From Dendrobates tinctorius (lineage: Eukaryota): a stretch of DNA of 64,000 bases. The stretch lies in assembly GCF_039654945.1 (NCBI RefSeq), contig NW_027361819.1:1922001-1986000 (forward strand). The letters run 5' to 3'. Under the pieces are notes generated by a model, which had not been told where the DNA came from, did no database searches, and saw nothing but the letters and a program-made list of their open reading frames with translations. Both the position numbers and the translations under genes were made by a program. This document shows, in pieces, positions 1 through 64,000 of this stretch (positions are counted from its first letter, which is position 1; the number at the start of each line of letters is the position of its first letter).

Positions 1-3000
1 GCTTACACCAGGGTTTCTGTGTAAATCTCTGATTCAAATGGAATCCCTAGTGGAAGATTCCTTGTAATGAGGCAGAGAGAGGCACTGTGGCTGTCATCTG
101 ACCTGTGATCCGGCAGTGTCAGTGTTTTTAGGTGTGTATAAAAGCATGGTCCGCCACAGTTTTGTGCACTTCTGAAAAAGGCAACACTGAACAGAGGCCA
201 GACGGAGTACAGAGTAACTCTGCTGCCTCATTATAGTAAATGAATCATTCTGGGGTTTCATCTGAATGTCGTCAACTCGGCGATTCAATAATACTTTCAG
301 TTCTGAAATTGAAGAAAAAAATAACCCTTAACCCTTTTTTTTTTAATATGTAGCTCAAGGGGGCAATTTTGAGTTTTAGGTTATGGTTCCCATAGGGTAG
401 TACTCCTGCAGATGTTTGTGTAACTCTGTCCAAGAACAAACCACAGTGAATTGACAGTCCGTGGTTCTTCTGACCTGAAAGGGAAAGCAGCTCTGCAGGC
501 ACTAAATACACCTGATTGAGAAGATCACACTGGCCTTGAATAAGAAGGAAGCAACGTGGAGAAGCTTTGATGGTCAAGATGGCCTCCGGGAGAGTAGAGT
601 CTGAGAGGACTGCCTTTAAAGCTTAAACATGTTGAGTCGCCTCAACTGGAAGCCCACATTATTACCAAGAAAATCGCCAGTCATTTTAAAGAATTCCTGA
701 AACATTTGGAAAACTTAGAGAAGCAAGAGTTGTCTGAGAACCCCAGACAAGCTAGACACATCTCGGTAAAATTTTCAAGAGTTGGAAGCCAGGAGTGAGG
801 AACTGTCTCGGGACATTTCTCGAATTAAGGACTTGGTCAACAAAAAAAGATGTCCTATTGATTTTACAAGCAAAAGATGATGTATGTAATGGAGATAAGT
901 GTCTCCTCTATGCTATGGGTGATCTGAATGTAGGGGTGATCTCTGAGATTCTACAGAAAGGCATGGCAGAGTTTGTGACCCACGCTGAGACTTGTATCTC
1001 TCTACGTAGAGTCTTGCCAATCATTATGGATGTAAATTTGGCTCATAAAAGGATGGAGATCTCAGAAGACTTGAAAACCCATATCGGCTTCTGATGTGAA
1101 GCATGATCGTCCGCCCTCAAGATTTAGTACTTGCACTCAAGTCTTGAGCACCTATTGCTTCACTGAGCAATGCAGCACTACTAGGAAGTCGAAACCAGCA
1201 GCCAATGAATATGGGACGTTGGTTTGGCTTATTCTAGTATCGAAAGAGAAGGGAAATGTTATGGGATTGGAGACCATAACTGTGTCCTGGTTTTTGTAGA
1301 GATACACGATAAAGTCCCCTCTGGCCCATAACTCAAAAGCCAAGTTCCTAATTATTGAGCAGTGTTCCCCAATAATAGGCAAGTAGCTGAATTAGGAGGG
1401 TGGACTCTTGGAGTTTTATGAGCTACGTGACCAGGAGCGGCACTTGTTCTGACATCTACATACTTTCCAAGCCAATTTCCAGGAATGTTTGCATGCAGCA
1501 TTCTATGTAGACAATGGGGCTCGGATTAAGGTCCTCCTATAGAAATATTACTGTCTGTAACTTGGGGTGCACTAAATGTGTTTTACATAGTAGTGTTGAT
1601 GGTTCATTGGTGTCACTGTTTGATGTTCACAATAAAAATTTCAAAGAATTCATTTCTTCTCCTTTTTCTTTTTTTTGCTTTATCTGAGTTCCCTTAGAAG
1701 CTTCAAAATGTGTTGGAGACCTCATGTCTGTTGGTTTCTCCTTTTGTCTTGGGCTCAAGATTCTTGTAGGAAGTTTCATAAGCCGGTGACCACATGTACC
1801 CCATTTAGTAAGCAGAAACATCTCTTGTCCCAGCGATCACGTGATCGCTCGTAAGGAGCGGGGGCTTACGGGTCTTGGTAGACTCCGATCAGTACAAAGA
1901 AGGCTAAATTTGACCTGTAACTGGGGCTAACTGGCAGCAAGCAGAGATCATGGACATCGGTAAATGTGCACAGGAACTTTTAGTTCTAGAACTTTACCAG
2001 AAGGTGTCACTGTTCGCTCACCAGGCGCTATAATGTACCCTAGCGTAATATTGTATAATGTGATGAGCTGTAAGATGTATTTTATGCTATACACCCCTCT
2101 CAACATGGCAAGCAGGGATTACAATGGCACCCTAAATGTGATGCATCATGGTGGAAAAATAAAGAAAAATGGCAGACATTACACAGAATGTTAGGAGGAG
2201 GACATCAGAGACTCCGGGCATCCCATCCTCGTCACTCCCGGGACCTACCGCAGGCCGTGTCCTGAAGCTGAACCCCATGATAACGCTGTCTGTGGCGGTG
2301 TCCGAGAATGGGAAGATATGAGTGTCTAAGACATACATGTATTTACGGGGCTGATCTAGGGCCTGGTGGGTGGTCTTGTCTAAGGTATATTTTGAGGCTC
2401 ACTTTAGAGTCTGCATTTCATTAATGGTCTGGTTATAGTTCAGGTGAGATGTATTTATGGGACATGGTTTTGGCCATTTATAAATTTGAGACTCCCTTTA
2501 TTAGGGGTTAGTCTGATCTGAGGCCTCTATGGTGGGGGATCTGGTCTTAGGCCTTTATCAGGGGGGAGGGGATCCGGCCTGAGGCTAGTATTGGGAGATC
2601 TGAGGCCTCTATTGGGGGGCAGAGTTGGTCTGGGGTCTGTACTACGGGGCTCTGATCTGAAGCCTGTTTTTCATTAGTGGGACCGTTTTGCTTTAGGGGG
2701 TTTGTGTTAATGGGGTCTGAGAATGGTTGGACTGGTCTCATCAGAAGAGACATTAGAGATGACGGCAGGAAGGGGTTGGTTCATTGGCCTTCCATCCGGC
2801 AGTCACCAATTACTGACTGGGAGATTGCTCAAGGGTCTCACTAATCGATTTGCTCATCTGGTCTAGTGTTTGTGTTTAATGTGGTCAGGCCTGGGGTCTT
2901 TACATATTTTATGGGGTCTAGTTACCAGTCTCTATCTTGTGGGATCGGATTTGGGGTCTGTTTTGGTTTGGTTGATGGGGTCTGCTGTGGCGTCCGATTT

Positions 3001-3052
3001 TGTTCTCGAGCATTTGGCAGTAATGGCTGTCGGATTCTTCCTATTCTCTGTA

Positions 3053-4619
3053 CAGTGGGGAAGAAAAGTCTTTAGTCAGCCACCAATTGTGCAAGTTCTC
3101 CACTTATAAAGATGAGAGCGGCCTGTAATTGACATCATAGGTAGACCACAACTATGAGAGTCAAAATGAGAAAACAAATCCAGAAAATCACCTTGTCTGA
3201 TTTGGGAAGATTTATATTGCAAATTATGGTGGAAAATAAGTATTTGGTCATTAACAAAAGTTCATCTCAATACTTTGTGATATATCCTTTGTTGGCAATG
3301 ACAGAGGTCAAACGTTTTCTGTAAGTCTTCACAAGGTTGGCACACACTGTTGGCGGTATGTTGGCCCATTCCTCCATGCAGATCTCCTCTTGAGCGGTGA
3401 TGTTTTGGGCCTGTCGCTGGGCAACACGGACTTTCAAATCCCTGCAAAGGTTTTCTATGGGGTTGAGATCTGGAGACTGGCTAGGCCACTCCAGGACCTT
3501 CATATGCTTCTTACTAAGCCACTCCTTTGTTGCCCTGGCGGTGTGCTTGGGATCATTATCATGCTGAAAGTCCCATCTACGTTTCATCTTCAATGCCCTT
3601 GCTGATAGGAGGTTTGCACTCAAACTCTCACGATACATGGTCCATTCATTATGTCATGTACACGGATCAGTTGTCCTGGTCCCTTTGCAAAGAAACAGCC
3701 CCAAAGCATGATGTTGCCACCCCCATGCTTCACAGTAGGTATGGTGTTCTTTGGATACAACTCAGCATTCTGTTTCCTCCAAACACGATGAGTTTTGTTT
3801 CTACCAAACAGTTCTACTTTGGTTTCATCAGACCATATGACATTTTCCCAATACTCTTCTGGATAATCTAAATGCTCTCTACTAAACTTCAGACGGGCCC
3901 GGACATGTACTGGCTTAAGCAGGGGGACACGTCTGGCACTGCAGGATCTGAGTCCCTGGTGGCGTAGTGTGTTACTGATGGTAGTCTTTGTTACAGTGGT
4001 CCCAGCTCTATACAGGTCATTCACTAGGTCCCCCCATGTGGTTCTGGGATTTTTGCTCACCGTTCTTGTGATCATTTTGACCCCACGGGGTGAGATCTTG
4101 TGTGGAGCCCCAGTTTGAGAGAGATTATCAGTGGTCTTGTATGTCTTCCATTTTCTTATAATTGCTCCCACAGTTGATTTCATCACACCAAGCAGCTTGC
4201 CTATTGCAAATTCAGTCTTCCCAGCCTGGTGCAGGGCTACAATTTTGTTTCTGGTGTCCTTCTACAGCTCTTTGGTCTTCACCATAGTGGAGTGTGACTG
4301 TTTGAGGTTGTGGACAGGTGTCTTTTATACTGATAAGTTCATTACTACAGGTAATGAGTGGAGGACAGAGGAGCCTCTTAAAGAAGAATTTACAGGTCTG
4401 TGAGAGCCAGAAATCTTGCATGTTATTAGGTGCCCAAATACTTATTTTCCACCATAATTTGCAAAATAAATCTTGCCAAATCAGACAAGGTGATTTTTCT
4501 AGATTTGTTTTCTCATTGTGACTCTCATAGTTGTGGTCTACCTATGAGGCCTCTCTCACCTTTTTAAGTGAGAGAACTTGCACAATTGGTGGCTGACTAA
4601 ATACTTTTTTTCCCCACTA
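3053..4619 (-). mobile_element. Tc1-family (DD34E) DNA transposon, defective
   Basis: TA-flanked, ~200-bp inverted repeats (cagtggggaagaaaagt... / ...actttttttccccacta). Transposase runs 4285->3267 (MVKTKEL*..., [23 protein letters not shown]) with a TAG at codon 8 and a frameshift near 3630. Confidence 0.95.
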
Positions 4620-5335
4620 TATGTGTCTGCCGGGGTGGTGGGAGGTTTCTGATTTTCTGATTTCTTTATTAGATCTGTGTCTCTGCTCATGATTCTGTGA
4701 CTTTTTCCCACAGCTCTGCTCTGAGGACAGGGATAATTTTAGCATTACTGTACATCCCATCATCTATTTTGGCCATCACCTTTTACAAGGGCCAGGAATA
4801 GCCAGTAATCCTATCCTGCTCGTTCAGTGTCTTCCCTGGCCGCTGACCAGTCAGAATTCTTGCCCCTTGTAGCGAGAAAGCTTTTCCAAACAAAAATAAA
4901 AAATACACTCCTGATAAATATCGGTCGTCCTCATCTGTCAATTAATGAAAAACTTCTTGGATGTTTGGGTGCTAACCAAAATACCAATATGGCTGGCAGT
5001 ATTGATCTTACAAGTGGTGCTTGTCTCTCATTTTTCCCAGGCTTAAGATTAGTAAGTCCACCAGATTAATGCAGGTTTTCCACTCTGAAGCCATATTGGT
5101 GGTCACCCAGTTTTTCCAAGTTCTGTTTACTGGGGTTTAGGCTCAGTAACCTTGGACTGGGAGTTTGTTGTGGGGACACTCAGGCGGCAGATCAGGTTCA
5201 CACTGAGGACTTGAAGACTCAGCCGAGTGTAATTATCAGAAGGAACAGCTGAGACGTGCAGGACGCTACAACAGCTGAAGTCTGAAGTGAATATTCGGCA
5301 CTGTTGTCGCTGCGCTCCACTCCTTGCTGGACTCG

Positions 5336-6883
5336 ATGGCGACTGCAGATCTGAAGGACGAGCTGAACTGTTCCATATGCCTGAATATCTACATGGAGCC
5401 TGTAACTCTGAGATGTGGCCACAGCTTCTGCCAGGGATGTATCCGATCGGTACTGGACAGGCAAGATGGAGTTGGCATCTACACCTGCCCAGAATGCCGT
5501 GCAGAATACCAAAAGCGCCCACCATTGCGACGGAACTTGAAGCTTTGTAACATCGTGGAGCATTTCCGGTCAACGCAACCAGAGGCGAAGCCTCCCGGGA
5601 TCTTCTGCACCTACTGCGTCCATGCCTCCGTCCCAGCATTCAAGACTTGCCTGATGTGCGAAGCTTCTCTGTGCAGTGTCCATCTGAGCGTTCACAGCAA
5701 ATCCACCGACCACGTCTTGACAGAGCCCACCAGCTCCATGGACAACAGAAAATGTGCCACTCACCAGGAGATGCTAAAGTACTACTGCTGTAAAGATGCC
5801 GCCTGCATCTGCGTGTCATGTTGCGTGTTTGGAGAACATCGAGGACATCAGGTGGAACTTCTCAAAGAGGCATCTGAGAAGAAGAAAGAAAAACTAAGAA
5901 AAGTTCTGGAAAAGCTGTCCTCAAAATGTGAAGAGACGGAGAAGAGCATGCAAAGTTTACAAGATCACAAGAGGGGAGTCAAGGAGAAAGCCGCAAACAT
6001 GACGACATGGGTGACTGCTCTGTTTAAGGACATCAAGGCCCAGGTCCAAGCTCTGGAAGAACGGGTCTTGAGTGACATCTCCAAACAGAGGGATAAAGTC
6101 TCGCTCTCAGTCACTGATCTGATCCAGCAACTGGAGATGAAGAAGGAGGAGTTGTCCAGGAAGATGATGTACATCGAGGAGCTGTGCCAAGTGCCCGATC
6201 CACTCGATGTCCTACAGGGACGGGACGTCAGCAGAGCTGAGCCGCCAGATGAAGGACTTGGTAAGAGGCTGCAGGCTGTAGGTGATCTTGATGAAGTTCT
6301 GACCTCGTTGACCCTACAGTCATCTTTATCCAGTATTGTGACCAACTTAAAGCAAAACGTTAACGTCCAAAACTTAATGCTGGACATTAAGACGGCGGCG
6401 GTTGATGTGGCTGTGTCCGGAGACCTGAAGAGCGCTACGTGGTCCAAGACCCCGATCTGGACAAAAGCTTCACAAAGATTTAAAAACTATTGTCAGGTTC
6501 TGAGTTTTCAGAGTTTTAGCTCTGGAAAGATTTACTGGGAAGTGGAGACCAGTGAACTAGGGAATTGGAGGGTGGGGGTGGCATATCCCAGCCTGGAGCG
6601 GAAGGGAGATCTGTCCGGGATAGGACAGAACAACAAATCCTGGTGCCTTCGCCTGTGTCAGAAGGATTATCTTGTCGCTCATGCTGCAAAAGAGATTCCA
6701 CTACAGCTGGAGACCTCGCTGCAGAGACTAGGTATATTCCTGGACTACGAGGCTGGGCGGCTGTCCTTCTATCGGCTGTGTGAGCCCATTCAACATCTCC
6801 ACACCTTCACTGCCACCTTCACAGAGCCTCTTCATGCAGTGTTTCTGGTATGGCGGGACGGTTGGGTGAGAATCCGGAGCTAG
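5336..6883 (+). CDS. Intronless TRIM E3 ubiquitin ligase (RING, B-box1, B-box2, coiled coil, PRY/SPRY), 515 aa
   Basis: First ATG at 5336 (MATADLKDELNCSIC...CGHSFC..C...CPEC). B-boxes CTYC..CLMC..C..H and C..H..CC..C..C..H..H. SPRY motifs YWEVE, WRVGVAY, LGIFLDYEAGRLSFY. AATAAA at 7895-7900 is a possible polyA signal. The subfamily cannot be named without a tree. Confidence 0.95.
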   Translation: MATADLKDELNCSICLNIYMEPVTLRCGHSFCQGCIRSVLDRQDGVGIYTCPECRAEYQKRPPLRRNLKLCNIVEHFRSTQPEAKPPGIFCTYCVHASVPAFKTCLMCEASLCSVHLSVHSKSTDHVLTEPTSSMDNRKCATHQEMLKYYCCKDAACICVSCCVFGEHRGHQVELLKEASEKKKEKLRKVLEKLSSKCEETEKSMQSLQDHKRGVKEKAANMTTWVTALFKDIKAQVQALEERVLSDISKQRDKVSLSVTDLIQQLEMKKEELSRKMMYIEELCQVPDPLDVLQGRDVSRAEPPDEGLGKRLQAVGDLDEVLTSLTLQSSLSSIVTNLKQNVNVQNLMLDIKTAAVDVAVSGDLKSATWSKTPIWTKASQRFKNYCQVLSFQSFSSGKIYWEVETSELGNWRVGVAYPSLERKGDLSGIGQNNKSWCLRLCQKDYLVAHAAKEIPLQLETSLQRLGIFLDYEAGRLSFYRLCEPIQHLHTFTATFTEPLHAVFLVWRDGWVRIRS

Positions 6884-8819
6884 GATTACTAACCTAGATG
6901 ACCTGGTCCTTTAGGATGGAAGCCCTTCGAGCCTTATCCTAACTGCCAGCCTCTACGGTGCCTCTTCTGATTTGGTAGGCCTTGCGTGATGTCATGTATG
7001 CGTTGTGCCGCAACAATGACGTCACATTGGGCTTGCCAATCAGAAGACGAGTTGAGGATTGGTGTAGGTGGTAAGGTGGAGGTTTGTTGACTCCTAACTG
7101 GTGGCCACTTAGTAGTGGCTGTTGGGCCAGGGTCCAACGAATTGTTTAGCTCATGTTTATTTTCGAAAAAGATAAAAATGGGAAACGCTAATTTTAAAGG
7201 AACTCTTCAGACAAAACTCTAGGTGGGGCACCAGACGGCATTATAATGCTCCACCACCTCAGATCAGTGTTTCGATTTTACGTTTAAGGTTTTTTTTAAC
7301 AGAAAATTAGTCTAGGAAGGCTCCTCATGAGCTTTGCTAAAGTTTTCCTTTTTAAAGCGGCTTGTCAAATCCTGTTAACATAAAGGGATATTCTGATCTA
7401 CACAAATGGTCACATATCTGCTGGATCAAGGTGGGTCTGAACATTGGGACTTATATTGGTCACCAGAATGGGGGATTCTCCATTCTCCCCTGACCTCAAG
7501 ACGATGGCGGGAGTTGTTGACTTGAGTGCAGGTGACTATAGATTCTGTTCATCAGTCGTGGGGCCTGAATGGAACTTCATTCAGACAAGGTCTTCCGGCC
7601 AAGGGAGATCGGCTATTGATGGGTGTCCCAATGGGTAGATCCACACCAATCTATCCAGTGGTTATTTGATCATCTTGTGTAGATCTAAAGCATGTAATGA
7701 AAACTTCTGACACTTTTGTTTACATATTCTTACTTTCTCTGCTTGCTTTCAGTGAATGAAAACCTTTATTGTCCTCGTGTGGAACATGATTGAATGTTTC
7801 ATATGTGTGACCCAAATGTATCTCGCTTGTCTGTTAAATTTGACCATTTTATGGTTTATTTTTGGATGTTACTCTCTGTATGCAGAATCCAATCAATAAA
7901 CCTTTCCTTCTGATGAATTGTGACTTTTACATTTTTGGTCTTCACTGCTGTCTCCTTCCCTGGACATATCTGGCCACCTTCTCTAGGTTTGTGGCTCCTC
8001 TACTTCTCTATGACCCTACAGCCACCTCCCCACCCTATTATACCTCTGATCCGAGGAGCCTTACACATTTTTATCCGGATGAGCCCCATTTCTCCAGGAC
8101 CCCTATAGCCGCTGCTTGTCCTGCCTCTTTAGCAAGTCAAGAGTTCCAATAAGGTGTGGGGCTTCTGAACATTTTCACTTATGGAGGCGACCATGGACAT
8201 TAATGAGGTCGGAATTAAAATATCCTGCAAATTAGGATTCTCCTGCTGGTCTGTAGAGTGATGGCGACTATATAGGTTGTCGCCCAGATTTTCCCCAAAA
8301 ATTGCTGATCGTGCCTGTGAGGAGCAGGTTTTTTTTTTCTTTCTTTAGACATGTTTATTATGTGCACTCGATGGCGGCATAACCACTGGTAAGTCACAAA
8401 CTACTGCAACTACGGAAAGACCACCACCCCAAGAAACTCCCTGCAGATCATCACATCGTTGGCTCCGAGAACCTGCAGGACATTTCTCTGTCCCCTGTAT
8501 AGTATAATTATGTAACACACCGCCACCATCCGCCCATAGCACATATGGATGGTGACATTACCGCAGCGCTGCAGCAGCTGACTCACATCCTGGGCTCAGC
8601 TCTTGCACAAGGCTCCCAGAGTGATGTTTCCGTTCTTAGCACAAACCTGAGAAAAAACTCAGCAGCTTCTAAATGTGCAGAAGTCAGAGCTGCATCCATT
8701 GGGGTGTCGGGGGGCCGCTGGTTCTCAAAGACCCGAAGAGATAAAGTCCTGAGGTTACAGAAACCAATGACCAGTAGGGATCAGCTGCCAACGGTTCTTC
8801 CCCTGATGATGTCACAGTT

Positions 8820-11800
8820 CACCATATAGTGTCAATGCGACCATATACAGCCCGTGTAATACCACCATATAGTGTCAATGCGACCATATACAGCCCGTGT
8901 AATACCACCATATAGTGTCAATGCAGCCATATACAGCCCGTGTAATACCACCATATAGTGTCAATGCGACCATATACAGCCCGTGTAATACCACCATATA
9001 GTGTCAATGCGACCATATACAGCCCGTGTAATACCACCATATAGTGTCAATGCGACCATATACAGCCCCTGTAATACCACCATATAGTGTCAATGCGACC
9101 GTATACAGCCCCTGTAATACCACCATATAGTGTCAATGCGACCATATACAGCCCCTGTAATACCACCATATAGTGTCAATGCGACCATATACAGCCCGTG
9201 TAATACCACCATATAGTGTCAATGCGACCATATACAGCCCGTGTAATACCACCATATAGTGTCAATGCGACCATATACAGCCCGTGTAATACTACCATAT
9301 AGTGTCAATGCGACCATATACAGCCCCTGTAATACCACCATATAGTGTCAATGCGACCATATACAGCCCGTGTAATACCACCATATAGTGTCAATGCGAC
9401 CATATACAGCCCGTGTAATACCACCATATAGTGTCAATGCGGCCATATACAGCCCGTGTAATACCACCATATAGTGTCAATGCGACAATATACAGCCCGT
9501 GTAATACCACCATATAGTGTCAATGCGGCCATATACAGCCCCTGTAATACCACCATATAGTGTCAATGCGACCATATACAGCCCGTGTAATACCACCATA
9601 TAGTGTCAATGCGACCATATACAGCCCATGTAATACCACCATATAGTGTCAATGCGACCATATACAGCCCGTGTAATACCACCATATAGTGTCAATGCGA
9701 CCATATACAGCCCGTGTAATACCACCATATAGTGTCAATGCGACCATATACAGCCCGTGTAATACCACCATATAGTGTCAATGCGACCATATACAGCCCC
9801 TGTAATACCACCATATAGTGTCAATGCGACCATATACAGCCCGTGTAATACCACCATATAGTGTCAATGCGACCATATACAGCCCGTGTAATACCACCAT
9901 ATAGTGTCAATGCGACCATATACAGCCCCTGTAATACCACCATATAGTGTCAATGCGACCATATACAGCCCGTGTAATACCACCATATAGTGTCAATGCG
10001 ACCATATACAGCCCCTGTAATACCACCATATAGTGTCAATGCGACCATATACAGCCCCTGTAATACCACCATATAGTGTCAATGCGACCATATACAGCCC
10101 GTGTAATACCACCATATAGTGTCAAGGCGGCCATATACAGCCCCTGTAATACCACCATATAGTGTCAATGCGGCCATATACAGCCCGTGTAATACCACCA
10201 TATAGTGTCAATGCGACCATATACAGCCCCTGTAATACCACCATATAGTGTCAATGCGGCTATATACAGCCCGTGTAATACCACCATATAGTGTCAATGC
10301 GACCATATACAGCCCGTGTAATACCACCATATACACTGTGTTCCAAATTATTATGCAAATGATATTTTTCTCTGATTTTCCTAAATAGTCGGTACAAATG
10401 ACAGTCAGTCTAATAATAGTCATCACCGGTTAGATTATACATCACATTTTATTGAAGAAACCTCCCAATGATAACAGTATAATCTCCAAAATGAATAAAA
10501 ACTCAAATTTCACTGTTCCGAATTATTAGGCACAGTAGAATTTCTAAACATTTGATCTGTTTTAAAGAACTGAAAATGTTCATTTGTGGAATTTGCAGCA
10601 TTAGGAGGTCACATTCACCGAACAAAAAAGCTATTTAACTCCAAAACATCCTAACAGGGCAAGTTACGTGGTAACATAGGAACCCTTCTGTGATGTCACC
10701 TTCACAATTCTTGCATCCATTGAACTTGGGAGTTTTTGGAGAGTTTCTGCTTGTATTTCTTTACATGAAGTCGGAATAGTCTCCCAGAGCTGCTGTTTGA
10801 TGTGAACTGCCTCCCACCCTCATAGATCTTTCGCTTGATGATACTCCAAAGGTTCTCTATAGGGTTGAGGTCAGGGGAGGATGGTGGCCACACCATGAGT
10901 TTATCTCCTTTTATGCCCATAGCAGCCAATGACTCAGAGGTCTTCTTTGCAGCATGAAGAGGATTTTGCTCCTGAAGGCACGTTTCTGCTTTTTATACCA
11001 TGGAAGACAGCTGTCAGTCAGAAACTCTATATACTTTGCAGAGGTCATTTTCACACCTTCAGGAACCTTAAAGAGCCCTACCAGCTGTTTTCCCATGATT
11101 CCGGCCCAAAACATGACTCCTCCACCTCCTTGCTGAAGTCGCAGCCTTGTTGGGACATAGTGGCCATCCCCCAACCATCCACTACTCCATCCATCTGGAC
11201 CATCCAGGGTTGCTCGACACTCATCAGTAAACAAGAATGTATGAAAAATAGTCTTCATGTATGTCTGGACCCACTGCTACAATTTCTGCTTGTGAACACT
11301 GTTTAGGGGTGGCCGAATAGTAGGTTTATGCAGCACAGCAAGCCTTTGAAGGATCCTACACCTTGAGGTTCGAGGGACTCCAGAGGCACCAGCAGCTTTA
11401 AATATCTGTTTTCTGGCTTGTAATGGCTTTTTAGCAGCTGCTCTCTTAATCCGATGAACTTGCCTGGCAGAAACCTTCCTCATTCTGCCTTTATCAGCAC
11501 AAACATGTCTGTGCTCAGAATCAACCACAATTCTCGTAACAGTGCGATGGTCACGTTTAAGTTTTTGGGAAATATCTAATGTTTTCATCTCTTGACCAAG
11601 GCATTGCACTATTTGATGCTTTTCAGCAGCAGAGAGATCCTTTTTCTTTCCTAAATTCCTTGAAACCTGTGCCCTGCTTAATAATGTGGAACATCATTCT
11701 TAAGTAGCTTTCCTTTAATTGAGCTCACCTGGTAAACTAATTATCACAGGAATTTGAGATTGATTTCTGTGATCCAAAGAGCCCTGATACACAATACCAT

Positions 11801-13400
11801 CTATGAGTTTATTTGAAAAACAAAAAATAACATCTTTATGACACTTAAATCCAATTTGCATAATAATTTGGAACGCAGTGTAGTATCAATGCGACCATAT
11901 ACAGCCCGTGTAATACCACCATATAGTGTCAATGCGACCATATACAGCCCCTGTAATACCACCATATAGTGTCAATGCGACCATATACAGCCCCTGTAAT
12001 ACCACCATATAGTGTCAATGCGGCTATATACAGCCCGTGTAATACCACCATATAGTGTCAATGCGGCCATATACAGCCCGTGTAATACCACCATATAGTG
12101 ACAATGCGGCCATATACAGCCCCTGTAATACCACCATATAGTGTCAATGCGGCTATATACAGCCCGTGTAATACCACCATATAGTGTCAATGCGGCCATA
12201 TACAGCCCGTGTAATACCACCATATAGTGTCAATGCGACCATATACAGCCCCTGTAATACCACCATATAGTGTCAATGCGGCTATATACAGCCCGTGTAA
12301 TACCACCATATAGTGTCAATGCGGCCATATACAGCCCGTGTAATACCACCATATAGTGACAATGCGGCCATATACAGCCCGTGTAATACCACCATATAGT
12401 GTCAATGCGACCATATACAGCCCCTGTAATACCACCATATAGTGTCAATGCGACCATATACAGCCCCTGTAATACCACCATATAGTGTCAATGCGACCAT
12501 ATACAGCCCCTGTAATACCACCATATAGTGTCAATGCGGCTATATACAGCCCGTGTAATACCACCATATAAAGCCCATGTAATACCACCATATAGTGTCA
12601 TTGCGACCATATACAGCCCATGTAATACCACCATATAATATCAATGCAGCCATATACAGCCCGTGTAATACCACCATATAGTGTCAATGTGACCCTATAC
12701 AGCCCGTGTATTACCACCATATAGTGTCAATGCGACCATATACAGCCCGTGTAATACCACCATATAGTGTCAATGCGACCATATACAGCCCGTGTAATAC
12801 CACCATATAGTGTCAATGCGACCATATACAGCCCCTGTAATACCACCATATAGTGTCAATGCGGCTATATACAGCCCGTGTAATACCACCATATAAAGCC
12901 CATGTAATACCACCATATAGTGTCATTGCGACCATATACAGCCCATGTAATACCACCATATAATATCAATGCAGCCATATACAGCCCGTGTAATACCACC
13001 ATATAGTGTCAATGTGACCCTATACAGCCCGTGTATTACCACCATATAGTGTCAATGCGACCATATACAGCCCGTGTAATACCACCATATAGTGTCAATG
13101 CGACCATATACAGCCCGTGTAATACCACCATATAGTGTCAATGTGACCCTATACAGCCCGTGTATTACCACCATATAGTGTCAATGTGACCCTATACAGC
13201 CCGTGTAATACCACCATATAGTGTCAATGCGACCATATACAGCCCGTGTAATACCACCATATAGTGTCAATGTGACCCTATATAGCCCGTGTATTACCAC
13301 CATATAGTGCCTATGCGGCCATACATAGCCCGTTTAATACCACCATATGGTGTCAATGCGGCCATACATTGCCCGTGTAATACCACCATATAGTGTCAAT
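8820..13400. repeat. 43-bp minisatellite (accatatagtgtcaatgcgaccatatacagcccgtgtaatacc)n, interrupted by a TRT transposon
   Basis: Direct tandem periodicity of 43 bp. The unit is itself a degenerate dimer, each half starting accatata. Confidence 0.97.
10334..11880 (-). mobile_element. Tc1-like transposon of the TRT (DD37E) type, defective
   Basis: TIRs cactgtgttccaaattattatgcaaat / atttgcataataatttggaacgcagtg with TA duplication (10332-33, 11881-82). Transposase fragments [44 protein letters not shown], with stops and frameshifts. TRT assignment is from recalled family motifs. Confidence 0.9.
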
Positions 13401-13732
13401 ATAATACGGCCATACTATTGTAATGTGCTGCCATATGTAGCCCGCATAATACCACAATACAATGGCTAAGATAATATGAAATAAGATAATACTGCAATTG
13501 AAATCTAAAAAACTCACTGTATGTTACATAAGTTTTCCTGCCAGCACATCCGTAGTTGCAACAGATTCTTTGCTGCATATACTGCCAATGTGCACAGAGC
13601 CTAAGCCTCTGCTTTTCTCCTGGAGTTCTTGTCACCAGGACCCGATCTCACAGATCACTTATGAGATTACCGAGCTCTAAAACTGAACATGAGATACACA
13701 GGAATTATAATGTAACCAATTATAAAGGTCCG

Positions 13733-16700
13733 CTGCTATAACCTGGGTGTATTATGTATATAATTATATATGTACAGCTGCTATAACCTGGGTGTATTAT
13801 GTATATAATTATATATGTACAGCTGCTATAACCTGGGTATATTATGTACATAATGATATATGTACAGCTGCTATAACCTGGGTATATTATGTACAGTATA
13901 TAATATATGTACAGCTGGTATAACCTGGGCATATCCTGTATTTAATGATATATGTACAGCTGGTATAACCTGGGCATCTCCTGTATATAATTATATATGT
14001 ACAGCTGGTATAACCTGGGCATCTCCTGTATATAATTATATATGTACAGCTGGTATAACCTGGGCATCTCCTGTATATAATTATACATGTACAGCTAGTA
14101 TAACCTGGGCATCTCATGCATAAAATTATACATGTACAGCTGGTATAACCTGGGCATCTCATGTATATAATTATACATGTACAGCTGGTATAACCTGGGT
14201 ATCTCCTGTATATAATTATATATGTACAGCCGGTATAACCTGGGCATCTCCTGTATATAATTATATATGTACAGCTGGTATAACCTGGGCATCTCCTGTA
14301 TATAATTATATATGTACAGCTGGTATAACCTGGGCATATCCTGTATATCCAAAATTCTAAAATAGCATGGTCGCTACCTCCTAGGGTCCCAGCCACTTTT
14401 ACCTCCTCAACCATTTCCTCCCTGTTTATAAGGATTAGATCCAAGGTAGCAGTTCCCCTTGTTTTATCCCCTACCTTTTGGAAGATAAAGTTGTCAGCAA
14501 GAGAGGATAAGAATTTCCTTGACCTGTTAGTTTTGCCTGAGAGAGATTCCCAACAAATGTCTGGATAGTTGAAATCTCCCATGACAACTATGTCATATTT
14601 TTTGGAGAACTTGGCCATCTGATGCATAAAGAGTTCATCCATATCTTCAGCTTGCACAGGCGGCCTGTAGTAAATGCCTACAATGGTGTCCTTTCCATTG
14701 TTCTGTCCTTGTATTCTTACCCAAACAGTTTCCACAGAACTCCCAGTCTCTGAAGCTTCAATCTCTGTGCAGATATACGCGTTTCGAACATACAATGCGA
14801 CACCCCCTCCTCGTTTATCAAGTCTGTTTCTTGCAAATAAGTTGTATCCTTCTAGTCTTGTATTCCAATCATGTGTGTTGTCCCACCAAGTTTCAGTGAT
14901 TCCAATGACATCATATTTCTACATCATTATATATGTACAGCTGGTATAACCTGGGCATCTGCTGTATATAATTATATATGTACAGCTGGTATATCCTGGG
15001 CATCTCCTGTATATAATTACATATGTACAGCTGGTATAACCTGGGCATCTCCTGTATATAATTATATATGTACAGCTGGTATAACCTGGGCATCTCCTGC
15101 ATATAATTATATATGTATAGCCGGTATAACCTGGGCATCTCCTACATATAATTATATATGTACAGCTGGTATAACCTGGGCATCTCCTGTATATAATTAT
15201 ATATGTACAGCTGGTATAACCTGGGCATCTCCTGCATATAATTATATATGTATAGCCGGTATAACCTGGGCATCTCCTACATATAATTATATATGTACAG
15301 CTGGTATAACCTGGGCATCTCCTGTATATAATTATACATGTACAGCTGGTATAACCTGGGCATCTCATGTATATAATTATACATGTACAGCTGGTATAAC
15401 CTGGGTATCTCCTGTATATAATTATATATGTACAGCTGGTATAACCTGGGCATCTCCTGTATATAATTATACATGTACAGCTGGTATAACCTGGGCATCT
15501 CATGTATATAATTATACATGTACAGCTGGTATAACCTGGGTATCTCCTGTATATAATTATACATGTACAGCTGGTATAACCTGGGCATCTCCTGTATATA
15601 ATTATATATGTACAGCTGGTATAACCTGGGTATCTCCTGCATATAATTATATATGTATAGCCGGTATAACCTGGGCATCTCCTACATATAATTATATATG
15701 TACAGCTGGTATAACCTGGGCATCTCCTGTATATAATTATACATGTACAGCTGGTATAACCTGGGCATCTCATGTATATAATTATACATGTACAGCTGGT
15801 ATAACCTGGGTATCTCCTGTATATAATTATATATGTACAGCCGGTATAACCTGGGCATCTCCTGCATATAATTATATATGTATAGCCGATATAACCTGGG
15901 CATCTCCTGCATATAATTAAATATGTACAGCCGGTATAACCTGGGCATCTCCTGCATATAATTATATATGTATAGCTGGTATAACCTGGGCATCTCCTGC
16001 ATATAATTATATATGTACAGCTGGTATAACCTGGGCATCACCTGTATATAATTACACATGTACAGCTGGTATAGCCTGGGCATCTCCTGTATATAATTAT
16101 ATATGTACAGCTGGTATAACCTGGGCATCTCCTGTATATAATTATATATGTACAGCTGGTATAACCTGGGCATCTCCTGCATATAATTATATATGTATAG
16201 CCGGTATAACCTGGGCATCTCCTGCATATAATTATATATGTATAGCCGGTATAACCTGGGCATCTCCTGCATATAATTATATATGTACAGCTGGTATAAC
16301 CTGGGCATCTCCTGTATATAATTATATATGTACAGCTGGTATAACCCGGGTATCGCCTGTACATAATTATACATGTACAGCTGGTATAACCTGGGTATAT
16401 TATGTACATAATGATATATGTACAGCTGCTATAACCTGGGTATATTATGTACAGTATATAATAATATATGTACAGCTGGTATAACTAGGGCATCTCCTGT
16501 ATTTAATGATCTATGTACAGCTGGTATAACCTAGGCATCTCCTATATTTAATGATATATGTACAGTTGGTATAACCTGGGCATCTCCTGTATATAATTAT
16601 ATATGTACAGCTGGTATAACCTGGGCATCTCATGTATATAATTATACATGTACAGCTGGTATAACCTGGGCATCTCATGTATAAAATTATACATGTACAG

Positions 16701-18444
16701 CTGGTATAACCTGGGCATCTCATGTATAAAATTATACATGTACAGCTGGTATAACCTGGGCATCTCATGTATAAAATTATACATGTACAGCTGGTATAAC
16801 CTGGGCATCTCATGTATATAATGATACATGTACAGCTGGTATAACCTGGCCATCTCATGTATATAATGATACATGTACAGCTGGTATAACCAGGGCATCT
16901 CAAGTATACAACGATACATGTACAGCTGGTATAACCTGGGCATCTCCTGTATATAATGGTATATGTACAGCCGGTATAACCTGGGCATCTCCTGTATATA
17001 ATTATATATGTACAGCTGGTATAACCTGGGCATCTCCTGTATATAATTATATATGTACAGCCGGTATAACCCGGGCATCTCCTGTATATAATGATATATG
17101 TACAGCCGGTATAACCCGGGCATCTCCTGTATATAATTATATATGTACAGCCGGTATAACCCGGGCATCTCCTGTATATAATTATATATGTACAGCTGGT
17201 ATAACCTGGGCATCTCCTGTATATAATCATATATGTACAGCCGGTATAACCTGGGCATCCCCTGTATATAATTATATATGTACAGCTGGTATAACCTGGG
17301 CATCTCCTGTATATAATTATATATGTACAGCTGGTATAACCTGGGCATCTCCTGCATATAATTATATATGTACAGCCGGTGTAACCTGGGCATCTCCTGT
17401 ATGTAATTATATATGTACAGCTGGTATAACCTGGGCATCTCCTGTATATAATTATATATGTACAGCCGGTATAACCCGGGCATCTCCTGTATATAATTGT
17501 ATATGTACAGCTGGTATAACCTGGGCATCTCCTGTATATAATTATATATGTACAGCTGGTATAACCTGGGCATCTCCTGTATATAATTATATATGTACAG
17601 CTGGTATAACCTGGGCATCTCCTGTATATAATTATATATGTACAGCTGGTATAACCTGGGCATCTCCTGCATATAATTATATATGTACAGCCGGTATAAC
17701 CTGGGCATCTCCTGTATGTAATTATATATGTACAGCTGGTATAACCTGGGCATCTCCTGTATATAATTATATATGTACAGGTGGTATAACCTGGGCATCT
17801 CCTGCATATAATTATATATGTACAGCCGGTATAACCCGGGCATCTCCTGCATATAATTATATATGTACAGCCGGTATAACCTGGGCATCTCCTGTATATA
17901 ATTATATATGTACAGCCGGTATAACCTGGGCATCTCCTGTATATAATTATATATGTACAGCTGGTATAACCTGGGCATCTCCTGTATATAATTATATATG
18001 TACAGCTGGTATAACCTGGGCATCTCCTGCATATAATTATATATGTACAGCCGGTGTAACCTGGGCATCTCCTGTATGTAATTATATATGTACAGCTGGT
18101 ATAACCTGGGCATCTCCTGTATATAATTATATATGTACAGGTGGTATAACCTGGGCATCTCCTGCATATAATTATATATGTACAGCCGGTATAACCCGGG
18201 CATCTCCTGCATATAATTATATATGTACAGCCGGTATAACCTGGGCATCTCCTGTATATAATTATATATGTACTGCCGGTATAACCTGGGCATCTCCTGT
18301 ATATAATTATATATGTACAGCCGGTATAACCTGGGTATCTCCTGCATATAATTATATATGTACAGCCGGTATAACCTGGGCATCTCCTGTATATAATTAT
18401 ATATGTACAGCCGGTATAACCTAGGCATCTCCTGTATGTAATCA
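13733..18444. repeat. 45-bp minisatellite (tacagctggtataacctgggcatctcctgtatataattatatatg)n
   Basis: Tandem 45-bp period. The unit contains the AT palindrome tatataattatata. Source of the long repetitive ORFs in the track. Confidence 0.97.
14349..14920 (-). mobile_element. CR1-type LINE ORF2 fragment (APE-like endonuclease region only)
   Basis: Open frame [12 protein letters not shown]...RGGGVALYV...GIYYRPP...[11 protein letters not shown]...[11 protein letters not shown]...[10 protein letters not shown]. No RT domain and no 3' tail. Confidence 0.9.
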
Positions 18445-18719
18445 TTTACAGTTTTGCCGTGATGCACATTTTGCAGGATTGTGGAGCCCGATCTGTTCAC
18501 ATCATTTCTATAACCACAACCACTTCCTACAGTTACTCTGGGCTGGAGGTGGTGGTGCTGAGCGGCGCACACCTACACTGCCAGGAGAATGCAGCGCCAC
18601 ACCGGCTCCTGTAACCCCTTAATTCCTGGATGATTTACACCTTCACACTGATGTCTATTACTGTCACATTCTGGTATCTGTGAATTCAGTGCAAATGATG
18701 GAGATAGATTTACACTTGA

Positions 18720-19400
18720 TGTCACCACTGCTCCTTGATCCAGAAGAGCATTTGTGGGGTCAGACCCTGATGTTTTTTTTTGTGGGGGGGTCCGGTCACT
18801 ATCTCCATTATAGGATGGGACTGAGGTCCGGGCACTGTGCGGCCGATCATGTTCTTACCTCCCCACCCCTCCATGTCTGTATGGACCTTGTGCACTGGAC
18901 ACAGTCATGGGGGACAGAGAAGGTCCATCCCCAAACTGTTCCCACAAAGCTGAAGCTACAATTGTCCACAATGTCTTCTGCTAAAGATGAAGATTTCCCA
19001 TCACTGGAGCTGAGGGTCCGAGGCCGCCCCCTGATAATGAGCCCCCAGCATTATCCCCCTCCACCATCTGTACAGGGGGCACAATGCAGTCAGGGGGGTA
19101 ACGTCCTCCTGGAATCACCAAACCCAGACTCCTCCATCAGACGCAGACACAGAAGTGCAATCCATCACCGCACAGAACACGTCTCCTCTAGGGTCCAGTG
19201 GTGGCGGCTTTACACCACTCCATCCAACACTCGGCATTGTGCTTGGTGATGTACGGCTGATCAGCCATGAAGCTCCTGGCGGGGGCGCAGTGTTTGTACT
19301 AATGCCGGATGAGGTCTGGACGCTGCAGTTAACTGGTCAACAGAGCGGTGGGGACTTTCATGCACCTGGTGATCCCGCTCATGCAATTGGTGGGTGCGAG
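18720..19400 (-). mobile_element. Highly decayed Tc1-like transposase remnant
   Basis: Resembles antisense Tc1 coding sequence (cccccagcattatccccctccacc, ccaaacccagact...ccatcaga, ctttacaccactccatccaacactcggcattg). No intact ORF; ends uncertain. Confidence 0.55.
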
Positions 19401-21192
19401 GCTGCAGGCAATTGCCAAATTGGAGTAAAATGTGTATAAAGTAGGGTCTATGCCCTGTGACCACAGTGTCAGGGTGCAGGTGCCGGCTGCATTGTGGGTG
19501 ATGTAAAGGGCTGATAAAGTCAGAGGGTGCAGAGCAGCAGCATCCGGGAATATGTGCAGATTGACACTAATCACAGAGCCGCGCACTGCTGTCTGCACAT
19601 CTCCTGGCGAACAAGCCGGCAAACAGCTGGCCCGGGATCTTGAATATTGGGAGTAGTCCTCCAACCGGGCACCCCCAACACCGGAACACGAGGGCAGATT
19701 TCCAGAAGAGAGGTCAACGTCCGGACCCCGATTGTAAGTATGCGAATCCTATTCTTCTCGGCCCATGGTGGATGCCCAATTGTTCACCCCGGTGTCGGAT
19801 CTGTTATGGACCATTTGTAGCACCGCCGTCCCCTATGGTGACCGGGAGCCTCTGAAAACCCTCAAGCCCCTATATATTTAAGATGATTATGATCGTACGT
19901 GAGCGTCATTGGATCGGGGTGAAAGAAAGGTCCATCGAGGGATAACGAGAGCACCAAGGCCCATGGGGACCAAGCATGAAAAAACAACAAGAGCTCGGCC
20001 TTGGCAAACTTAATTTTATAAACTGTGTCTGAGAGGCAACTATAGTGTAAGTGGGGCATATTTTTAAGGGTAAGATTCCAACTTTAAGGGGACTCATTTT
20101 CCAAATGGCCAGTCACTAATCTAGATGGCAATAAGCTAACCCATATTCTTCTGTTAACGGGGAGCGGAGTTGCTTCCTCTGTTTACGACACGTTCGTGAA
20201 CAGAGATAATGTGGCCATTGGTTTGCGAAAATTGGTTCCGATTGATGGAGCAGGTTGCTCTTGTCCGAGGAAAATATCCGCTCCTTGTCCGTCAGATATA
20301 TTATGTTCATCACTCAACTGCGAAATCTAACAAACACCAATATATCTCTCAAAACACAATGTTTAAGAAGGAGAGAATCTATTGCCGGAGCTGTCTCGCA
20401 AGGTTCCATTACTTATTGCCATGTGTCTGACAATCTTCTAGCTTTTGCCTTCTTGCAAGAGATGGTGGGCTTCATCCTAGGCCTTACAAGACAACGTGGC
20501 GCCAAAACATGAACCCAATATTTTTAAATCTGTAAAGCCCTCAAATTGATAAATTCCCCTAAATGCGAACAATGGGTGGTGTCAATGATGGAAGGTCACA
20601 ACCTTTAGACATAGTTTTTACATGATCTACAATCTCAGGACCCTTTTATGAAGTCATCAATGACTCTCAATACTGAAGTGTTGATACCAACAATATGGGA
20701 CTGCCATGGGGTCACTAGACGTGAAATAGACCCATCTTCATTTCAAGGTGTAATGTGAAGAACTCGTTAGGTCTCCACTAGCTTCAGTACATGGATGGAG
20801 GAATTGTTGAGTGTCACGATGGATCTCTTCTCTAATTAGATCAAGAAAGGAGGCTAAACGGCAATTTTCTTGCATTTTAGTTATTTTAACTATGACTTCT
20901 GATAATGGGGAGCTAAGTTGGTTTCTCTGTTTATGATATGTCAGTGAACAGAGATAACGTAGTAGGTGGCCATTGGTTTGAGTAAATTGGTTCTGGCCCA
21001 AGGAGCAAAGTGCTCTTGTCGGAGAAAAATATCCACCAAAACACGGACCGGATATTTTTAAATGTGTAGCCCCCCTAATTTATTCCCCAAACACCAACAA
21101 CAAGTGGTGTTCATGATGATGGAAGGTCGTCACAACCTTTAGACCCAACTTTTACATTATCTACAACATACCATAAAGTAATTAATGACTCT

Positions 21193-21379
21193 AAGGAACA
21201 GTAGAAGAAAAACGTAGCACTCGCCAGCATAAATCAGATCAAATAGTCCTTTATTCACATACGTGCCATGGACAGCAAGTGGACAAGCAGGACATGTGAG
21301 ATGTGCGGGGAAGGGAGGACGAAGGCTGTTTCGCGATTACTCGCTTCTACAGGTCCAGGTGCCACAACTTGATGACTCT
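21193..21379 (-). mobile_element. Short (187-bp) insertion with a variant hammerhead-like motif, probable Penelope-like/retrozyme remnant
   Basis: Flanked by the direct repeat atgactct (21185-92, 21372-79) and absent from the paralogous segment near 20660. Hammerhead-like fold at 21356->21317. Confidence 0.6.
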
Positions 21380-23594
21380 CACAACTGGAGTGCTGATACC
21401 AAAGAGATGGAACTACCATTGGGTCCCAAAAGATGAAAGAGACCCCATACCCATTTCAAGGTATAATATAATGGGCTTGTAGGGTTCCCTCTTTCCACCA
21501 GCTCCAGTACATGGATGGAGAAATGATTAAGGTTCATGATGGACTTCTTCAATAATGTAATAAAGAAAGGAAGCTAAACTTTTAACTTTTCTTGTCCTGG
21601 GGTTTGGTGTGAGGCTCCAAAGATTCTTATGTTTGTTTTTGATGAGCTATTTCTTTTGAGGTTATCTTCTAGTATCCATGTACAGGATGACTATAGGAGG
21701 GAGTTTACCCAACTTTAGAAATTGTTTCCACCATCGAACTCTAAAGTTAGTTGGAGATCAGTCATTAAATCCAGACAGAAGAAGAGTGTGGCAATGATGT
21801 TCTATGAGCACAACACATTGAAGAGGACGATAAAGTCACTACCTCAGGTCCAGCCATCAGCTCACTTGATGGCTTTCCAGGACAAGCCGTGGGAAATATG
21901 GATAGACCATCGCCACCAGAGAGACTCCATTTTGGCTATTAAATAAAAAATCTTGCGCAGCCAGGCCCCATTTTATGATTTCTTTTAGTGAAACAAACCC
22001 TTTAAGTCTGTATCTCCAATTTTATAACTGGGTGGTCCTGTTATAGGTCTACTACACAGCCTTGAGACCTTTATCAGGGTTTACAGCAAATCTTCGAGGT
22101 TGTCTATGACATCTCTGTACATAAACCACCCTGAGGTCTGGTATGGTGGCCCCGGGTCACACAGCTTCTTTCCTCTTTGCTCATTTCCTCAACTTTTTGC
22201 TCTTTCTTGTGTGAAATGCTTCAGCAATAACATTTTCTTTCATGTGTGACCACACAACTTGTACAACACAGAAATAAGGGGTATCTCCACCCAACAGGTA
22301 GGACACCTCTGAAGATGTGGTGGCGCAGATGGTTTATATCGTGAAGGAAGCCGGCAGCCATAAGGATTGTCACACAACTGTCCTAGAATATATCTAACAT
22401 TTCGAGAGATGTTTGGCATGGGGGTGGACCAAGTGATCTATCAAACCAATCCTGAGATAGGTGTTAGGTTCCCTGACCTGGAGAAAAAACTGCAAACACA
22501 CAAAGTTTACTGATCTATTAGTTCTACATATTGTATGTCCAGGTAACGACAGGAACATCTTCCGTTTCATATCCAGTCACGACAACTATTGTGTCACTAT
22601 CTAGAATGTCCTACGATGCAATATAACAAGGGTAAGCTGAGAGGATGGCAGATAGTGACTGCGATAAGCTGACAGCATCTGGCGCTCATCTTGGAGACTG
22701 ATTCTTCTCATCTTCCTTCCCATCCGAAATATCTGATAATCTTCACTTCCTACAGAGCAGATTGAGACCTGAGCTTCACCATCTAAAAGAACCAGAACAT
22801 TAATGCTTGGAGAGCAAAATGTCCTGTGAAAGCTGAGGAGCCCGATACATAATGAGGAAGTGATATCATATTTATATTCTAATATTAGGACATAAACTTT
22901 TACTTTCTGGTGTTTGAGATTGTGGTGGGACTTCCTTCTGGGATAGGTGAGAGGGAGCTTCCTCCTAGAACATTTCCCATGGTAATCCTACCAGATAAGA
23001 TAATGGGTACCAACTAAAAGTCCACCTGCCAGCATATAGCGGAGATGCTTTATTTCCCCCACAGATACCAGTGATATTGTTGCTTTTGCACCCCTAACGC
23101 ATAACCTCATGAGGTAGGGTTAATTGTTTGATGCCTTCTCTGGATCATTGGGTTGATTCCCCCAATTCTTGTTGGCCAAGTTCCACGAGTCGGTAGACAA
23201 GAGATTCCTGCACAAGTTCTCACCACTCGTGGGTCACACAGAAGCGATCTCTATAGTTCACCTGTATTGACAGCTCTGGTGACCATCAATGTCTGTCCAT
23301 GTTTATTTTGCTCTTTTTGTTCCCTATGGAACCCCCTACCCGCGGCCCACTCAAAAGTGCTCAGAAGACACACTAATATAATGACTAAACCTGAAAACTC
23401 TGTAGGGTGAGAGCAGTCACTGCACCAATCAATGACACCAAACCACAAGACCCAGATACGACGAGGTCTCAGTCTTCTCATGCAGAGAAAGCCAAGACGT
23501 CTTCCTCTCACATACTAGAATAAGACATGCAACCGGCACAAAGATCTTCAACCAAAGGTCAGAGAAAATATTGATGTCCTACTAAACTTGAATT

Positions 23595-26500
23595 TAGGGG
23601 CAGCATTATAGTAGTTATATTCTTGTACATAGGGGGCAGTATTATAGTAGTTATATTCTTATACATAGGGAGCAGTATTATAGTAGTTATATTCTTGTAC
23701 ATAGGAGCAGTATTATAGTAGTTAAATTCTTGTACATAGGGAGCAGTATTATAGTAGTTATATTCTTGTACATAGGGGACAGTATTATAGTAGTTATATT
23801 CTTGTACATAGGGGCAGTATTATAGTAGTTATATTCTTGTACATAGGGGCAGTATTATAGTAGTTATATTCATGTACATAGAGGGAGTATTATAGTAGTT
23901 ATATTCTTGTACTTAGGGGGCAGTATTATAGTAGCTATATTCTTGTACATAGGGGACAGTATTATAGTAGTTATATTCTTGTACATAGGGAGCAGTATTA
24001 TAGTAGTTATATTCTTGTACATAGGTGGCAGTATTATAGTAGTTATATTCTTGTACATAGGGGCGGTATTATAGTAGTTAATTCTTGTACATAGGGAGCA
24101 GTATTATAGTAGTTATATTCTTGTATATAGGGGACAGTATTATAGTAGTTATATTCTTGTACATAGGGGCAGTATTATAGTAGTTATATTCTTGTACATA
24201 GGGGCAGTATTATAGTAGTTATATTCATGTACATAGAGGGAGTATTATAGTAGTTATATTCTTGTACTTAGGGGGCAGTATTATAGTAGTTATATTCTTG
24301 TACATCGGAGGCAGTATTATAGTAGTTATATTCTTGTACATGGGGGCAGTATTATAGTAGATATATTCTTGTACATAGGGGGCAGTATTATAGTAGTTAT
24401 ATTCTTGTACATAGGGGGCAGTATTATAGTAGTTATATTCTTGTACATAGGGAGCAGTATTCTAGTAGTTATATTCTTGTACATAGGAGCAGTATTATAG
24501 TAGTTATATTCTTATACATAGGAGCAGTATTATAGTAGTTATATTCTTGTACATAGGGGCAGTTATTATAGTAGTTATATTCTTGAAAATAGGGGGCAGT
24601 ATTATAGTAGTTATATTCTTGTACATAGGGGGCAGTATTATAGTAGTTATATTCTTGTACATAGGGGGCAGTATTATAGTAGTTATATTCTTGAAAATAG
24701 GGGGCAGTATTATAGTAGTTATATTCTTGTACATAGGGGGCAGTATTATAGTAGTTATATTCTTGAAAATAGGGGGCAGTATTATAGTAGTTATATTCTT
24801 GTACATAGGGGGCAGTATTATAGTAGTTATATTCTTGTACATAGGGGGCAGTATTATAGTAGTTATATTTTTGTACATAGGAGCAGTATTACAGTAGTTA
24901 TATTCTTGTACATAGGAGCAGTATTATAGTAGTTATATTCTTGTACATAGGGGGCAGAATTATAGTAGTTATATTCTTGTACATAGGGGGCAGTATTATA
25001 GTAGTTATATTCTTGTACATAGAGGGCAGAATTATAGTAGTTATATTCTTGTACATAGGGGGCAGTATTATAGTAGTTATATTCTTGTACATAGGAGCAG
25101 TATTATAGTAGTTATATTCTTGTACATAGGGGGCAGAATTATAGTAGTTATATTCTTGTACATAGGAGCAGTATTATAGTAGTTATATTCTTGTACATAG
25201 AGGGCAGAATTATAGTAGTTATATTCTTGTACATAGGGGACAGTATTATAGTAGTTATATTCTTGTACATAGGGAGCAGTATTATAGTAGTTATATTCTT
25301 GTACATAGGGGACAGTATTATAGTAGTTATATTCTTGTACATAGGGGCAGTATTATAGTAGTTATATTCTTGTACATAGGGGCAGTATTATAGTAGTTAT
25401 ATTCATGTACATAGAGGGAGTGTTATAGTAGTTATATTCTTGCACTTAGGGGGTAGTATTATAGTAGTTATATTCTTGTACATAGGAGGCAGTATTATAG
25501 TAGTTATATTCTTGTGCATGGGGGCAGTATTATAGTAGATATATTCTTGTACATAGGGGGCAGTATTATAGTAGTTATATTCTTGTACATAGGGAGCAGT
25601 GTTATAGTAGTTATATTCTTGTACATAGGAGCAGTATTATAGTAGTTATATTCTTGTACATAGGAGCAGTATTATAGTAGATATATTCTTGTACATAGGG
25701 GGCAGTATTATAGTAGTTATATTTTTGTACATAAGAGCAATATTATAGTAGTTATATTCTTGTACATAGGGGCAGTATTATAGTAGTTATATTCTTCTAC
25801 ATAGGGAGCAGTATTCTAGTAGTTATATTCTTGTACATAGGAGCAGTATTATAGTAGTTATATTCTTGTACATAGGAGCAGTATTACAGTAGTTATATTC
25901 TTGTACATGGGGGCAGTATTATAGTAGTTATATTCTTGTACATAGGAGCAGTATTATAGTAGTTATATTCTTGTACATAGGAGCAGTATTATAGTAGTTA
26001 TATTCTTGTACATAGGGGGCAGAATTATAGTAGTTATATTCTTGTACATAGGGGGCAGTATTATAGTAGTTATATTCTTGTACATAGAGGGCAGAATTAT
26101 AATAGTTATATTCTTGTACATAGGGGGCAGTATTATAGAAGTTATATTCTTGTACATAGGGAGCAGTATTATAGTAGTTATATTCTTGTACATAGGGGAC
26201 AGTATTATAGTAGTTATATTCTTGTACATAGGGGCAGTATTATAGTAGTTATATTCTTGTACATAGGGGCAGTATTATAGTAGTTATATTCATGTACATA
26301 GAGGGAGTATTATAGTAGTTATATTCTTGCACTTAGGGGGCAGTATTATAGTAGTTATATTCTTGTACATAGGAGGCAGTATTATAGTAGTTATATTCTT
26401 GTGCATGGGGGCAGTATTATAGTAGATATATTCTTGTACATAGGGGGCAGTATTATAGTAGTTATATTCTTGTACATAGGGAGCAGTGTTATAGTAGTTA

Positions 26501-29500
26501 TATTCTTGTACATAGGAGCAGTATTATAGTAGATATATTCTTGTACATAGGGGGCAGTATTATAGTAGTTATATTCTTGTATATAGGGAGCAGTATTATA
26601 GTAGTTATATTCTTGTATATAGGAGCAGTATTATAGTAGTTATATTCTTGTACATAAGGGCAGTATTATAGTAGTTATATTCTTGTACATAGGAGCAGTA
26701 TTATAGTAGTTATATTCTTGTACATAGGGGCAGTATTATAGAAGTTATATTCTTCTACATAGGGAGCAGTATTCTAGTAGTTATATTCTTGTACATAGGA
26801 GCAGTATTATAGTAGTTATATTCTTATACATAGGAGCAGTATTATAGTAGTTATATTCCTGTACATAGGGGGCAGTTATTATAGTAGTTATATTCTTGAA
26901 CATAGGGGGCAGTATTATAGTAGTTATATTCTTGTACATAGGAGCAGTATTATAGTAGTTATATTCTTGTACATAGGAGCAGTATTATAGTAGTTATATT
27001 CTTGTACATAGGGGGCAGAATTATAGTAGTTATATTCTTGTACATAGGGGGCAGTATTATAGTAGTTATATTCTTGTACATAGAGGGTAGAATTATAGTA
27101 GTTATATTCTTGTACATAGGGGGCAGTATTATAGTAGTTATATTCTTGTACATAGGAGCAGTATTATAGTAGTTTTATTCTTGTACATAGGGGGCAGAAT
27201 TATAGTAGTTATATTCTTGTACATAGGAGCAGTATTATAGTAGTTATATTCTTGTACATAGAGGGCAGAATTATAGTAGTTATATTCTTGTACATAGGGG
27301 GCAGTATTATAGTAGTTATATTCTTGTACATAGGTAGCAGTATTATAGTAGTTATATTCTTGTACATAGGGGGTAGTATTATAGTAGTTATATTCTTGTA
27401 CATAGGGGGCAGTATTATAGTAGTTATATTCTTGTGCATAGGAGCAGTATTATAGTGGTTATATTCTTGTACATAGGGGCAGTATTATAGTAGTTATATT
27501 CTTGTACATAGGGGGCAGTATTATAGTAGTTATATTCTTGTACATAGGGGCAGTATTATAGTAGTTATAGTCTTGTACATAGGGGCAGTATTATAGTAGT
27601 TATATTCTTGTACATAGGAGCAGTATTATAGTAGTTATATTCTTGTACATAGAGGGAGTATTATAGTAGTTATATTCTTGTACATAGGGGGCAGTATTAT
27701 AGCAATTATGCTCTTGAATAAGACATGCAACCGGCACAAAGATCTTCAACCAAAGGTCAGAGAAAATATTGATGTCCTACTAAAGTTGAATTTAGGGGCA
27801 GTATTATAGTAGTTATATTCTTGTACATAGGGGCAGTATTATAGTAGTTATATTCTTGTACATAGGGGGCAGTATTATAGTAGTTATATTCTTGTACATA
27901 GGGAGCAGTATTATAGTAGTTATATTCTTGTACATAGGGGACAGTATTATAGTAGTTATATTCTTGTACATAGGGGCAGTATTATAGTAGTTATATTCTT
28001 GTACATAGGGGCAGTATTATAGTAGTTATATTCATGTACATAGAGGGAGTATTATAGTAGTTATATTCTTGTACTTAGGGGGCAGTATTATAGTAGTTAT
28101 ATTCTTGTACATAGGAGGCAGTATTATAGTAGTTATATTCTTGTACATGGGGGCAGTGTTATAGTAGATATATTCTTGTACATAGGGGGCAGTATTATAG
28201 TAGTTATATTCTTGTACATAGGGAGCAGTGTTATAGTAGTTATATTCTTGTACATAGGGGCAGTATTATAGTAGATATATTCTTGTACATAGGGGCAGTA
28301 TTATAGTAGTTATATTCTTGCACATAGGGGCAGTATTATAGTAGTTATATTCTTGTACATAGGAGCAGTATTATAGTAGTTATATTCTTGTACATAGGGG
28401 GCAGTATTATAGTAGTTATATTCTTGTACATAGGGAGCAGTATTCTAGTAGTTATATTCTTGTACATAGGAGCAGTATTATAGTAGTTATATTCTTATAC
28501 ATAGGAGCAGTATTATAGTAGTTATATTCTTGTACATAGGGGGCAGTATTATAGCAGTTATATTCTTGAACATAGGGGGCAGTATTATAGTAGTTATATT
28601 CTTGTACATAGGAGCAGTATTATAGTAGTTATATACTTGTACATAGGGGGCAGTATTATAGTAGTTATATTCTTGTACATAGGAGCAGTATTATAGTAGT
28701 TATATTCTTGTACATAGGAGCAGTATTATAGTAGTTATATTCTTGTACATAGGAGCAGTATTATAGTAGTTATATTCTTGTACATAGGGGGCAGAATTAT
28801 AGTAGTTATATTCTTGTACATTGGGGGCAGTATTATAGTAGTTATATTCTTGTACATAGAGGGCAGAATTATAGTAGTTATATTCTTGTACATAGGGGGC
28901 AGTATTATAGTAGTTATATTCTTGTACATAGGAGCAGTATTATAGTAGTTATATTCTTGTACATAGGGGGCAGTATTATAGTAGTTATATTCTTGTACAT
29001 AGGGGCAGTATTATAGTAGTTATATTCTTGTACATAGGGGGCAGTATTATAGTAGTTATATTCTTGAACACAGGAGCAGTATTATAGTAGTTATAATCTT
29101 GTACATAGGAGCAGTAGTATAGTAGTTATATTCTTGTACATAGGGGGCAGTATTATAGTAGTTATATTCTTGTACATAGGGGGCAGTATTATAGTAGTTA
29201 TATTCTTGTACATAGGAGCAGTATTATAGCGGTTATATTCTTGTACATAGGGGCAGTATTATAGTAGTTATATTCTTGTACATACTGTAGGAGTAGTATT
29301 ATAGTAGTTATATTCTTGTACATAGGAGCAGTATTATAGTGGTTATATTCTTGTACATAGGGGCAGTATTATAGTAGTTATATTCTTGTACATAGGAGCA
29401 GTATTATAGTAGTTATATTCTTGTACATAGAGGGAGTATTATAGTAGTTATATTCTTGTACATAGGGGGCAGTATTATAGTAATTATGCTCTTGCACATA

Positions 29501-32500
29501 GGGGCAGTATTATAGTAGTTATATTCTTGTACATAGGGGGCAGTATTATAGTAGTTATATTCTTGTACATAGGGGCAGTATTATAGTAGTTATATTCTTG
29601 TACATAGGGGGCAGTATTATAGTAGTTATATTCTTGAACACAGGAGCAGTATTATAGTAGTTATATTCTTGTACATAGGGGCAGTATTATAGTAGTTATA
29701 TTCTTGTACATAGGAGCAGTAGTATAGTAGTTATATTCTTGTACATAGGGGGCAGTATTATAGTAGTTATATTCTTGTACATAGGGGGCAGTATTATAGT
29801 AGTTATATTCTTGTACATAGGAGCAGTATTATAGCGGTTATATTCTTGTACATAGGGGCAGTATTATAGTAGTTATATTCTTGTACATAGGAGTAGTATT
29901 ATAGTAGTTATATTCTTGTACATAGGAGCAGTATTATAGTGATTATATTCTTGTACATAGGGGCAGTATTATAGTAGTTATATTCTTGTACATAGGAGCA
30001 GTATTATAGTAGTTATATTCTTGTACATAGAGGGAGTATTGTAGTAGTTATATTCTTGTACATAGGAGCAGTATTATAGTAGTTATATTCTTGTACATAG
30101 GGGCAGTATTATAGTAGTTATATTCTTGTACATAGGGGGCAGTATTATAGTAGTTATATTCTTGTACATAGGAGCAGTATTATAGTAGTTATATTCTTGT
30201 ACATAGGAGCAGTAATATAGTAGTTATATTCTTGTACATAGGGGGGCAGTATTATAGTAGTTATATTCTTGTACATTGGGGGCAGTATTATAGTAGTTAT
30301 ATTCTTGTACATAGAGGGCAGAATTATAGTAGTTATATTCTTGTACATAGGGGGCAGTATTATAGTAGTTATATTCTTGTACATAGGAGCAGTATTATAG
30401 TAGTTATATTCTTGTACATAGGGGGCAGTATTATAGTAGTTATATTCTTGTACATAGGGGCAGTATTATAGTAGTTATATTCTTGTACATAGGAGCAGTA
30501 GTATAGTAGTTATATTCTTGTACATAGGGGGGAGTATTATAGTAGTTATATTCTTGTACATAGGGGGCAGTATTATAGTAGTTATATTCTTGTACATAGG
30601 AGCAGTATTATAGCGGTTATATTCTTGTACATAGGGGCAGTATTATAGTAGTTATATTCTTGTACATACTGTAGGAGTAGTATTATAGTAGTTATATTCT
30701 TGTACATAGGAGCAGTATTATAGTGGTTATATTCTTGTACATAGGGGCAGTATTATAGTAGTTATATTCTTGTACATAGGAGCAGTATTATAGTAGTTAT
30801 ATTCTTGTACATAGAGGGAGTATTATAGTAGTTATATTCTTGTACATAGGGGGCAGTATTATAGTAATTATGCTCTTGCACATAGGGGCAGTATTATAGT
30901 AGTTATATTCTTGTACATAGGGGGCAGTATTATAGTAGTTATATTCTTGTACATAGGGGCAGTATTATAGTAGTTATATTCTTGTACATAGGGGGCAGTA
31001 TTATAGTAGTTATATTCTTGAACACAGGAGCAGTATTATAGTAGTTATATTCTTGTACATAGGGGCAGTATTATAGTAGTTATATTCTTGTACATAGGAG
31101 CAGTAGTATAGTAGTTATATTCTTGTACATAGGGGGCAGTATTATAGTAGTTATATTCTTGTACATAGGGGGCAGTATTATAGTAGTTATATTCTTGTAC
31201 ATAGGAGCAGTATTATAGCGGTTATATTCTTGTACATAGGGGCAGTATTATAGTAGTTATATTCTTGTACATAGGAGTAGTATTATAGTAGTTATATTCT
31301 TGTACATAGGAGCAGTATTATAGTGATTATATTCTTGTACATAGGGGCAGTATTATAGTAGTTATATTCTTGTACATAGGAGCAGTATTATAGTAGTTAT
31401 ATTCTTGTACATAGAGGGAGTATTGTAGTAGTTATATTCTTGTACATAGGAGCAGTATTATAGTAGTTATATTCTTGTACATAGGGGCAGTATTATAGTA
31501 GTTATATTCTTGTACATAGGGGGCAGTATTATAGTAGTTATATTCTTGTACATAGGAGCAGTATTATAGTAGTTATATTCTTGTACATAGGAGCAGTAAT
31601 ATAGTAGTTATATTCTTGTACATAGGGGGGCAGTATTATAGTAGTTATATTCTTGTACATAGGGGGCAGTATTATAGTAGTTATATTCTTGTACATAGGA
31701 GCAGTATTATAGTAGTTATATTCTTGTACATAGGAGCAGTAGTATAGTAGTTATATTCTTGTACATAGGTGGCAGTATTATAGTAGTTATATTCTTGTAC
31801 ATAGGGGGCAGTATTATAGTAGTTATATTCTTGTACATAGGGGCAGTATTATAGTAGTTATATTCTTGTGCATAGGAGCAGTATTATAGCAGTTATATTC
31901 TTGTACATAGGGGCAGTATTATAGTAGTTATATTCTTGTACATAGGGGGGCAGTATTATAGTAGTTATATTCTTGTACATAGGGGCAGTATTATAGTAGT
32001 TATATTCTTGTACATAGGGGGCAGTATTATAGTAGTTATATTCTTGTATATAGGGGCAGTATTATAGTAGTTATATTCTTGCACATAGGAGCAGTATTAT
32101 AGTAGTTATATTCTTGTACACAGGGGCAGTATTATAGTAGTTATATTCTTGTACATAGGGGGCAGTATTATAGTAGTTATATTCTTGTACACAGGGGCAG
32201 TATTATAGTAGTTATATTCTTGTATATAGGGGGCAGTATTATAGTAGTTATATTCTTGTATATAGGGGCAGTATTATAGTAGTTATATTCTTGTACATAG
32301 GGGGCAGTATTATAGTAGTTATATTCTTGTACACAGGGGCAGTATTATAGTAGTTATATTCTTGTATATAGGAGCAGTATTATAGTAGTTATATTCTTGT
32401 ACATAGGAGCAGTATTATAGTAGTTATATTCTTGTACATAGGAGGCAGTATTATAGCAGTTATATTCTTGTACATAGGGGCAGTATTATAGTAGTTATAT

Positions 32501-32523
32501 TCTTGTGCATAGGAGCAGTATTA
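23595..32523. repeat. 35/36-bp minisatellite (gggggcagtattatagtagttatattcttgtacata)n, ~9 kb
   Basis: Tandem periodicity, interrupted at 27716-27793 by a copy of its left flank. Confidence 0.98.
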
Positions 32524-33025
32524 AAATTTTTTTGCAGATTTAGAAGTTTCTTGTTCTGCAGAGAGCTCTCATTTTAAGGAAGAGCATGAGGGAAGATGTA
32601 CTATGAAAGTAACACTTTACCAAAACTGAAATTACTACATTTTCTGTTGAGTCCTAACTAATATTGAGATATTACATGACGTTTACAACCTGCAAAGTGC
32701 ATAAACTCCTGTATGAATTGCGTCTGGGAATGATTACTCGCTTTGTGTTCGGCACTTCCCTCTGGGTTGACTTTATATGGGCTGGATGGGAAATGACAGG
32801 TTCTACTGATTCCTTATTAAAAAACTAAATGTGACAATTTACAAATAAATTGCTGAATTAAATCCTTTCACCTCTAGATGGCAGTCTTTGCTCTGTTATT
32901 AATGAACGCTTAAAAAACACAGCACTCCGAGTGGTAAAATATGGTATAACAAGTAAAATTCCTATAAAAAAAAAATAGAGGTTATGTGGTGATTTTTTTT
33001 TCTGTTCTTTTGAATACAGGTCAGC

Positions 33026-36000
33026 ATGATGGACACATTCAGTGTGATGTACTTTGCTGCTGTTGTTCTCCCCATAGTTCTCATCACAGGCCTGTGGATC
33101 AGCTGTCATAGAAAGATACCAAGTAAGTGATGGAATTCTCAGTTTTAATATATGTCATGGTGAATATGAAAGATGTTGTAGAAGTTTGAACTTTAATTTT
33201 TTTTCTAAAAAAAAAAACAAAAAAAACTTTTCTGCTTTCTCTCTCAGTTCACATTACACAGACAGAGTACTGCGATAACAAGTAAGTTATTCCATTTGTG
33301 TAAATGTATCAAATCGGCAGCGCTATCTACGGTATATGCCATTTAAATAGATTCTATTATAATAACAGCGCCACCTATAGGACATAAACATATAAAGACT
33401 CCATCAGGAAGGTCCAGTAATGAAACACCGCCACCTGTAGGTCATAAAGATGTATAGAGTACATCAGGAAGTGTGGACACAGCACCATCAACAGGCAGAT
33501 TCCATCAGGAAGCATAAAAACAACGCCACCTACATGACATAAAGATATATATAAACCATCAGAAACTACCGTAAAGGTCTATAGAGTCAGTCGACTAGGC
33601 AGTATGGAAATGCCACCACCTACAGGTCATAAGTAGATAGACTCCAGTTGGGCAAAAATTATCATGTTTCTCCTTTCCATCTGTGGTTGTATTTAGAGCC
33701 TACTGTACGTAGGCATGACCACCTAAAGTACATTTTTGGGGGGAGAATCGATGTGCAGTACTATGTACATTACCCGGAATGCTCTTTTTTACTCTCATTT
33801 TCCTGTATCGTAGGACTCATTATACTCCACCTTCATCAAGTTTTATGATTATGAATAGACCACCAGGTAAGGCCTGACGTCAGATTCCCACATCTGTCTG
33901 ATCACCTGCCATGTGTTCTGCACGGAGACAGAACATTCTTTGTGATGTACCAGAGTTGGCCTGCCTGCTCTAACCCCACATTTCCATAAACACCTAAATA
34001 TTGATTGTATCTGAGGATCAGCCCAAGAACAACACTGTTTAGACCATAGGACATGTTCCTCAGCTGCTGAGAACTAACCACCATATCCTCTGTCTCCATA
34101 GTTCATCTGCGATCAGTCTCCTCTCAGGGCACCATGTGCCACCAGGACATCTTGCTCACCATTCCGTACGTATCTGTCATCTCCATATCCTCGATGTTGA
34201 CCTTCTCCTCTGCACCTATCTTCACTCAGTAGGGTATATACATCAATAGATTGTAAGTTCTGATGGTTTCCAGGTCAGTGTGAACAGGCACACATTAGAA
34301 AGTTGACATGGTGAGGCCTCGTTGTTTTCGTAGACTTTTGAAAGTAATTCAGAGGTCGGGATTTCTTACACTTCCTCATATCATGGCCGGACCACAGATT
34401 TATAGCTTCTTGAGGGTTCTTGATGAGAAGGAAGTGTGTTATTTTCAAGTTCACCTGATGCGCAGACGACACTGAGATAAAGGGCTCATACATGTGAACT
34501 AAGACCCTTTGAACATCTGTCTCCACAGGAAGTCACCAATCTGTGAGAGCCGTAGAAGTTCGGTGGGAAGAGAAATTCAAGGTAGGTTCTAAAGCTCATC
34601 TCATTTGGAGCATGTGAGGCAGGCACCAGATGTATATGCCCCGTGGTGGTGATAATGTGGGTCTGATGGCATTGATGGATATGGATACTTTCACCTGTTT
34701 GCCAAAATTTGGTGACTTCCATATCTTTTGTAGGAACCTGTTGTATAGGGTCTACATCCTGAGCATTGGTTGTGAGGATCTACTATACTCTAGACCTTCT
34801 TTCGAATCATCTATTCAACCTCTGATACAGGTTTTGTCTACTTGTCTTCCACCCACTGTATTAAGTTCATTCATATCCAGCCTCATTTCAGAGACATGTA
34901 CTGTGGGACAACCAGTAGACAAGTCTCTATGTATATGGAGATCTTTACCTCTGCGGATAGTCTCACATCTTCATCACATTTCTTAAACTTCCTTTATCAT
35001 TTTACTGAGTTGTCAAAGTCTTTTCTTGATTCCTTTTTCTTCTGCTCTCAGGTTACCCTGATGGATTCGACTCCATCCCACCCGCAGCAAGTACGTGACC
35101 GCTATAATCTTATGTATCAAGCACAAGTTTAACTCTCCATATGGCACTCATGATACCCAAGGACCATAAATTTGGTCCGTCCTAAAGTCACCTATGATGG
35201 TAGAACCATCTACTAGGATTGTTGTTGAGTTGATGTATTTCCTAGTTCCCCATATTTGGTTATGACTTTTGTACAGGGGCCATCTTGATTTAATTGGGGA
35301 CATATGAGGTGGTCATCAGAGAATCTTGGCCAGGTTCTTCATGAATGAGGCCTCCTAAGACTTTGTTTAAAGTGGAAAAACCATTTAAGTCAAGTGGCAG
35401 CGACAACTGTGTCCTTTCTGTAGGTGCTTCTCTCTTAAAAAGGAAAAGTATAGAAGTAGATGATTATGACGATGAAGGAGAAGACCCAAACGACTCCAGT
35501 GACAACCAGGCTTACGGATACATGTAAGGAGGCTTGATATCCAGTAGATGACAGCGTATGGATACTTGGTGCCTGCCGTCATGTCACATATTGTAATGAA
35601 ATGCTGAATGGAACATAAGAAGATGGTGGAGAATGGCTGACAGTATGAGAGAGCTGACATTTGCTACACCTTTTATCGCTGACGTATACTTGGCACACGA
35701 TCCAAACCTCCATATTATATACACAGTGCACCATCCATGTCCTTACACAAATGCACAATGATCCATCCAAGCTTTCACACCCATGCATAGTGCACCGTCC
35801 AGACATTCATACATGAAAGACACAGAGCCCAAATTTTTATTTTTTTATTCCAAGACTATTCATCCATCCCACCACTTTGACAAATGTACAGAGCCCTAGA
35901 TGTAGGTTTCCTTCACCATTGTTACACCTTCACTCACTCTTCCTTATACTAATGCCCTACACTTTATACCCATCCAGTGAAGTTCTACCAGACGAAGGGG

Positions 36001-39000
36001 CCACTAATCTTGGACCGGTGCTGGTAGTTACATGCGATGTGGACAACAGAGCGAGCCTCTCCTCAGGTAGGAGAAAGATCTGTCATCTGTGAGGGAGAAA
36101 GGTTTGGACCAAACCATTTCTGAGGCCTCTGATAATACCTCGTTTTTGTTTCGCAGTGGGCACCGATGAAAATTATGTAAATGTCGGCAATTCCGATGAC
36201 GCAAAGGGTAAGAGGAATGTTAATAACGGCATTTCTTCAAGATGTGGACTGAAATTAACACTTTATTTAAAATGTCGAAAAGTGGTTTGGAAAGTTTAGA
36301 CCTCCTTCACCTGGTGATAGGCACAGAACCATGACTACCAGAGATGATCGGCTGCTGATCTTGTTCTTGCTTCTATGGACTTATCTTGTAATAATTTCTA
36401 TTATTCTGTTTTCAGCACCTTCCATCGATGGCAACTACGTTAACGTCGGAGACGCGAATGATATAAAGGGTATTTATATTATAGATATGCGGCAGGAAAG
36501 GCAATTTTGGGAGAAGAGGTCACACAGATGGGGAAAAGGCCAGGAGAATTAAGCGTGAGGGATGATTAAAGCATTGGTTGAAATTTCATGGTGTTGATTA
36601 TTGAGGAGGAGTCTGTGGAGACTGATGACGGATAAGATTTAAAAAATAATCAGGAATGGAAGAGAAGGTTGAATAGACAAGTCAAGATCAGGCATGGAAG
36701 AGGAGGTTGGATAGACTGGTGAAGAATATGGCGAATGGAAGAGTGGAGATATGCTACTACGGTCAAGGTCAGTTGTGGTAAAGAAGTGTAGAGTGGTCAA
36801 AGAACTATTAATGAGGAGGAGGTTGGATAGATTGGTCAACGATTTATTATGGAAGAAGAGGTTAGAGGATTGTGTATGGAAGAGGAAAATGGATAGATTG
36901 ATCAAGGATCACACGTGGAAGAGGTGGATTGGTGAAAGATCAGACATGGAGGAGGATGTTAGATAGAAAGTCTAAGGATCATATATGGAAGATGACATTA
37001 GATAAATCATTCAGTGTCAGATATGGAAAAGGAGGTTTGATAGACTGGTAAAAATTAGGCGTGAAAGAGTGGAAATATCTCGTTATGGTCAAGGTTAAGT
37101 ATGGAAGATTAGATTAAATGCAGAGGTCAAGGATCAGTTCTTGAAGAGTGGGTTTGATAGATTGATCAAGGATCAGGAACTGCTATATAAACAATTCGCA
37201 GCAATAAACCAGTACCAGCATATAATAAATCCAATCATTCAGCATAGAGTCATATAAGATATTATGGCTCTGTGGACCAGAGGGGTTAGTTCAGGGTCAT
37301 TTGTTTTCCTCATCTATTCTTCATTACAGCACCTTGTTCCACTTTATTTGGTCCACAGAGCCATAATATCTTATATGACTCTATGCTGAATGATTGGATT
37401 TATTATATGCTGGTACTGGTTTATTGCTACAAATTGTCAAGGTCAGGTGTGAAAGATGAGTTTATATAGACTTTTCAAGGTTCCGGTATGGAAGGAGAGG
37501 TTGAATAGACCAGCCAAGGTCGGGTGTAGACGAGGAGGTTATATATGCTATTCAAGGTCAGGTGTGGACGAGGAGGTTATATAGGCTATTCAAGATCAAG
37601 TGTGGACGAGGAGGTTATATAGGCTATTCAGGGTCAGGTGTGGACGAGGAGGTTATATAGGCTATCCAAGGTCAGGTGTGGACGAGGAGGTTCTATAGGC
37701 TATTCAAGGTCAGGTGTGGACGAGGAGGTTTTATAGGCTATTCATGGTCAGATGTGTACGAGGAGGTTATATAGGCTATTCATGGTCAGGTGTGGACGAG
37801 GAGATTATATAGGCTATTCATGGTCAGGTGTGAATGAGGAGGTTATATAGGCTATTCATGGTCAGGTGTGAATGAGGAGGTTATATATGCTATTCATGGT
37901 CAGGTGTGAATGAGGAGGTTATATAGGCTATTCATGGTCAGGTGTGAATGAGGAGGTTATATAGGCTATTCATGGTCAGGTGTGGACGAGGAGATTATAT
38001 AGGCTATTCATGGTCAGGTGTGGACGAGGAGATTATATAGGCTATTCATGGTCAGGTGTGGACGAGGAGATTATATAGGCTATTCATGGTCAGGTGTGGA
38101 CGAGGAGATTATATAGGCTATTCATGGTCAGGTGTGAATGAGGAGGTTATATAGGCTATTCATGGTCAGGTGTGGACGAGGAGGTTATATAGGCTATTCA
38201 AGGTCAGTTGTGGACGAGGAGGTTATATAGGCTATTCAAGGTCAGGTGTGGACGAGGAGGTTATATAGGCTATTCATGGTCAGGTGTGAATGAGGAGGTT
38301 ATATAGGCTATTCAAGGTCAGTTGTGGACGAGGAGGTTATATAGGCTATTCAAGGTCAGGTGTGGACGAGGAGGTTATATAGGCTATTCAAGATCAGTTG
38401 TGGACGAGGAGATTATATAGGCTATTCATGGTCAGGTGTGGACGAGGAGATTATATAGGCTATTCAAGTTCAGTTGTGGACGAGGAGGTTATATAGGCTA
38501 TTCAAGGTCAGGTGTGAATGAGGAGATTATATAGGCTATTCAAGGTCAGGTGTGGACGAGGAGGTTATATAGGCTATTCATGGTCAGGTGTGAATGAGGA
38601 GGTTATATAGGCTATTCAAGGTCAGTTGTGGACGAGGAGGTTATATAGGCTATTCAAGGTCAGGTGTGGACGAGGAGGTTATATAGGCTATTCAAGATCA
38701 GTTGTGGACGAGGAGATTATATAGGCTATTCATGGTCAGGTGTGGACGAGGAGATTATATAGGCTATTCAAGTTCAGTTGTGGACGAGGAGGTTATATAG
38801 GCTATTCAAGGTCAGGTGTGGACGAGGAGGTTATATAGGCTATTCATGGTCAGGTGTGGACGAGGAGGTTATATAGGCTATTCAAGATCAGTTGTGGACG
38901 AGGAGATTATATAGGCTATTCATGGTCAGGTGTGGACGAGGAGATTATATAGGCTATTCAAGTTCAGTTGTGGACGAGGAGGTTATATAGGCTATTCAAG

Positions 39001-40169
39001 GTCAGGTGTGGACGAGGAGGTTATATAGGCTATTCAAGGTCAGGTGTGGACGAGGAGGTTATATAGGCTATTCATGGTCAGGTGTGGACGAGGAGGTTAT
39101 ATAGGCTATTCAAGATCAGTTGTGGACGAGGAGATTATATAGGCTATTCATGGTCAGGTGTGGACGAGGAGATTATATAGGCTATTCAAGTTCAGTTGTG
39201 GACGAGGAGGTTATATAGGCTATTCAAGGTCAGGTGTGGACGAGGAGGTTATATAGGCTATTCAAGGTCAGGTGTGGACGAGGAGGTTATATAGGCTATT
39301 CATGGTCAGGTGTGGACGAGGAGGTTATATAGGCTATTCAAGGTCAGATGTGGACGAGGAGGTTATATAGGCTATTCATGGTCAGGTGTGGACGAGGAGG
39401 TTATATAGGCTATTCGAGGTCAGGTGTGGACGAGGAGGTTATATAGGCTATTCATGGTCAGGTGTGGACGAGGAGGTTATATAGGCTATTCGAGGTCAGG
39501 TGTGGACGAGGAGGTTATATAGGCTGTTCAAGGTCAGGTGTGGTGGAGGAGGCTAATTAGGTGACTAAAATTATAGAGGTGATGGTCAAATAAATTGCTG
39601 AAAAATTAAGGATGGAGAAACTAAGAGTTGTCCATCTAGTTTTTATTTGGCTCTCGGCTATTTTATGGGAATGCGTAATTTTTTTTCAGCCAAGAGGGAA
39701 CATGATGAAATTCAGTACACCGATCATTTTTGGTGTTAGGCGATCCTGATATATGGTTCATTAAATCCATGGCAAATTTCAGTGAATATGCCATGACTGG
39801 TTGCCTTCAACCCAATATGGGTGAATGGAGAGTTTAGACATATCAAGGAAGGGTCGCATATTGCTTTACTTGCGTCAAACGTTAAACTCTCTTCTCTTAG
39901 GAGAAAGTCTGGAGTATGTGAATGTAGAAGATGCCGAAACCCACTCCGCTTCCATTAATCAGGGTAGGTTTTCGGGATGATACTAGGTGGAATGTCCTCA
40001 GGCCTTAGATGAACATGCCAGTGAGCAAATTTAGGTCATAAAATATTTCCAAAGTATGAATCATTTGCGTGCTCTGTTTTCTAGAGGAAAAAAACATCTT
40101 GCATTATGTCTTACAGAGAGTGAAGATGATGACGTACCCGAATATGAAAACATTGAGAAAGCGCATTAA
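33026..40169 (+). CDS. lat: Linker for activation of T cells (LAT), 12 coding exons, ~249 aa
   Basis: Phase-compatible AG/GT-bounded exons: 33026-33122, 33248-33281, 33814-33866, 34102-34165, 34529-34581, 35052-35090 (least certain), 35424-35523, 35978-36066, 36157-36207, 36416-36469, 39901-39963, 40117-40169 (750 nt, open). Protein: MMDTFSVMYFAAVVLPIVLITGLWISCHRKIP...DILLTIPKSP...SRRSS...acidic stretch...GYIEVLPD...YVNV...YVNV...YVNV...PEYENIEKAH*. This matches LAT hallmarks (human DLLPIPRSP, GYLVVLPD, YVNV, YENL). Donor at 40171 and acceptor at 40337-38 suggest a non-coding last exon from 40339. Confidence 0.88.
33318..33626 (-). promoter_or_regulatory. Degenerate ~60-bp repeats carrying CTCF-like motifs in LAT intron 2
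   Basis: cagcgccacctatagg (33366), caccgccacctgtagg (33426), and weaker copies at 33318, 33480, 33521, 33614, resembling the reverse-complement CTCF core GCGCCACCTAGTGG. Confidence 0.4.
37191..37437. repeat. 89-bp inverted repeat with 69-nt spacer (hairpin/MITE-like) in LAT intron 10
   Basis: 37191-37279 is the reverse complement of 37349-37437 (2 mismatches; inner 80 bp perfect). Confidence 0.9.
37500..39545. repeat. 38-bp minisatellite (ggtcaggtgtggacgaggaggttatataggctattcaa)n in LAT intron 10
   Basis: Tandem 38-bp period. Degenerate related units extend upstream to ~36650. Confidence 0.96.
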
Positions 40170-43100
40170 GGTATATAAATAACCCTCTATTCTTGACCTA
40201 GGGGGCAATGGCCAACTTGTGGAATCATCTGGTGAAATATTACATCCGGGGATGTTTCCTATCTCCACCTTCTACATGTCTTCCAGGTTAGGACTCCACA
40301 CCTGCTGAAGGACAGACTTTTATTTTTTTTTTTTTCAGGCGACTGACCCCCAATATTCCCTGTATGGATCCAGGAGGAAGTCTTCTTGATGGGCCTTTAT
40401 GCTTCAGGTTGACCTGTTAACCACTTTTCCTGAATCCTATCTTTGGGATGACCTCTTCTTGCACTTACTGGACTATTCTACATTGAGTTGCTAGGTTGAA
40501 CTGGATCCCATTATAATTTCCAACCAACCCTTGATGAATCGGTTGTAAATGTCTTCTGAAGATAGATGAAGATGGGACCTGACCCTCAGAAAACTCATCA
40601 TGAATATTTCTTTTTTTCTAATTTACTGAAGAAATAAGATGCCACCAAACTGGTGCCAGAAACGATTACAAAAGTATTAGATATTAGACATCGGAATAGT
40701 TCCTAGACATCATGTAAGAAAGTGGTCTTCATCCTGTGGTGGATATAGTTGGCGACCACTAATCTAACCTGAGACGTATATATGGTAGTGCATGTTTTTG
40801 TTATTTATACCTTGTAGATATTTTTTATGTTTTCCTTCCATATCTTGCTGGCCAAATCCTGAGATATTTGCCTCTTCTTTGATCACGGACCTGTAGCTGA
40901 AGAACGTGATAACTGGAGCCTCTGTAGATGCTCAAGGAATCTTCAAGATTAGACGCCTTGTGTCTGTAGTAATAGGCCTACAACCTGTATAAGCTGACAC
41001 AAACTCCTCACAATAATTAAACTCTTTCCCACCATTATCCGATGATGATGTTCCTGAGAAAATGTAAAAAAATAATCTTTGTAGGGAGTGACAGAAATAC
41101 ATACGATGTGTTTTATATGAAGACTTTATTTATTTATTTCTTTTATTCTAGTAATTCTACTGTTCATTTTATTATGTTATTAAAAGGCTTTGATATCAAT
41201 CCAAGGGTCCAATCATTTCCCACATATTTGTACCTGTTTGAGTGTCCATTGCCTGGTTTATGGTGTAGGGGCAAATTTCGGGTTACACTATGGGCAGTGT
41301 TGGAGTATAGAGAAACTGGTTTAGGGATGGAATTTGGCTAGGACTAGGCCCGTCATCCGACGGTTCATTGGAGTCACACCTGTCTCGAATGTTGGCCTGA
41401 ATGTTTATGTATTGTCCATGGAAGAGTGGAGTTTTTCCTGAGGAAACAATCGGATAGCGCTTTGATTTTCAACCGGTCATTCCTTCTCTCCATCAATATC
41501 ATCTGTTGGGGGAAGAGTCAGGAGATCCACATTAACGATAGATGGTTGGCCGGCACCACCGATATTGATGTGGTTCAGCCAATTTTAATGTGTATGGAAT
41601 GCTTTAGTGTTGACCTATAGATTGACTTAGGGCTGGGAGATATAGAGGGGTTTACGGTTTGACCAGAGTTAGAAGTGGTTAGAGGGCAGACAGAGCCATT
41701 TTTAACCCCCTATATAACGCACATATCCATCTTAGGTGCGTCACTTTGTACTCCATGAATGAAATGTACATCATGCCGATCGCACCGTCCAACTTCTGTA
41801 TCAATGCCATCAGCTGCAGGAACTCAACTAATACATACAGTTAGGTATTATCACCTATCCTAGCTGTTTAACCCCTCAGGACGAATTTGACAGAGGGAGA
41901 CTTCTCCTTCTGTCAGCCCATCAGCACTTCCGCAGTGCAAGAGTAAAGTGCCGATGGATTGCTATGTCAAATGGAAGACTGACAACGGCCTCCAGGTCTG
42001 CTATATACTACTGCCTATGAGATCATGCCAGAAGATGGGCCTAATAGGTCAACAATTAGTCAAACACCGACAGGCTAAGTAACGCACTGCAATACACAAG
42101 TAGTGCAGGGTATTACCTAAGTGATCATAAGATCACATGTTCAAGTCCCATTGAGTTACTAATAAGTATTATAAAACAAATAAAAAAAAATATGTTTCTA
42201 AGAGTTAGAAATTGTTATAAAAAAGTAAAACCACCCTCACCAAAATCCCACTTTTTTCAATAAAATAAAATATTGAATCTAGAAAAAAAATATTATTTAT
42301 CCTGTAGGATAGAAGACAATCTGTCACACAACTCTGTCTACCGAAAAATAAAAATGTTATGGGTTTAGGAATATGGCAAATAAGTGATTAAAAAACAAAT
42401 TGTGAAAACGTAGTAAATTTTAAAAAAATGCGTCAATGAAAAAATTAAGTAAGTGATCTATGTCCCAAAGGCAAAAAAAATCCAAACATCAATACATATG
42501 AATGAAGTTCTCATGTGTCAGCACGGCCTTCACATTTCTTTGCTCTTATTCTCGTAGAATTAGATGGTGCCACTTGTGGTTAGTCTCACTCTTAGGGTTG
42601 ACCACCTGAGGAAGGTTGCGTTTAGGATGTCGAAAAGTGAAAGGTCTTACATAGTCCTCAAGAGCGTGACTAGTTAAAGGGGTTGTCTATGGACATCAGA
42701 TAAAACTTACTGATTTAGATTAATGTAATTCAGAATTATGAAAGTGACACCGGCATTATGTCCAGATTTCCCGACCGTTCCCAAGGTCTATATCTGCAGG
42801 GAGCTTCTTCACCCTCCATATTATCCCACCAGCTGTTTGGCACAGTTCATTCAGTGAGTTATACAAAGGTATACAGTTATGCAAAACTATATACTATTAT
42901 AAAAAGTTGTTAAAAATGACATCGCAATGACAGCCTCTGAATAAAGACACCTATGTGCTGTACAAAGGCCTGATGACAAATGAGCATCCTGTCCAATGTG
43001 GTTTTGGTGGTTTCCATACCACCTAGTTCTAAGCATCGCGTGTCTCATCAGAGGGGGCGTACAATTACTGTTCCGGACATGCTGCTTTGGTGGGTCACAG

Positions 43101-43286
43101 AACCTAGTGAGGACGATAGGACAAGGTAAGAGAGGCCATAAGAAAGAGCAGAGAAGAAAAGAAGAGCGCTACACGGCCAGAGAAGCTGAAGGACAGAAGA
43201 AAGGACGCATTCAGGAGGGAAATGTTGAGTGACCTGAAGGAGGACCTAAAACAGAAGACTCACCAGGGGTGAACACAGAAAGATAA

Positions 43287-43377
43287 ATGTTCCACAACGC
43301 TTTTGATGACTGGATAATTGGGCTGCTTGGAATATTGGGTATGGCCTTATTTATTGGTTGCACCAGCTGCTGGCAAT
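43287..43377 (+). CDS. Putative first coding exon of a second type III transmembrane adaptor (TM + CxxC), apparently orphaned
   Basis: MFHNAFDDWIIGLLGILGMALFIGCTSCWQ followed by a consensus phase-1 donor (T|gtaagt), the same layout as LAT exon 1. No downstream exons recognised. Confidence 0.5.
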
Positions 43378-44049
43378 GTAAGTACATCTCACCAGTTTGG
43401 TCTCCAGGCCTACTCATTATCATGGTTTCAGGGCTTCTCAGCTCCAGGACTTTTGGTGTTATGCTCAAGACTTATGTTAAGGTTCCACATGCCTCCGATA
43501 GATGTCAGTTGAAGGCTTTTTTAGGCCGCCAGTGATTTCTTTTGACTCCCCCCATAAACACTAACTCTTGGCTTGATCAAGAGTTCACAGGCATTCAATA
43601 TAGAAATCAGAGTAAAGCCACTAATAGACACCCCTGAAACGTTGATTCTCCTCCTTATCTAATGAGAAAACCAAACCAATTCTCCCACCATTATCTCTAC
43701 CAACATCGTATGTTGGACTAGAATCAGAAGACCCCGATATGAGCTAGATGTGATGGGTTTGGGTGAAGAACGGGTTGAGGTTGTGTTCAGGGTTTTTGTT
43801 ACGGTTGGGAGCCACTTTAGATAACTTGATGAAAATTGTTAAACAACAGCCAACCAGGTAAATCCAAGGAGATGGTTTAATGATCTGATTAGATTAAGCC
43901 AGCTTAAAAATTATCACAACCAATGAACAATGAATAAGTGTTTCCTTCATTGGGTGATTACCAGATTGTTAAGACTGGCTGATAGTTGGGAACAAGCCCT
44001 GCTATAAATGCTAATTTGCCAATCATAGGTTCCTCCAAATGAGCCATAA

Positions 44050-44412
44050 GGACTTGTGAATTGGTTTCAGGCTGTGAGTTAAGATATAGTGCAGATCATG
44101 TATTGAGGTTGGGTTCAGGGTTTCTAGTAATGTAATTTTCAAAACTTGGGTCGTGATCGGATTTAGTTCCTTTGTGGGATTATAAAACATATATTGGGGT
44201 TAGGTTCAAGTTTTGCATGGGAATCAATCAAGAGCATATGTTGGGTAAAGGGTTCATGACTTGTGTTAAATTTGGCTTCAAGACTCATGTTGGGGTTGGG
44301 TTGAGGACTTGTGTTGGGGTCAAATTCAGGTCTTGCCTTAGGATTGAGTCCAGGTCATGTGTTGGATTTGGATTCAGGACTTGCGTTAGGATCAGGATCA
44401 GAATGTGTTGTG
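44050..44412. repeat. Degenerate ~24-bp tandem repeat (gggttcaggacttgtgttggggtt-like)
   Basis: Recurring ttcaggacttgtgtt-like motif about every 24 bp. Confidence 0.55.
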
Positions 44413-44712
44413 TTGACTGAAGATACTGTATGTCTTGGGGTAAGTGAAAAGAGGAGGATGATTGACCTCATGGAGATCAACATCCGACACTGCGGAGACA
44501 CCATCACGTGTTTCTCAACGCAGTGATTCTAGAGCACTGCTCCCATCCCTTGTGGGAAATATGTAAAACACGCAAATATATAAGCCGCGGAGACACCATC
44601 ACATGTTTCTCAACGCAGGCAGTGACTAGCCAGGTCTTTCACCGGGAAGGAACAACCACGGGAAGGGCAGTCTCCAATGAAGGAAACCACCTATGCCAAA
44701 ACATGGTATCCA

Positions 44713-44756
44713 TCCACAGACAGCTGTTTCGGGGTATTGCCCCTCATCAGTGTGGA
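44713..44756 (-). ncRNA. Minimal type I hammerhead ribozyme, copy 1
   Basis: Minus strand reads UCCACA-CUGAUGA-GGGG-CAAUA-CCCC-GAAA-CAGCUG-UC/UGUGGA: stem I UCCACA/UGUGGA, canonical core, 4-bp stem II, short stem III with palindromic AGCU loop, GUC cleavage triplet (cut between 44719 and 44718). Confidence 0.92.
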
Positions 44757-45066
44757 GTAGGAAACTGGCTAGTGGGAGCAATGCCTAGTAACAGACCATG
44801 AAAAGAGGAGGATGATTGACCTCATGGAGATCAACATCCGACACTGCAGAGACACCATCACGTGTTTCTCAACGCAGTGATTCTAGAGCACTGCTCCCAT
44901 CCCTTGTGGGAAATATGTAAAACATGCAAATATATAAGCCGCGGAGACACCATCACATGTTTCTCAACGCAGGCAGTGACTAGCCAGGTCTTTCACCGGG
45001 AAGGAACAACCACGGGAAGGGCAGTCTCCAATGAAGGAAACCACCTATGCCAAAACATGGTATCCA

Positions 45067-45110
45067 TCCACAGACAGCTGTTTCGGGGTATTGCCCCTCA
45101 TCAGTGTGGA
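45067..45110 (-). ncRNA. Minimal type I hammerhead ribozyme, copy 2
   Basis: Identical to copy 1, 354 bp downstream. Confidence 0.92.
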
Positions 45111-45420
45111 GAAGGAAACTGGCTAGTGGGAGCAATGCCTAGTAACAGACCATGAAAAGAGGAGGATGATTGACCTCATGGAGATCAACATCCGACACTG
45201 CGGAGACACCATCACGTGTTTCTCAACGCAGTGATTCTAGAGCACTGCTCCCATCCCTTGTGGGAAATATGTAAAACATGCAAATATATAAGCCGCGGAG
45301 ACACCATCACATGTTTCTCAACGCAGGCAGTGACTAGCCAGGTCTTTCACCGGGAAGGAACAACCACGGGAAGGGCAGTCTCCAATGAAGGAAACCACCT
45401 ATGCCAAAACATGGTATCCA

Positions 45421-45464
45421 TCCACAGACAGCTGTTTCGAGGTATTGCCCCTCATCAGTGTGGA
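45421..45464 (-). ncRNA. Minimal type I hammerhead ribozyme, copy 3
   Basis: As copy 1, but the 3' strand of stem II is CCUC (one G-C becomes a G-U wobble). Core intact. Confidence 0.88.
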
Positions 45465-45765
45465 GTAGGAAACTGGCTAGTGGGAGCAATGCCTAGTAAC
45501 AGACCATGAAAAGAGGAGGATGAATGACCTCATGGAGATCAACATCCGACACTGCGGAGACACCATCACGTGTTTCTCAACACAGTGATTCTAGAGCACT
45601 GCTCCCATCCCTTATGGGAAATATGTAAAACATGCAAATATATAAGCCGCGGAGACACCATCACATGGGAGCAGTGCTCTAGAATCACTGCGTTGAGAAA
45701 CACGTGATGGTGTCTCCGCAGTGTCGGATGTTGATCTCCATGAGGTCAATCATCCTCCTCTTTTC

Positions 45766-45909
45766 TTAGACTATGAGGCCGGGCGTCTGTCCTTCTATGA
45801 GATGTGTGACCCCATCAGACACTTACACACCTTCACCTCCTCCTTCACTGAACCCCTACATGTTATCTTGTATGTGTATAAAGGAGCCTCTGTTACAATA
45901 AGAAGCTGA
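45766..45909 (+). pseudogene. 3' remnant of a different TRIM paralogue (C-terminal SPRY only)
   Basis: LDYEAGRLSFYEMCDPIRHLHTFTSSFTEPLHVILYVYKGASVTIRS* aligns to the end of the 5336-6883 TRIM but is clearly diverged. It starts abruptly at the inverted end of the 354-bp array. Confidence 0.9.
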
Positions 45910-46519
45910 GGCCGAGATTAAATGTTCATGAGTGAATTGACCCAGTTGTTTGCTTATTTTAATGGGTTACTTCCATCTCCTTAACTTCTGGTATATGGAT
46001 CGGATATACCATAACTTTTGTCATTGCTTGGACCCCACTAATCCAGAGAATGAAGGCACCACAGTCTCCCCTTTTAAGGCTTCCTAGTATGAGTATTGGT
46101 GTTTTTTTTTTTATGCTGCACCTTTTCTTTCACAAAAAGCACAGAATATTACATTAACACTTCCTGACACATGCCGTAAGTGTACATCACGATCAGGAAG
46201 GGGTTCCTCTAAATTAATGATCGGTTACATCATGGCGATCATGCAGGCACAGCTTATCTTGGCTTACGTGATAGCGGAGCTCCAGCTGTCGCACGCTATC
46301 TCCCATCCAATTGGCAGCCCCGCAACGTGATCACTTGCTGCCGATGGTAGTCATCCCAACCAGAGGTCTAATAATGACGTCTGAGTCTGCAAGTTATGGG
46401 GGCCTGTTAGACCTTGGTCCTAGAATGGTCTAACAGGTGATCTGGCAATGTCACACTGACTGGTGTAATGCATTGCAGCACATGTGCATTAGAGCAATGA
46501 TCAGAAGTTTTAAGCGCAA

Positions 46520-47180
46520 GGCCGGGGCCCGGTCCCCGAGGTTGTATGGACGCTGAATGTCCTGCAGCAGACACCGGAGGAGTAGTGAGCTGTAAATGCA
46601 CTACTCCCATCTAAGACTTGGGGGCACAACAGCAACTTGGATAGTGAGCCGGGACTCAGGAGTAGAGTCCCCGAAGCAGGCTACAGCTGTCTGCCGTACA
46701 AGTAGAGTTCTTGGGAACATCTGTCAGGAGGCACTCCAGTTTAACTCGGTACTAGGAGATCTTCACACTTAAAGGCGCTATAGAGGAGACGTTCAGAAAG
46801 GTACATGTTGGCGGAGTGTTGGAAGGGAGCATCCTATCTTGCCTGGAGGTTGACTGAGCCCAGGACCCAGAGGACACAGCACGGAGGCAGGCATCTGTGT
46901 GAACTGCAGACTGTGAGTAAAGCTTTGGAACTACATGCCCTGGTGTCCTCCACTTATTCCTGCATCACTACACCCCGCACTACTACATCTGGGCACCAGC
47001 CTCTACACCGCCTGTGCCTCTCCTCCATTGCTACATCTACACTGCCCTGGGACTACAGCTCCACCTGTGGGGAGCTTCACCATCTTGGCTGCAACCCACC
47101 ACCAGTCCCAGAGGATCTGCATGCAGCATCGGCCTAACACCTCACTTGCCGAACACCACAGGTGGCGTCACGAACTATTC
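46520..47180 (+). mobile_element. Possible decayed solo-LTR-like repeat
   Basis: GC-richer block with gactgtgagtaaag... and ...aggtggcgtcacgaac, reminiscent of anuran Gypsy LTR ends. Termini and TSD not verified. Confidence 0.3.
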
Positions 47181-50100
47181 ATAAACTTCATTTCATTGTT
47201 CATTCATCCCCTTTTTGCCAAAAACTCAATATAAATCTGGTATTGCTGTAATCGCACCCACCCGAAGAATAAAGTCGCCTAATTACTTATACCACATGAG
47301 GGACTGTGTGAAAAATAAAGAAACAAGAAAATTCTTCACCTGCTGATTTGTTCATTCTGCCTCCCAAAGATCACAGTAAAGCTTGGTGCACAATTATCCT
47401 GCACTCTGCGCTTAGCGCTTACACCAGGGTTTCTGTGTAAATCTCTGATTCAAATGGAATCCCTAGTGGAAGATTCCTTATAATGAGGCAGAGGGAGGCA
47501 CTGTGGATGTCATCTGACCTGTGATCCGGCAGTGTCAGTGTTTTTAGGTGTGTATAAAAGCATGGTCCGCCACAGTTTTGTGCACTTCTGAAAAAGACAA
47601 TGCTGAACAGAGGCCAGACGGAGTACAGAGTAATTCTGCTGCCTCATTATAGTGAATGAATCATTCTGGGGTTTCATCTGAATGTCGTCAACTCGGCAAT
47701 TCAATAATACTTTCAGTTCTGAAATTGAAGAAAAAATATAACCTTTTTTTTTTTTTTTTTAAATTTTTTAATATGTAGTTCAAGGGGGGCAATTTTGAGT
47801 TTTAGGTTTTGGTTCCCATAGGGTAGTACTCCTGCAGATGTTTGTGAAATTCTGTCCAAGAACAAACCACTGTGAATTGACAGTCCGTGGTTCTTCTGAC
47901 CTGAAAGGGAAAGCAGCTCTGCAGGCACTAAATACACCTGATTGAGAAGATCACACTGGCCTTGAATAAGAAGGAAGCAACGTGGAGAAGCTTTGATGGT
48001 CAAGATGGCCTCCGGGAGAGTAGAGTCTGAGAGGACTGCCTTTAAAGCTTAAACATGTTGAGTCGCTTCAATTGGAAGCCCACATTATTACCAAGAAAAT
48101 CGCCAGTCATTTTAAAGAAACTTAGAGAAGCAAGAGTTGTCTGAGAACCCCAGACAAGCTAGACACATCTCAGTAAAATTTTCAAGAGTTGGAAGCCAGG
48201 AGTGAGGAACTGTCTCGGGACATTTCTCGAATTAAGGACTTGGTCAACAAAAAAAGATGTCCTATTGATTTTACAAGCAAAAGATGATGTATGTAATGGA
48301 GATAAGTGTCTCCTCTATGCTATGGGTGATCTGAATGTAGGGGTGATCTCTGAGATTCTACAGAAAGGCATGGCAGAGTTTGTGACCCACGCTGAGACTT
48401 GTATCTCTCTACGTAGAGTCTTGCCAATCATTATGGATGTAAATTTGGCTCATAAAAGGATGGAGATCTCAGAAGACTTGAAAACCCATATCGGCTTCTG
48501 ATGTGAAGCATGATCGTCCGCCCTCAAGATTTAGTACTTGCACTCAAGTCTTGAGCACCTATTGCTTCACTGAGCAATGCAGCACTACTGGGAAGTCGAA
48601 ACCAGCAGCCAATGAATATGGGACGTTGGTTTGGCTTATTCTAGTATCGAAAGAGAAGGGAAATGTTATGGGATTGGAGACCATAACTGTGTCCTGGTTT
48701 TTGTAGAGATACACGATAAAGTCCCCTCTGGCCCATAACTCAAAAGCCAAGTTCCTAATTATTGAGCAGTGTTCCCCAATAATAGGCAAGTAGCTGAATT
48801 AGGAGGGTGGACTCTTGGAGTTTTATGAGCTACGTGACCAGGAGCGGCACTTGTTCTGACATCTACATACTTTCCAAGCCAATTTCCAGGAATGTTTGCA
48901 TGCAGCATTCTATGTAGACAATGGGGCTCGGATTAAGGTCCTCCTATAGAAATATTACTGTCTGTAACTTGGGGTGCACTAAATGTGTTTTACATAGTAG
49001 TGTTGATGGTTCATTGGTGTCACTGTTTGATGTTCACAATAAAAATTTCAAAGAATTCATTTCTTCTCCTTTTTCTTTTTTTTGCTTTATCTGAGTTCCC
49101 TTAGAAGCTTCAAAATGTGTTGGAGACCTCATGTCTGTTGGTTTCTCCTTTTGTCTTGGGCTCAAGATTCTTGTAGGAAGTTTCATAAGCCGGTGACCAC
49201 ATGTACACCATTTAGTAAGCAGAAACATCTCTTGTCCCAGCGATCACGTGATCGCTCGTAAGGAGCGGGGGCTTACGGGTCTTGGTAGACTCCGATCAGT
49301 ACAAAGAAGGCTAAATTTGACCTGTAACTGGGGCTAACTGGCAGCAAGCAGAGATCATGGACATCGGTAAATGTGCACAGGAACTTTTAGTTCTAGAACT
49401 TTACCAGAAGGTGTCACTGTTCGCTCACCAGGCGCTATAATGTACCCTAGCGTAATATTGTATAATGTGATGAGCTGTAAGATGTATTTTATGCTATACA
49501 CCCCTCTCAACATGGCAAGCAGGGATTACAATGGCACCCTAAATGTGATGCATCATGGTGGAAAAATAAAGAAAAATGGCAGACATTACACAGAATGGGA
49601 GGAGGAGGACATCAGAGACTCCGGGCATCCCATCCTCGTCACTCCCGGGACCTACCGCAGGCCGTGTCCTGAAGCTGAACCCCATGATAACGCTGTCTGT
49701 GGCGGTGTCCGAGAATGGGAAGATATGAGTGTCTAAGACATACATGTATTTACGGGGCTGATCTAGGGCCTGGTGGGTGGTCTTGTCTAAGGTATATTTT
49801 GAGGCTCACTTTAGAGTCTGCATTTCATTAATGGTCTGGTTATAGTTCAGGTGAGATGTATTTATGGGACATGGTTTTGGACCATTTATAAATTTGAGAC
49901 TCCCTTTATTAGGGGTTAGTCTGATCTGAGGCCTCTATGGTGGGGGATCTGGTCTTAGGCCTTTATCAGGGGGGAGGGGATCCGGCCTGAGGCTAGTATT
50001 GGGAGATCTGAGGCCTCTATTGGGGGGCAGAGTTGGTCTGGGGTCTGTACTACGGGGCTCTGATCTGAAGCCTGTTTTTCATTAGTGGGACCGTTTTGCT

Positions 50101-50460
50101 TTAGGGGGTTTGTGTTAATGGGGTCTGAGAATGGTTGGACTGGTCTCATCAGAAGAGACATTAGAGATGACGGCAGGAAGGGGTTGGTTCATTGGCCTTC
50201 CATCCGGCAGTCACCAATTACTGACTGGGAGATTGCTCAAGGGTCTCACTAATCGATTTGCTCATCTGGTCTAGTGTTTGTGTTTAATGTGGTCAGGCCT
50301 GGGGTCTTTACATATTTTATGGGGTCTAGTTACCAGTCTCTATCTTGTGGGATCGGATTTGGGGTCTGTTTTGGTTTGGTTGATGGGGTCTGCTGTGGCG
50401 TCCGATTTTGGTCTCGAGCATTTGGCAGTAATGGCTGTCGGATTCTTCCTATTCTCTATA

Positions 50461-52027
50461 CAGTGGGGAAGAAAAGTCTTTAGTCAGCCACCAATTGTGC
50501 ACGTTCTCCACTTATAAAGATGAGAGCGGCCTGTAATTGACATCATAGGTAGACCACAACTATGAGAGTCAAAATGAGAAAACAAATCCAGAAAATCACC
50601 TTGTCTGATTTGGGAAGATTTATATTGCAAATTATGGTGGAAAATAAGTATTTGGTCATTAACAAAAGTTCATCTCAATACTTTGTGATATATCCTTTGT
50701 TGGCAATGACAGAGGTCAGAGGTTTTCCATAAGTCTTCACAAGGATGGCACACACTGTTGGCGGTATGTTGGCCCATTCCTCCATGCAGATCTCCTCTTG
50801 AGCGGTGATGTTTTGGGCCTGTCGCTGGGCAACACGGACTTTCAAATCCCTGCAAAGGTTTTCTATGGGGTTGAGATCTGGAGACTGGCTAGGCCACTCC
50901 AGGACCTTCATATGCTTCTTACTAAGCCACTCCTTTGTTGCCCTGGCGGTGTGCTTGGGATCATTATCATGCTGAAAGTCCCATCTACGTTTCATCTTCA
51001 ATGCCCTTGCTGATAGGAGGTTTGCACTCAAACTCTCACGATACATGGTCCATTCATTATGTCATGTACACGGATCAGTTGTCCTGGTCCCTTTGCAAAG
51101 AAACAGCCCCAAAGCATGATGTTGCCACCCCCATGCTTCACAGTAGGTATGGTGTTCTTTGGATACAACTCAGCATTCTGTTTCCTCCAAACACGATGAG
51201 TTTTGTTTCTACCAAACAGTTCTACTTTGGTTTCATCAGACCATATGACATTCTCCCAATACTCATCTGGATAATCTAAATGCTCTCTACCAAACTTCAG
51301 ACGGGCCCGGACATGTACTGGCTTAAGCAGGGGGACACGTCTGGCACTGCAGGATCTGAGTCCCTGGTGGCGTAGTGTGTTACTGATGGTAGTCTTTGTT
51401 ACAGTGGTCCCAGCTCTATACAGGTCATTCACTAGGTCCCCCCATGTGGTTCTGGGATTTTTGCTCACCGTTCTTGTGATCATTTTGACCACACGGGGTG
51501 AGATCTTGTGTGGAGCCCCAGTTTGAGGGAGATTATCAGTGGTCTTGTATGTCTTCCATTTTCTTATAATTGCTCCCACAGTTGATTTCATCATACCAAG
51601 CTGCTTGCCTATTGCAGATTCAGTCTTCCCAGCCTGGTGCAGGGCTACAATTTTGTTTCTGGTGTCCTTCTACAGCTCTTTGGTCTTCACCATAGTGGAG
51701 TGTGACTGTTTGAGGTTGTGGACAGGTGTCTTTTATACTGATAAGTTCATTACTACAGGTAATGAGTGGAGGACAGAGGAGCCTCTTAAAGAAGAATTTA
51801 CAGGTCTGTGAGAGCCAGAAATCTTGCATGTTATTAGGTGCCCAAATACTTATTTTCCACCATAATTTGCAAAATAAATCTTGCCAAATCAGACAAGGTG
51901 ATTTTTCTAGATTTGTTTTCTCATTGTGACTCTCATAGTTGTGGTCTACCTATGAGGCCTCTCTCACCTTTTTAAGTGAGAGAACTTGCACAATTGGTGG
52001 CTGACTAAATACTTTTTTTCCCCACTA
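50461..52027 (-). mobile_element. Tc1 (DD34E) transposon, duplicate of 3053-4619
   Basis: Same inverted repeats, same early TAG and same frameshift. Confidence 0.95.
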
Positions 52028-52743
52028 TATGTGTCTGCCGGGGTGGTGGGAGGTTTCTGATTTTCTGATTTCTTTATTAGATCTGTGTCTCTGCTCATGA
52101 TTCTGTGACTTTTTCCCACAGCTCTGCTCTGAGGACAGGGATAATTTTAGCATTACTGTACATCCCATCATCTATTTTGGCCATCACCTTTTACAAGGGC
52201 CAGGAATAGCCAGTAATCCTATCCTGCTCGTTCAGTGTCTTCCCTGGCCGCTGACCAGTCAGAATTCTTGCCCCTTGTAGCGAGAAAGCTTTTCCAAACA
52301 AAAATAAAAAATACACTCCTGATAAATATCGGTCGTCCTCATCTGTCAATTAATGAAAAACTTCTTGGATGTTTGGGTGCTAACCAAAATACCAATATGG
52401 CTGGCAGTATTGATCTTACAAGTGGTGCTTGTCTCTCATTTTTCCCAGGCTTAAGATTAGTAAGTCCACCAGATTAATGCAGGTTTTCCACTCTGAAGCC
52501 ATATTGGTGGTCACCCAGTTTTTCCAAGTTCTGTTTACTGGGGTTTAGGCTCAGTAACCTTGGACTGGGAGTTTGTTGTGGGGACACTCAGGCGGCAGAT
52601 CAGGTTCACACTGAGGACTTGAAGACTCAGCCGAGTGTAATTATCAGAAGGAACAGCTGAGACGTGCAGGACGCTACAACAGCTGAAGTCTGAAGTGAAT
52701 ATTCGGCACTGTTGTCGCTGCGCTCCACTCCTTGCTGGACTCG

Positions 52744-54291
52744 ATGGCGACTGCAGATCTGAAGGACGAGCTGAACTGTTCCATATGCCTGAATATCTAC
52801 ATGGAGCCTGTAACTCTGAGATGTGGCCACAGCTTCTGCCAGGGATGTATCCGATCGGTACTGGACAGGCAAGATGGAGTTGGCATCTACACCTGCCCAG
52901 AATGCCGTGCAGAATACCAAAAGCGCCCACCATTGCGACGGAACTTGAAGCTTTGTAACATCGTGGAGCATTTCCGGTCAACGCAACCAGAGGCGAAGCC
53001 TCCCGGGATCTTCTGCACCTACTGCGTCCATGCCTCCGTCCCAGCATTCAAGACTTGCCTGATGTGCGAAGCTTCTCTGTGCAGTGTCCATCTGAGCGTT
53101 CACAGCAAATCCACCGACCACGTCTTGACAGAGCCCACCAGCTCCATGGACAACAGAAAATGTGCCACTCACCAGGAGATGCTAAAGTACTACTGCTGTA
53201 AAGATGCCGCCTGCATCTGCGTGTCATGTTGCGTGTTTGGAGAACATCGAGGACATCAGGTGGAACTTCTCAAAGAGGCATCTGAGAAGAAGAAAGAAAA
53301 ACTAAGAAAAGTTCTGGAAAAGCTGTCCTCAAAATGTGAAGAGACGGAGAAGAGCATGCAAAGTTTACAAGATCACAAGAGGGGAGTCAAGGAGAAAGCC
53401 GCAAACATGACGACATGGGTGACTGCTCTGTTTAAGGACATCAAGGCCCAGGTCCAAGCTCTGGAAGAACGGGTCTTGAGTGACATCTCCAGACAGAGGG
53501 ATAAAGTCTCGCTCTCAGTCACTGATCTGATCCAGCAACTGGAGATGAAGAAGGAGGAGTTGTCCAGGAAGATGATGTACATCGAGGAGCTGTGCCAAGT
53601 GCCCGATCCACTCGATGTCCTACAGGGACGGGACGTCAGCAGAGCTGAGCCGCCAGATGAAGGACTTGGTAAGAGGCTGCAGGCTGTAGGTGATCTTGAT
53701 GAAGTTCTGACCTCGTTGACCCTACAGTCATCTTTATCCAGTATTGTGACCAACTTAAAGCAAAACGTTAACGTCCAAAACTTAATGCTGGACATTAAGA
53801 CGGCGGCGGTTGATGTGTCTGTGTCCGGAGACCTGAAGAGCGCTACGTGGTCCAAGACCCCGATCTGGACAAAAGCTTCACAAAGATTTAAAAACTATTG
53901 TCAGGTTCTGAGTTTTCAGAGTTTTAGCTCCGGAAAGATTTACTGGGAAGTGGAGACCAGTGAACTAGGGAATTGGAGGGTGGGGGTGGCATATCCCAGC
54001 CTGGAGCGGAAGGGAGATCTGTCCGGGATAGGACAGAACAACAAATCCTGGTGCCTTCGCCTGTGTCAGAAGGATTATCTTGTCGCTCATGCTGCAAAAG
54101 AGATTCCACTACAGCTGGAGACCTCGCTGCAGAGACTAGGTATATTCCTGGACTACGAGGCTGGGCGGCTGTCCTTCTATCGGCTGTGTGAGCCCATTCA
54201 ACATCTCCACACCTTCACTGCCACCTTCACAGAGCCTCTTCATGCAGTGTTTCTGGTATGGCGGGACGGTTGGGTGAGAATCCGGAGCTAG
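52744..54291 (+). CDS. Intronless TRIM-PRY/SPRY E3 ligase, duplicate copy, 515 aa
   Basis: Intact ORF. Differs from copy A at DISK->DISR and VDVA->VDVS, plus at least one silent change. Confidence 0.95.
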   Translation: MATADLKDELNCSICLNIYMEPVTLRCGHSFCQGCIRSVLDRQDGVGIYTCPECRAEYQKRPPLRRNLKLCNIVEHFRSTQPEAKPPGIFCTYCVHASVPAFKTCLMCEASLCSVHLSVHSKSTDHVLTEPTSSMDNRKCATHQEMLKYYCCKDAACICVSCCVFGEHRGHQVELLKEASEKKKEKLRKVLEKLSSKCEETEKSMQSLQDHKRGVKEKAANMTTWVTALFKDIKAQVQALEERVLSDISRQRDKVSLSVTDLIQQLEMKKEELSRKMMYIEELCQVPDPLDVLQGRDVSRAEPPDEGLGKRLQAVGDLDEVLTSLTLQSSLSSIVTNLKQNVNVQNLMLDIKTAAVDVSVSGDLKSATWSKTPIWTKASQRFKNYCQVLSFQSFSSGKIYWEVETSELGNWRVGVAYPSLERKGDLSGIGQNNKSWCLRLCQKDYLVAHAAKEIPLQLETSLQRLGIFLDYEAGRLSFYRLCEPIQHLHTFTATFTEPLHAVFLVWRDGWVRIRS

Positions 54292-56227
54292 GATTACTAA
54301 CCTAGATGACCTGGTCCTTTAGGATGGAAGCCCTTCGAGCCTTATCCTAACTGCCAGCCTCTACGGTGCCTCTTCTGATTTGGTAGGCCTTGCGTGATGT
54401 CATGTATGCGTTGTGCCGCAACGATGACGTCACATTGGGCTTGCCAATCAGAAGACGAGTTGAGGATTGGTGCAGGTGGTAAGGTGGAGGTTTGTTGACT
54501 CCTAACTGGTGGCCACTTAGTAGTGGCTGTTGGGCCAGGGTCCAACGAATTGTTTAGCTCATGTTTATTTTCGAAAAAGATAAAAATGGGAAACGCTAAT
54601 TTTAAAGGAACTCTTCAGACAAAACTCTGGGTGGGGCACCAGACGGCATTATAATGCTCCACCACCTCAGATCAGTGTTTCGATTTTACGTTTAAGGTTT
54701 TTTTTAACAGAAAATTAGTCTAGGAAGGCTCCTCATGAGCTTTGCTAAAGTTTTCCTTTTTAAAGCGGCTTGTCAAATCCTGTTAACATAAAGGGATATT
54801 CTGATCTACACAAATGGTCACATATCTGCTGGATCAAGGTGGGTCTGAACATTGGGACTTATATTGGTCACCAGAATGGGGGATTCTCCATTCTCCCCTG
54901 ACCTCAAGACGATGGCGGGAGTTGTTGACTTGAGTGCAGGTGACTATAGATTCTGTTCATCAGTCGTGGGGCCTGAATGGAACTTCATTCAGACAAGGTC
55001 TTCCGGCCAAGGGAGATCGGCTATTGATGGGTGTCCCAATGGGTAGATCCACACCAATCTATCCAGTGGTTATTTGATCATCTTGTGTAGATCTAAAGCA
55101 TGTAATGAAAACTTCTGACACTTTTTTTTACATATTCTTACTTTCTCTGCTTGCTTTCAGTGAATGAAAACCTTTATTGTCCTCGTGTGGAACATGAATG
55201 AATGTTTCATATGTGTGACCCAAATGTATCTCGCTTGTCTGTTAAATTTGACCACTTTATGGTTTATTTTTGGATGTTACTCTCTGTATGCAGAATCCAA
55301 TCAATAAACCTTTCCTTCTGATGAATTGTGACTTTTACATTTTTGGTCTTCACTGCTGTCTCCTTCCCTGGACATATCTGGCCACCTTCTCTAGGTTTGT
55401 GGCTCCTCTACTTCTCTATGACCCTACAGCCACCTCCCCACCCTATTATACCTCTGATCCGAGGAGCCTTACACATTTTTATCCGGATGAGCCCCATTTC
55501 TCCAGGAGCCCTATAGCCGCTGCCTGTCCTGCCTCTTTAGCAAGTCAAGAGTTCCAATAAGGTGTGGGGCTTCTGAACATTTTCACTTATGGAGGCGACC
55601 ATGGACATTAATGAGGTCGGAATTAAAATATCCTGCAAATTAGGATTCTCCTGCTGGTCTGTAGAGTGATGGCGACTATATAGGTTGTCGCCCAGATTTT
55701 CCCCAAAAATTGCTGATCGTGCCTGTGAGGAGCAGGTTTTTTTTTTCTTTCTTTAGACATGTTTATTATGTGCACTCGATGGCGGCATAACCACTGGTAA
55801 GTCACAAACTACTGCAACTACGGAAAGACCTCCACCCCAAGAAACTCCCTGCAGATCATCACATCGTTGGCTCCGAGAACCTGCAGGACATTTCTCTGTC
55901 CCCTGTATAGTATAATTATGTAACACACCGCCACCATCCGCCCATAGCACATATGGATGGTGACATTACCGCAGCGCTGCAGCAGCTGACTCACATCCTG
56001 GGCTCAGCTCTTGCACAAGGCTCCCAGAGTGATGTTTCCGTTCTTAGCACAAACCTGAGAAAAAACTCAGCAGCTTCTAAATGTGCAGAAGTCAGAGCTG
56101 CATCCATTGGGGTGTCGGGGGGCCGCTGGTTCTCAAAGACCCGAAGAGATAAAGTCCTGAGGTTACAGAAACCAATGACCAGTAGGGATCAGCTGCCAAC
56201 GGTTCTTCCCCTGATGATGTCACAGTT

Positions 56228-59200
56228 CACCATATAGTGTCAATGCGACCATATACAGCCCGTGTAATACCACCATATAGTGTCAATGCAGCCATATACA
56301 GCCCGTGTAATACCACCATATAGTGTCAATGCGACCATATACAGCCCGTGTAATACCACCATATAGTGTCAATGCGACCATATACAGCCCGTGTAATACC
56401 ACCATATAGTGTCAATGCGACCATATACAGCCCCTGTAATACCACCATATAGTGTCAATGCGACCGTATACAGCCCCTGTAATACCACCATATAGTGTCA
56501 ATGCGACCATATACAGCCCCTGTAATACCACCATATAGTGTCAATGCGACCATATACAGCCCGTGTAATACCACCATATAGTGTCAATGCGACCATATAC
56601 AGCCCGTGTAATACCACCATATAGTGTCAATGCGACCATATACAGCCCGTGTAATACCACCATATAGTGTCAATGCGACCATATACAGCCCCTGTAATAC
56701 CACCATATAGTGTCAATGCGACCATATACAGCCCGTGTAATACCACCATATAGTGTCAATGCGACCATATACAGCCCGTGTAATACCACCATATAGTGTC
56801 AATGCGGCCATATACAGCCCGTGTAATACCACCATATAGTGTCAATGCGGCCATATACAGCCCGTGTAATACCACCATATAGTGTCAATGCGACAATATA
56901 CAGCCCGTGTAATACCACCATATAGTGTCAATGCGGCCATATACAGCCCCTGTAATACCACCATATAGTGTCAATGCGACCATATACAGCCCGTGTAATA
57001 CCACCATATAGTGTCAATGCGACCATATACAGCCCATGTAATACCACCATATAGTGTCAATGCGACCATATACAGCCCGTGTAATACCACCATATAGTGT
57101 CAATGCGACCATATACAGCCCGTGTAATACCACCATATAGTGTCAATGCGACCATATACAGCCCATGTAATACCACCATATAGTGTCAATGCGACCATAT
57201 ACAGCCCCTGTAATACCACCATATAGTGTCAATGCGACCATATACAGCCCGTGTAATACCACCATATAGTGTCAATGCGACCATATACAGCCCGTGTAAT
57301 ACCACCATATAGTGTCAATGCGACCATATACAGCCCCTGTAATACCACCATATAGTGTCAATGCGACCATATACAGCCCGTGTAATACCACCATATAGTG
57401 TCAATGCGACCATATACAGCCCGTGTAATACCACCATATAGTGTCAATGCGACCATATACAGCCCGTGTATTACCACCATATAGTGTCAATGCGGCCATA
57501 TACAGCCCGTGTAATACCACCATATAGTGTCAATGCGGCCATATACAGCCCCTGTAATACCACCATATAGTGTCAATGCGGCCATATACAGCCCGTGTAA
57601 TACCACCATATAGTGTCAATGCGACCATATACAGCCCCTGTAATACCACCATATAGTGTCAATGCGACCATATACAGCCCCTGTAATACCACCATATAGT
57701 GTCAATGCGACCATATACAGCCCGTGTAATACCACCATATACACTGTGTTCCAAATTATTATGCAAATGATATTTTTCTCTGATTTTCCTAAATAGTCGG
57801 TACAAATGACAGTCAGTCTAATAAAAGTCATCACCCGTTAGATTATACATCAAATTTTATTGAAGAAACCTCCCAATGATAACAGTATAATCTCCAAAAT
57901 GAATAAAAACTCAAATTTCACTGTTCCGAATTATTAGGCACAGTAGAATTTCTAAACATTTGATCTGTTTTAAAGAACTGAAAATGTTCATTTGTGGAAT
58001 TTGCAGCATTAGGAGGTCACATTCACCGAACAAAAAAGCTATTTAACTCCAAAACATCCTAACAGGGCAAGTTACGTGGTAACAGAGGAACCCTTCTGTG
58101 ATGTCACCTTCACAATTCTTGCATCCATTGAACTTGGGAGTTTTTGGAGAGTTTCTGCTTGTATTTCTTTACATGAAGTCGGAATAGCCTCCCAGAGCTG
58201 CTGTTTGATGTGAACTGCCTCCCACCCTCATAGATCTTTCGCTTGATGATACTCCAAAGGTTCTCCATAGGGTTGAGGTCAGGGGAGGATGGTGGCCACA
58301 CCATGAGTTTATCTCCTTTTATGCCCATTGCAGCCAATGACTCAGAGGTCTTCTTTGCCGCATGAAGAGGATTTTGCTCCTGAAGGCATGTTTCTGCTTT
58401 TTATACCATGGAAGACAGCGGTCAGTCAGAAACTCTATATACTTTGCAGAGGTCATTTTCACACTTTCAGGAACCTTAAAGAGCCCTACCAGCTGTTTCC
58501 CCATGATTCCGGCCCAAAACATGACTCCTCCTCCTTGCTGAAGTCGCAGCCTTGTTGGGACATAGTGGCCATCCACCAACCATCCACTACTCCATCCATC
58601 TGGACCATCCAGGGTTGCTGGACACTCATCAGTAAACAAGACTGTATGAAAATTAGTCTTCATGTATGTCTGGACCCACTGCTACAATTTCTGCTTGTGA
58701 ACACTTTTTAGGGGTGGCCGAATAGTAGATTTATGCACCACAGCAAGCCTTTGAAGGATCCTACACCTTGAGGTTCGACGGACTCCAGAGGCACCAGCAG
58801 CTTTAAATATCTGTTTGCTGGTTTGTAATGGCTTTTTAGCAGCTGCTCTCTTAATCCGATGAACTTGCCTGGCAGAAACCTTCCTCATTCTGCCTTTATC
58901 AGCACAAACATGTCTGTGCTCAGAATCAACCACAATTCTCGTAACAGTGCGATGGTCACGTTTAAGTTTTTGGGAAATATCTAATGTTTTCATCTCTTGA
59001 CCAAGGCATTGCACTATTTGATGCTTTTCAGCAGCAGAGAGATCCTTTTTCTTTCCTAAATTCCTTGAAACCTGTGCCCTGCTTAATAATGTGGAACATC
59101 ATTCTTAAGTAGCTTTCCTTTAATTGAGCTCACCTGGTAAACTAATTATCACAGGAATTTGAGATTGATTTCTGTGATCCAAAGAGCCCTGATACACAAT

Positions 59201-60547
59201 ACCATCTATGAGTTTATTTGAAAAACAAAAAATAACATCTTTATGACACTTAAATCCAATTTGCATAATAATTTGGAACGCAGTGTAGTATCAATGCGAC
59301 CATATACAGCCCGTGTAATACCACCATATAGTGTCAATGCGACCATATACAGCCCCTGTAATACCACCATATAGTGTCAATGCGACCATATACAGCCCCT
59401 GTAATACCACCATATAGTGTCAATGCGGCTATATACAGCCCGTGTAATACCACCATATAGTGTCAATGCGGCCATATACAGCCCGTGTAATACCACCATA
59501 TAGTGACAATGCGGCCATATACAGCCCGTGTAATACCACCATATAGTGTCAATGCGACCATATACAGCCCCTGTAATACCACCATATAGTGTCAATGCGA
59601 CCATATACAGCCCCTGTAATACCACCATATAGTGTCAATGCGACCATATACAGCCCCTGTAATACCACCATATAGTGTCAATGCGGCTATATACAGCCCG
59701 TGTAATACCACCATATAAAGCCCATGTAATACCACCATATAGTGTCATTGCGACCATATACAGCCCATGTAATACCACCATATAATATCAATGCAGCCAT
59801 ATACAGCCCGTGTAATACCACCATATAGTGTCAATGTGACCCTATACAGCCCGTGTATTACCACCATATAGTGTCAATGCGACCATATACAGCCCGTGTA
59901 ATACCACCATATAGTGTCAATGCGACCATATACAGCCCGTGTAATACCACCATATAGTGTCAATGCGACCATATACAGCCCCTGTAATACCACCATATAG
60001 TGTCAATGCGGCTATATACAGCCCGTGTAATACCACCATATAAAGCCCATGTAATACCACCATATAGTGTCATTGCGACCATATACAGCCCATGTAATAC
60101 CACCATATAATATCAATGCAGCCATATACAGCCCGTGTAATACCACCATATAGTGTCAATGTGACCCTATACAGCCCGTGTATTACCACCATATAGTGTC
60201 AATGCGACCATATACAGCCCGTGTAATACCACCATATAGTGTCAATGCGACCATATACAGCCCGTGTAATACCACCATATAGTGTCAATGTGACCCTATA
60301 CAGCCCGTGTATTACCACCATATAGTGTCAATGTGACCCTATACAGCCCGTGTAATACCACCATATAGTGTCAATGCGACCATATACAGCCCGTGTAATA
60401 CCACCATATAGTGTCAATGTGACCCTATATAGCCCGTGTATTACCACCATATAGTGCCTATGCGGCCATACATAGCCCGTTTAATACCACCATATGGTGT
60501 CAATGCGGCCATACATAGCCCGTGTAATACCACCATATAGTGTCAAT
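56228..60547. repeat. 43-bp minisatellite, duplicate
   Basis: Same unit; shorter than copy A to the right of the TRT insertion. Confidence 0.96.
57742..59285 (-). mobile_element. TRT-type Tc1-like transposon, duplicate
   Basis: Same TIRs, same TA site and same internal deletion as 10334-11880. Confidence 0.9.
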
Positions 60548-60879
60548 ATAATACGGCCATACTATTGTAATGTGCTGCCATATGTAGCCCGCATAATACC
60601 ACAATACAATGGCTAAGATAATATGAAATAAGATAATACTGCAATTGAAATCTAAAAAACTCACTGTATGTTACATAAGTTTTCCTGCCAGCACATCCGT
60701 AGTTGCAACAGATTCTTTGCTGCATATACTGCCCATGTGCACAGAGCCTAAGCCTCTGCTTTTCTCCTGGAGTTCTTGTCACCAGGACCCGATCTCACAG
60801 ATCACTTATGAGATTACCGAGCTCTAAAACTGAACATGAGATACACAGGAATTATAATGTAACCAATTATAAAGGTCCG

Positions 60880-63800
60880 CTGCTATAACCTGGGTGTATT
60901 ATGTATATAATTATATATGTACAGCTGCTATAACCTGGGTGTATTATGTATATAATTATATATGTACAGCTGCTATAACCTGGGTATATTATGTACATAA
61001 TGATATATGTACAGCTGCTATAACCTGGGTATATTATGTACAGTATATAATATATGTACAGCTGGTATAACCTGGGCATATCCTGTATTTAATGATATAT
61101 GTACAGCTGGTATAACCTGGGCATCTCCTGTATATAATTATATATGTACAGCTGGTATAACCTGGGCATCTCCTGTATATAATTATATATGTACAGCTGG
61201 TATAACCTGGGCATCTCCTGTATATAATTATACATGTACAGCTAGTATAACCTGGGCATCTCATGCATAAAATTATACATGTACAGCTGGTATAACCTGG
61301 GCATCTCATGTATATAATTATACATGTACAGCTGGTATAACCTGGGTATCTCCTGTATATAATTATATATGTACAGCCGGTATAACCTGGGCATCTCCTG
61401 TATATAATTATATATGTACAGCTGGTATAACCTGGGCATATCCTGTATATCCAAAATTCTAAAATAGCATGGTCGCTACCTCCTAGGGTCCCAGCCACTT
61501 TTACCTCCTCAACCATTTCCTCCCTGTTTATAAGGATTAGATCCAAGGTAGCAGTTCCCCTTGTTTTCTCCCGTACCTTTTGGAAGATAAAGTTGTCAGC
61601 AAGAGAGGATAAGAATTTCCTTGACCTGTTAGTTTTGCCTGAGAGAGATTCCCAACAAATGTCTGGATAGTTGAAATCTCCCATGACAACTATGTCATAT
61701 TTTTTGGAGAACTTGGCCATCTGATGCATAAAGAGTTCATCCATATCTTCAGCTTGCACAGGCGGCCTGTAGTAAATGCCTACAATGGTGTCCTTTCCAT
61801 TGTTCTGTCCTTGTATTCTTACCCAAACAGTTTCCACAGAACTCCCAGTCTCTGAAGCTTCAATCTCTGTGCAGATATACGCGTTTCGAACATACAATGC
61901 GACACCCCCTCCTCGTTTATCAAGTCTGTTTCTTGCAAATAAGTTGTATCCTTCTAGTCTTGTATTCCAATCATGTGTATTGTCCCACCAAGTTTCAGTG
62001 ATTCCAATTACATCATAGTTCTACATCATTATATATGTACAGCTGGTATAACCTGGGCATCTCCTGTATATAATTATATATGTACAGCTGGTATAACCTG
62101 GGCATCTCCTGCATATAATTATATATGTACAGCTGGTATAACCTGGGCATCTCCTGTATATAATTACACATGTACAGCTGGTATATCCTGGGCATCTCCT
62201 GTATATAATTACATATGTACAGCTGGTATAACCTGGGCATCTCCTGTATATAATTATATATGTACAGCTGGTATAACCTGGGCATCTCCTGCATATAATT
62301 ATATATGTATAGCCGGTATAACCTGGGCATCTCCTACATATAATTATATATGTACAGCTGGTATAACCTGGGCATCTCCTGTATATAATTATATATGTAC
62401 AGCTGGTATAACCTGGGCATCTCCTGCATATAATTATATATGTATAGCCGGTATAACCTGGGCATCTCCTACATATAATTATATATGTACAGCTGGTATA
62501 ACCTGGGCATCTCCTGTATATAATTATACATGTACAGCTGGTATAACCTGGGCATCTCATGTATATAATTATACATGTACAGCTGGTATAACCTGGGCAT
62601 CTCCTGCATATAATTATATATGTATAGCCGATATAACCTGGGCATCTCCTGCATATAATTAAATATGTACAGCCGGTATAACCTGGGCATCTCCTGCATA
62701 TAATTATATATGTATAGCTGGTATAACCTGGGCATCTCCTGCATATAATTATATATGTACAGCTGGTATAACCTGGGCATCTCCTGTATATAATTACACA
62801 TGTACAGCTGGTATAGCCTGGGCATCTCCTGTATATAATTATATATGTACAGCTGGTATAACCTGGGCATCTCCTGTATATAATTATATATGTACAGCTG
62901 GTATAACCTGGGCATCTCCTGCATATAATTATATATGTATAGCCGGTATAACCTGGGCATCTCCTGCATATAATTATATATGTATAGCCGGTATAACCTG
63001 GGCATCTCCTGCATATAATTATATATGTACAGCTGGTATAACCTGGGCATCTCCTGTATATAATTATATATGTACAGCTGGTATAACCCGGGTATCGCCT
63101 GTACATAATTATACATGTACAGCTGGTATAACCTGGGTATATTATGTACATAATGATATATGTACAGCTGTTATAACCTGGGTATATTATGTACAGTATA
63201 TAATAATATATGTACAGCTGGTATAACTAGGGCATCTCCTGTATTTAATGATCTATGTACAGCTGGTATAACCTAGGCATCTCCTATATTTAATGATATA
63301 TGTACAGTTGGTATAACCTGGGCATCTCCTGTATATAATTATATATGTACAGCTGGTATAACCTGGGCATCTCATGTATATAATTATACATGTACAGCTG
63401 GTATAACCTGGGCATCTCATGTATAAAATTATACATGTACAGCTGGTATAACCTGGGCATCTCATGTATAAAATTATACATGTACAGCTGGTATAACCTG
63501 GGCATCTCATGTATAAAATTATACATGTACAGCTGGTATAACCTGGGCATCTCATGTATATAATGATACATGTACAGCTGGTATAACCTGGCCATCTCAT
63601 GTATATAATGATACATGTACAGCTGGTATAACCAGGGCATCTCAAGTATACAACGATACATGTACAGCTGGTATAACCTGGGCATCTCCTGTATATAATG
63701 GTATATGTACAGCCGGTATAACCTGGGCATCTCCTGTATATAATTATATATGTACAGCTGGTATAACCTGGGCATCTCCTGTATATAATTATATATGTAC

Positions 63801-64000
63801 AGCCGGTATAACCCGGGCATCTCCTGTATATAATGATATATGTACAGCCGGTATAACCCGGGCATCTCCTGTATATAATTATATATGTACAGCCGGTATA
63901 ACCCGGGCATCTCCTGTATATAATTATATATGTACAGCTGGTATAACCTGGGCATCTCCTGTATATAATCATATATGTACAGCCGGTATAACCTGGGCAT
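60880..64000. repeat. 45-bp minisatellite, duplicate (runs off window)
   Basis: Same unit and same variant order as 13733-17258, with unit-number differences. Confidence 0.96.
61451..62022 (-). mobile_element. CR1 endonuclease fragment, duplicate
   Basis: Same junctions as 14349-14920; frame still open. Confidence 0.9.

What the first reader, a model, noticed from the sequence alone, without database searches (positions are those of the whole stretch)
1..64000. LAT, normally single-copy, appears to lie inside a recent ~47.4-kb tandem duplication together with a TRIM gene
Seen: a direct repeat with ~47.4-kb offset running off both window edges, with LAT between the visible copies. Inference: if the copies are adjacent, every base of the period, including LAT, exists at least twice. 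Duplication of a dosage-sensitive TCR-signalling adaptor alongside an expanding TRIM cluster would be unusual. A false duplication from an uncollapsed haplotype is a real alternative.
Basis: partly seen in the sequence, partly recalled or inferred. Interest (0 to 1): 0.7.

Follow-up and report, generated by a model that had tools for sequence, protein, structure and literature searches.

The report
Poison-frog LAT gene duplicated with TRIM
In the dyeing poison frog genome a roughly 47-kb block carrying an immune TRIM ligase gene and the T-cell adaptor gene LAT is present twice in a row, and the LAT copy in this window has collected all five protein changes, including loss of a lipid-anchor cysteine.

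Summary
Window 1-13,142 matches 47,417-60,547 at 98.0%, and the match continues through satellites to 64,000. Each copy holds an intact 515-aa TRIM25-like gene. An intact 12-exon LAT gene (33,026-40,169, + strand) lies between the copies.

- RefSeq annotates two LAT genes on this same 7.13-Mb Dendrobates tinctorius contig: XP_073403398-401 (the window copy, 100% match, same 7,144-nt span) and XP_073403402-405 (6,328-nt span, 5 residues different).
- Contigs from the sequenced animal show two versions of 42.2-44.45 kb at about 1:1 and about 2.2% apart.
- The duplication junction is visible. A 1.3-kb element with 101-bp inverted ends (44,446-45,765) abuts the last 47 codons of an upstream TRIM that is full-length in Ranitomeya.
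- The two LATs are sister copies, so the duplication postdates the split from Ranitomeya.
- All five substitutions are on the window copy: C24W in the CxxC palmitoylation motif, Y137D and N139S in a YxN motif, C106F and S208N.

Limits:
- I did not see the 47-kb spacing of the second LAT directly.
- Read depth was uninformative.
- A false haplotype duplication is unlikely but not excluded.

The scan's only other notes on this are from this same window.

The parts
1..18442 (.). Visible part of repeat copy A (unit 1). It runs off the left window edge. It holds TRIM25-like A, a Tc1 remnant, and 43-bp and 45-bp satellites.
   Evidence: 98.04% identity to 47,417-60,547, continuing to 64,000.
45766..64000 (.). 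Repeat copy B (start of unit 2). Its left boundary is set by the junction. 47,417-64,000 is matched inside the window; 45,766-47,416 is inferred to match DNA left of the window.
   Evidence: Control: the other letters read at 47,698, 47,847, 47,850 and 47,871 are exactly copy A's letters.
5336..6883 (+). TRIM25-like gene A, single exon, 515 aa, intact.
   Evidence: Pfam RING, B-box, TRIM_CC, PRY, SPRY. One annotated place on the 7.13-Mb contig.
52744..54291 (+). TRIM25-like gene B, 515 aa, intact. It differs from A at 3 nt and 2 aa.
   Evidence: 94% identical to Ranitomeya orthologues.
33026..40169 (+). LAT coding region, window copy ('LAT-w'). Exons, each to within about 2 nt: 33026-33122, 33247-33282, 33815-33865, 34101-34166, 34530-34583, 35051-35092, 35429-35521, 35979-36065, 36150-36206, 36415-36471 (skipped in one isoform), 39900-39962, 40113-40169.
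   Evidence: tblastn of stored frog LAT proteins. P0150/P0128 are 100% identical to the exon cores. The annotated span of 7,144 nt equals 33,026-40,169. Splice-site context.
27708..27755 (+). Optional upstream coding exon (MLLNKTCNRHKDLQPK) sitting in an island within the 35-bp satellite. It is used in isoforms of the second LAT gene. A copy without an ATG lies at 23,510.
   Evidence: 16/16 residue match to the N-terminus of P0148. Sequence and donor site.
44446..45765 (.). Junction element of 1.3 kb. It has perfect 101-bp terminal inverted repeats, an internal 354-bp tandem repeat, very high copy number in the genome and no target-site duplication.
   Evidence: k-mer depth 1e4-1e5.
45766..45909 (+). 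Truncated 3' end of a second TRIM gene (last 47 codons and stop; the tblastn match starts 6 nt earlier, inside the element). It starts exactly at the element's end and marks the left breakpoint of unit 2.
   Evidence: tblastn 65-72% to TRIM C-termini. It lies 6.8 kb upstream of TRIM B, like the full 581/582-aa TRIM that lies 7.1/8.1 kb upstream in R. imitator and R. variabilis.
42213..44449 (.). Stretch downstream of LAT that exists in two versions in the sequenced animal. This is the right end of the duplicated unit.
   Evidence: Run X1's contigs are identical to the window. Contigs of X2 and X4 carry 49 differences in 2,219 nt plus indels and run on unlike the window past 44,449.
23595..32523 (.). 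35-bp (71-bp) satellite upstream of LAT coding exon 1.
37437..39552 (.). 38-bp satellite inside a LAT intron. Together with the 35-bp array it probably explains the different lengths of the two LAT genes.
   Evidence: gene spans.

Best explanation
This is a real, lineage-specific tandem segmental duplication in Dendrobates tinctorius with a unit of about 47 kb. Shared by three relatives is the order: upstream ~580-aa TRIM, TRIM25-like, then LAT on the same strand. Here the order is: [upstream TRIM, off-window] - TRIM25-like A - satellites - LAT-w - 1.3-kb inverted-repeat element - last 47 codons of the upstream TRIM - TRIM25-like B - satellites - [LAT-b and the original downstream DNA, off-window].

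Shown: the direct repeat; the junction; two annotated LAT genes on one contig; two sequence versions of the unit's right end in the animal's own reads; the two LATs being sister copies.

Inferred:
- The second LAT sits one unit downstream.
- The background age is about 2% divergence, and 8 kb or more around the TRIM gene was later homogenised by gene conversion.
- The inverted-repeat element had a part in forming the junction.
- LAT-b carries the ancestral function under purifying selection (0 changes). LAT-w evolves nearly neutrally or towards a changed role (5 changes, hitting the CxxC palmitoylation motif and one YxN motif).
For: - Repeat.
- Two LAT genes on the same 7,132,936-nt contig, XP_073403398-401 and XP_073403402-405. 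The first is 100% identical to the window's exons and has the identical 7,144-nt span. The second spans 6,328 nt and differs at 5 residues.
- Reads: 42.2-44.45 kb occurs in two versions at about 1:1 in one animal. The second version loses homology at 44,449, where the element starts. A related species also lacks the element there.
- Control: the other letters read at 47.7-47.9 kb equal copy A's letters.
- Junction: a truncated TRIM abuts the element with no target-site duplication. Its spacing to TRIM B matches the full-length upstream TRIM in Ranitomeya.
- Only two TRIM25-like sequences of this genome are in the 90% cluster, each encoded at one place.
- The 2.2% divergence beside LAT lies within the range seen between copies A and B outside the homogenised tract (1.4-4.3%).
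- Tree: the two D. tinctorius LATs are sisters (98/95 support), with branch lengths 0.019 and 0.
- Against an artefact: there are no gaps, the window lies more than 564 kb from either contig end, and the assembly was made from HiFi reads over 10 kb with hifiasm, haplotig purging and no scaffolding, from a captive-bred animal (PMC11152451).
Against: - The DNA beyond 64,000 could not be fetched, so I did not see adjacency or the 47-kb spacing of LAT-b.
- The reads were available only as Logan contigs, so depth could not separate four haploid copies from two.
- Divergence between A and B around the TRIM gene (0.41%) is five times lower than beside LAT (2.2%). That gap needs an added assumption of gene conversion.
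- The two LAT genes have consecutive accession numbers with no number left for TRIM B between them. This fits only if numbering follows gene starts that lie upstream of TRIM B, or does not follow position.
- No second individual was examined.
Confidence: 0.77

Rival explanations
1. False duplication. The two units are the two haplotypes of a single-copy locus, strung in series by the assembler through a chimeric join inside the high-copy 1.3-kb element. The frog would then have one LAT gene with two very different alleles.
For: - The join lies in a repeat with k-mer depth of 1e5.
- Both versions occur at about 1:1, as alleles would.
- A/B divergence of 0.4% around the TRIM gene is allele-like.
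- Depth could not be calibrated.
- The second version and the relative both lack the element at 44,446, which also fits a polymorphic insertion.
Against: - A 1.3-kb repeat is far shorter than the HiFi reads over 10 kb that were used. The assembly is a purged hifiasm primary without scaffolding or gaps, and only 1.9% of its BUSCO genes are duplicated.
- The window is deep inside the contig.
- The model needs two separate insertions of the element at exactly the two breakpoints.
- 2.2% divergence plus indels, kilobase differences in gene span and five amino-acid changes all on one 'allele' are unlikely in a captive-bred azureus animal.
Confidence: 0.12
2. The duplication is real but is a heterozygous or polymorphic structural variant. 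One haplotype of the sequenced animal carries the two-unit arrangement and the other carries the single ancestral unit, so part of the 'second version' in the reads is allelic.
For: Bubble-popped contigs cannot separate two versions from three. In run X4 the non-window version at 46,102-46,267 has depth 7.1 against 2.9 for the window version, which hints at unequal copy numbers.
Against: About 2% divergence between the units, and the five fixed differences in LAT, point to an old event that has had time to fix. Only two versions were seen wherever both were kept.
Confidence: 0.08
3. The second LAT gene lies elsewhere on the 7.13-Mb contig (a dispersed copy). The window's repeat would then be a separate insertional copy of only the TRIM part, so LAT is duplicated but not as part of this period.
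For: I could not obtain the coordinates of the second gene.
Against: The second version of the LAT flank ends precisely at the junction of the repeat. The accessions are consecutive. Two independent events that happen to share a breakpoint are not parsimonious.
Confidence: 0.03

Closest known systems
[quoted passage not shown]
   Same: It has the same exon-by-exon sequence, with a transmembrane segment, a juxtamembrane Cys motif, a YGYIEV motif, three YVNV motifs and one YENI motif. It sits in the same place downstream of the TRIM25-like gene.
   Different: Here there are two genes. The window copy reads WxxC instead of CxxC and has lost one YxN motif (YSN to DSS). The CxxC cysteines are the palmitoylation sites needed for raft association and stability (PMC8061762).
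Tandem segmental duplications in vertebrate immune TRIM clusters (fish finTRIM, primate TRIM5/TRIM22 and the TRIM25-like arrays elsewhere on this contig)
   Same: There is a direct repeat of tens of kb, intact intronless RING/B-box/PRY-SPRY genes, and unevenly low divergence around the TRIM gene of the kind gene conversion would give. The scan's own notes on neighbouring arrays agree.
   Different: The unit drags along a non-TRIM, normally single-copy signalling adaptor. There are only two units.
Tandem direct duplications made by alternative transposition of DNA transposons (maize Ac/Ds; PMC3744419)
   Same: An element with terminal inverted repeats sits exactly at the junction between the two units, and its flanks come from two different places and lack a target-site duplication.
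   Different: No transposase or activity is known for this frog element. The presence of the element at the other unit boundary could not be checked. The element may simply have been captured at a break. This is a resemblance only.
False duplications from uncollapsed haplotypes in long-read vertebrate assemblies
   Same: There are two near-identical blocks in one assembly, with both versions seen at about 1:1 in the reads.
   Different: There is no gap and no contig end, the blocks lie in tandem inside a 7-Mb HiFi contig, divergence is far above expected heterozygosity, and there is a defined breakpoint inside a gene.

Membership tests
LAT (PF15234) | Sequence homology to the LAT family over the whole protein | tested here: met
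   The window's exons are 100% identical to P0150/P0128 (D. tinctorius), whose precomputed Pfam family is PF15234, and 83-100% identical per exon to the Phyllobates LAT part. Scanning single exons against Pfam gave nothing.
LAT (PF15234) | N-terminal transmembrane segment followed by a CxxC palmitoylation motif | tested here: not met
   The window copy reads ...ITGLWISCHRK (WxxC). The second D. tinctorius gene and all outgroups read CISC. The transmembrane segment is present. So the window gene belongs to the family by descent, but this motif is altered.
LAT (PF15234) | Distal tyrosine motifs (a PLC-gamma-type site and YxN Grb2/Gads-type sites) | tested here: met
   YGYIEV, YVNV three times and YENI are present. 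One further YxN (YSN) is lost in the window copy only. Binding was not tested.
Tandem segmental duplication | Two direct copies of high identity on one contiguous sequence | tested here: met
   There is no N in the window.
Tandem segmental duplication | The whole period is duplicated, so everything between the visible copies exists twice | tested here: met
   There is a second LAT gene on the same contig and a second version of 42.2-44.45 kb in the reads. 18.4-33 kb was not tested directly.
Tandem segmental duplication | Head-to-tail adjacency of the two units | tested here: inconclusive
   The junction from the end of unit 1 to the start of unit 2 is in the window (44,446-45,766). DNA beyond 64,000 was not obtainable, so the position of the second LAT is inferred.
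Tandem segmental duplication | Doubled read depth relative to single-copy DNA | tested here: inconclusive
   Only Logan contigs were available and the runs were chosen because they hold this locus, so no baseline exists.
TRIM class with RING, B-box, coiled coil and PRY/SPRY | All four modules in order in one open frame | tested here: met
   Pfam hits above the curated cut-off for RING, B-box, TRIM_CC and SPRY in both copies; PRY falls just below its cut-off.
Assembly false duplication (uncollapsed haplotype) | Lies at a contig end or a scaffold gap | tested here: not met
   There is no N. Other notes on the same piece lie 564 kb before and 4.39 Mb beyond the window.
Assembly false duplication (uncollapsed haplotype) | Half-normal depth on each copy and no spanning reads | not testable with these tools
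   Raw HiFi reads were not available. The single read-laying run returned contigs only.

The most novel reading that the evidence does not exclude
The frog keeps two expressed LAT genes with divided roles. LAT-b is the canonical raft-targeted adaptor. LAT-w has one palmitoylation cysteine and one Grb2-type YxN site removed but keeps its PLC-gamma-type and YVNV sites, and acts as a differently localised or modulatory (for example dampening) adaptor. That would be a natural vertebrate experiment on LAT dosage and lipid anchoring. In addition, the duplication itself may have been made by an inverted-repeat transposon through alternative transposition, a mechanism so far shown mainly in maize.
Probability: 0.2. 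Interest if true: 0.65.

Novelty: new member of a known kind. Interest (0 to 1): 0.45.

Why it matters
In every other frog genome returned by the protein search that was checked here, LAT is a single gene, and it is the central scaffold of T-cell receptor signalling. A species with two copies offers a natural test of which features of LAT are dispensable when a backup exists. One copy is frozen, and the other is changed at exactly the lipid-anchor motif and a Grb2-type docking site. The locus also shows a clean duplication junction inside a gene with a transposon at the join, and uneven homogenisation between the copies. Both are useful for understanding how frog immune TRIM clusters grow. Practically, anyone genotyping or quantifying LAT or this TRIM in Dendrobates must tell the two copies apart. 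This is still an ordinary kind of event (a lineage-specific tandem duplication), and both genes are already in the public annotation, though I found no paper that mentions them.

Tried and rejected
- Pfam and NCBIfam scans of single LAT exon pieces found nothing. LAT is too short and disordered to be seen one exon at a time.
- The exhaustive protein search with coding exon 1 returned only a spurious repeat protein, P0006.
- The look-up of encoding contigs never returned DNA for this assembly or for the Ranitomeya assemblies ('file too large'), so flanks could not be read. P0128 is not on record because only the longest isoform is kept.
- P0005/L001 turned out to be a bacterial contig wrongly clustered with the TRIM. 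I ignored it.
- The search of earlier findings cannot look outside the window. Its search by relatives was blank.
- Copy number from depth was rejected as inconclusive. The depths are contig means, the runs were picked for holding the locus, and per-run coverage is unknown. The paper's supplement is not held.
- The model in which only the TRIM part was copied and LAT stays single (an insertional duplication) was rejected once two LAT genes were found on the contig.
- The hammerhead-ribozyme reading of the 354-bp units is not supported by Rfam, either at gathering scores over the whole window or at E up to 1 on 44,000-46,200.
- I built and searched no joined spliced model of my own. Exons were searched by reference one at a time, and full-length comparisons used stored database proteins only.
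Full report
**1. The observation**

A count of shared 20-mers peaks sharply at an offset of 47,400-47,499, with 10,101 shared words. Megablast aligns window 1-13,142 to 47,417-60,547 at 98.04% identity, with 167 mismatches and 31 gap openings. The match continues to 64,000 through 43-bp and 45-bp satellites, whose copy-number differences shift the offset from 47,416 to 47,103 and then 46,742.

**2. Content of the repeat**

- Each copy carries an intact single-exon ORF of 515 aa (5336-6883 and 52744-54291). Both hit RING, B-box, TRIM coiled-coil and SPRY above Pfam's cut-offs; PRY falls just below its cut-off. The two ORFs differ at 3 nt and 2 aa.
- Both are annotated on one 7,132,936-nt contig of GCA_039654945.1, each at one place.
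- Their 90% cluster holds just these two sequences from this genome, plus one TRIM25-like protein each from Ranitomeya imitator and R. variabilis at 94% identity.
- The assembly is Dendrobates tinctorius. It is a hifiasm primary assembly of HiFi reads over 10 kb from 18 SMRT cells, with aggressive haplotig purging and no scaffolding. It has 1.9% duplicated BUSCO genes and comes from one captive-bred 'azureus' male (PMC11152451).
- Notes of this scan on the same piece lie 564 kb before and 4.39 Mb beyond the window, so the window is deep inside the contig.

**3. LAT**

Searching the short exons one at a time failed in Pfam, in NCBIfam and in the exhaustive protein search.

The break came from a search with the SPRY part of the TRIM. 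It returned gene models of Phyllobates terribilis (725 aa) and Hyperolius riggenbachi (726 aa) that fuse this TRIM orthologue to a Pfam LAT domain. Mapping the stored Phyllobates protein on the window found LAT coding exons on the + strand between 33,026 and 40,166 at 83-100% identity per exon.

In R. variabilis a 250-aa LAT gene model spans the whole 20-kb neighbourhood of the TRIM25-like orthologue and of a 582-aa TRIM upstream of it. TRIM, TRIM, LAT on one strand is therefore the order seen in the relatives, which I take as ancestral.

**4. Two LAT genes**

A search with the LAT part of the Phyllobates protein, followed by a listing of cluster members, shows two D. tinctorius LAT genes on the same 7.13-Mb contig:

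| Gene | RefSeq name | Accessions (stored ids) | Coding span |
|---|---|---|---|
| LAT-w (window copy) | 'uncharacterized protein' | XP_073403398/400/401 (P0150 249 aa, P0128 231 aa) | 7,144 nt |

- The first set is 100% identical to the window's exons, and its annotated span of 7,144 nt equals 33,026-40,169 exactly.
- The second gene spans 6,328 nt even though its start codon lies in an extra upstream exon. In the window the matching exon is at 27,708, which is 12,462 nt from the stop. It is therefore a physically different locus with shorter satellites.
- The proteins differ at five positions: 24 W/C, 106 F/C, 137 D/Y, 139 S/N and 208 N/S. At every one the second gene has the residue of Ranitomeya, Phyllobates and Anomaloglossus, except position 208, where Anomaloglossus has T.
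- In a maximum-likelihood tree the two D. tinctorius proteins are sisters (98/95 support), with branch lengths of 0.019 for the window copy and 0 for the other.
- R. imitator and R. variabilis have one LAT gene each among the cluster members listed.

**5. The junction**

A tblastn of the TRIM on the window finds the C-terminal end of another SPRY domain at 45,760-45,906. That fragment begins exactly at the end of a 1.3-kb element (44,446-45,765) with perfect 101-bp terminal inverted repeats and an internal 354-bp tandem repeat. The element has no target-site duplication.

The fragment ends 6.8 kb upstream of TRIM B. In R. imitator and R. variabilis a complete 581/582-aa TRIM ends 7.1 and 8.1 kb upstream of the orthologue. 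So unit 2 starts inside that upstream TRIM, and unit 1 ends at about 44,445, 4.3 kb downstream of the LAT stop codon.

**6. Reads**

- DNA of unknown status left of the junction;
- the element;
- DNA inferred to be duplicated;
- 0.6 kb known to be duplicated.

The runs were three from the sequenced animal (X1, X2, X4) and one from a related species (X9). All were available only as Logan contigs.

Control: the other letters read at 47,698, 47,847, 47,850 and 47,871 are exactly copy A's letters.

Result for 42.2-44.45 kb:
- X1's contigs are identical to the window.
- Contigs of X2 and X4 carry 49 differences in 2,219 aligned letters plus four deletions.
- Where both versions survived bubble-popping, their depths were similar: 4 and 2, 2.8 and 3.8, 4 and 5.
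- The diverged version aligns only up to 44,449 and then runs on for about 570 letters unlike the window. It therefore lacks the element and the truncated TRIM.
- The relative's contig behaves the same way.
- At the listed variable sites the relative shares 11 letters with each version, so the two versions diverged symmetrically.

This is what the end of unit 2, followed by the original downstream DNA, should look like.

**7. Age and homogenisation**

Divergence between copies A and B is uneven:

| Region | Differences | Divergence |
|---|---|---|
| 47,417-47,809 | 17/393 | 4.3% |
| 47,810-48,100 | 5/291 | 1.7% |
| 48,101-56,227 | 33/8,127 | 0.41% |
| TRIM ORF | 3/1,560 | 0.2% |
| 57,742-59,285 | 22/1,547 | 1.4% |

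The 2.2% seen beside LAT falls inside the range of the non-TRIM parts. The simplest reading is one duplication about 2% old (the relative X9 is 3.1% away) followed by gene conversion around the TRIM gene. Other reports of this scan describe such copying in neighbouring TRIM25-like arrays (not tested here).

**8. Rival readings**

- An insertional copy of the TRIM part alone, with a single LAT, is excluded by the two annotated LAT genes.
- A false duplication would need a chimeric join through a 1.3-kb repeat in an assembly of reads over 10 kb. It would also need two insertions of the element at just the two breakpoints, and alleles in a captive-bred animal that differ by 2%, by kilobases of satellite and by five one-sided amino-acid changes. 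I give it about 0.12.
- Depth could not settle this. The figures are contig means, and the runs were selected for holding the locus.
- A heterozygous duplication remains possible (about 0.08).

**9. What the copies may do (inference)**

The first cysteine of the CxxC motif is changed to tryptophan in the window copy. LAT is dually palmitoylated at this motif, which it needs for raft association, stability and downstream signalling (PMC8061762). Y137D and N139S remove both key residues of one YxN motif.

With about 560 non-synonymous sites and about 1.1% neutral change per branch, about six changes would be expected per branch without constraint. The observed counts are five on the window copy and none on the other. 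LAT-b therefore looks constrained. LAT-w looks nearly unconstrained or redirected, yet it is still intact, with plausible splice sites. Expression of either copy was not tested.

**10. Mechanism of the duplication (inference)**

An element with inverted ends exactly at the join, flanked by DNA from two places without a target-site duplication, resembles the tandem direct duplications made by alternative transposition in maize (PMC3744419). A break repaired next to a repeat is equally possible.

**11. Verdict**

The event is an ordinary kind, a lineage-specific tandem duplication in a TRIM-rich region. Both genes are already in the public annotation. Its interest lies in LAT being involved and in the one-sided divergence of the window copy.

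Noticed in passing
window 44445-45667: Another note of this scan reads the 354-bp tandem units as carrying intact hammerhead ribozymes. Rfam gives no hammerhead match, either at gathering score over the whole window or at E up to 1 on 44,000-46,200. The only matches are hairpin-type miRNA models on the inverted end.
   Followed up: partly
window 36150-36206 and 36415-36471: The two neighbouring YVNV exons are not a novelty of this gene. Both are present in Ranitomeya imitator, R. variabilis and Phyllobates LAT. The second is alternatively skipped in annotated isoforms of both D. tinctorius genes and of R. variabilis.
   Followed up: yes
P0031 (Phyllobates terribilis, 725 aa) and P0049 (Hyperolius riggenbachi, 726 aa): Annotated isoforms splice the TRIM25-like ORF in frame onto LAT coding exon 1, giving TRIM-LAT fusion proteins in two distantly related frogs. 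LAT exon 1 in the window has a matching acceptor site just before its ATG (33,019/33,020). Whether such transcripts are real is unknown.
   Followed up: no
window 23510-23700 and 27708-27897: A 186-bp island holding the optional upstream LAT coding exon occurs twice at 96.8% identity: once just before the 35-bp satellite and once inside it. Only the inner copy has the ATG.
   Followed up: partly
window 906-1530 and 48313-48937: Weak PRY/SPRY-like stretches (29-38% identity to the TRIM) lie in both repeat copies, upstream of the TRIM gene. They are probably an old TRIM or B30.2 pseudogene fragment.
   Followed up: no
window 3267-4186 (-) and 50675-51669 (-): A Tc1/mariner transposase remnant (Pfam HTH_Tnp_Tc3_2) lies in both copies.
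   Followed up: partly
window 46400-47800: This stretch has very high copy number in the genome (k-mer depth 1e4-6e5 in all four runs, including the related species). It is also where divergence between copies A and B is highest, at 4.3%.
   Followed up: no
L001 (ENA contig_36668): A 57-aa protein from a bacterial contig sits in the same 90% cluster as the frog TRIM. This is an oddity of the clustering and has nothing to do with the locus.
   Followed up: partly

What the first reader, a model, noticed from the sequence alone, without database searches (positions are those of the whole stretch)
44445..45667. Tandem 354-bp units each carrying an intact hammerhead ribozyme: a candidate frog retrozyme / circular-RNA element
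Seen: three complete 354-bp units, each with minus-strand UCCACA CUGAUGA GGGG-CAAUA-CCCC GAAA CAGCUG UC^UGUGGA. The units differ by only a few substitutions, and the one change inside a ribozyme is a tolerated G-U pair. Established: minimal type I hammerheads with a very short stem III and palindromic loop occur in newt satellite 2, Penelope-like pLTRs and metazoan non-LTR retrozymes. They cleave as dimers and release unit-length RNAs that can circularise. Inference: a minus-strand transcript would be cut at 45427/6, 45073/2 and 44719/8, giving two 354-nt non-coding monomers that could circularise and be re-inserted as concatemers by a Penelope-type RT acting in trans. I cannot tell from the window whether this particular family is already described.
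Basis: partly seen in the sequence, partly recalled or inferred. Interest (0 to 1): 0.9.

Follow-up and report, generated by a model that had tools for sequence, protein, structure and literature searches.

The report
Frog hammerhead retrozyme, two-armed insertion
This is one young copy of a very abundant, non-coding frog repeat whose RNA carries a self-cutting hammerhead ribozyme, a kind of mobile element (retrozyme) already described in amphibians, so it is a clean but ordinary example.

Summary
There are 3.5 head-to-tail 354-bp units at 44445-45667, 98% alike.

There a 101-nt inverted copy of unit positions 173-273 is perfectly complementary to the other end (44446-44546). Both ends stop at unit position 273/274. 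That is the partial-tandem plus inverted 5'-truncated-arm layout typical of Penelope-like element (PLE) insertions.

The unit is non-coding, 49% GC and predicted to fold tightly as a circle (z -4.7). Its helix III is only 2 bp, but two copies fold best as a double hammerhead. Public runs under four organism labels hold the unit at very high depth.

There is no target-site duplication. The right edge abuts the last 47 codons of a truncated TRIM/SPRY gene, so the insertion came with a deletion or sits at a breakpoint.

Rfam models do not reach threshold, and cleavage, circles and transcription remain untested. Amphibian retrozymes, including frog ones, are published. Earlier notes of this scan report similar units (351-353 nt) elsewhere in this genome. 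Verdict: new member of a known kind, low interest.

The parts
44445..45765 (-). Whole insertion (about 1.32 kb). Read on the minus strand it is an inverted arm (unit 273 to 173), then direct units 114-354, 1-354, 1-354 and 1-274.
   Evidence: BLAST of one unit against the window, unit alignment, inverted repeats
44445..45667 (-). Head-to-tail array of 3.5 units of 354 bp
   Evidence: TRF: period 354, 3.5 copies, 98%; direct repeat family D1
45421..45464 (-). Hammerhead 1 (helix II has a G.U pair); predicted cut between 45427 and 45426
45067..45110 (-). Hammerhead 2; predicted cut between 45073 and 45072. The internal loop 5' of helix I reads UUC instead of UAC.
44713..44756 (-). Hammerhead 3; predicted cut between 44719 and 44718
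45073..45426 (-). Predicted 354-nt monomer RNA 1 (cut to cut)
44719..45072 (-). Predicted 354-nt monomer RNA 2 (cut to cut). The circular fold is -128.1 kcal/mol, z -4.7.
45665..45765 (+). Inverted 5'-truncated arm, equal to unit positions 173-273 in the opposite orientation
   Evidence: 100% complementary over 101 nt to 44446-44546
44446..44546 (-). Terminal part of the long arm (unit 173-273), partner of the inverted arm
   Evidence: pair I4
45665..45667 (.). Junction of the inverted and direct arms, with 3 nt (CAT) shared by both
   Evidence: overlap of the two BLAST hits; sequence
45766..45909 (+). Flank, not part of the element: the last 47 codons and the stop of a truncated TRIM/SPRY paralogue, starting exactly at the element's edge
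   Evidence: translation; 66% identity, E 2e-23 to the window's intact TRIM; tblastn; alignment

Best explanation
This is one insertion of a non-autonomous, non-coding retroelement of the metazoan non-LTR retrozyme kind (the newt 'satellite 2' type).

Inferred life cycle: the minus strand is transcribed as a multimer. Hammerheads of neighbouring units pair through the palindrome ACAGCUGU into a double hammerhead and cut after GUC. [quoted passage not shown]

Shown by the anatomy: the DNA copy was made by reverse transcription that began at one internal site of the unit (position 273/274) from both DNA ends of a break. One cDNA ran 3.5 units. The other ran 101 nt. The two were joined at a 3-nt microhomology.

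That two-armed, partial-tandem layout is the signature of Penelope-like element (PLE) reverse transcriptase/endonuclease, here acting in trans. The event removed, or bridged the loss of, most of a TRIM gene, so no target-site duplication was left.
For: Array and motifs.

Dimer requirement: the catalytic monomer fold (-10.2 kcal/mol) is less stable than an inactive alternative (-15.4). The best fold of two copies is the double hammerhead with an 8-bp helix III (-36.3) (monomer folds). Amphibian type I hammerheads are reported to need dimers (PMC7229834; PMC4209133).

Retrozyme traits: GC is 49.2%, and the circular fold is -128.1 kcal/mol against -101.8 +/- 5.5 for shuffles. The only long ORF (97 aa) has no Pfam family and no homologue.

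Abundance: in run X19 the summed depth on the unit is 1e5 to 4.5e5, against 8.9 on the unique left flank. Runs under four organism labels hold the unit. The only common variants inside the hammerhead fall in loop II.

PLE-type insertion: both ends lie at unit 273/274, the 101-nt arms are perfect, and the internal junction has a microhomology. PLE insertions are described as partial tandems, often with an inverted 5'-truncated copy at the 5' end (PMC8557442). A purified PLE protein extends both DNA strands and starts reverse transcription inside the RNA (PMC11167929). Frog retrozymes are sister to PLE terminal repeats (bioRxiv 10.64898/2026.07.22.740005).

Youth: 7 differences in about 1,320 nt.
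Against: No Rfam hammerhead model reaches its threshold.

No RNA evidence was obtained. The runs were contigs whose RNA label is a guess, and they cannot show ends, strand or circles.

In Xenopus only 1 of 9 retrozyme dimers cleaved in vitro (bioRxiv 10.64898/2026.07.22.740005).

There is no target-site duplication and no 30-40-bp 'tail'. No PLE reverse transcriptase or GIY-YIG gene lies in the window.

Homology of the unit to a resident PLE terminal repeat could not be tested.

A circular or a linear multimeric template cannot be told apart. The 5'-most unit has 4 of the 7 differences, which is not significant.
Confidence: 0.75

Rival explanations
1. A short insert (a monomer or dimer derived from a PLE terminal repeat) landed here, and the 3.5-unit array then grew on the spot by unequal crossing-over. 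The hammerhead is a decaying relic that no longer cuts or makes circles.
For: Li et al. propose local amplification of PLE terminal sequences into tandem repeats, and found 8 of 9 Xenopus dimers inactive in vitro (bioRxiv 10.64898/2026.07.22.740005). No RNA evidence was obtained here.
Against: All three cores are intact. The only common family variants inside the motif lie in loop II. The units are as alike as the two arms made at insertion. The family is highly abundant under several organism labels, which fits ongoing mobility.
Confidence: 0.12
2. A fold-back or MITE-like DNA transposon with 101-bp terminal inverted repeats that happens to carry an internal satellite.
For: Perfect 101-nt terminal inverted repeats. 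Across the inverted junction the strand folds into a hairpin of -219 kcal/mol.
Against: The 'terminal repeat' is simply part of the repeated unit (positions 173-273). It is joined to the array out of register, at a 3-nt microhomology. There is no target-site duplication of any length. The unit carries a ribozyme typical of retroelements.
Confidence: 0.05
3. The inverted arm or the unit count is an assembly artefact in a repeat-rich, recently duplicated region.
For: PLE-type tandem/inverted structures are known to trouble assemblies (PMC8557442). The window holds a 47.4-kb duplication. A contig of run X19 leaves the window sequence at 44425, 20 nt before the array.
Against: The contig is 7.1 Mb long. 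The junctions are clean and base-exact, with the right flank in frame with a TRIM remnant. Inverted junctions of the same family appear in independent runs.
Confidence: 0.05

Closest known systems
Axolotl non-LTR retrozymes Rtz_353 / HHR_Amex2 and Rtz_331 / HHR_Amex1 (Cervera and de la Pena 2020, PMC7229834)
   Same: Tandem non-coding units of about 330-350 bp. Each has one type I hammerhead with a 6-bp helix I, a 4-bp helix II and a very short helix III capped by a palindromic tetraloop (2 bp in HHR_Amex2, as here). Cleavage is efficient only as dimers. The circular RNAs are predicted to be highly self-paired. PLEs are present in the same genome.
   Different: The host is an anuran. Helix II here has no U.U mismatch. 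Sequence homology of the units could not be tested because no axolotl sequence was at hand. Expression and circles are shown for the axolotl but not here.
Newt satellite 2 (Epstein and Gall 1987; Forster et al. 1988, as reviewed in PMC6155905)
   Same: A roughly 330-bp dispersed tandem repeat with a type I hammerhead that acts as a double hammerhead.
   Different: Host and sequence differ. Newt satellite 2 is reported to have its own snRNA-type promoter (cited in PMC2220036). Here there is only a perfect octamer, ATGCAAAT, in three of four units, which is a weak lead.
Xenopus non-LTR retrozyme families (Li, Clavereau and Pollet 2026, bioRxiv 10.64898/2026.07.22.740005)
   Same: Frog tandem hammerhead units, averaging 316 bp in amphibians, mostly up to seven units per array. 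They are related to PLE terminal repeats and proposed to be non-autonomous PLE derivatives.
   Different: None of their 18 primers matches this unit above chance, so this is a different family in a different frog. Their link to PLEs is phylogenetic. Here the link is the structure of one insertion.
Penelope-like elements and their terminal-repeat hammerheads (PMC4209133, PMC8557442, PMC11167929)
   Same: Partial tandems, an inverted 5'-truncated copy at the 5' end, reverse transcription started inside the RNA and from both DNA strands, and a dimer-dependent hammerhead.
   Different: There is no reverse transcriptase or GIY-YIG ORF and no 30-40-bp tail. The hammerhead is the canonical form with a real, if short, helix III, not the minimal form typical of PLE terminal repeats.

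Membership tests
Hammerhead ribozyme, type I (canonical metazoan form) | Conserved core: CUGANGA, GAA, A15.1-U16.1, and C17 before the cut | tested here: met
   All core positions are present in all three copies
Hammerhead ribozyme, type I (canonical metazoan form) | Helix I about 6 bp and open-ended, helix II 4 bp, helix III 1-2 bp with a small palindromic loop (PMC4209133) | tested here: met
   UCCACA/UGUGGA; GGGG/CCCC with loop CAAUA; AC/GU with loop AGCU
Hammerhead ribozyme, type I (canonical metazoan form) | Match to the Rfam covariance model at gathering score | tested here: not met
   No hit at gathering score. Hammerhead_3 scores 16 bits against 48.5, E about 5, on two copies, and Hammerhead_1 is not listed. 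The likely cause is the 2-bp helix III and the open helix I.
Hammerhead ribozyme, type I (canonical metazoan form) | Loop 1 to loop 2 tertiary contacts | not tested
   An internal loop (UAC opposite U) follows helix I in the predicted circle. It was not compared with the published contact nucleotides.
Hammerhead ribozyme, type I (canonical metazoan form) | Self-cleavage after GUC | not testable with these tools
   Needs in vitro transcription. Folding energies only show that the dimer form is favoured.
Metazoan non-LTR retrozyme | Head-to-tail non-coding units of about 170-400 bp, each with a type I hammerhead | tested here: met
   354-bp units x 3.5. The ORF has no family and no homologue.
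Metazoan non-LTR retrozyme | GC below 50% and a highly self-paired predicted circular RNA | tested here: met
   GC 0.492; -128.1 kcal/mol, z -4.7, 63% of bases paired
Metazoan non-LTR retrozyme | Many dispersed genomic copies | tested here: met
   Very high summed depth in four runs under four organism labels. It is depth, not a copy count. Earlier notes of this scan report similar units on other pieces of the genome.
Metazoan non-LTR retrozyme | Abundant linear and circular unit-length RNA | tested here: inconclusive
   No listed run is on record as RNA, and contigs cannot show ends or circles
PLE-type insertion (mobilised by a Penelope-like reverse transcriptase/endonuclease) | Partial tandem with an inverted 5'-truncated copy next to the 5' end (PMC8557442) | tested here: met
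   inverted arm of unit 273 to 173; both ends at unit 273/274
PLE-type insertion (mobilised by a Penelope-like reverse transcriptase/endonuclease) | Optional 30-40-bp tail at one end | tested here: not met
   Both arms stop at the same unit position. The 7-nt extension matches at only 4 of 7 bases.
PLE-type insertion (mobilised by a Penelope-like reverse transcriptase/endonuclease) | Sequence kinship of the unit with the terminal repeat of a resident autonomous PLE | not testable with these tools
   No PLE sequence of this genome was within reach, and there is no RT or GIY-YIG in the window
MITE / fold-back DNA transposon | Terminal inverted repeats flanked by a target-site duplication of fixed length | tested here: not met
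   Inverted ends are present, but there is no duplication. The longest word shared by the flanks is 6 nt, far from the junctions, and 353 of 1000 shuffles do as well.

The most novel reading that the evidence does not exclude
Both arms start at the same internal unit position (273/274, at the end of a pyrimidine run and 81 nt before the next ribozyme cut). On this reading the position marks a specific entry site for a Penelope-like reverse transcriptase on retrozyme RNA, used from both ends of a chromosomal break. If most copies in the genome end there, this family would give structural, not only phylogenetic, evidence for how animal retrozymes are copied. It would show that the ribozyme-cleaved 3' end is not the priming end, and that such insertions can bridge breaks and delete genes, here a TRIM paralogue.
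Probability: 0.35. Interest if true: 0.5.

Novelty: new member of a known kind. Interest (0 to 1): 0.25.

Why it matters
This copy adds little to the class. Amphibian hammerhead repeats have been known since 1987, and frog retrozymes and their tie to Penelope-like elements are published.

Its use is as a very clean, young specimen. It has three intact ribozymes, base-exact ends and an inverted arm. Together these record how the cDNA was made: it started inside the unit, from both DNA ends.

It also shows that such an insertion can coincide with the loss of most of a gene. A genome-wide tally of end positions in this family could turn that anecdote into a mechanistic statement.

Tried and rejected
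- **Rfam.** Nothing at gathering score, and only a sub-threshold Hammerhead_3 hit in the permissive scan. The stronger microRNA-model hits at 45569-45733 come from the 101-bp inverted repeat. It folds into a -219 kcal/mol hairpin. They are not microRNA genes.
- **RNA evidence.** The one run search gave only Logan contigs with coded organisms and a guessed RNA label. The one read-laying run therefore shows presence and variants, not ends, strand or circles.
- **More copies.** Exact-pattern scans of metagenome contigs (twice) and viral contigs found nothing. Using the 97-aa ORF as a handle found no called protein.
- **Match to tested Xenopus retrozymes.** The 18 primers of Li et al. do not match the unit above shuffled controls.
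- **Duplication junction.** The DNA upstream of the window (L001) shows that copy 2 begins near 46503, about 740 nt to the right of the array, and no unit lies in L001. Rejected.
- **Target-site duplication.** None found.
- **Newt promoter paper.** Coats et al. 1994 is not held. The octamer lead rests on a citing sentence and on my own recollection.
- **Species.** One paper's flattened table places the assembly accession beside Rhinella marina. Its accession column is visibly out of register, so I did not use it.

Full report
**1. What is there**

Tandem Repeats Finder reports one array at 44445-45667 with period 354, 3.5 copies, 98% matches and no indels. On the minus strand each unit reads UCCACA-CUGAUGA-GGGG-CAAUA-CCCC-GAA-AC-AGCU-GU-C, followed by UGUGGA.

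The 32-nt core string occurs three times, at 44719-44750, 45073-45104 and 45427-45458. The last copy has one mismatch. None is expected in shuffles. A loose hammerhead descriptor finds the same three sites and nothing else in the 64 kb, with 0.04 expected.

All core nucleotides of a hammerhead are present:
- Helix I is 6 bp and open-ended, which makes this a type I motif.
- Helix II is 4 bp.
- Helix III is 2 bp (A15.1-U16.1 and C15.2-G16.2), capped by the palindromic tetraloop AGCU.

They delimit two full 354-nt monomers.

The units differ at 7 positions in all. One is the C to U that makes a G.U pair in helix II of the 5'-most ribozyme.

Rfam does not support the call formally. There is nothing at gathering score. 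In a permissive scan, Hammerhead_3 scores only 16 bits against a threshold of 48.5, on two of the three copies. I attribute this to the very short helix III and the open helix I, but it is a test that was not met.

**2.

I number the unit from the first base after the cut. On that numbering the minus-strand array is 114-354, 1-354, 1-354, 1-274.

Immediately upstream on that strand, at 45665-45765, lies an inverted copy of unit positions 173-273. It is 100% complementary over 101 nt to the other end of the element, 44446-44546 (pair I4). So both ends of the 1.32-kb insert stop at the same unit position, 273/274, at the end of a CCUCCUCUUUUC run.

The inverted and direct arms meet out of register (173 against 114), at three shared bases, CAT, at 45665-45667.

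The hits to microRNA models are a by-product of this inverted repeat. Its strand folds into a hairpin of -219 kcal/mol.

**3. Surroundings**

*Source.* The window comes from NCBI assembly GCA_039654945.1, contig JAYMGB010000173.1. One preprint uses that assembly as the reference for the dyeing poison frog Dendrobates tinctorius (10.1101/2025.06.11.659201). Another paper's flattened table puts the accession beside a toad, but its accession column is plainly out of register.

*Mobilising genes.* There is no reverse transcriptase or GIY-YIG gene in the window.

*Right flank.* It starts exactly at 45766 and encodes the last 47 residues and the stop codon of a TRIM/SPRY protein. It is 66% identical to the window's own intact 515-aa TRIM gene, E 2e-23. 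The other 468 codons of that paralogue are nowhere to the left.

*Left flank.* This is a degenerate 24-bp minisatellite.

*Target site.* There is no target-site duplication.

*Interpretation.* The insert therefore sits at a breakpoint. Both ends of the insert lie at the same unit position, so both are original insertion ends, not later deletion scars. I infer that the deletion, or the joining of two distant DNA ends, happened in the insertion event itself.

I fetched the DNA upstream of the window through the TRIM gene as L001. It shows that the second copy starts near 46503, about 740 nt to the right of the array, and that L001 holds no retrozyme unit.

**4. How it most likely works**

*Shown by folding.* For a single 44-nt ribozyme, the catalytic fold (-10.2 kcal/mol) is less stable than an inactive alternative (-15.4). 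For two copies, the minimum-energy structure is the double hammerhead. ACAGCUGU of one copy pairs with that of the other into an 8-bp helix III, at -36.3 kcal/mol (monomer folds also).

This matches the published behaviour of amphibian type I hammerheads. They cut poorly as monomers and well as dimers (PMC7229834; PMC4209133; PMC6155905).

The 354-nt monomer folded as a circle gives -128.1 kcal/mol, against -101.8 +/- 5.5 for dinucleotide shuffles (z -4.7). Helix I forms in that fold and 63% of bases are paired. GC is 49.2%. Both values fit the description of retrozyme circles (PMC7761336).

The only long ORF is 97 aa, on the opposite strand of each unit. It has no Pfam family and no homologue among 5.8 billion proteins.

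*Inferred, not shown.* Minus-strand multimers are transcribed and cut co-transcriptionally through double hammerheads. The 354-nt products are then circularised by a host ligase.

*Shown by anatomy.* The DNA copy was made from two cDNAs that both began at unit 273/274, one from each DNA end, and that were joined at a microhomology.

This is what is described for Penelope-like elements. Their insertions are partial tandems, often with an inverted 5'-truncated copy at the 5' end, giving inverted repeats around the whole unit (PMC8557442). A purified PLE protein cuts and extends both DNA strands and starts reverse transcription inside the RNA, at a site not homologous to the target (PMC11167929).

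In frogs, retrozyme families are sister to PLE terminal repeats (bioRxiv 10.64898/2026.07.22.740005). So a PLE enzyme acting in trans is the best-supported driver.

The start site lies 81 nt before the next cut, so the template was not a linear monomer primed at its ribozyme-made 3' end. It was either a multimeric transcript or a circle copied round and round. The seven unit differences do not decide between these. The 5'-most unit has four of the seven, which by my own Poisson estimate is about 0.04 before correcting for choosing the most divergent unit.

**5. Abundance and conservation**

The single run search returned only assembled contigs with coded organisms. Their RNA label is a guess.

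Laid on 44300-45900, runs under four organism labels all hold the unit. In the largest run (X19) the summed depth on the unit is 1e5 to 4.5e5, against 8.9 on the unique left flank. The tool warns that this is not a copy number, so I take it only as 'very many copies'.

I converted the listed common variants to unit positions by hand. They fall at about 31 positions, of which one (unit 337, a base change and a one-base insertion) lies in the 44-nt ribozyme, in loop II. About 4 would be expected if variants were spread evenly, which by my estimate has a probability near 0.1. This is consistent with constraint on the ribozyme but does not prove it.

Contigs with inverted junctions of this family occur in two other runs. 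One of them sits at the same unit position, 173/174 (table 5).

**6. Comparison with what is known**

The kind is established:
- Newt satellite 2.
- The axolotl families Rtz_331 and Rtz_353, with circles shown in tissues (PMC7229834).
- About 9,000 minimal hammerheads in Xenopus tropicalis (PMC4209133).
- 57 Xenopus retrozyme families, with retrozymes found in all seven amphibians sampled (bioRxiv 10.64898/2026.07.22.740005).

The closest in form is the axolotl Rtz_353 / HHR_Amex2. It has a unit of about 350 bp and a helix III of 2 bp with a tetraloop.

The unit does not match the primers of the nine Xenopus elements tested by Li et al.. It is therefore another family, in another frog.

Earlier notes of this scan describe similar units of 351-353 nt, and a two-armed copy, on other pieces of this genome. 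Those are unchecked AI notes. What I tested here is the structure of my own copy.

**7. Verdict**

Novelty is low: this is a new member of a known kind. The most interesting residue is mechanistic, namely a shared internal start site on both arms and an insertion that coincides with the loss of a gene.

Noticed in passing
window 1-13142 and 47417-60547; L001:3647-4700: A 47.4-kb duplication at 98% identity. The upstream DNA shows that the second copy starts near window 46503. A roughly 700-bp piece (46503-47220) occurs once more at L001:1-583.
   Followed up: partly
window 5336-6883 and 52744-54291: Two intact single-exon TRIM genes (RING, B-box, coiled coil, PRY/SPRY; 515 aa) that differ by two residues, one in each copy of the duplication.
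   Followed up: partly
window 45766-45909: A remnant of a third, older TRIM/SPRY paralogue: the last 47 codons and the stop, 66% identical to the intact gene. It is cut off exactly at the edge of the retrozyme. In the runs labelled 'RNA?' (X1, X3, X17), depth on 45758-45865 was in the same range as on the unit. In X19 it was more than 100 times lower than on the unit.
   Followed up: yes
window 44924-44931, 45278-45285, 45632-45639: A perfect octamer, ATGCAAAT, beside a TATA-like run in three of the four units. It is lost in the fourth by the A to G change at unit 148. Newt satellite 2 is said to have an snRNA-type promoter. However, a large subfamily in run X19 reads ATGCAAAA here, so this is only a weak lead.
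   Followed up: partly
window 45501-45772: Transcription across the inverted junction would give a perfect 101-bp hairpin (-219 kcal/mol), a possible source of small RNAs. It explains the spurious microRNA-model hits.
   Followed up: partly
window 44545 joined to 45571 (run X1) and 44790 joined to 45475 (run X17): Contigs from other runs carry inverted junctions of the same family. One sits at the same unit position (173/174) as the end of the inverted arm here, so that breakpoint may recur.
   Followed up: no
window 44300-44425: An 837-nt contig of run X19 at single-copy depth matches the left flank with two differences. It then leaves the window sequence at 44425, 20 nt before the array, and does not resume on the right flank. 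It could be an allele, a paralogue or a relative without this insertion.
   Followed up: no
window 8820-10333, 11881-13400, 56228-57741, 59286-60547, 60853-64000: Long arrays of 43-bp and 45-bp tandem repeats. Repeat arrays of this kind likely account for some of the long mechanical ORFs at 14871-19249 and 61034-64000.
   Followed up: no
window 3620-4186 and 13887-14795: Fragments of a Tc1/mariner transposase (HTH_Tnp_Tc3_2) and of a LINE endonuclease (Exo_endo_phos_2).
   Followed up: no
window 44508-44801, 44862-45155, 45216-45509: A 97-aa ORF on the plus strand of each unit (the unit length, 354, is a multiple of three). It has no Pfam family and no homologue, so it is most likely chance.
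   Followed up: yes

What the first reader, a model, noticed from the sequence alone, without database searches (positions are those of the whole stretch)
44446..45909. Ribozyme array with a 101-bp inverted end sits between two truncated genes: likely junction of the 47.4-kb duplication
Seen: 45665-45765 is a perfect reverse complement of 44446-44546, joined through a 3-nt (atg) microhomology, with no target-site duplication. The right flank starts mid-SPRY of a TRIM whose 5' part is absent. The left flank holds an orphan TM exon with no recognised downstream exons. Established: an inverted terminal pLTR copy is typical of Penelope-like insertions. Inference: in an X-U-U-Y tandem duplication the U/U junction joins the tail of one gene region to the head of another, as seen here, so the retroelement may have patched or triggered the duplication.
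Basis: partly seen in the sequence, partly recalled or inferred. Interest (0 to 1): 0.75.

Follow-up and report, generated by a model that had tools for sequence, protein, structure and literature searches.

The report
Retrozyme array bridging a rearrangement joint
A common frog "retrozyme" (a self-cutting jumping RNA repeat) was pasted in as two head-to-head arms between two stretches that were not neighbours, cutting off a TRIM immune gene; it may be the seam of a 47-kb duplication, but that is unproven.

Summary
Window 44446-45664 is 3.45 tandem 354-bp units. 45665-45765 is a perfect inverted copy of the first 101 nt, joined through a 3-nt ATG overlap, and there is no target-site duplication. 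Each full unit carries an intact minimal type-I hammerhead on the minus strand. This is the 352-354-nt frog retrozyme family, which this scan has already reported at other loci of the same genome, two-armed insertions included, so the element itself is ordinary.

What is unusual is its setting. The right flank starts at residue ~467 of a TRIM SPRY domain, and no TRIM 5' part lies to the left. Public-run contigs show a second, ~2% diverged version of the left flank. It leaves the window exactly at the array edge (44449) and runs on for 563-593 nt of unique sequence. So the array is not a simple insertion; it bridges two DNA ends that were not adjacent.

Whether this joint is the seam of the duplication cannot be settled here. 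The window shows only that 1-16584 recurs at 47417-64000, and that homology runs off the window edge. The unit-to-unit differences make the array look younger than the flank divergence.

My odds:
- duplication seam: about 0.45
- insertion with deletion inside one copy: about 0.35
- assembly artefact: under 0.1

The parts
44446..45664 (-). Direct array of the retrozyme: three full 354-bp units (44446-44799, 44800-45153, 45154-45507) and a 157-nt partial unit (45508-45664). The sense strand, which carries the hammerhead, is the minus strand.
   Evidence: units 98-99% identical; all 7 variable sites are singletons
44713..44756 (-). Hammerhead ribozyme motif 1. Helix I is UCCACA/UGUGGA, followed by CUGAUGA. 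Helix II is GGGG/CCCC, followed by GAAA. Helix III is 2 bp capped by the palindromic AGCU loop. The cleavage triplet is GUC, with the predicted cut between 44719 and 44718.
   Evidence: read; cut sites located; fold shows helices I and II; Rfam gives only 16 bits against a cut-off of 48.5
45067..45110 (-). Hammerhead motif 2, same sequence.
   Evidence: weak Rfam hit at 45075-45121
45421..45464 (-). Hammerhead motif 3. One helix II C-to-U change turns a G-C pair into G-U.
45665..45765 (+). Inverted arm: perfect reverse complement of unit positions 1-101. Its outer end is the same unit position as the left end of the array.
   Evidence: (I4, 100%)
45665..45667 (.). ATG microhomology where the long and short arms are joined.
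   Evidence: read
44445..44449 (.). Left junction. TGAAA is shared by the array end and by the array-free version of the left flank.
   Evidence: table 8: variant contigs of all four runs align up to 44449 and then continue unaligned
45763..45765 (.). Right junction. TTC is shared by the arm end and by the TRIM reading frame (the Phe codon of ...GVFLDYE...).
   Evidence: table 7 (X5 loose end before 45763); (the TRIM paralogue at 6737 aligns from 45763)
45766..45909 (+). Orphan 3' end of a TRIM25-like gene: the last ~48 codons of SPRY plus the stop codon.
43200..44445 (.). Left flank. It is low-copy, contains degenerate ~91-96-bp repeats, and has a second version ~2% diverged in the reads.
47417..64000 (+). 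Second copy of window 1-16584 (offset 47416). It includes an intact TRIM at 52744-54291.

Best explanation
SHOWN. The 1.32-kb block is a non-coding hammerhead retrozyme of the abundant 352-354-nt frog family. It was laid down as two complementary-DNA arms that face each other. Both arms begin at the same template position (GAAAAGAGG... read outward-in). The left arm ran for 3.45 units and the right arm for 101 nt, and they are joined by a 3-nt overlap. Each outer junction shows 3-5 nt of overlap with the flank (TGAAA on the left, TTC, which is GAA on the other strand, on the right). There is no target-site duplication. The two flanks are unrelated sequences: a low-copy stretch about 1 kb past a possible transmembrane exon, and the last 48 codons of a TRIM SPRY domain.

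INFERRED MECHANISM. Two free 3' DNA ends, each ending in GAA(A), annealed to the UUUC of the retrozyme RNA. A Penelope-like reverse transcriptase extended both, and the two cDNAs were then ligated through microhomology. In a normal insertion the two ends are the two sides of one staggered cut. Here they came from two different places.

INFERRED, MOST LIKELY BUT UNPROVEN. The two places were the downstream and upstream ends of a ~46-kb segment on sister chromatids. On this reading the bridge created the tandem duplication (period 47416 = segment + array) and left a decapitated TRIM tail at the start of the second copy.
For: - Architecture.
- Hammerhead core present in all three full units.
- No ORF with a Pfam match.
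- An inverted 5'-truncated copy at the 5' end is the published PLE insertion structure (PMC8557442). Amphibian retrozymes of ~330-353 nt with short-helix-III hammerheads are published (PMC7229834; bioRxiv 10.64898/2026.07.22.740005).
- Very high copy number: word depth over the array is 10^5, against ~5-10 for the flanks.
- Not a simple insertion. Contigs of a second left-flank version (24 substitutions, 2 deletions and 1 insertion) from three runs of one sample align only to 44449, then continue 563-593 nt as low-depth (5-9) unique sequence. A run of a second sample has the same version ending at 44449 on a short contig that runs only 13 letters further. No piece lands on 45766 onward and no joint 44449>45766 is listed.
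- Positive control: at 47810-48900 the variant contig carries exactly the 7 substitutions and the 19-nt insertion of window copy 1. So such variant contigs can be the other duplication copy.
- The junction of a 47.4-kb tandem duplication must lie between 16585 and 47417, and this is the only discontinuity recognised there.
- Divergence between copies is high on both sides of the array and falls to 0.42% further in: 2.1% on the left, 3.6% at 46102-46267, 4.4% at 47417-47870. This is expected if the ends of the duplicated unit lie here.
- Precedent: L1 cDNA bridging sister chromatids gives tandem duplications with the insertion at the joint (PMC7058536).
Against: - So it is unknown whether an intact TRIM precedes the other copy of the right flank, and whether LAT is really duplicated.
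- The window's own junction words were not seen in any contig (at 44354-44409 only the variant letters are laid), so the joints are not confirmed independently of the assembly.
- Age: there are 7 singleton differences in 1320 nt of array (4 non-CpG). If the array were as old as the left-flank divergence, 10-14 would be expected (P about 0.02-0.03).
- The right-flank contig 45886-46532 has about the depth of one copy (3.7-5.3, against 7-10 for the two-copy control). The only variant seen there (46102-46267) stops matching at 46102, beside a T11 run. The start of the duplicated unit may therefore lie right of the TRIM tail.
Confidence: 0.45

Rival explanations
1. Insertion with deletion inside one copy. 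The duplication is older and its seam lies elsewhere (for example near 46102 or inside the high-copy repeat 46447-47783). Later, a retrozyme cDNA twin-primed from two breaks on the same chromatid replaced the stretch between them. That stretch held at least 563 nt plus the first ~466 codons of the TRIM.
For: - The array looks 2-4 times younger than the 2-4% divergence of its flanks.
- The second left-flank version continuing into unique sequence fits equally well as the undeleted paralogue.
- The right-flank variant loses similarity at 46102.
- For L1, insertion-mediated deletions are commoner than duplications (PMC7058536).
Against: - It needs two independent rare events within about 1-2 kb of each other.
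- If the heterology arose with the array, the flanks should be only as diverged as the array is old, and they are more diverged.
- No other discontinuity is known in the 30.8-kb interval that must hold the seam.
Confidence: 0.35
2. Assembly artefact. Two separate retrozyme insertions, or two haplotypes, were joined through the shared 1.3-kb repeat. This would create a false junction and perhaps a false duplication.
For: - No contig in four runs carries the window's own letters next to the left junction.
- The family has tens of thousands of copies.
- PLE tandem/inverted structures are known to trouble assemblies (PMC8557442).
Against: - There are no gaps in the window.
- Window-specific versions of both flanks are present in the reads (records with 0 other letters).
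- Both outer ends fall on the same template position with matching microhomology, as in one coordinated event.
- A 1.3-kb repeat is short for long-read assemblies.
Confidence: 0.07
3. Unequal crossing-over between two pre-existing retrozyme arrays (or other repeats) 47.4 kb apart made the duplication, so every unit boundary carries the array.
For: Retrozyme copies are dense enough in this genome for such pairs to exist.
Against: - The second left-flank version does not enter an array. It continues for 563-593 nt as a unique low-depth contig.
- For the neighbouring high-copy repeat, dense differences extend 26-88 nt beyond its right end. That does not fit a crossover inside it.
Confidence: 0.04
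4. Ordinary polymorphic insertion into contiguous DNA, with the variant contig being the empty allele.
For: Retrozyme insertions are very common here (notes).
Against: - There is no TSD.
- The right flank begins mid-exon, and no 5' part lies on the left.
- The array-free version does not continue into 45766 onward.
Confidence: 0.03

Closest known systems
Animal non-LTR retrozymes (amphibian ~330-353-nt families; Cervera and de la Pena 2020, PMC7229834; 2026 preprint 10.64898/2026.07.22.740005)
   Same: - Tandem ~354-bp non-coding units
- One type-I hammerhead per unit, with a very short helix III and a palindromic loop
- Huge copy number
- Co-existence with PLEs
   Different: Nothing about the element itself differs. 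Circular RNA and cleavage were not tested here.
Penelope-like element insertion architecture (Evgen'ev and Arkhipova 2005; Craig et al. 2021, PMC8557442)
   Same: - Partial tandem copies
- An inverted, 5'-truncated copy abutting the 5' end
- Hammerhead in the repeated part
   Different: - No RT/GIY-YIG ORF (non-autonomous)
- No 30-40-bp tail
- No target-site duplication, and the two flanks are not contiguous DNA
L1-mediated rearrangements: retrotransposition-bridged tandem duplications and deletions (Rodriguez-Martin et al. 2020, PMC7058536); twin priming (from my own knowledge: Ostertag and Kazazian 2001)
   Same: - A short retroelement cDNA sits exactly at the joint of two distant breakpoints
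- A second 3' end is used as a second primer
- Microhomology at the joints
   Different: - Different reverse transcriptase lineage (PLE-type, inferred), a non-autonomous ribozyme RNA as template, and germline rather than tumour
- Both arms start at the same template position, whereas in L1 twin priming the second primer starts internally
- The duplication link is unproven here
Capture of retroelement cDNA at double-strand breaks (from my own knowledge: Teng et al. 1996; Moore and Haber 1996; Morrish et al. 2002)
   Same: Filler cDNA joining two broken ends without a TSD, with short microhomologies.
   Different: Both ends here primed at one defined template site. That points to reverse-transcriptase-guided priming rather than passive capture.

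Membership tests
Animal non-LTR retrozyme | Head-to-tail units of ~170-400 bp | tested here: met
   354-bp period, 3.45 copies, 98-99% identical
Animal non-LTR retrozyme | Type-I hammerhead ribozyme in each unit | tested here: inconclusive
   The full conserved core (CUGAUGA, GAAA, GUC, helices I and II) is read directly in 3 units. Rfam scores only 16 bits against a cut-off of 48.5, and only for the type III model. Minimal PLE-type motifs are poorly covered by those models.
Animal non-LTR retrozyme | No protein-coding capacity | tested here: met
   The longest ORFs are 97 and 50 aa, with no Pfam match
Animal non-LTR retrozyme | Expressed as linear and circular RNA; self-cleavage | not tested
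   No RNA run held the stretch; only contigs were laid
Penelope-like insertion architecture | Inverted 5'-truncated copy adjacent to the 5' end of a (partial) tandem | tested here: met
   The arm 45665-45765 is at the 5' end of the minus-strand (sense) array; definition from PMC8557442
Penelope-like insertion architecture | Target-site duplication flanking the whole unit | tested here: not met
   No shared word longer than 6 nt, and none at the junctions
Penelope-like insertion architecture | RT plus GIY-YIG endonuclease ORF | tested here: not met
   No such ORF in the block. The block would be a non-autonomous passenger.
Retroelement-bridged tandem duplication | The end of the duplicated unit exists a second time without the insertion and continues into different sequence | tested here: met
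   Variant left-flank contigs stop matching at 44449 and run on for 563-593 nt
Retroelement-bridged tandem duplication | The start of the duplicated unit exists a second time, preceded by its natural upstream sequence (here the TRIM 5' part) | tested here: inconclusive
   Contigs break at 45886 because TRIM paralogues share words. The only variant seen covers 46102-46267, and the depth of 45886-46532 looks single-copy. Protein searches found no same-species full-length TRIM with this tail.
Retroelement-bridged tandem duplication | The whole interval between the two breakpoints is present twice | not testable with these tools
   Only 1-16584 = 47417-64000 is visible.
Retroelement-bridged tandem duplication | Insertion as old as the duplication | tested here: inconclusive
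   The array shows 0.53% per lineage. That fits the interior divergence of 0.42% pairwise but not the 2-4% of the flanks.

The most novel reading that the evidence does not exclude
A Penelope-type reverse transcriptase, copying a hammerhead retrozyme RNA from two chromosome ends 46 kb apart on sister chromatids, created a germline 47.4-kb tandem duplication. The duplication doubled the T-cell adaptor gene LAT and an intact TRIM ligase gene, and left a decapitated TRIM at the seam. This would be the first case of a retrozyme/PLE-bridged segmental duplication in a vertebrate germline.
Probability: 0.4. Interest if true: 0.6.

Novelty: new member of a known kind. Interest (0 to 1): 0.4.

Why it matters
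The element itself is a routine copy of a repeat already known in amphibians and already found many times in this genome.

The setting is the useful part. It is a clean, base-resolved joint where retrozyme cDNA made from two primers links two DNA ends that were not neighbours. That shows the Penelope/retrozyme machinery, like human L1, can leave structural rearrangements and not only insertions.

If the joint proves to be the seam of the 47-kb duplication, it would explain how an extra LAT and TRIM copy arose in a poison frog. It would also add a new retroelement class to the known makers of segmental duplications.

Tried and rejected
- Rfam at gathering thresholds found nothing in the window. 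At permissive E-values it gave only spurious microRNA hits on the hairpin formed by the inverted arm, plus a 16-bit hammerhead hit.
- A word search with the PRY/SPRY part of the intact TRIM returned 120 frog TRIMs, but none with this tail. The best tail identity was 78% (80% over a shorter 40-residue match), all in other species.
- A word search with the tail ORF itself found no candidate. Because of the length limits, neither blank shows absence.
- The search of earlier findings by sequence gave nothing, and no neighbouring window has notes.
- Copy number from contig depths was attempted, but the figures scatter too much to count copies: 2.4-5 for the window version, 4-8 for the variant, 7-10 for the control.
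- Snap-back self-priming as the origin of the inverted arm was considered and rejected. Such an arm would run on into the reverse complement of the previous unit, whereas this one stops exactly at unit position 1.
- A crossover inside the neighbouring high-copy repeat (46447-47783) was considered and is disfavoured. The dense differences extend 26-88 nt past its end.

Full report
WHAT IS THERE

Window 44446-45664 holds three complete 354-bp units and a 157-nt fourth unit. Period, register and 98-99% identity come, and the column-by-column comparison. Directly after it, 45665-45765 is the perfect reverse complement of 44446-44546 (pair I4). The direct array would have continued ...CACATG|TTTC and the inverted arm ...AGGG|ATGGGAG, so the two share exactly ATG at 45665-45667.

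The 60-nt flanks share no word longer than 6 nt, and none at the junctions, so there is no target-site duplication.

THE ELEMENT

On the minus strand each full unit reads UCCACA-CUGAUGA-GGGG(CAAUA)CCCC-GAAA-C(AGCU)G-UC|UGUGGA. This has every conserved hammerhead position: a 6-bp helix I, a 4-bp helix II, and a 2-bp helix III capped by a palindromic loop. The motifs lie at 44713-44756, 45067-45110 and 45421-45464, and the predicted cuts are at 44719|44718 and the equivalent sites. The third copy has one G-C to G-U change in helix II.

Rfam does not reach its thresholds. At permissive settings it gives 16 bits for a hammerhead model and some spurious microRNA matches to the hairpin made by the inverted arm. 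So the ribozyme call rests on direct reading of the motif, not on a database score.

The ORFs in the block have no Pfam match. Word depth over the array in public runs is about 10^5, against 5-10 in the flanks. Unit size, hammerhead type and copy number match the amphibian non-LTR retrozymes, including the 353-nt axolotl family whose ribozymes work as dimers (PMC7229834; also bioRxiv 10.64898/2026.07.22.740005).

Earlier notes of this scan report the same 352-354-nt family at other loci of this genome, including two-armed insertions (s1-376832, s1-366788). The element itself is therefore ordinary.

HOW IT WAS LAID DOWN

The sense strand is the minus strand, so the inverted 101-nt piece sits at the 5' end of the element. 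This is the "inverted 5'-truncated copy adjacent to the 5' end" that is typical of Penelope-like insertions (PMC8557442).

Both outer ends of the block fall on the same unit position: GAAAAGAGG... reads inward from each side.
- At the left junction, the array-free version of the flank seen in reads still matches through 44449. TGAAA is therefore common to flank and element.
- At the right junction, TRIM paralogues (a loose end in run X5; the in-window TRIM) match from 45763. TTC, the Phe codon of ...GVFLDYE..., is therefore common to arm and gene.

On their own strands both primers thus ended in GAA(A). The simplest reading, which is inference, is that two 3' DNA ends annealed to the same UUUC of the retrozyme RNA and were both extended by a reverse transcriptase. 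The two cDNAs were then joined through the ATG overlap. A snap-back of one cDNA would not stop exactly at unit position 1.

THE SETTING

The right flank encodes the last 48 codons and the stop of a SPRY domain. It matches Pfam SPRY positions 73-116 of 121 and residues 467-515 of the intact, intronless TRIM at 5336-6883, at 65% identity. Its closest tails are TRIM25-like proteins of other frogs, mostly 70-78% identical (80% for one shorter 40-residue match). No TRIM 5' part lies anywhere to its left in the window.

40000-47416 has no other copy in the window, apart from that 100-nt TRIM similarity. The proposed transmembrane exon at 43287-43383 has no Pfam hit and no paralogue here. I could not confirm that it is an exon.

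EVIDENCE FROM PUBLIC RUNS (contigs only)

Three runs come from one sample and one from another.

1. Both a window-identical and a ~2% diverged version of the left flank are present. The diverged version has 24 listed substitutions, deletions of 2 and 5 nt, and a 1-nt insertion.
2. In the three runs of the first sample, the diverged version aligns only up to 44449, and its contigs then continue for 563-593 nt at unique-sequence depth (5-9). In the run of the second sample the same version also ends at 44449, on a short contig that runs only 13 letters further.
3. No second piece of these contigs lands on 45766 onward, and no 44449>45766 joint is listed. Such a contig would also have broken at 45886, as the window-type contig does.
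4. The array is therefore not a simple insertion with an empty allele. The left flank's other version goes somewhere else, starting exactly at the array edge.
5. Positive control: at 47810-48900 the variant contig of run X3 carries exactly the 7 substitutions and the 19-nt insertion that distinguish window copy 1 (394-1484) from copy 2. Variant contigs of this kind can therefore be the other duplication copy.

Caveats:
- At 44354-44409 only the variant letters are laid, so the window's own left junction is not confirmed by these contigs.
- Contigs drop low-depth branches, and depths are too noisy to count copies.

IS IT THE SEAM OF THE DUPLICATION?

The window shows that 1-13142 equals 47417-60547, and the same satellites continue to the window end. 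So 16.6 kb is seen twice at an offset of 47416. The alignment starts at window base 1, so it is cut by the window. If it is a tandem duplication, its seam must lie between 16585 and 47417, and the array is the only discontinuity recognised there.

For the seam reading:
- The behaviour of the left flank is as predicted.
- There is a published precedent: L1 cDNA bridging sister chromatids, with the insertion at the joint of a tandem duplication (PMC7058536).
- Divergence forms a gradient: 2.1% in the left flank, 3.6% at 46102-46267, 4.4% at 47417-47870, and 0.42% (35/8307) further in. Unit ends lying here would produce this pattern if the interior were homogenised.

Against it:
- The array's units differ by only 7 singletons in 1320 nt (4 non-CpG). 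If the array were as old as the left-flank divergence, 10-14 would be expected (P about 0.02-0.03). This age does fit the interior divergence.
- The contig 45886-46532 has about single-copy depth.
- The one variant seen on the right (46102-46267) stops matching at 46102, next to a T11 run. The start of the duplicated unit might therefore lie to the right of the TRIM tail.

A later retrozyme insertion that deleted the stretch between two breaks in one copy explains the age better. It needs a second rare event right at the zone of high divergence.

I put the seam reading at about 0.45, the insertion-with-deletion reading at about 0.35, an assembly artefact at about 0.07, and the remaining alternatives together below 0.1.

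WHAT COULD NOT BE DONE

- Two word searches found no same-species full-length TRIM with this tail. Their length and ranking limits mean these blanks carry little weight.

VERDICT

This is a real, well-formed, two-armed retrozyme insertion of a known and abundant family. It sits at a genuine rearrangement joint that decapitated a TRIM gene. The link to the 47.4-kb duplication is plausible and testable by looking just outside the window, but it is not shown.

Noticed in passing
window 5336-6883 and 52744-54291: Intact intronless TRIM (RING, B-box, coiled coil, PRY/SPRY; 515 aa) present twice, differing by 2 residues (K250R, A359S). It is 84-93% identical over the PRY/SPRY part to single 'TRIM39-like/TRIM25-like' proteins of many frogs, so it is a conserved gene rather than part of the fast-evolving TRIM swarm.
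   Followed up: partly
protein P0013 (Phyllobates terribilis) and P0041 (Hyperolius riggenbachi): NCBI gene models of 725-726 aa fuse the orthologue of this TRIM to a LAT domain (PF15234, residues 552-721 in P0013). So TRIM followed by LAT on one strand is conserved synteny, and read-through or fusion transcripts may exist.
   Followed up: partly
window 1-450 versus 47417-47870, compared with the rest: Divergence between the two in-window copies is 4.4% in the first 450 nt and 0.42% beyond 47900. The dense differences run 26-88 nt past the end of the high-copy repeat. This suggests gene conversion of the interior or a two-step history.
   Followed up: partly
window 46447-47783: Non-coding high-copy repeat (word depth 10^5 in DNA runs), with no Pfam match in its ORFs. 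It lies between the TRIM tail and the start of the visible second copy.
   Followed up: no
window 45508-45664: Three of the seven singleton changes of the array (T>A, G>A, G>A) fall in the 157-nt innermost partial unit next to the arm joint, and six of the seven are changes to A. These may be errors made during synthesis near the template switch rather than later mutation.
   Followed up: no
window 45763-46317, run X5: In the run from a second sample, summed contig depth is about 210,000 over the TRIM tail, 18,000 just after it, and 400 for a variant of 46102-46317, while unique flanks have 3-7. The cause may be strong expression of a close TRIM paralogue (if the run is RNA) or a shared repeat. 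Unexplained.
   Followed up: no
window 906-1530 and 48313-48937: Decayed PRY/SPRY fragment, about 30-35% identical to residues 312-514 of the intact TRIM. It is an older TRIM pseudogene inside the duplicated block.
   Followed up: no
window 3620-4186 (-) and 51028-51594 (-): Remnant of a Tc1/mariner transposase (HTH_Tnp_Tc3_2, E 9e-23).
   Followed up: no
window 8820-13400, 13718-18442, 23595-32523, 37437-39552: Four large minisatellite arrays (43-, 45-, 35/71- and 38-bp units; the 35/71-bp one is 8.9 kb) fill much of the space between the TRIM and LAT.
   Followed up: no
window 44441-44446: The last bases of the left flank read GTAAGT after ...CTTGGG, a consensus splice-donor look-alike right at the insertion point. 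This may be chance.
   Followed up: no
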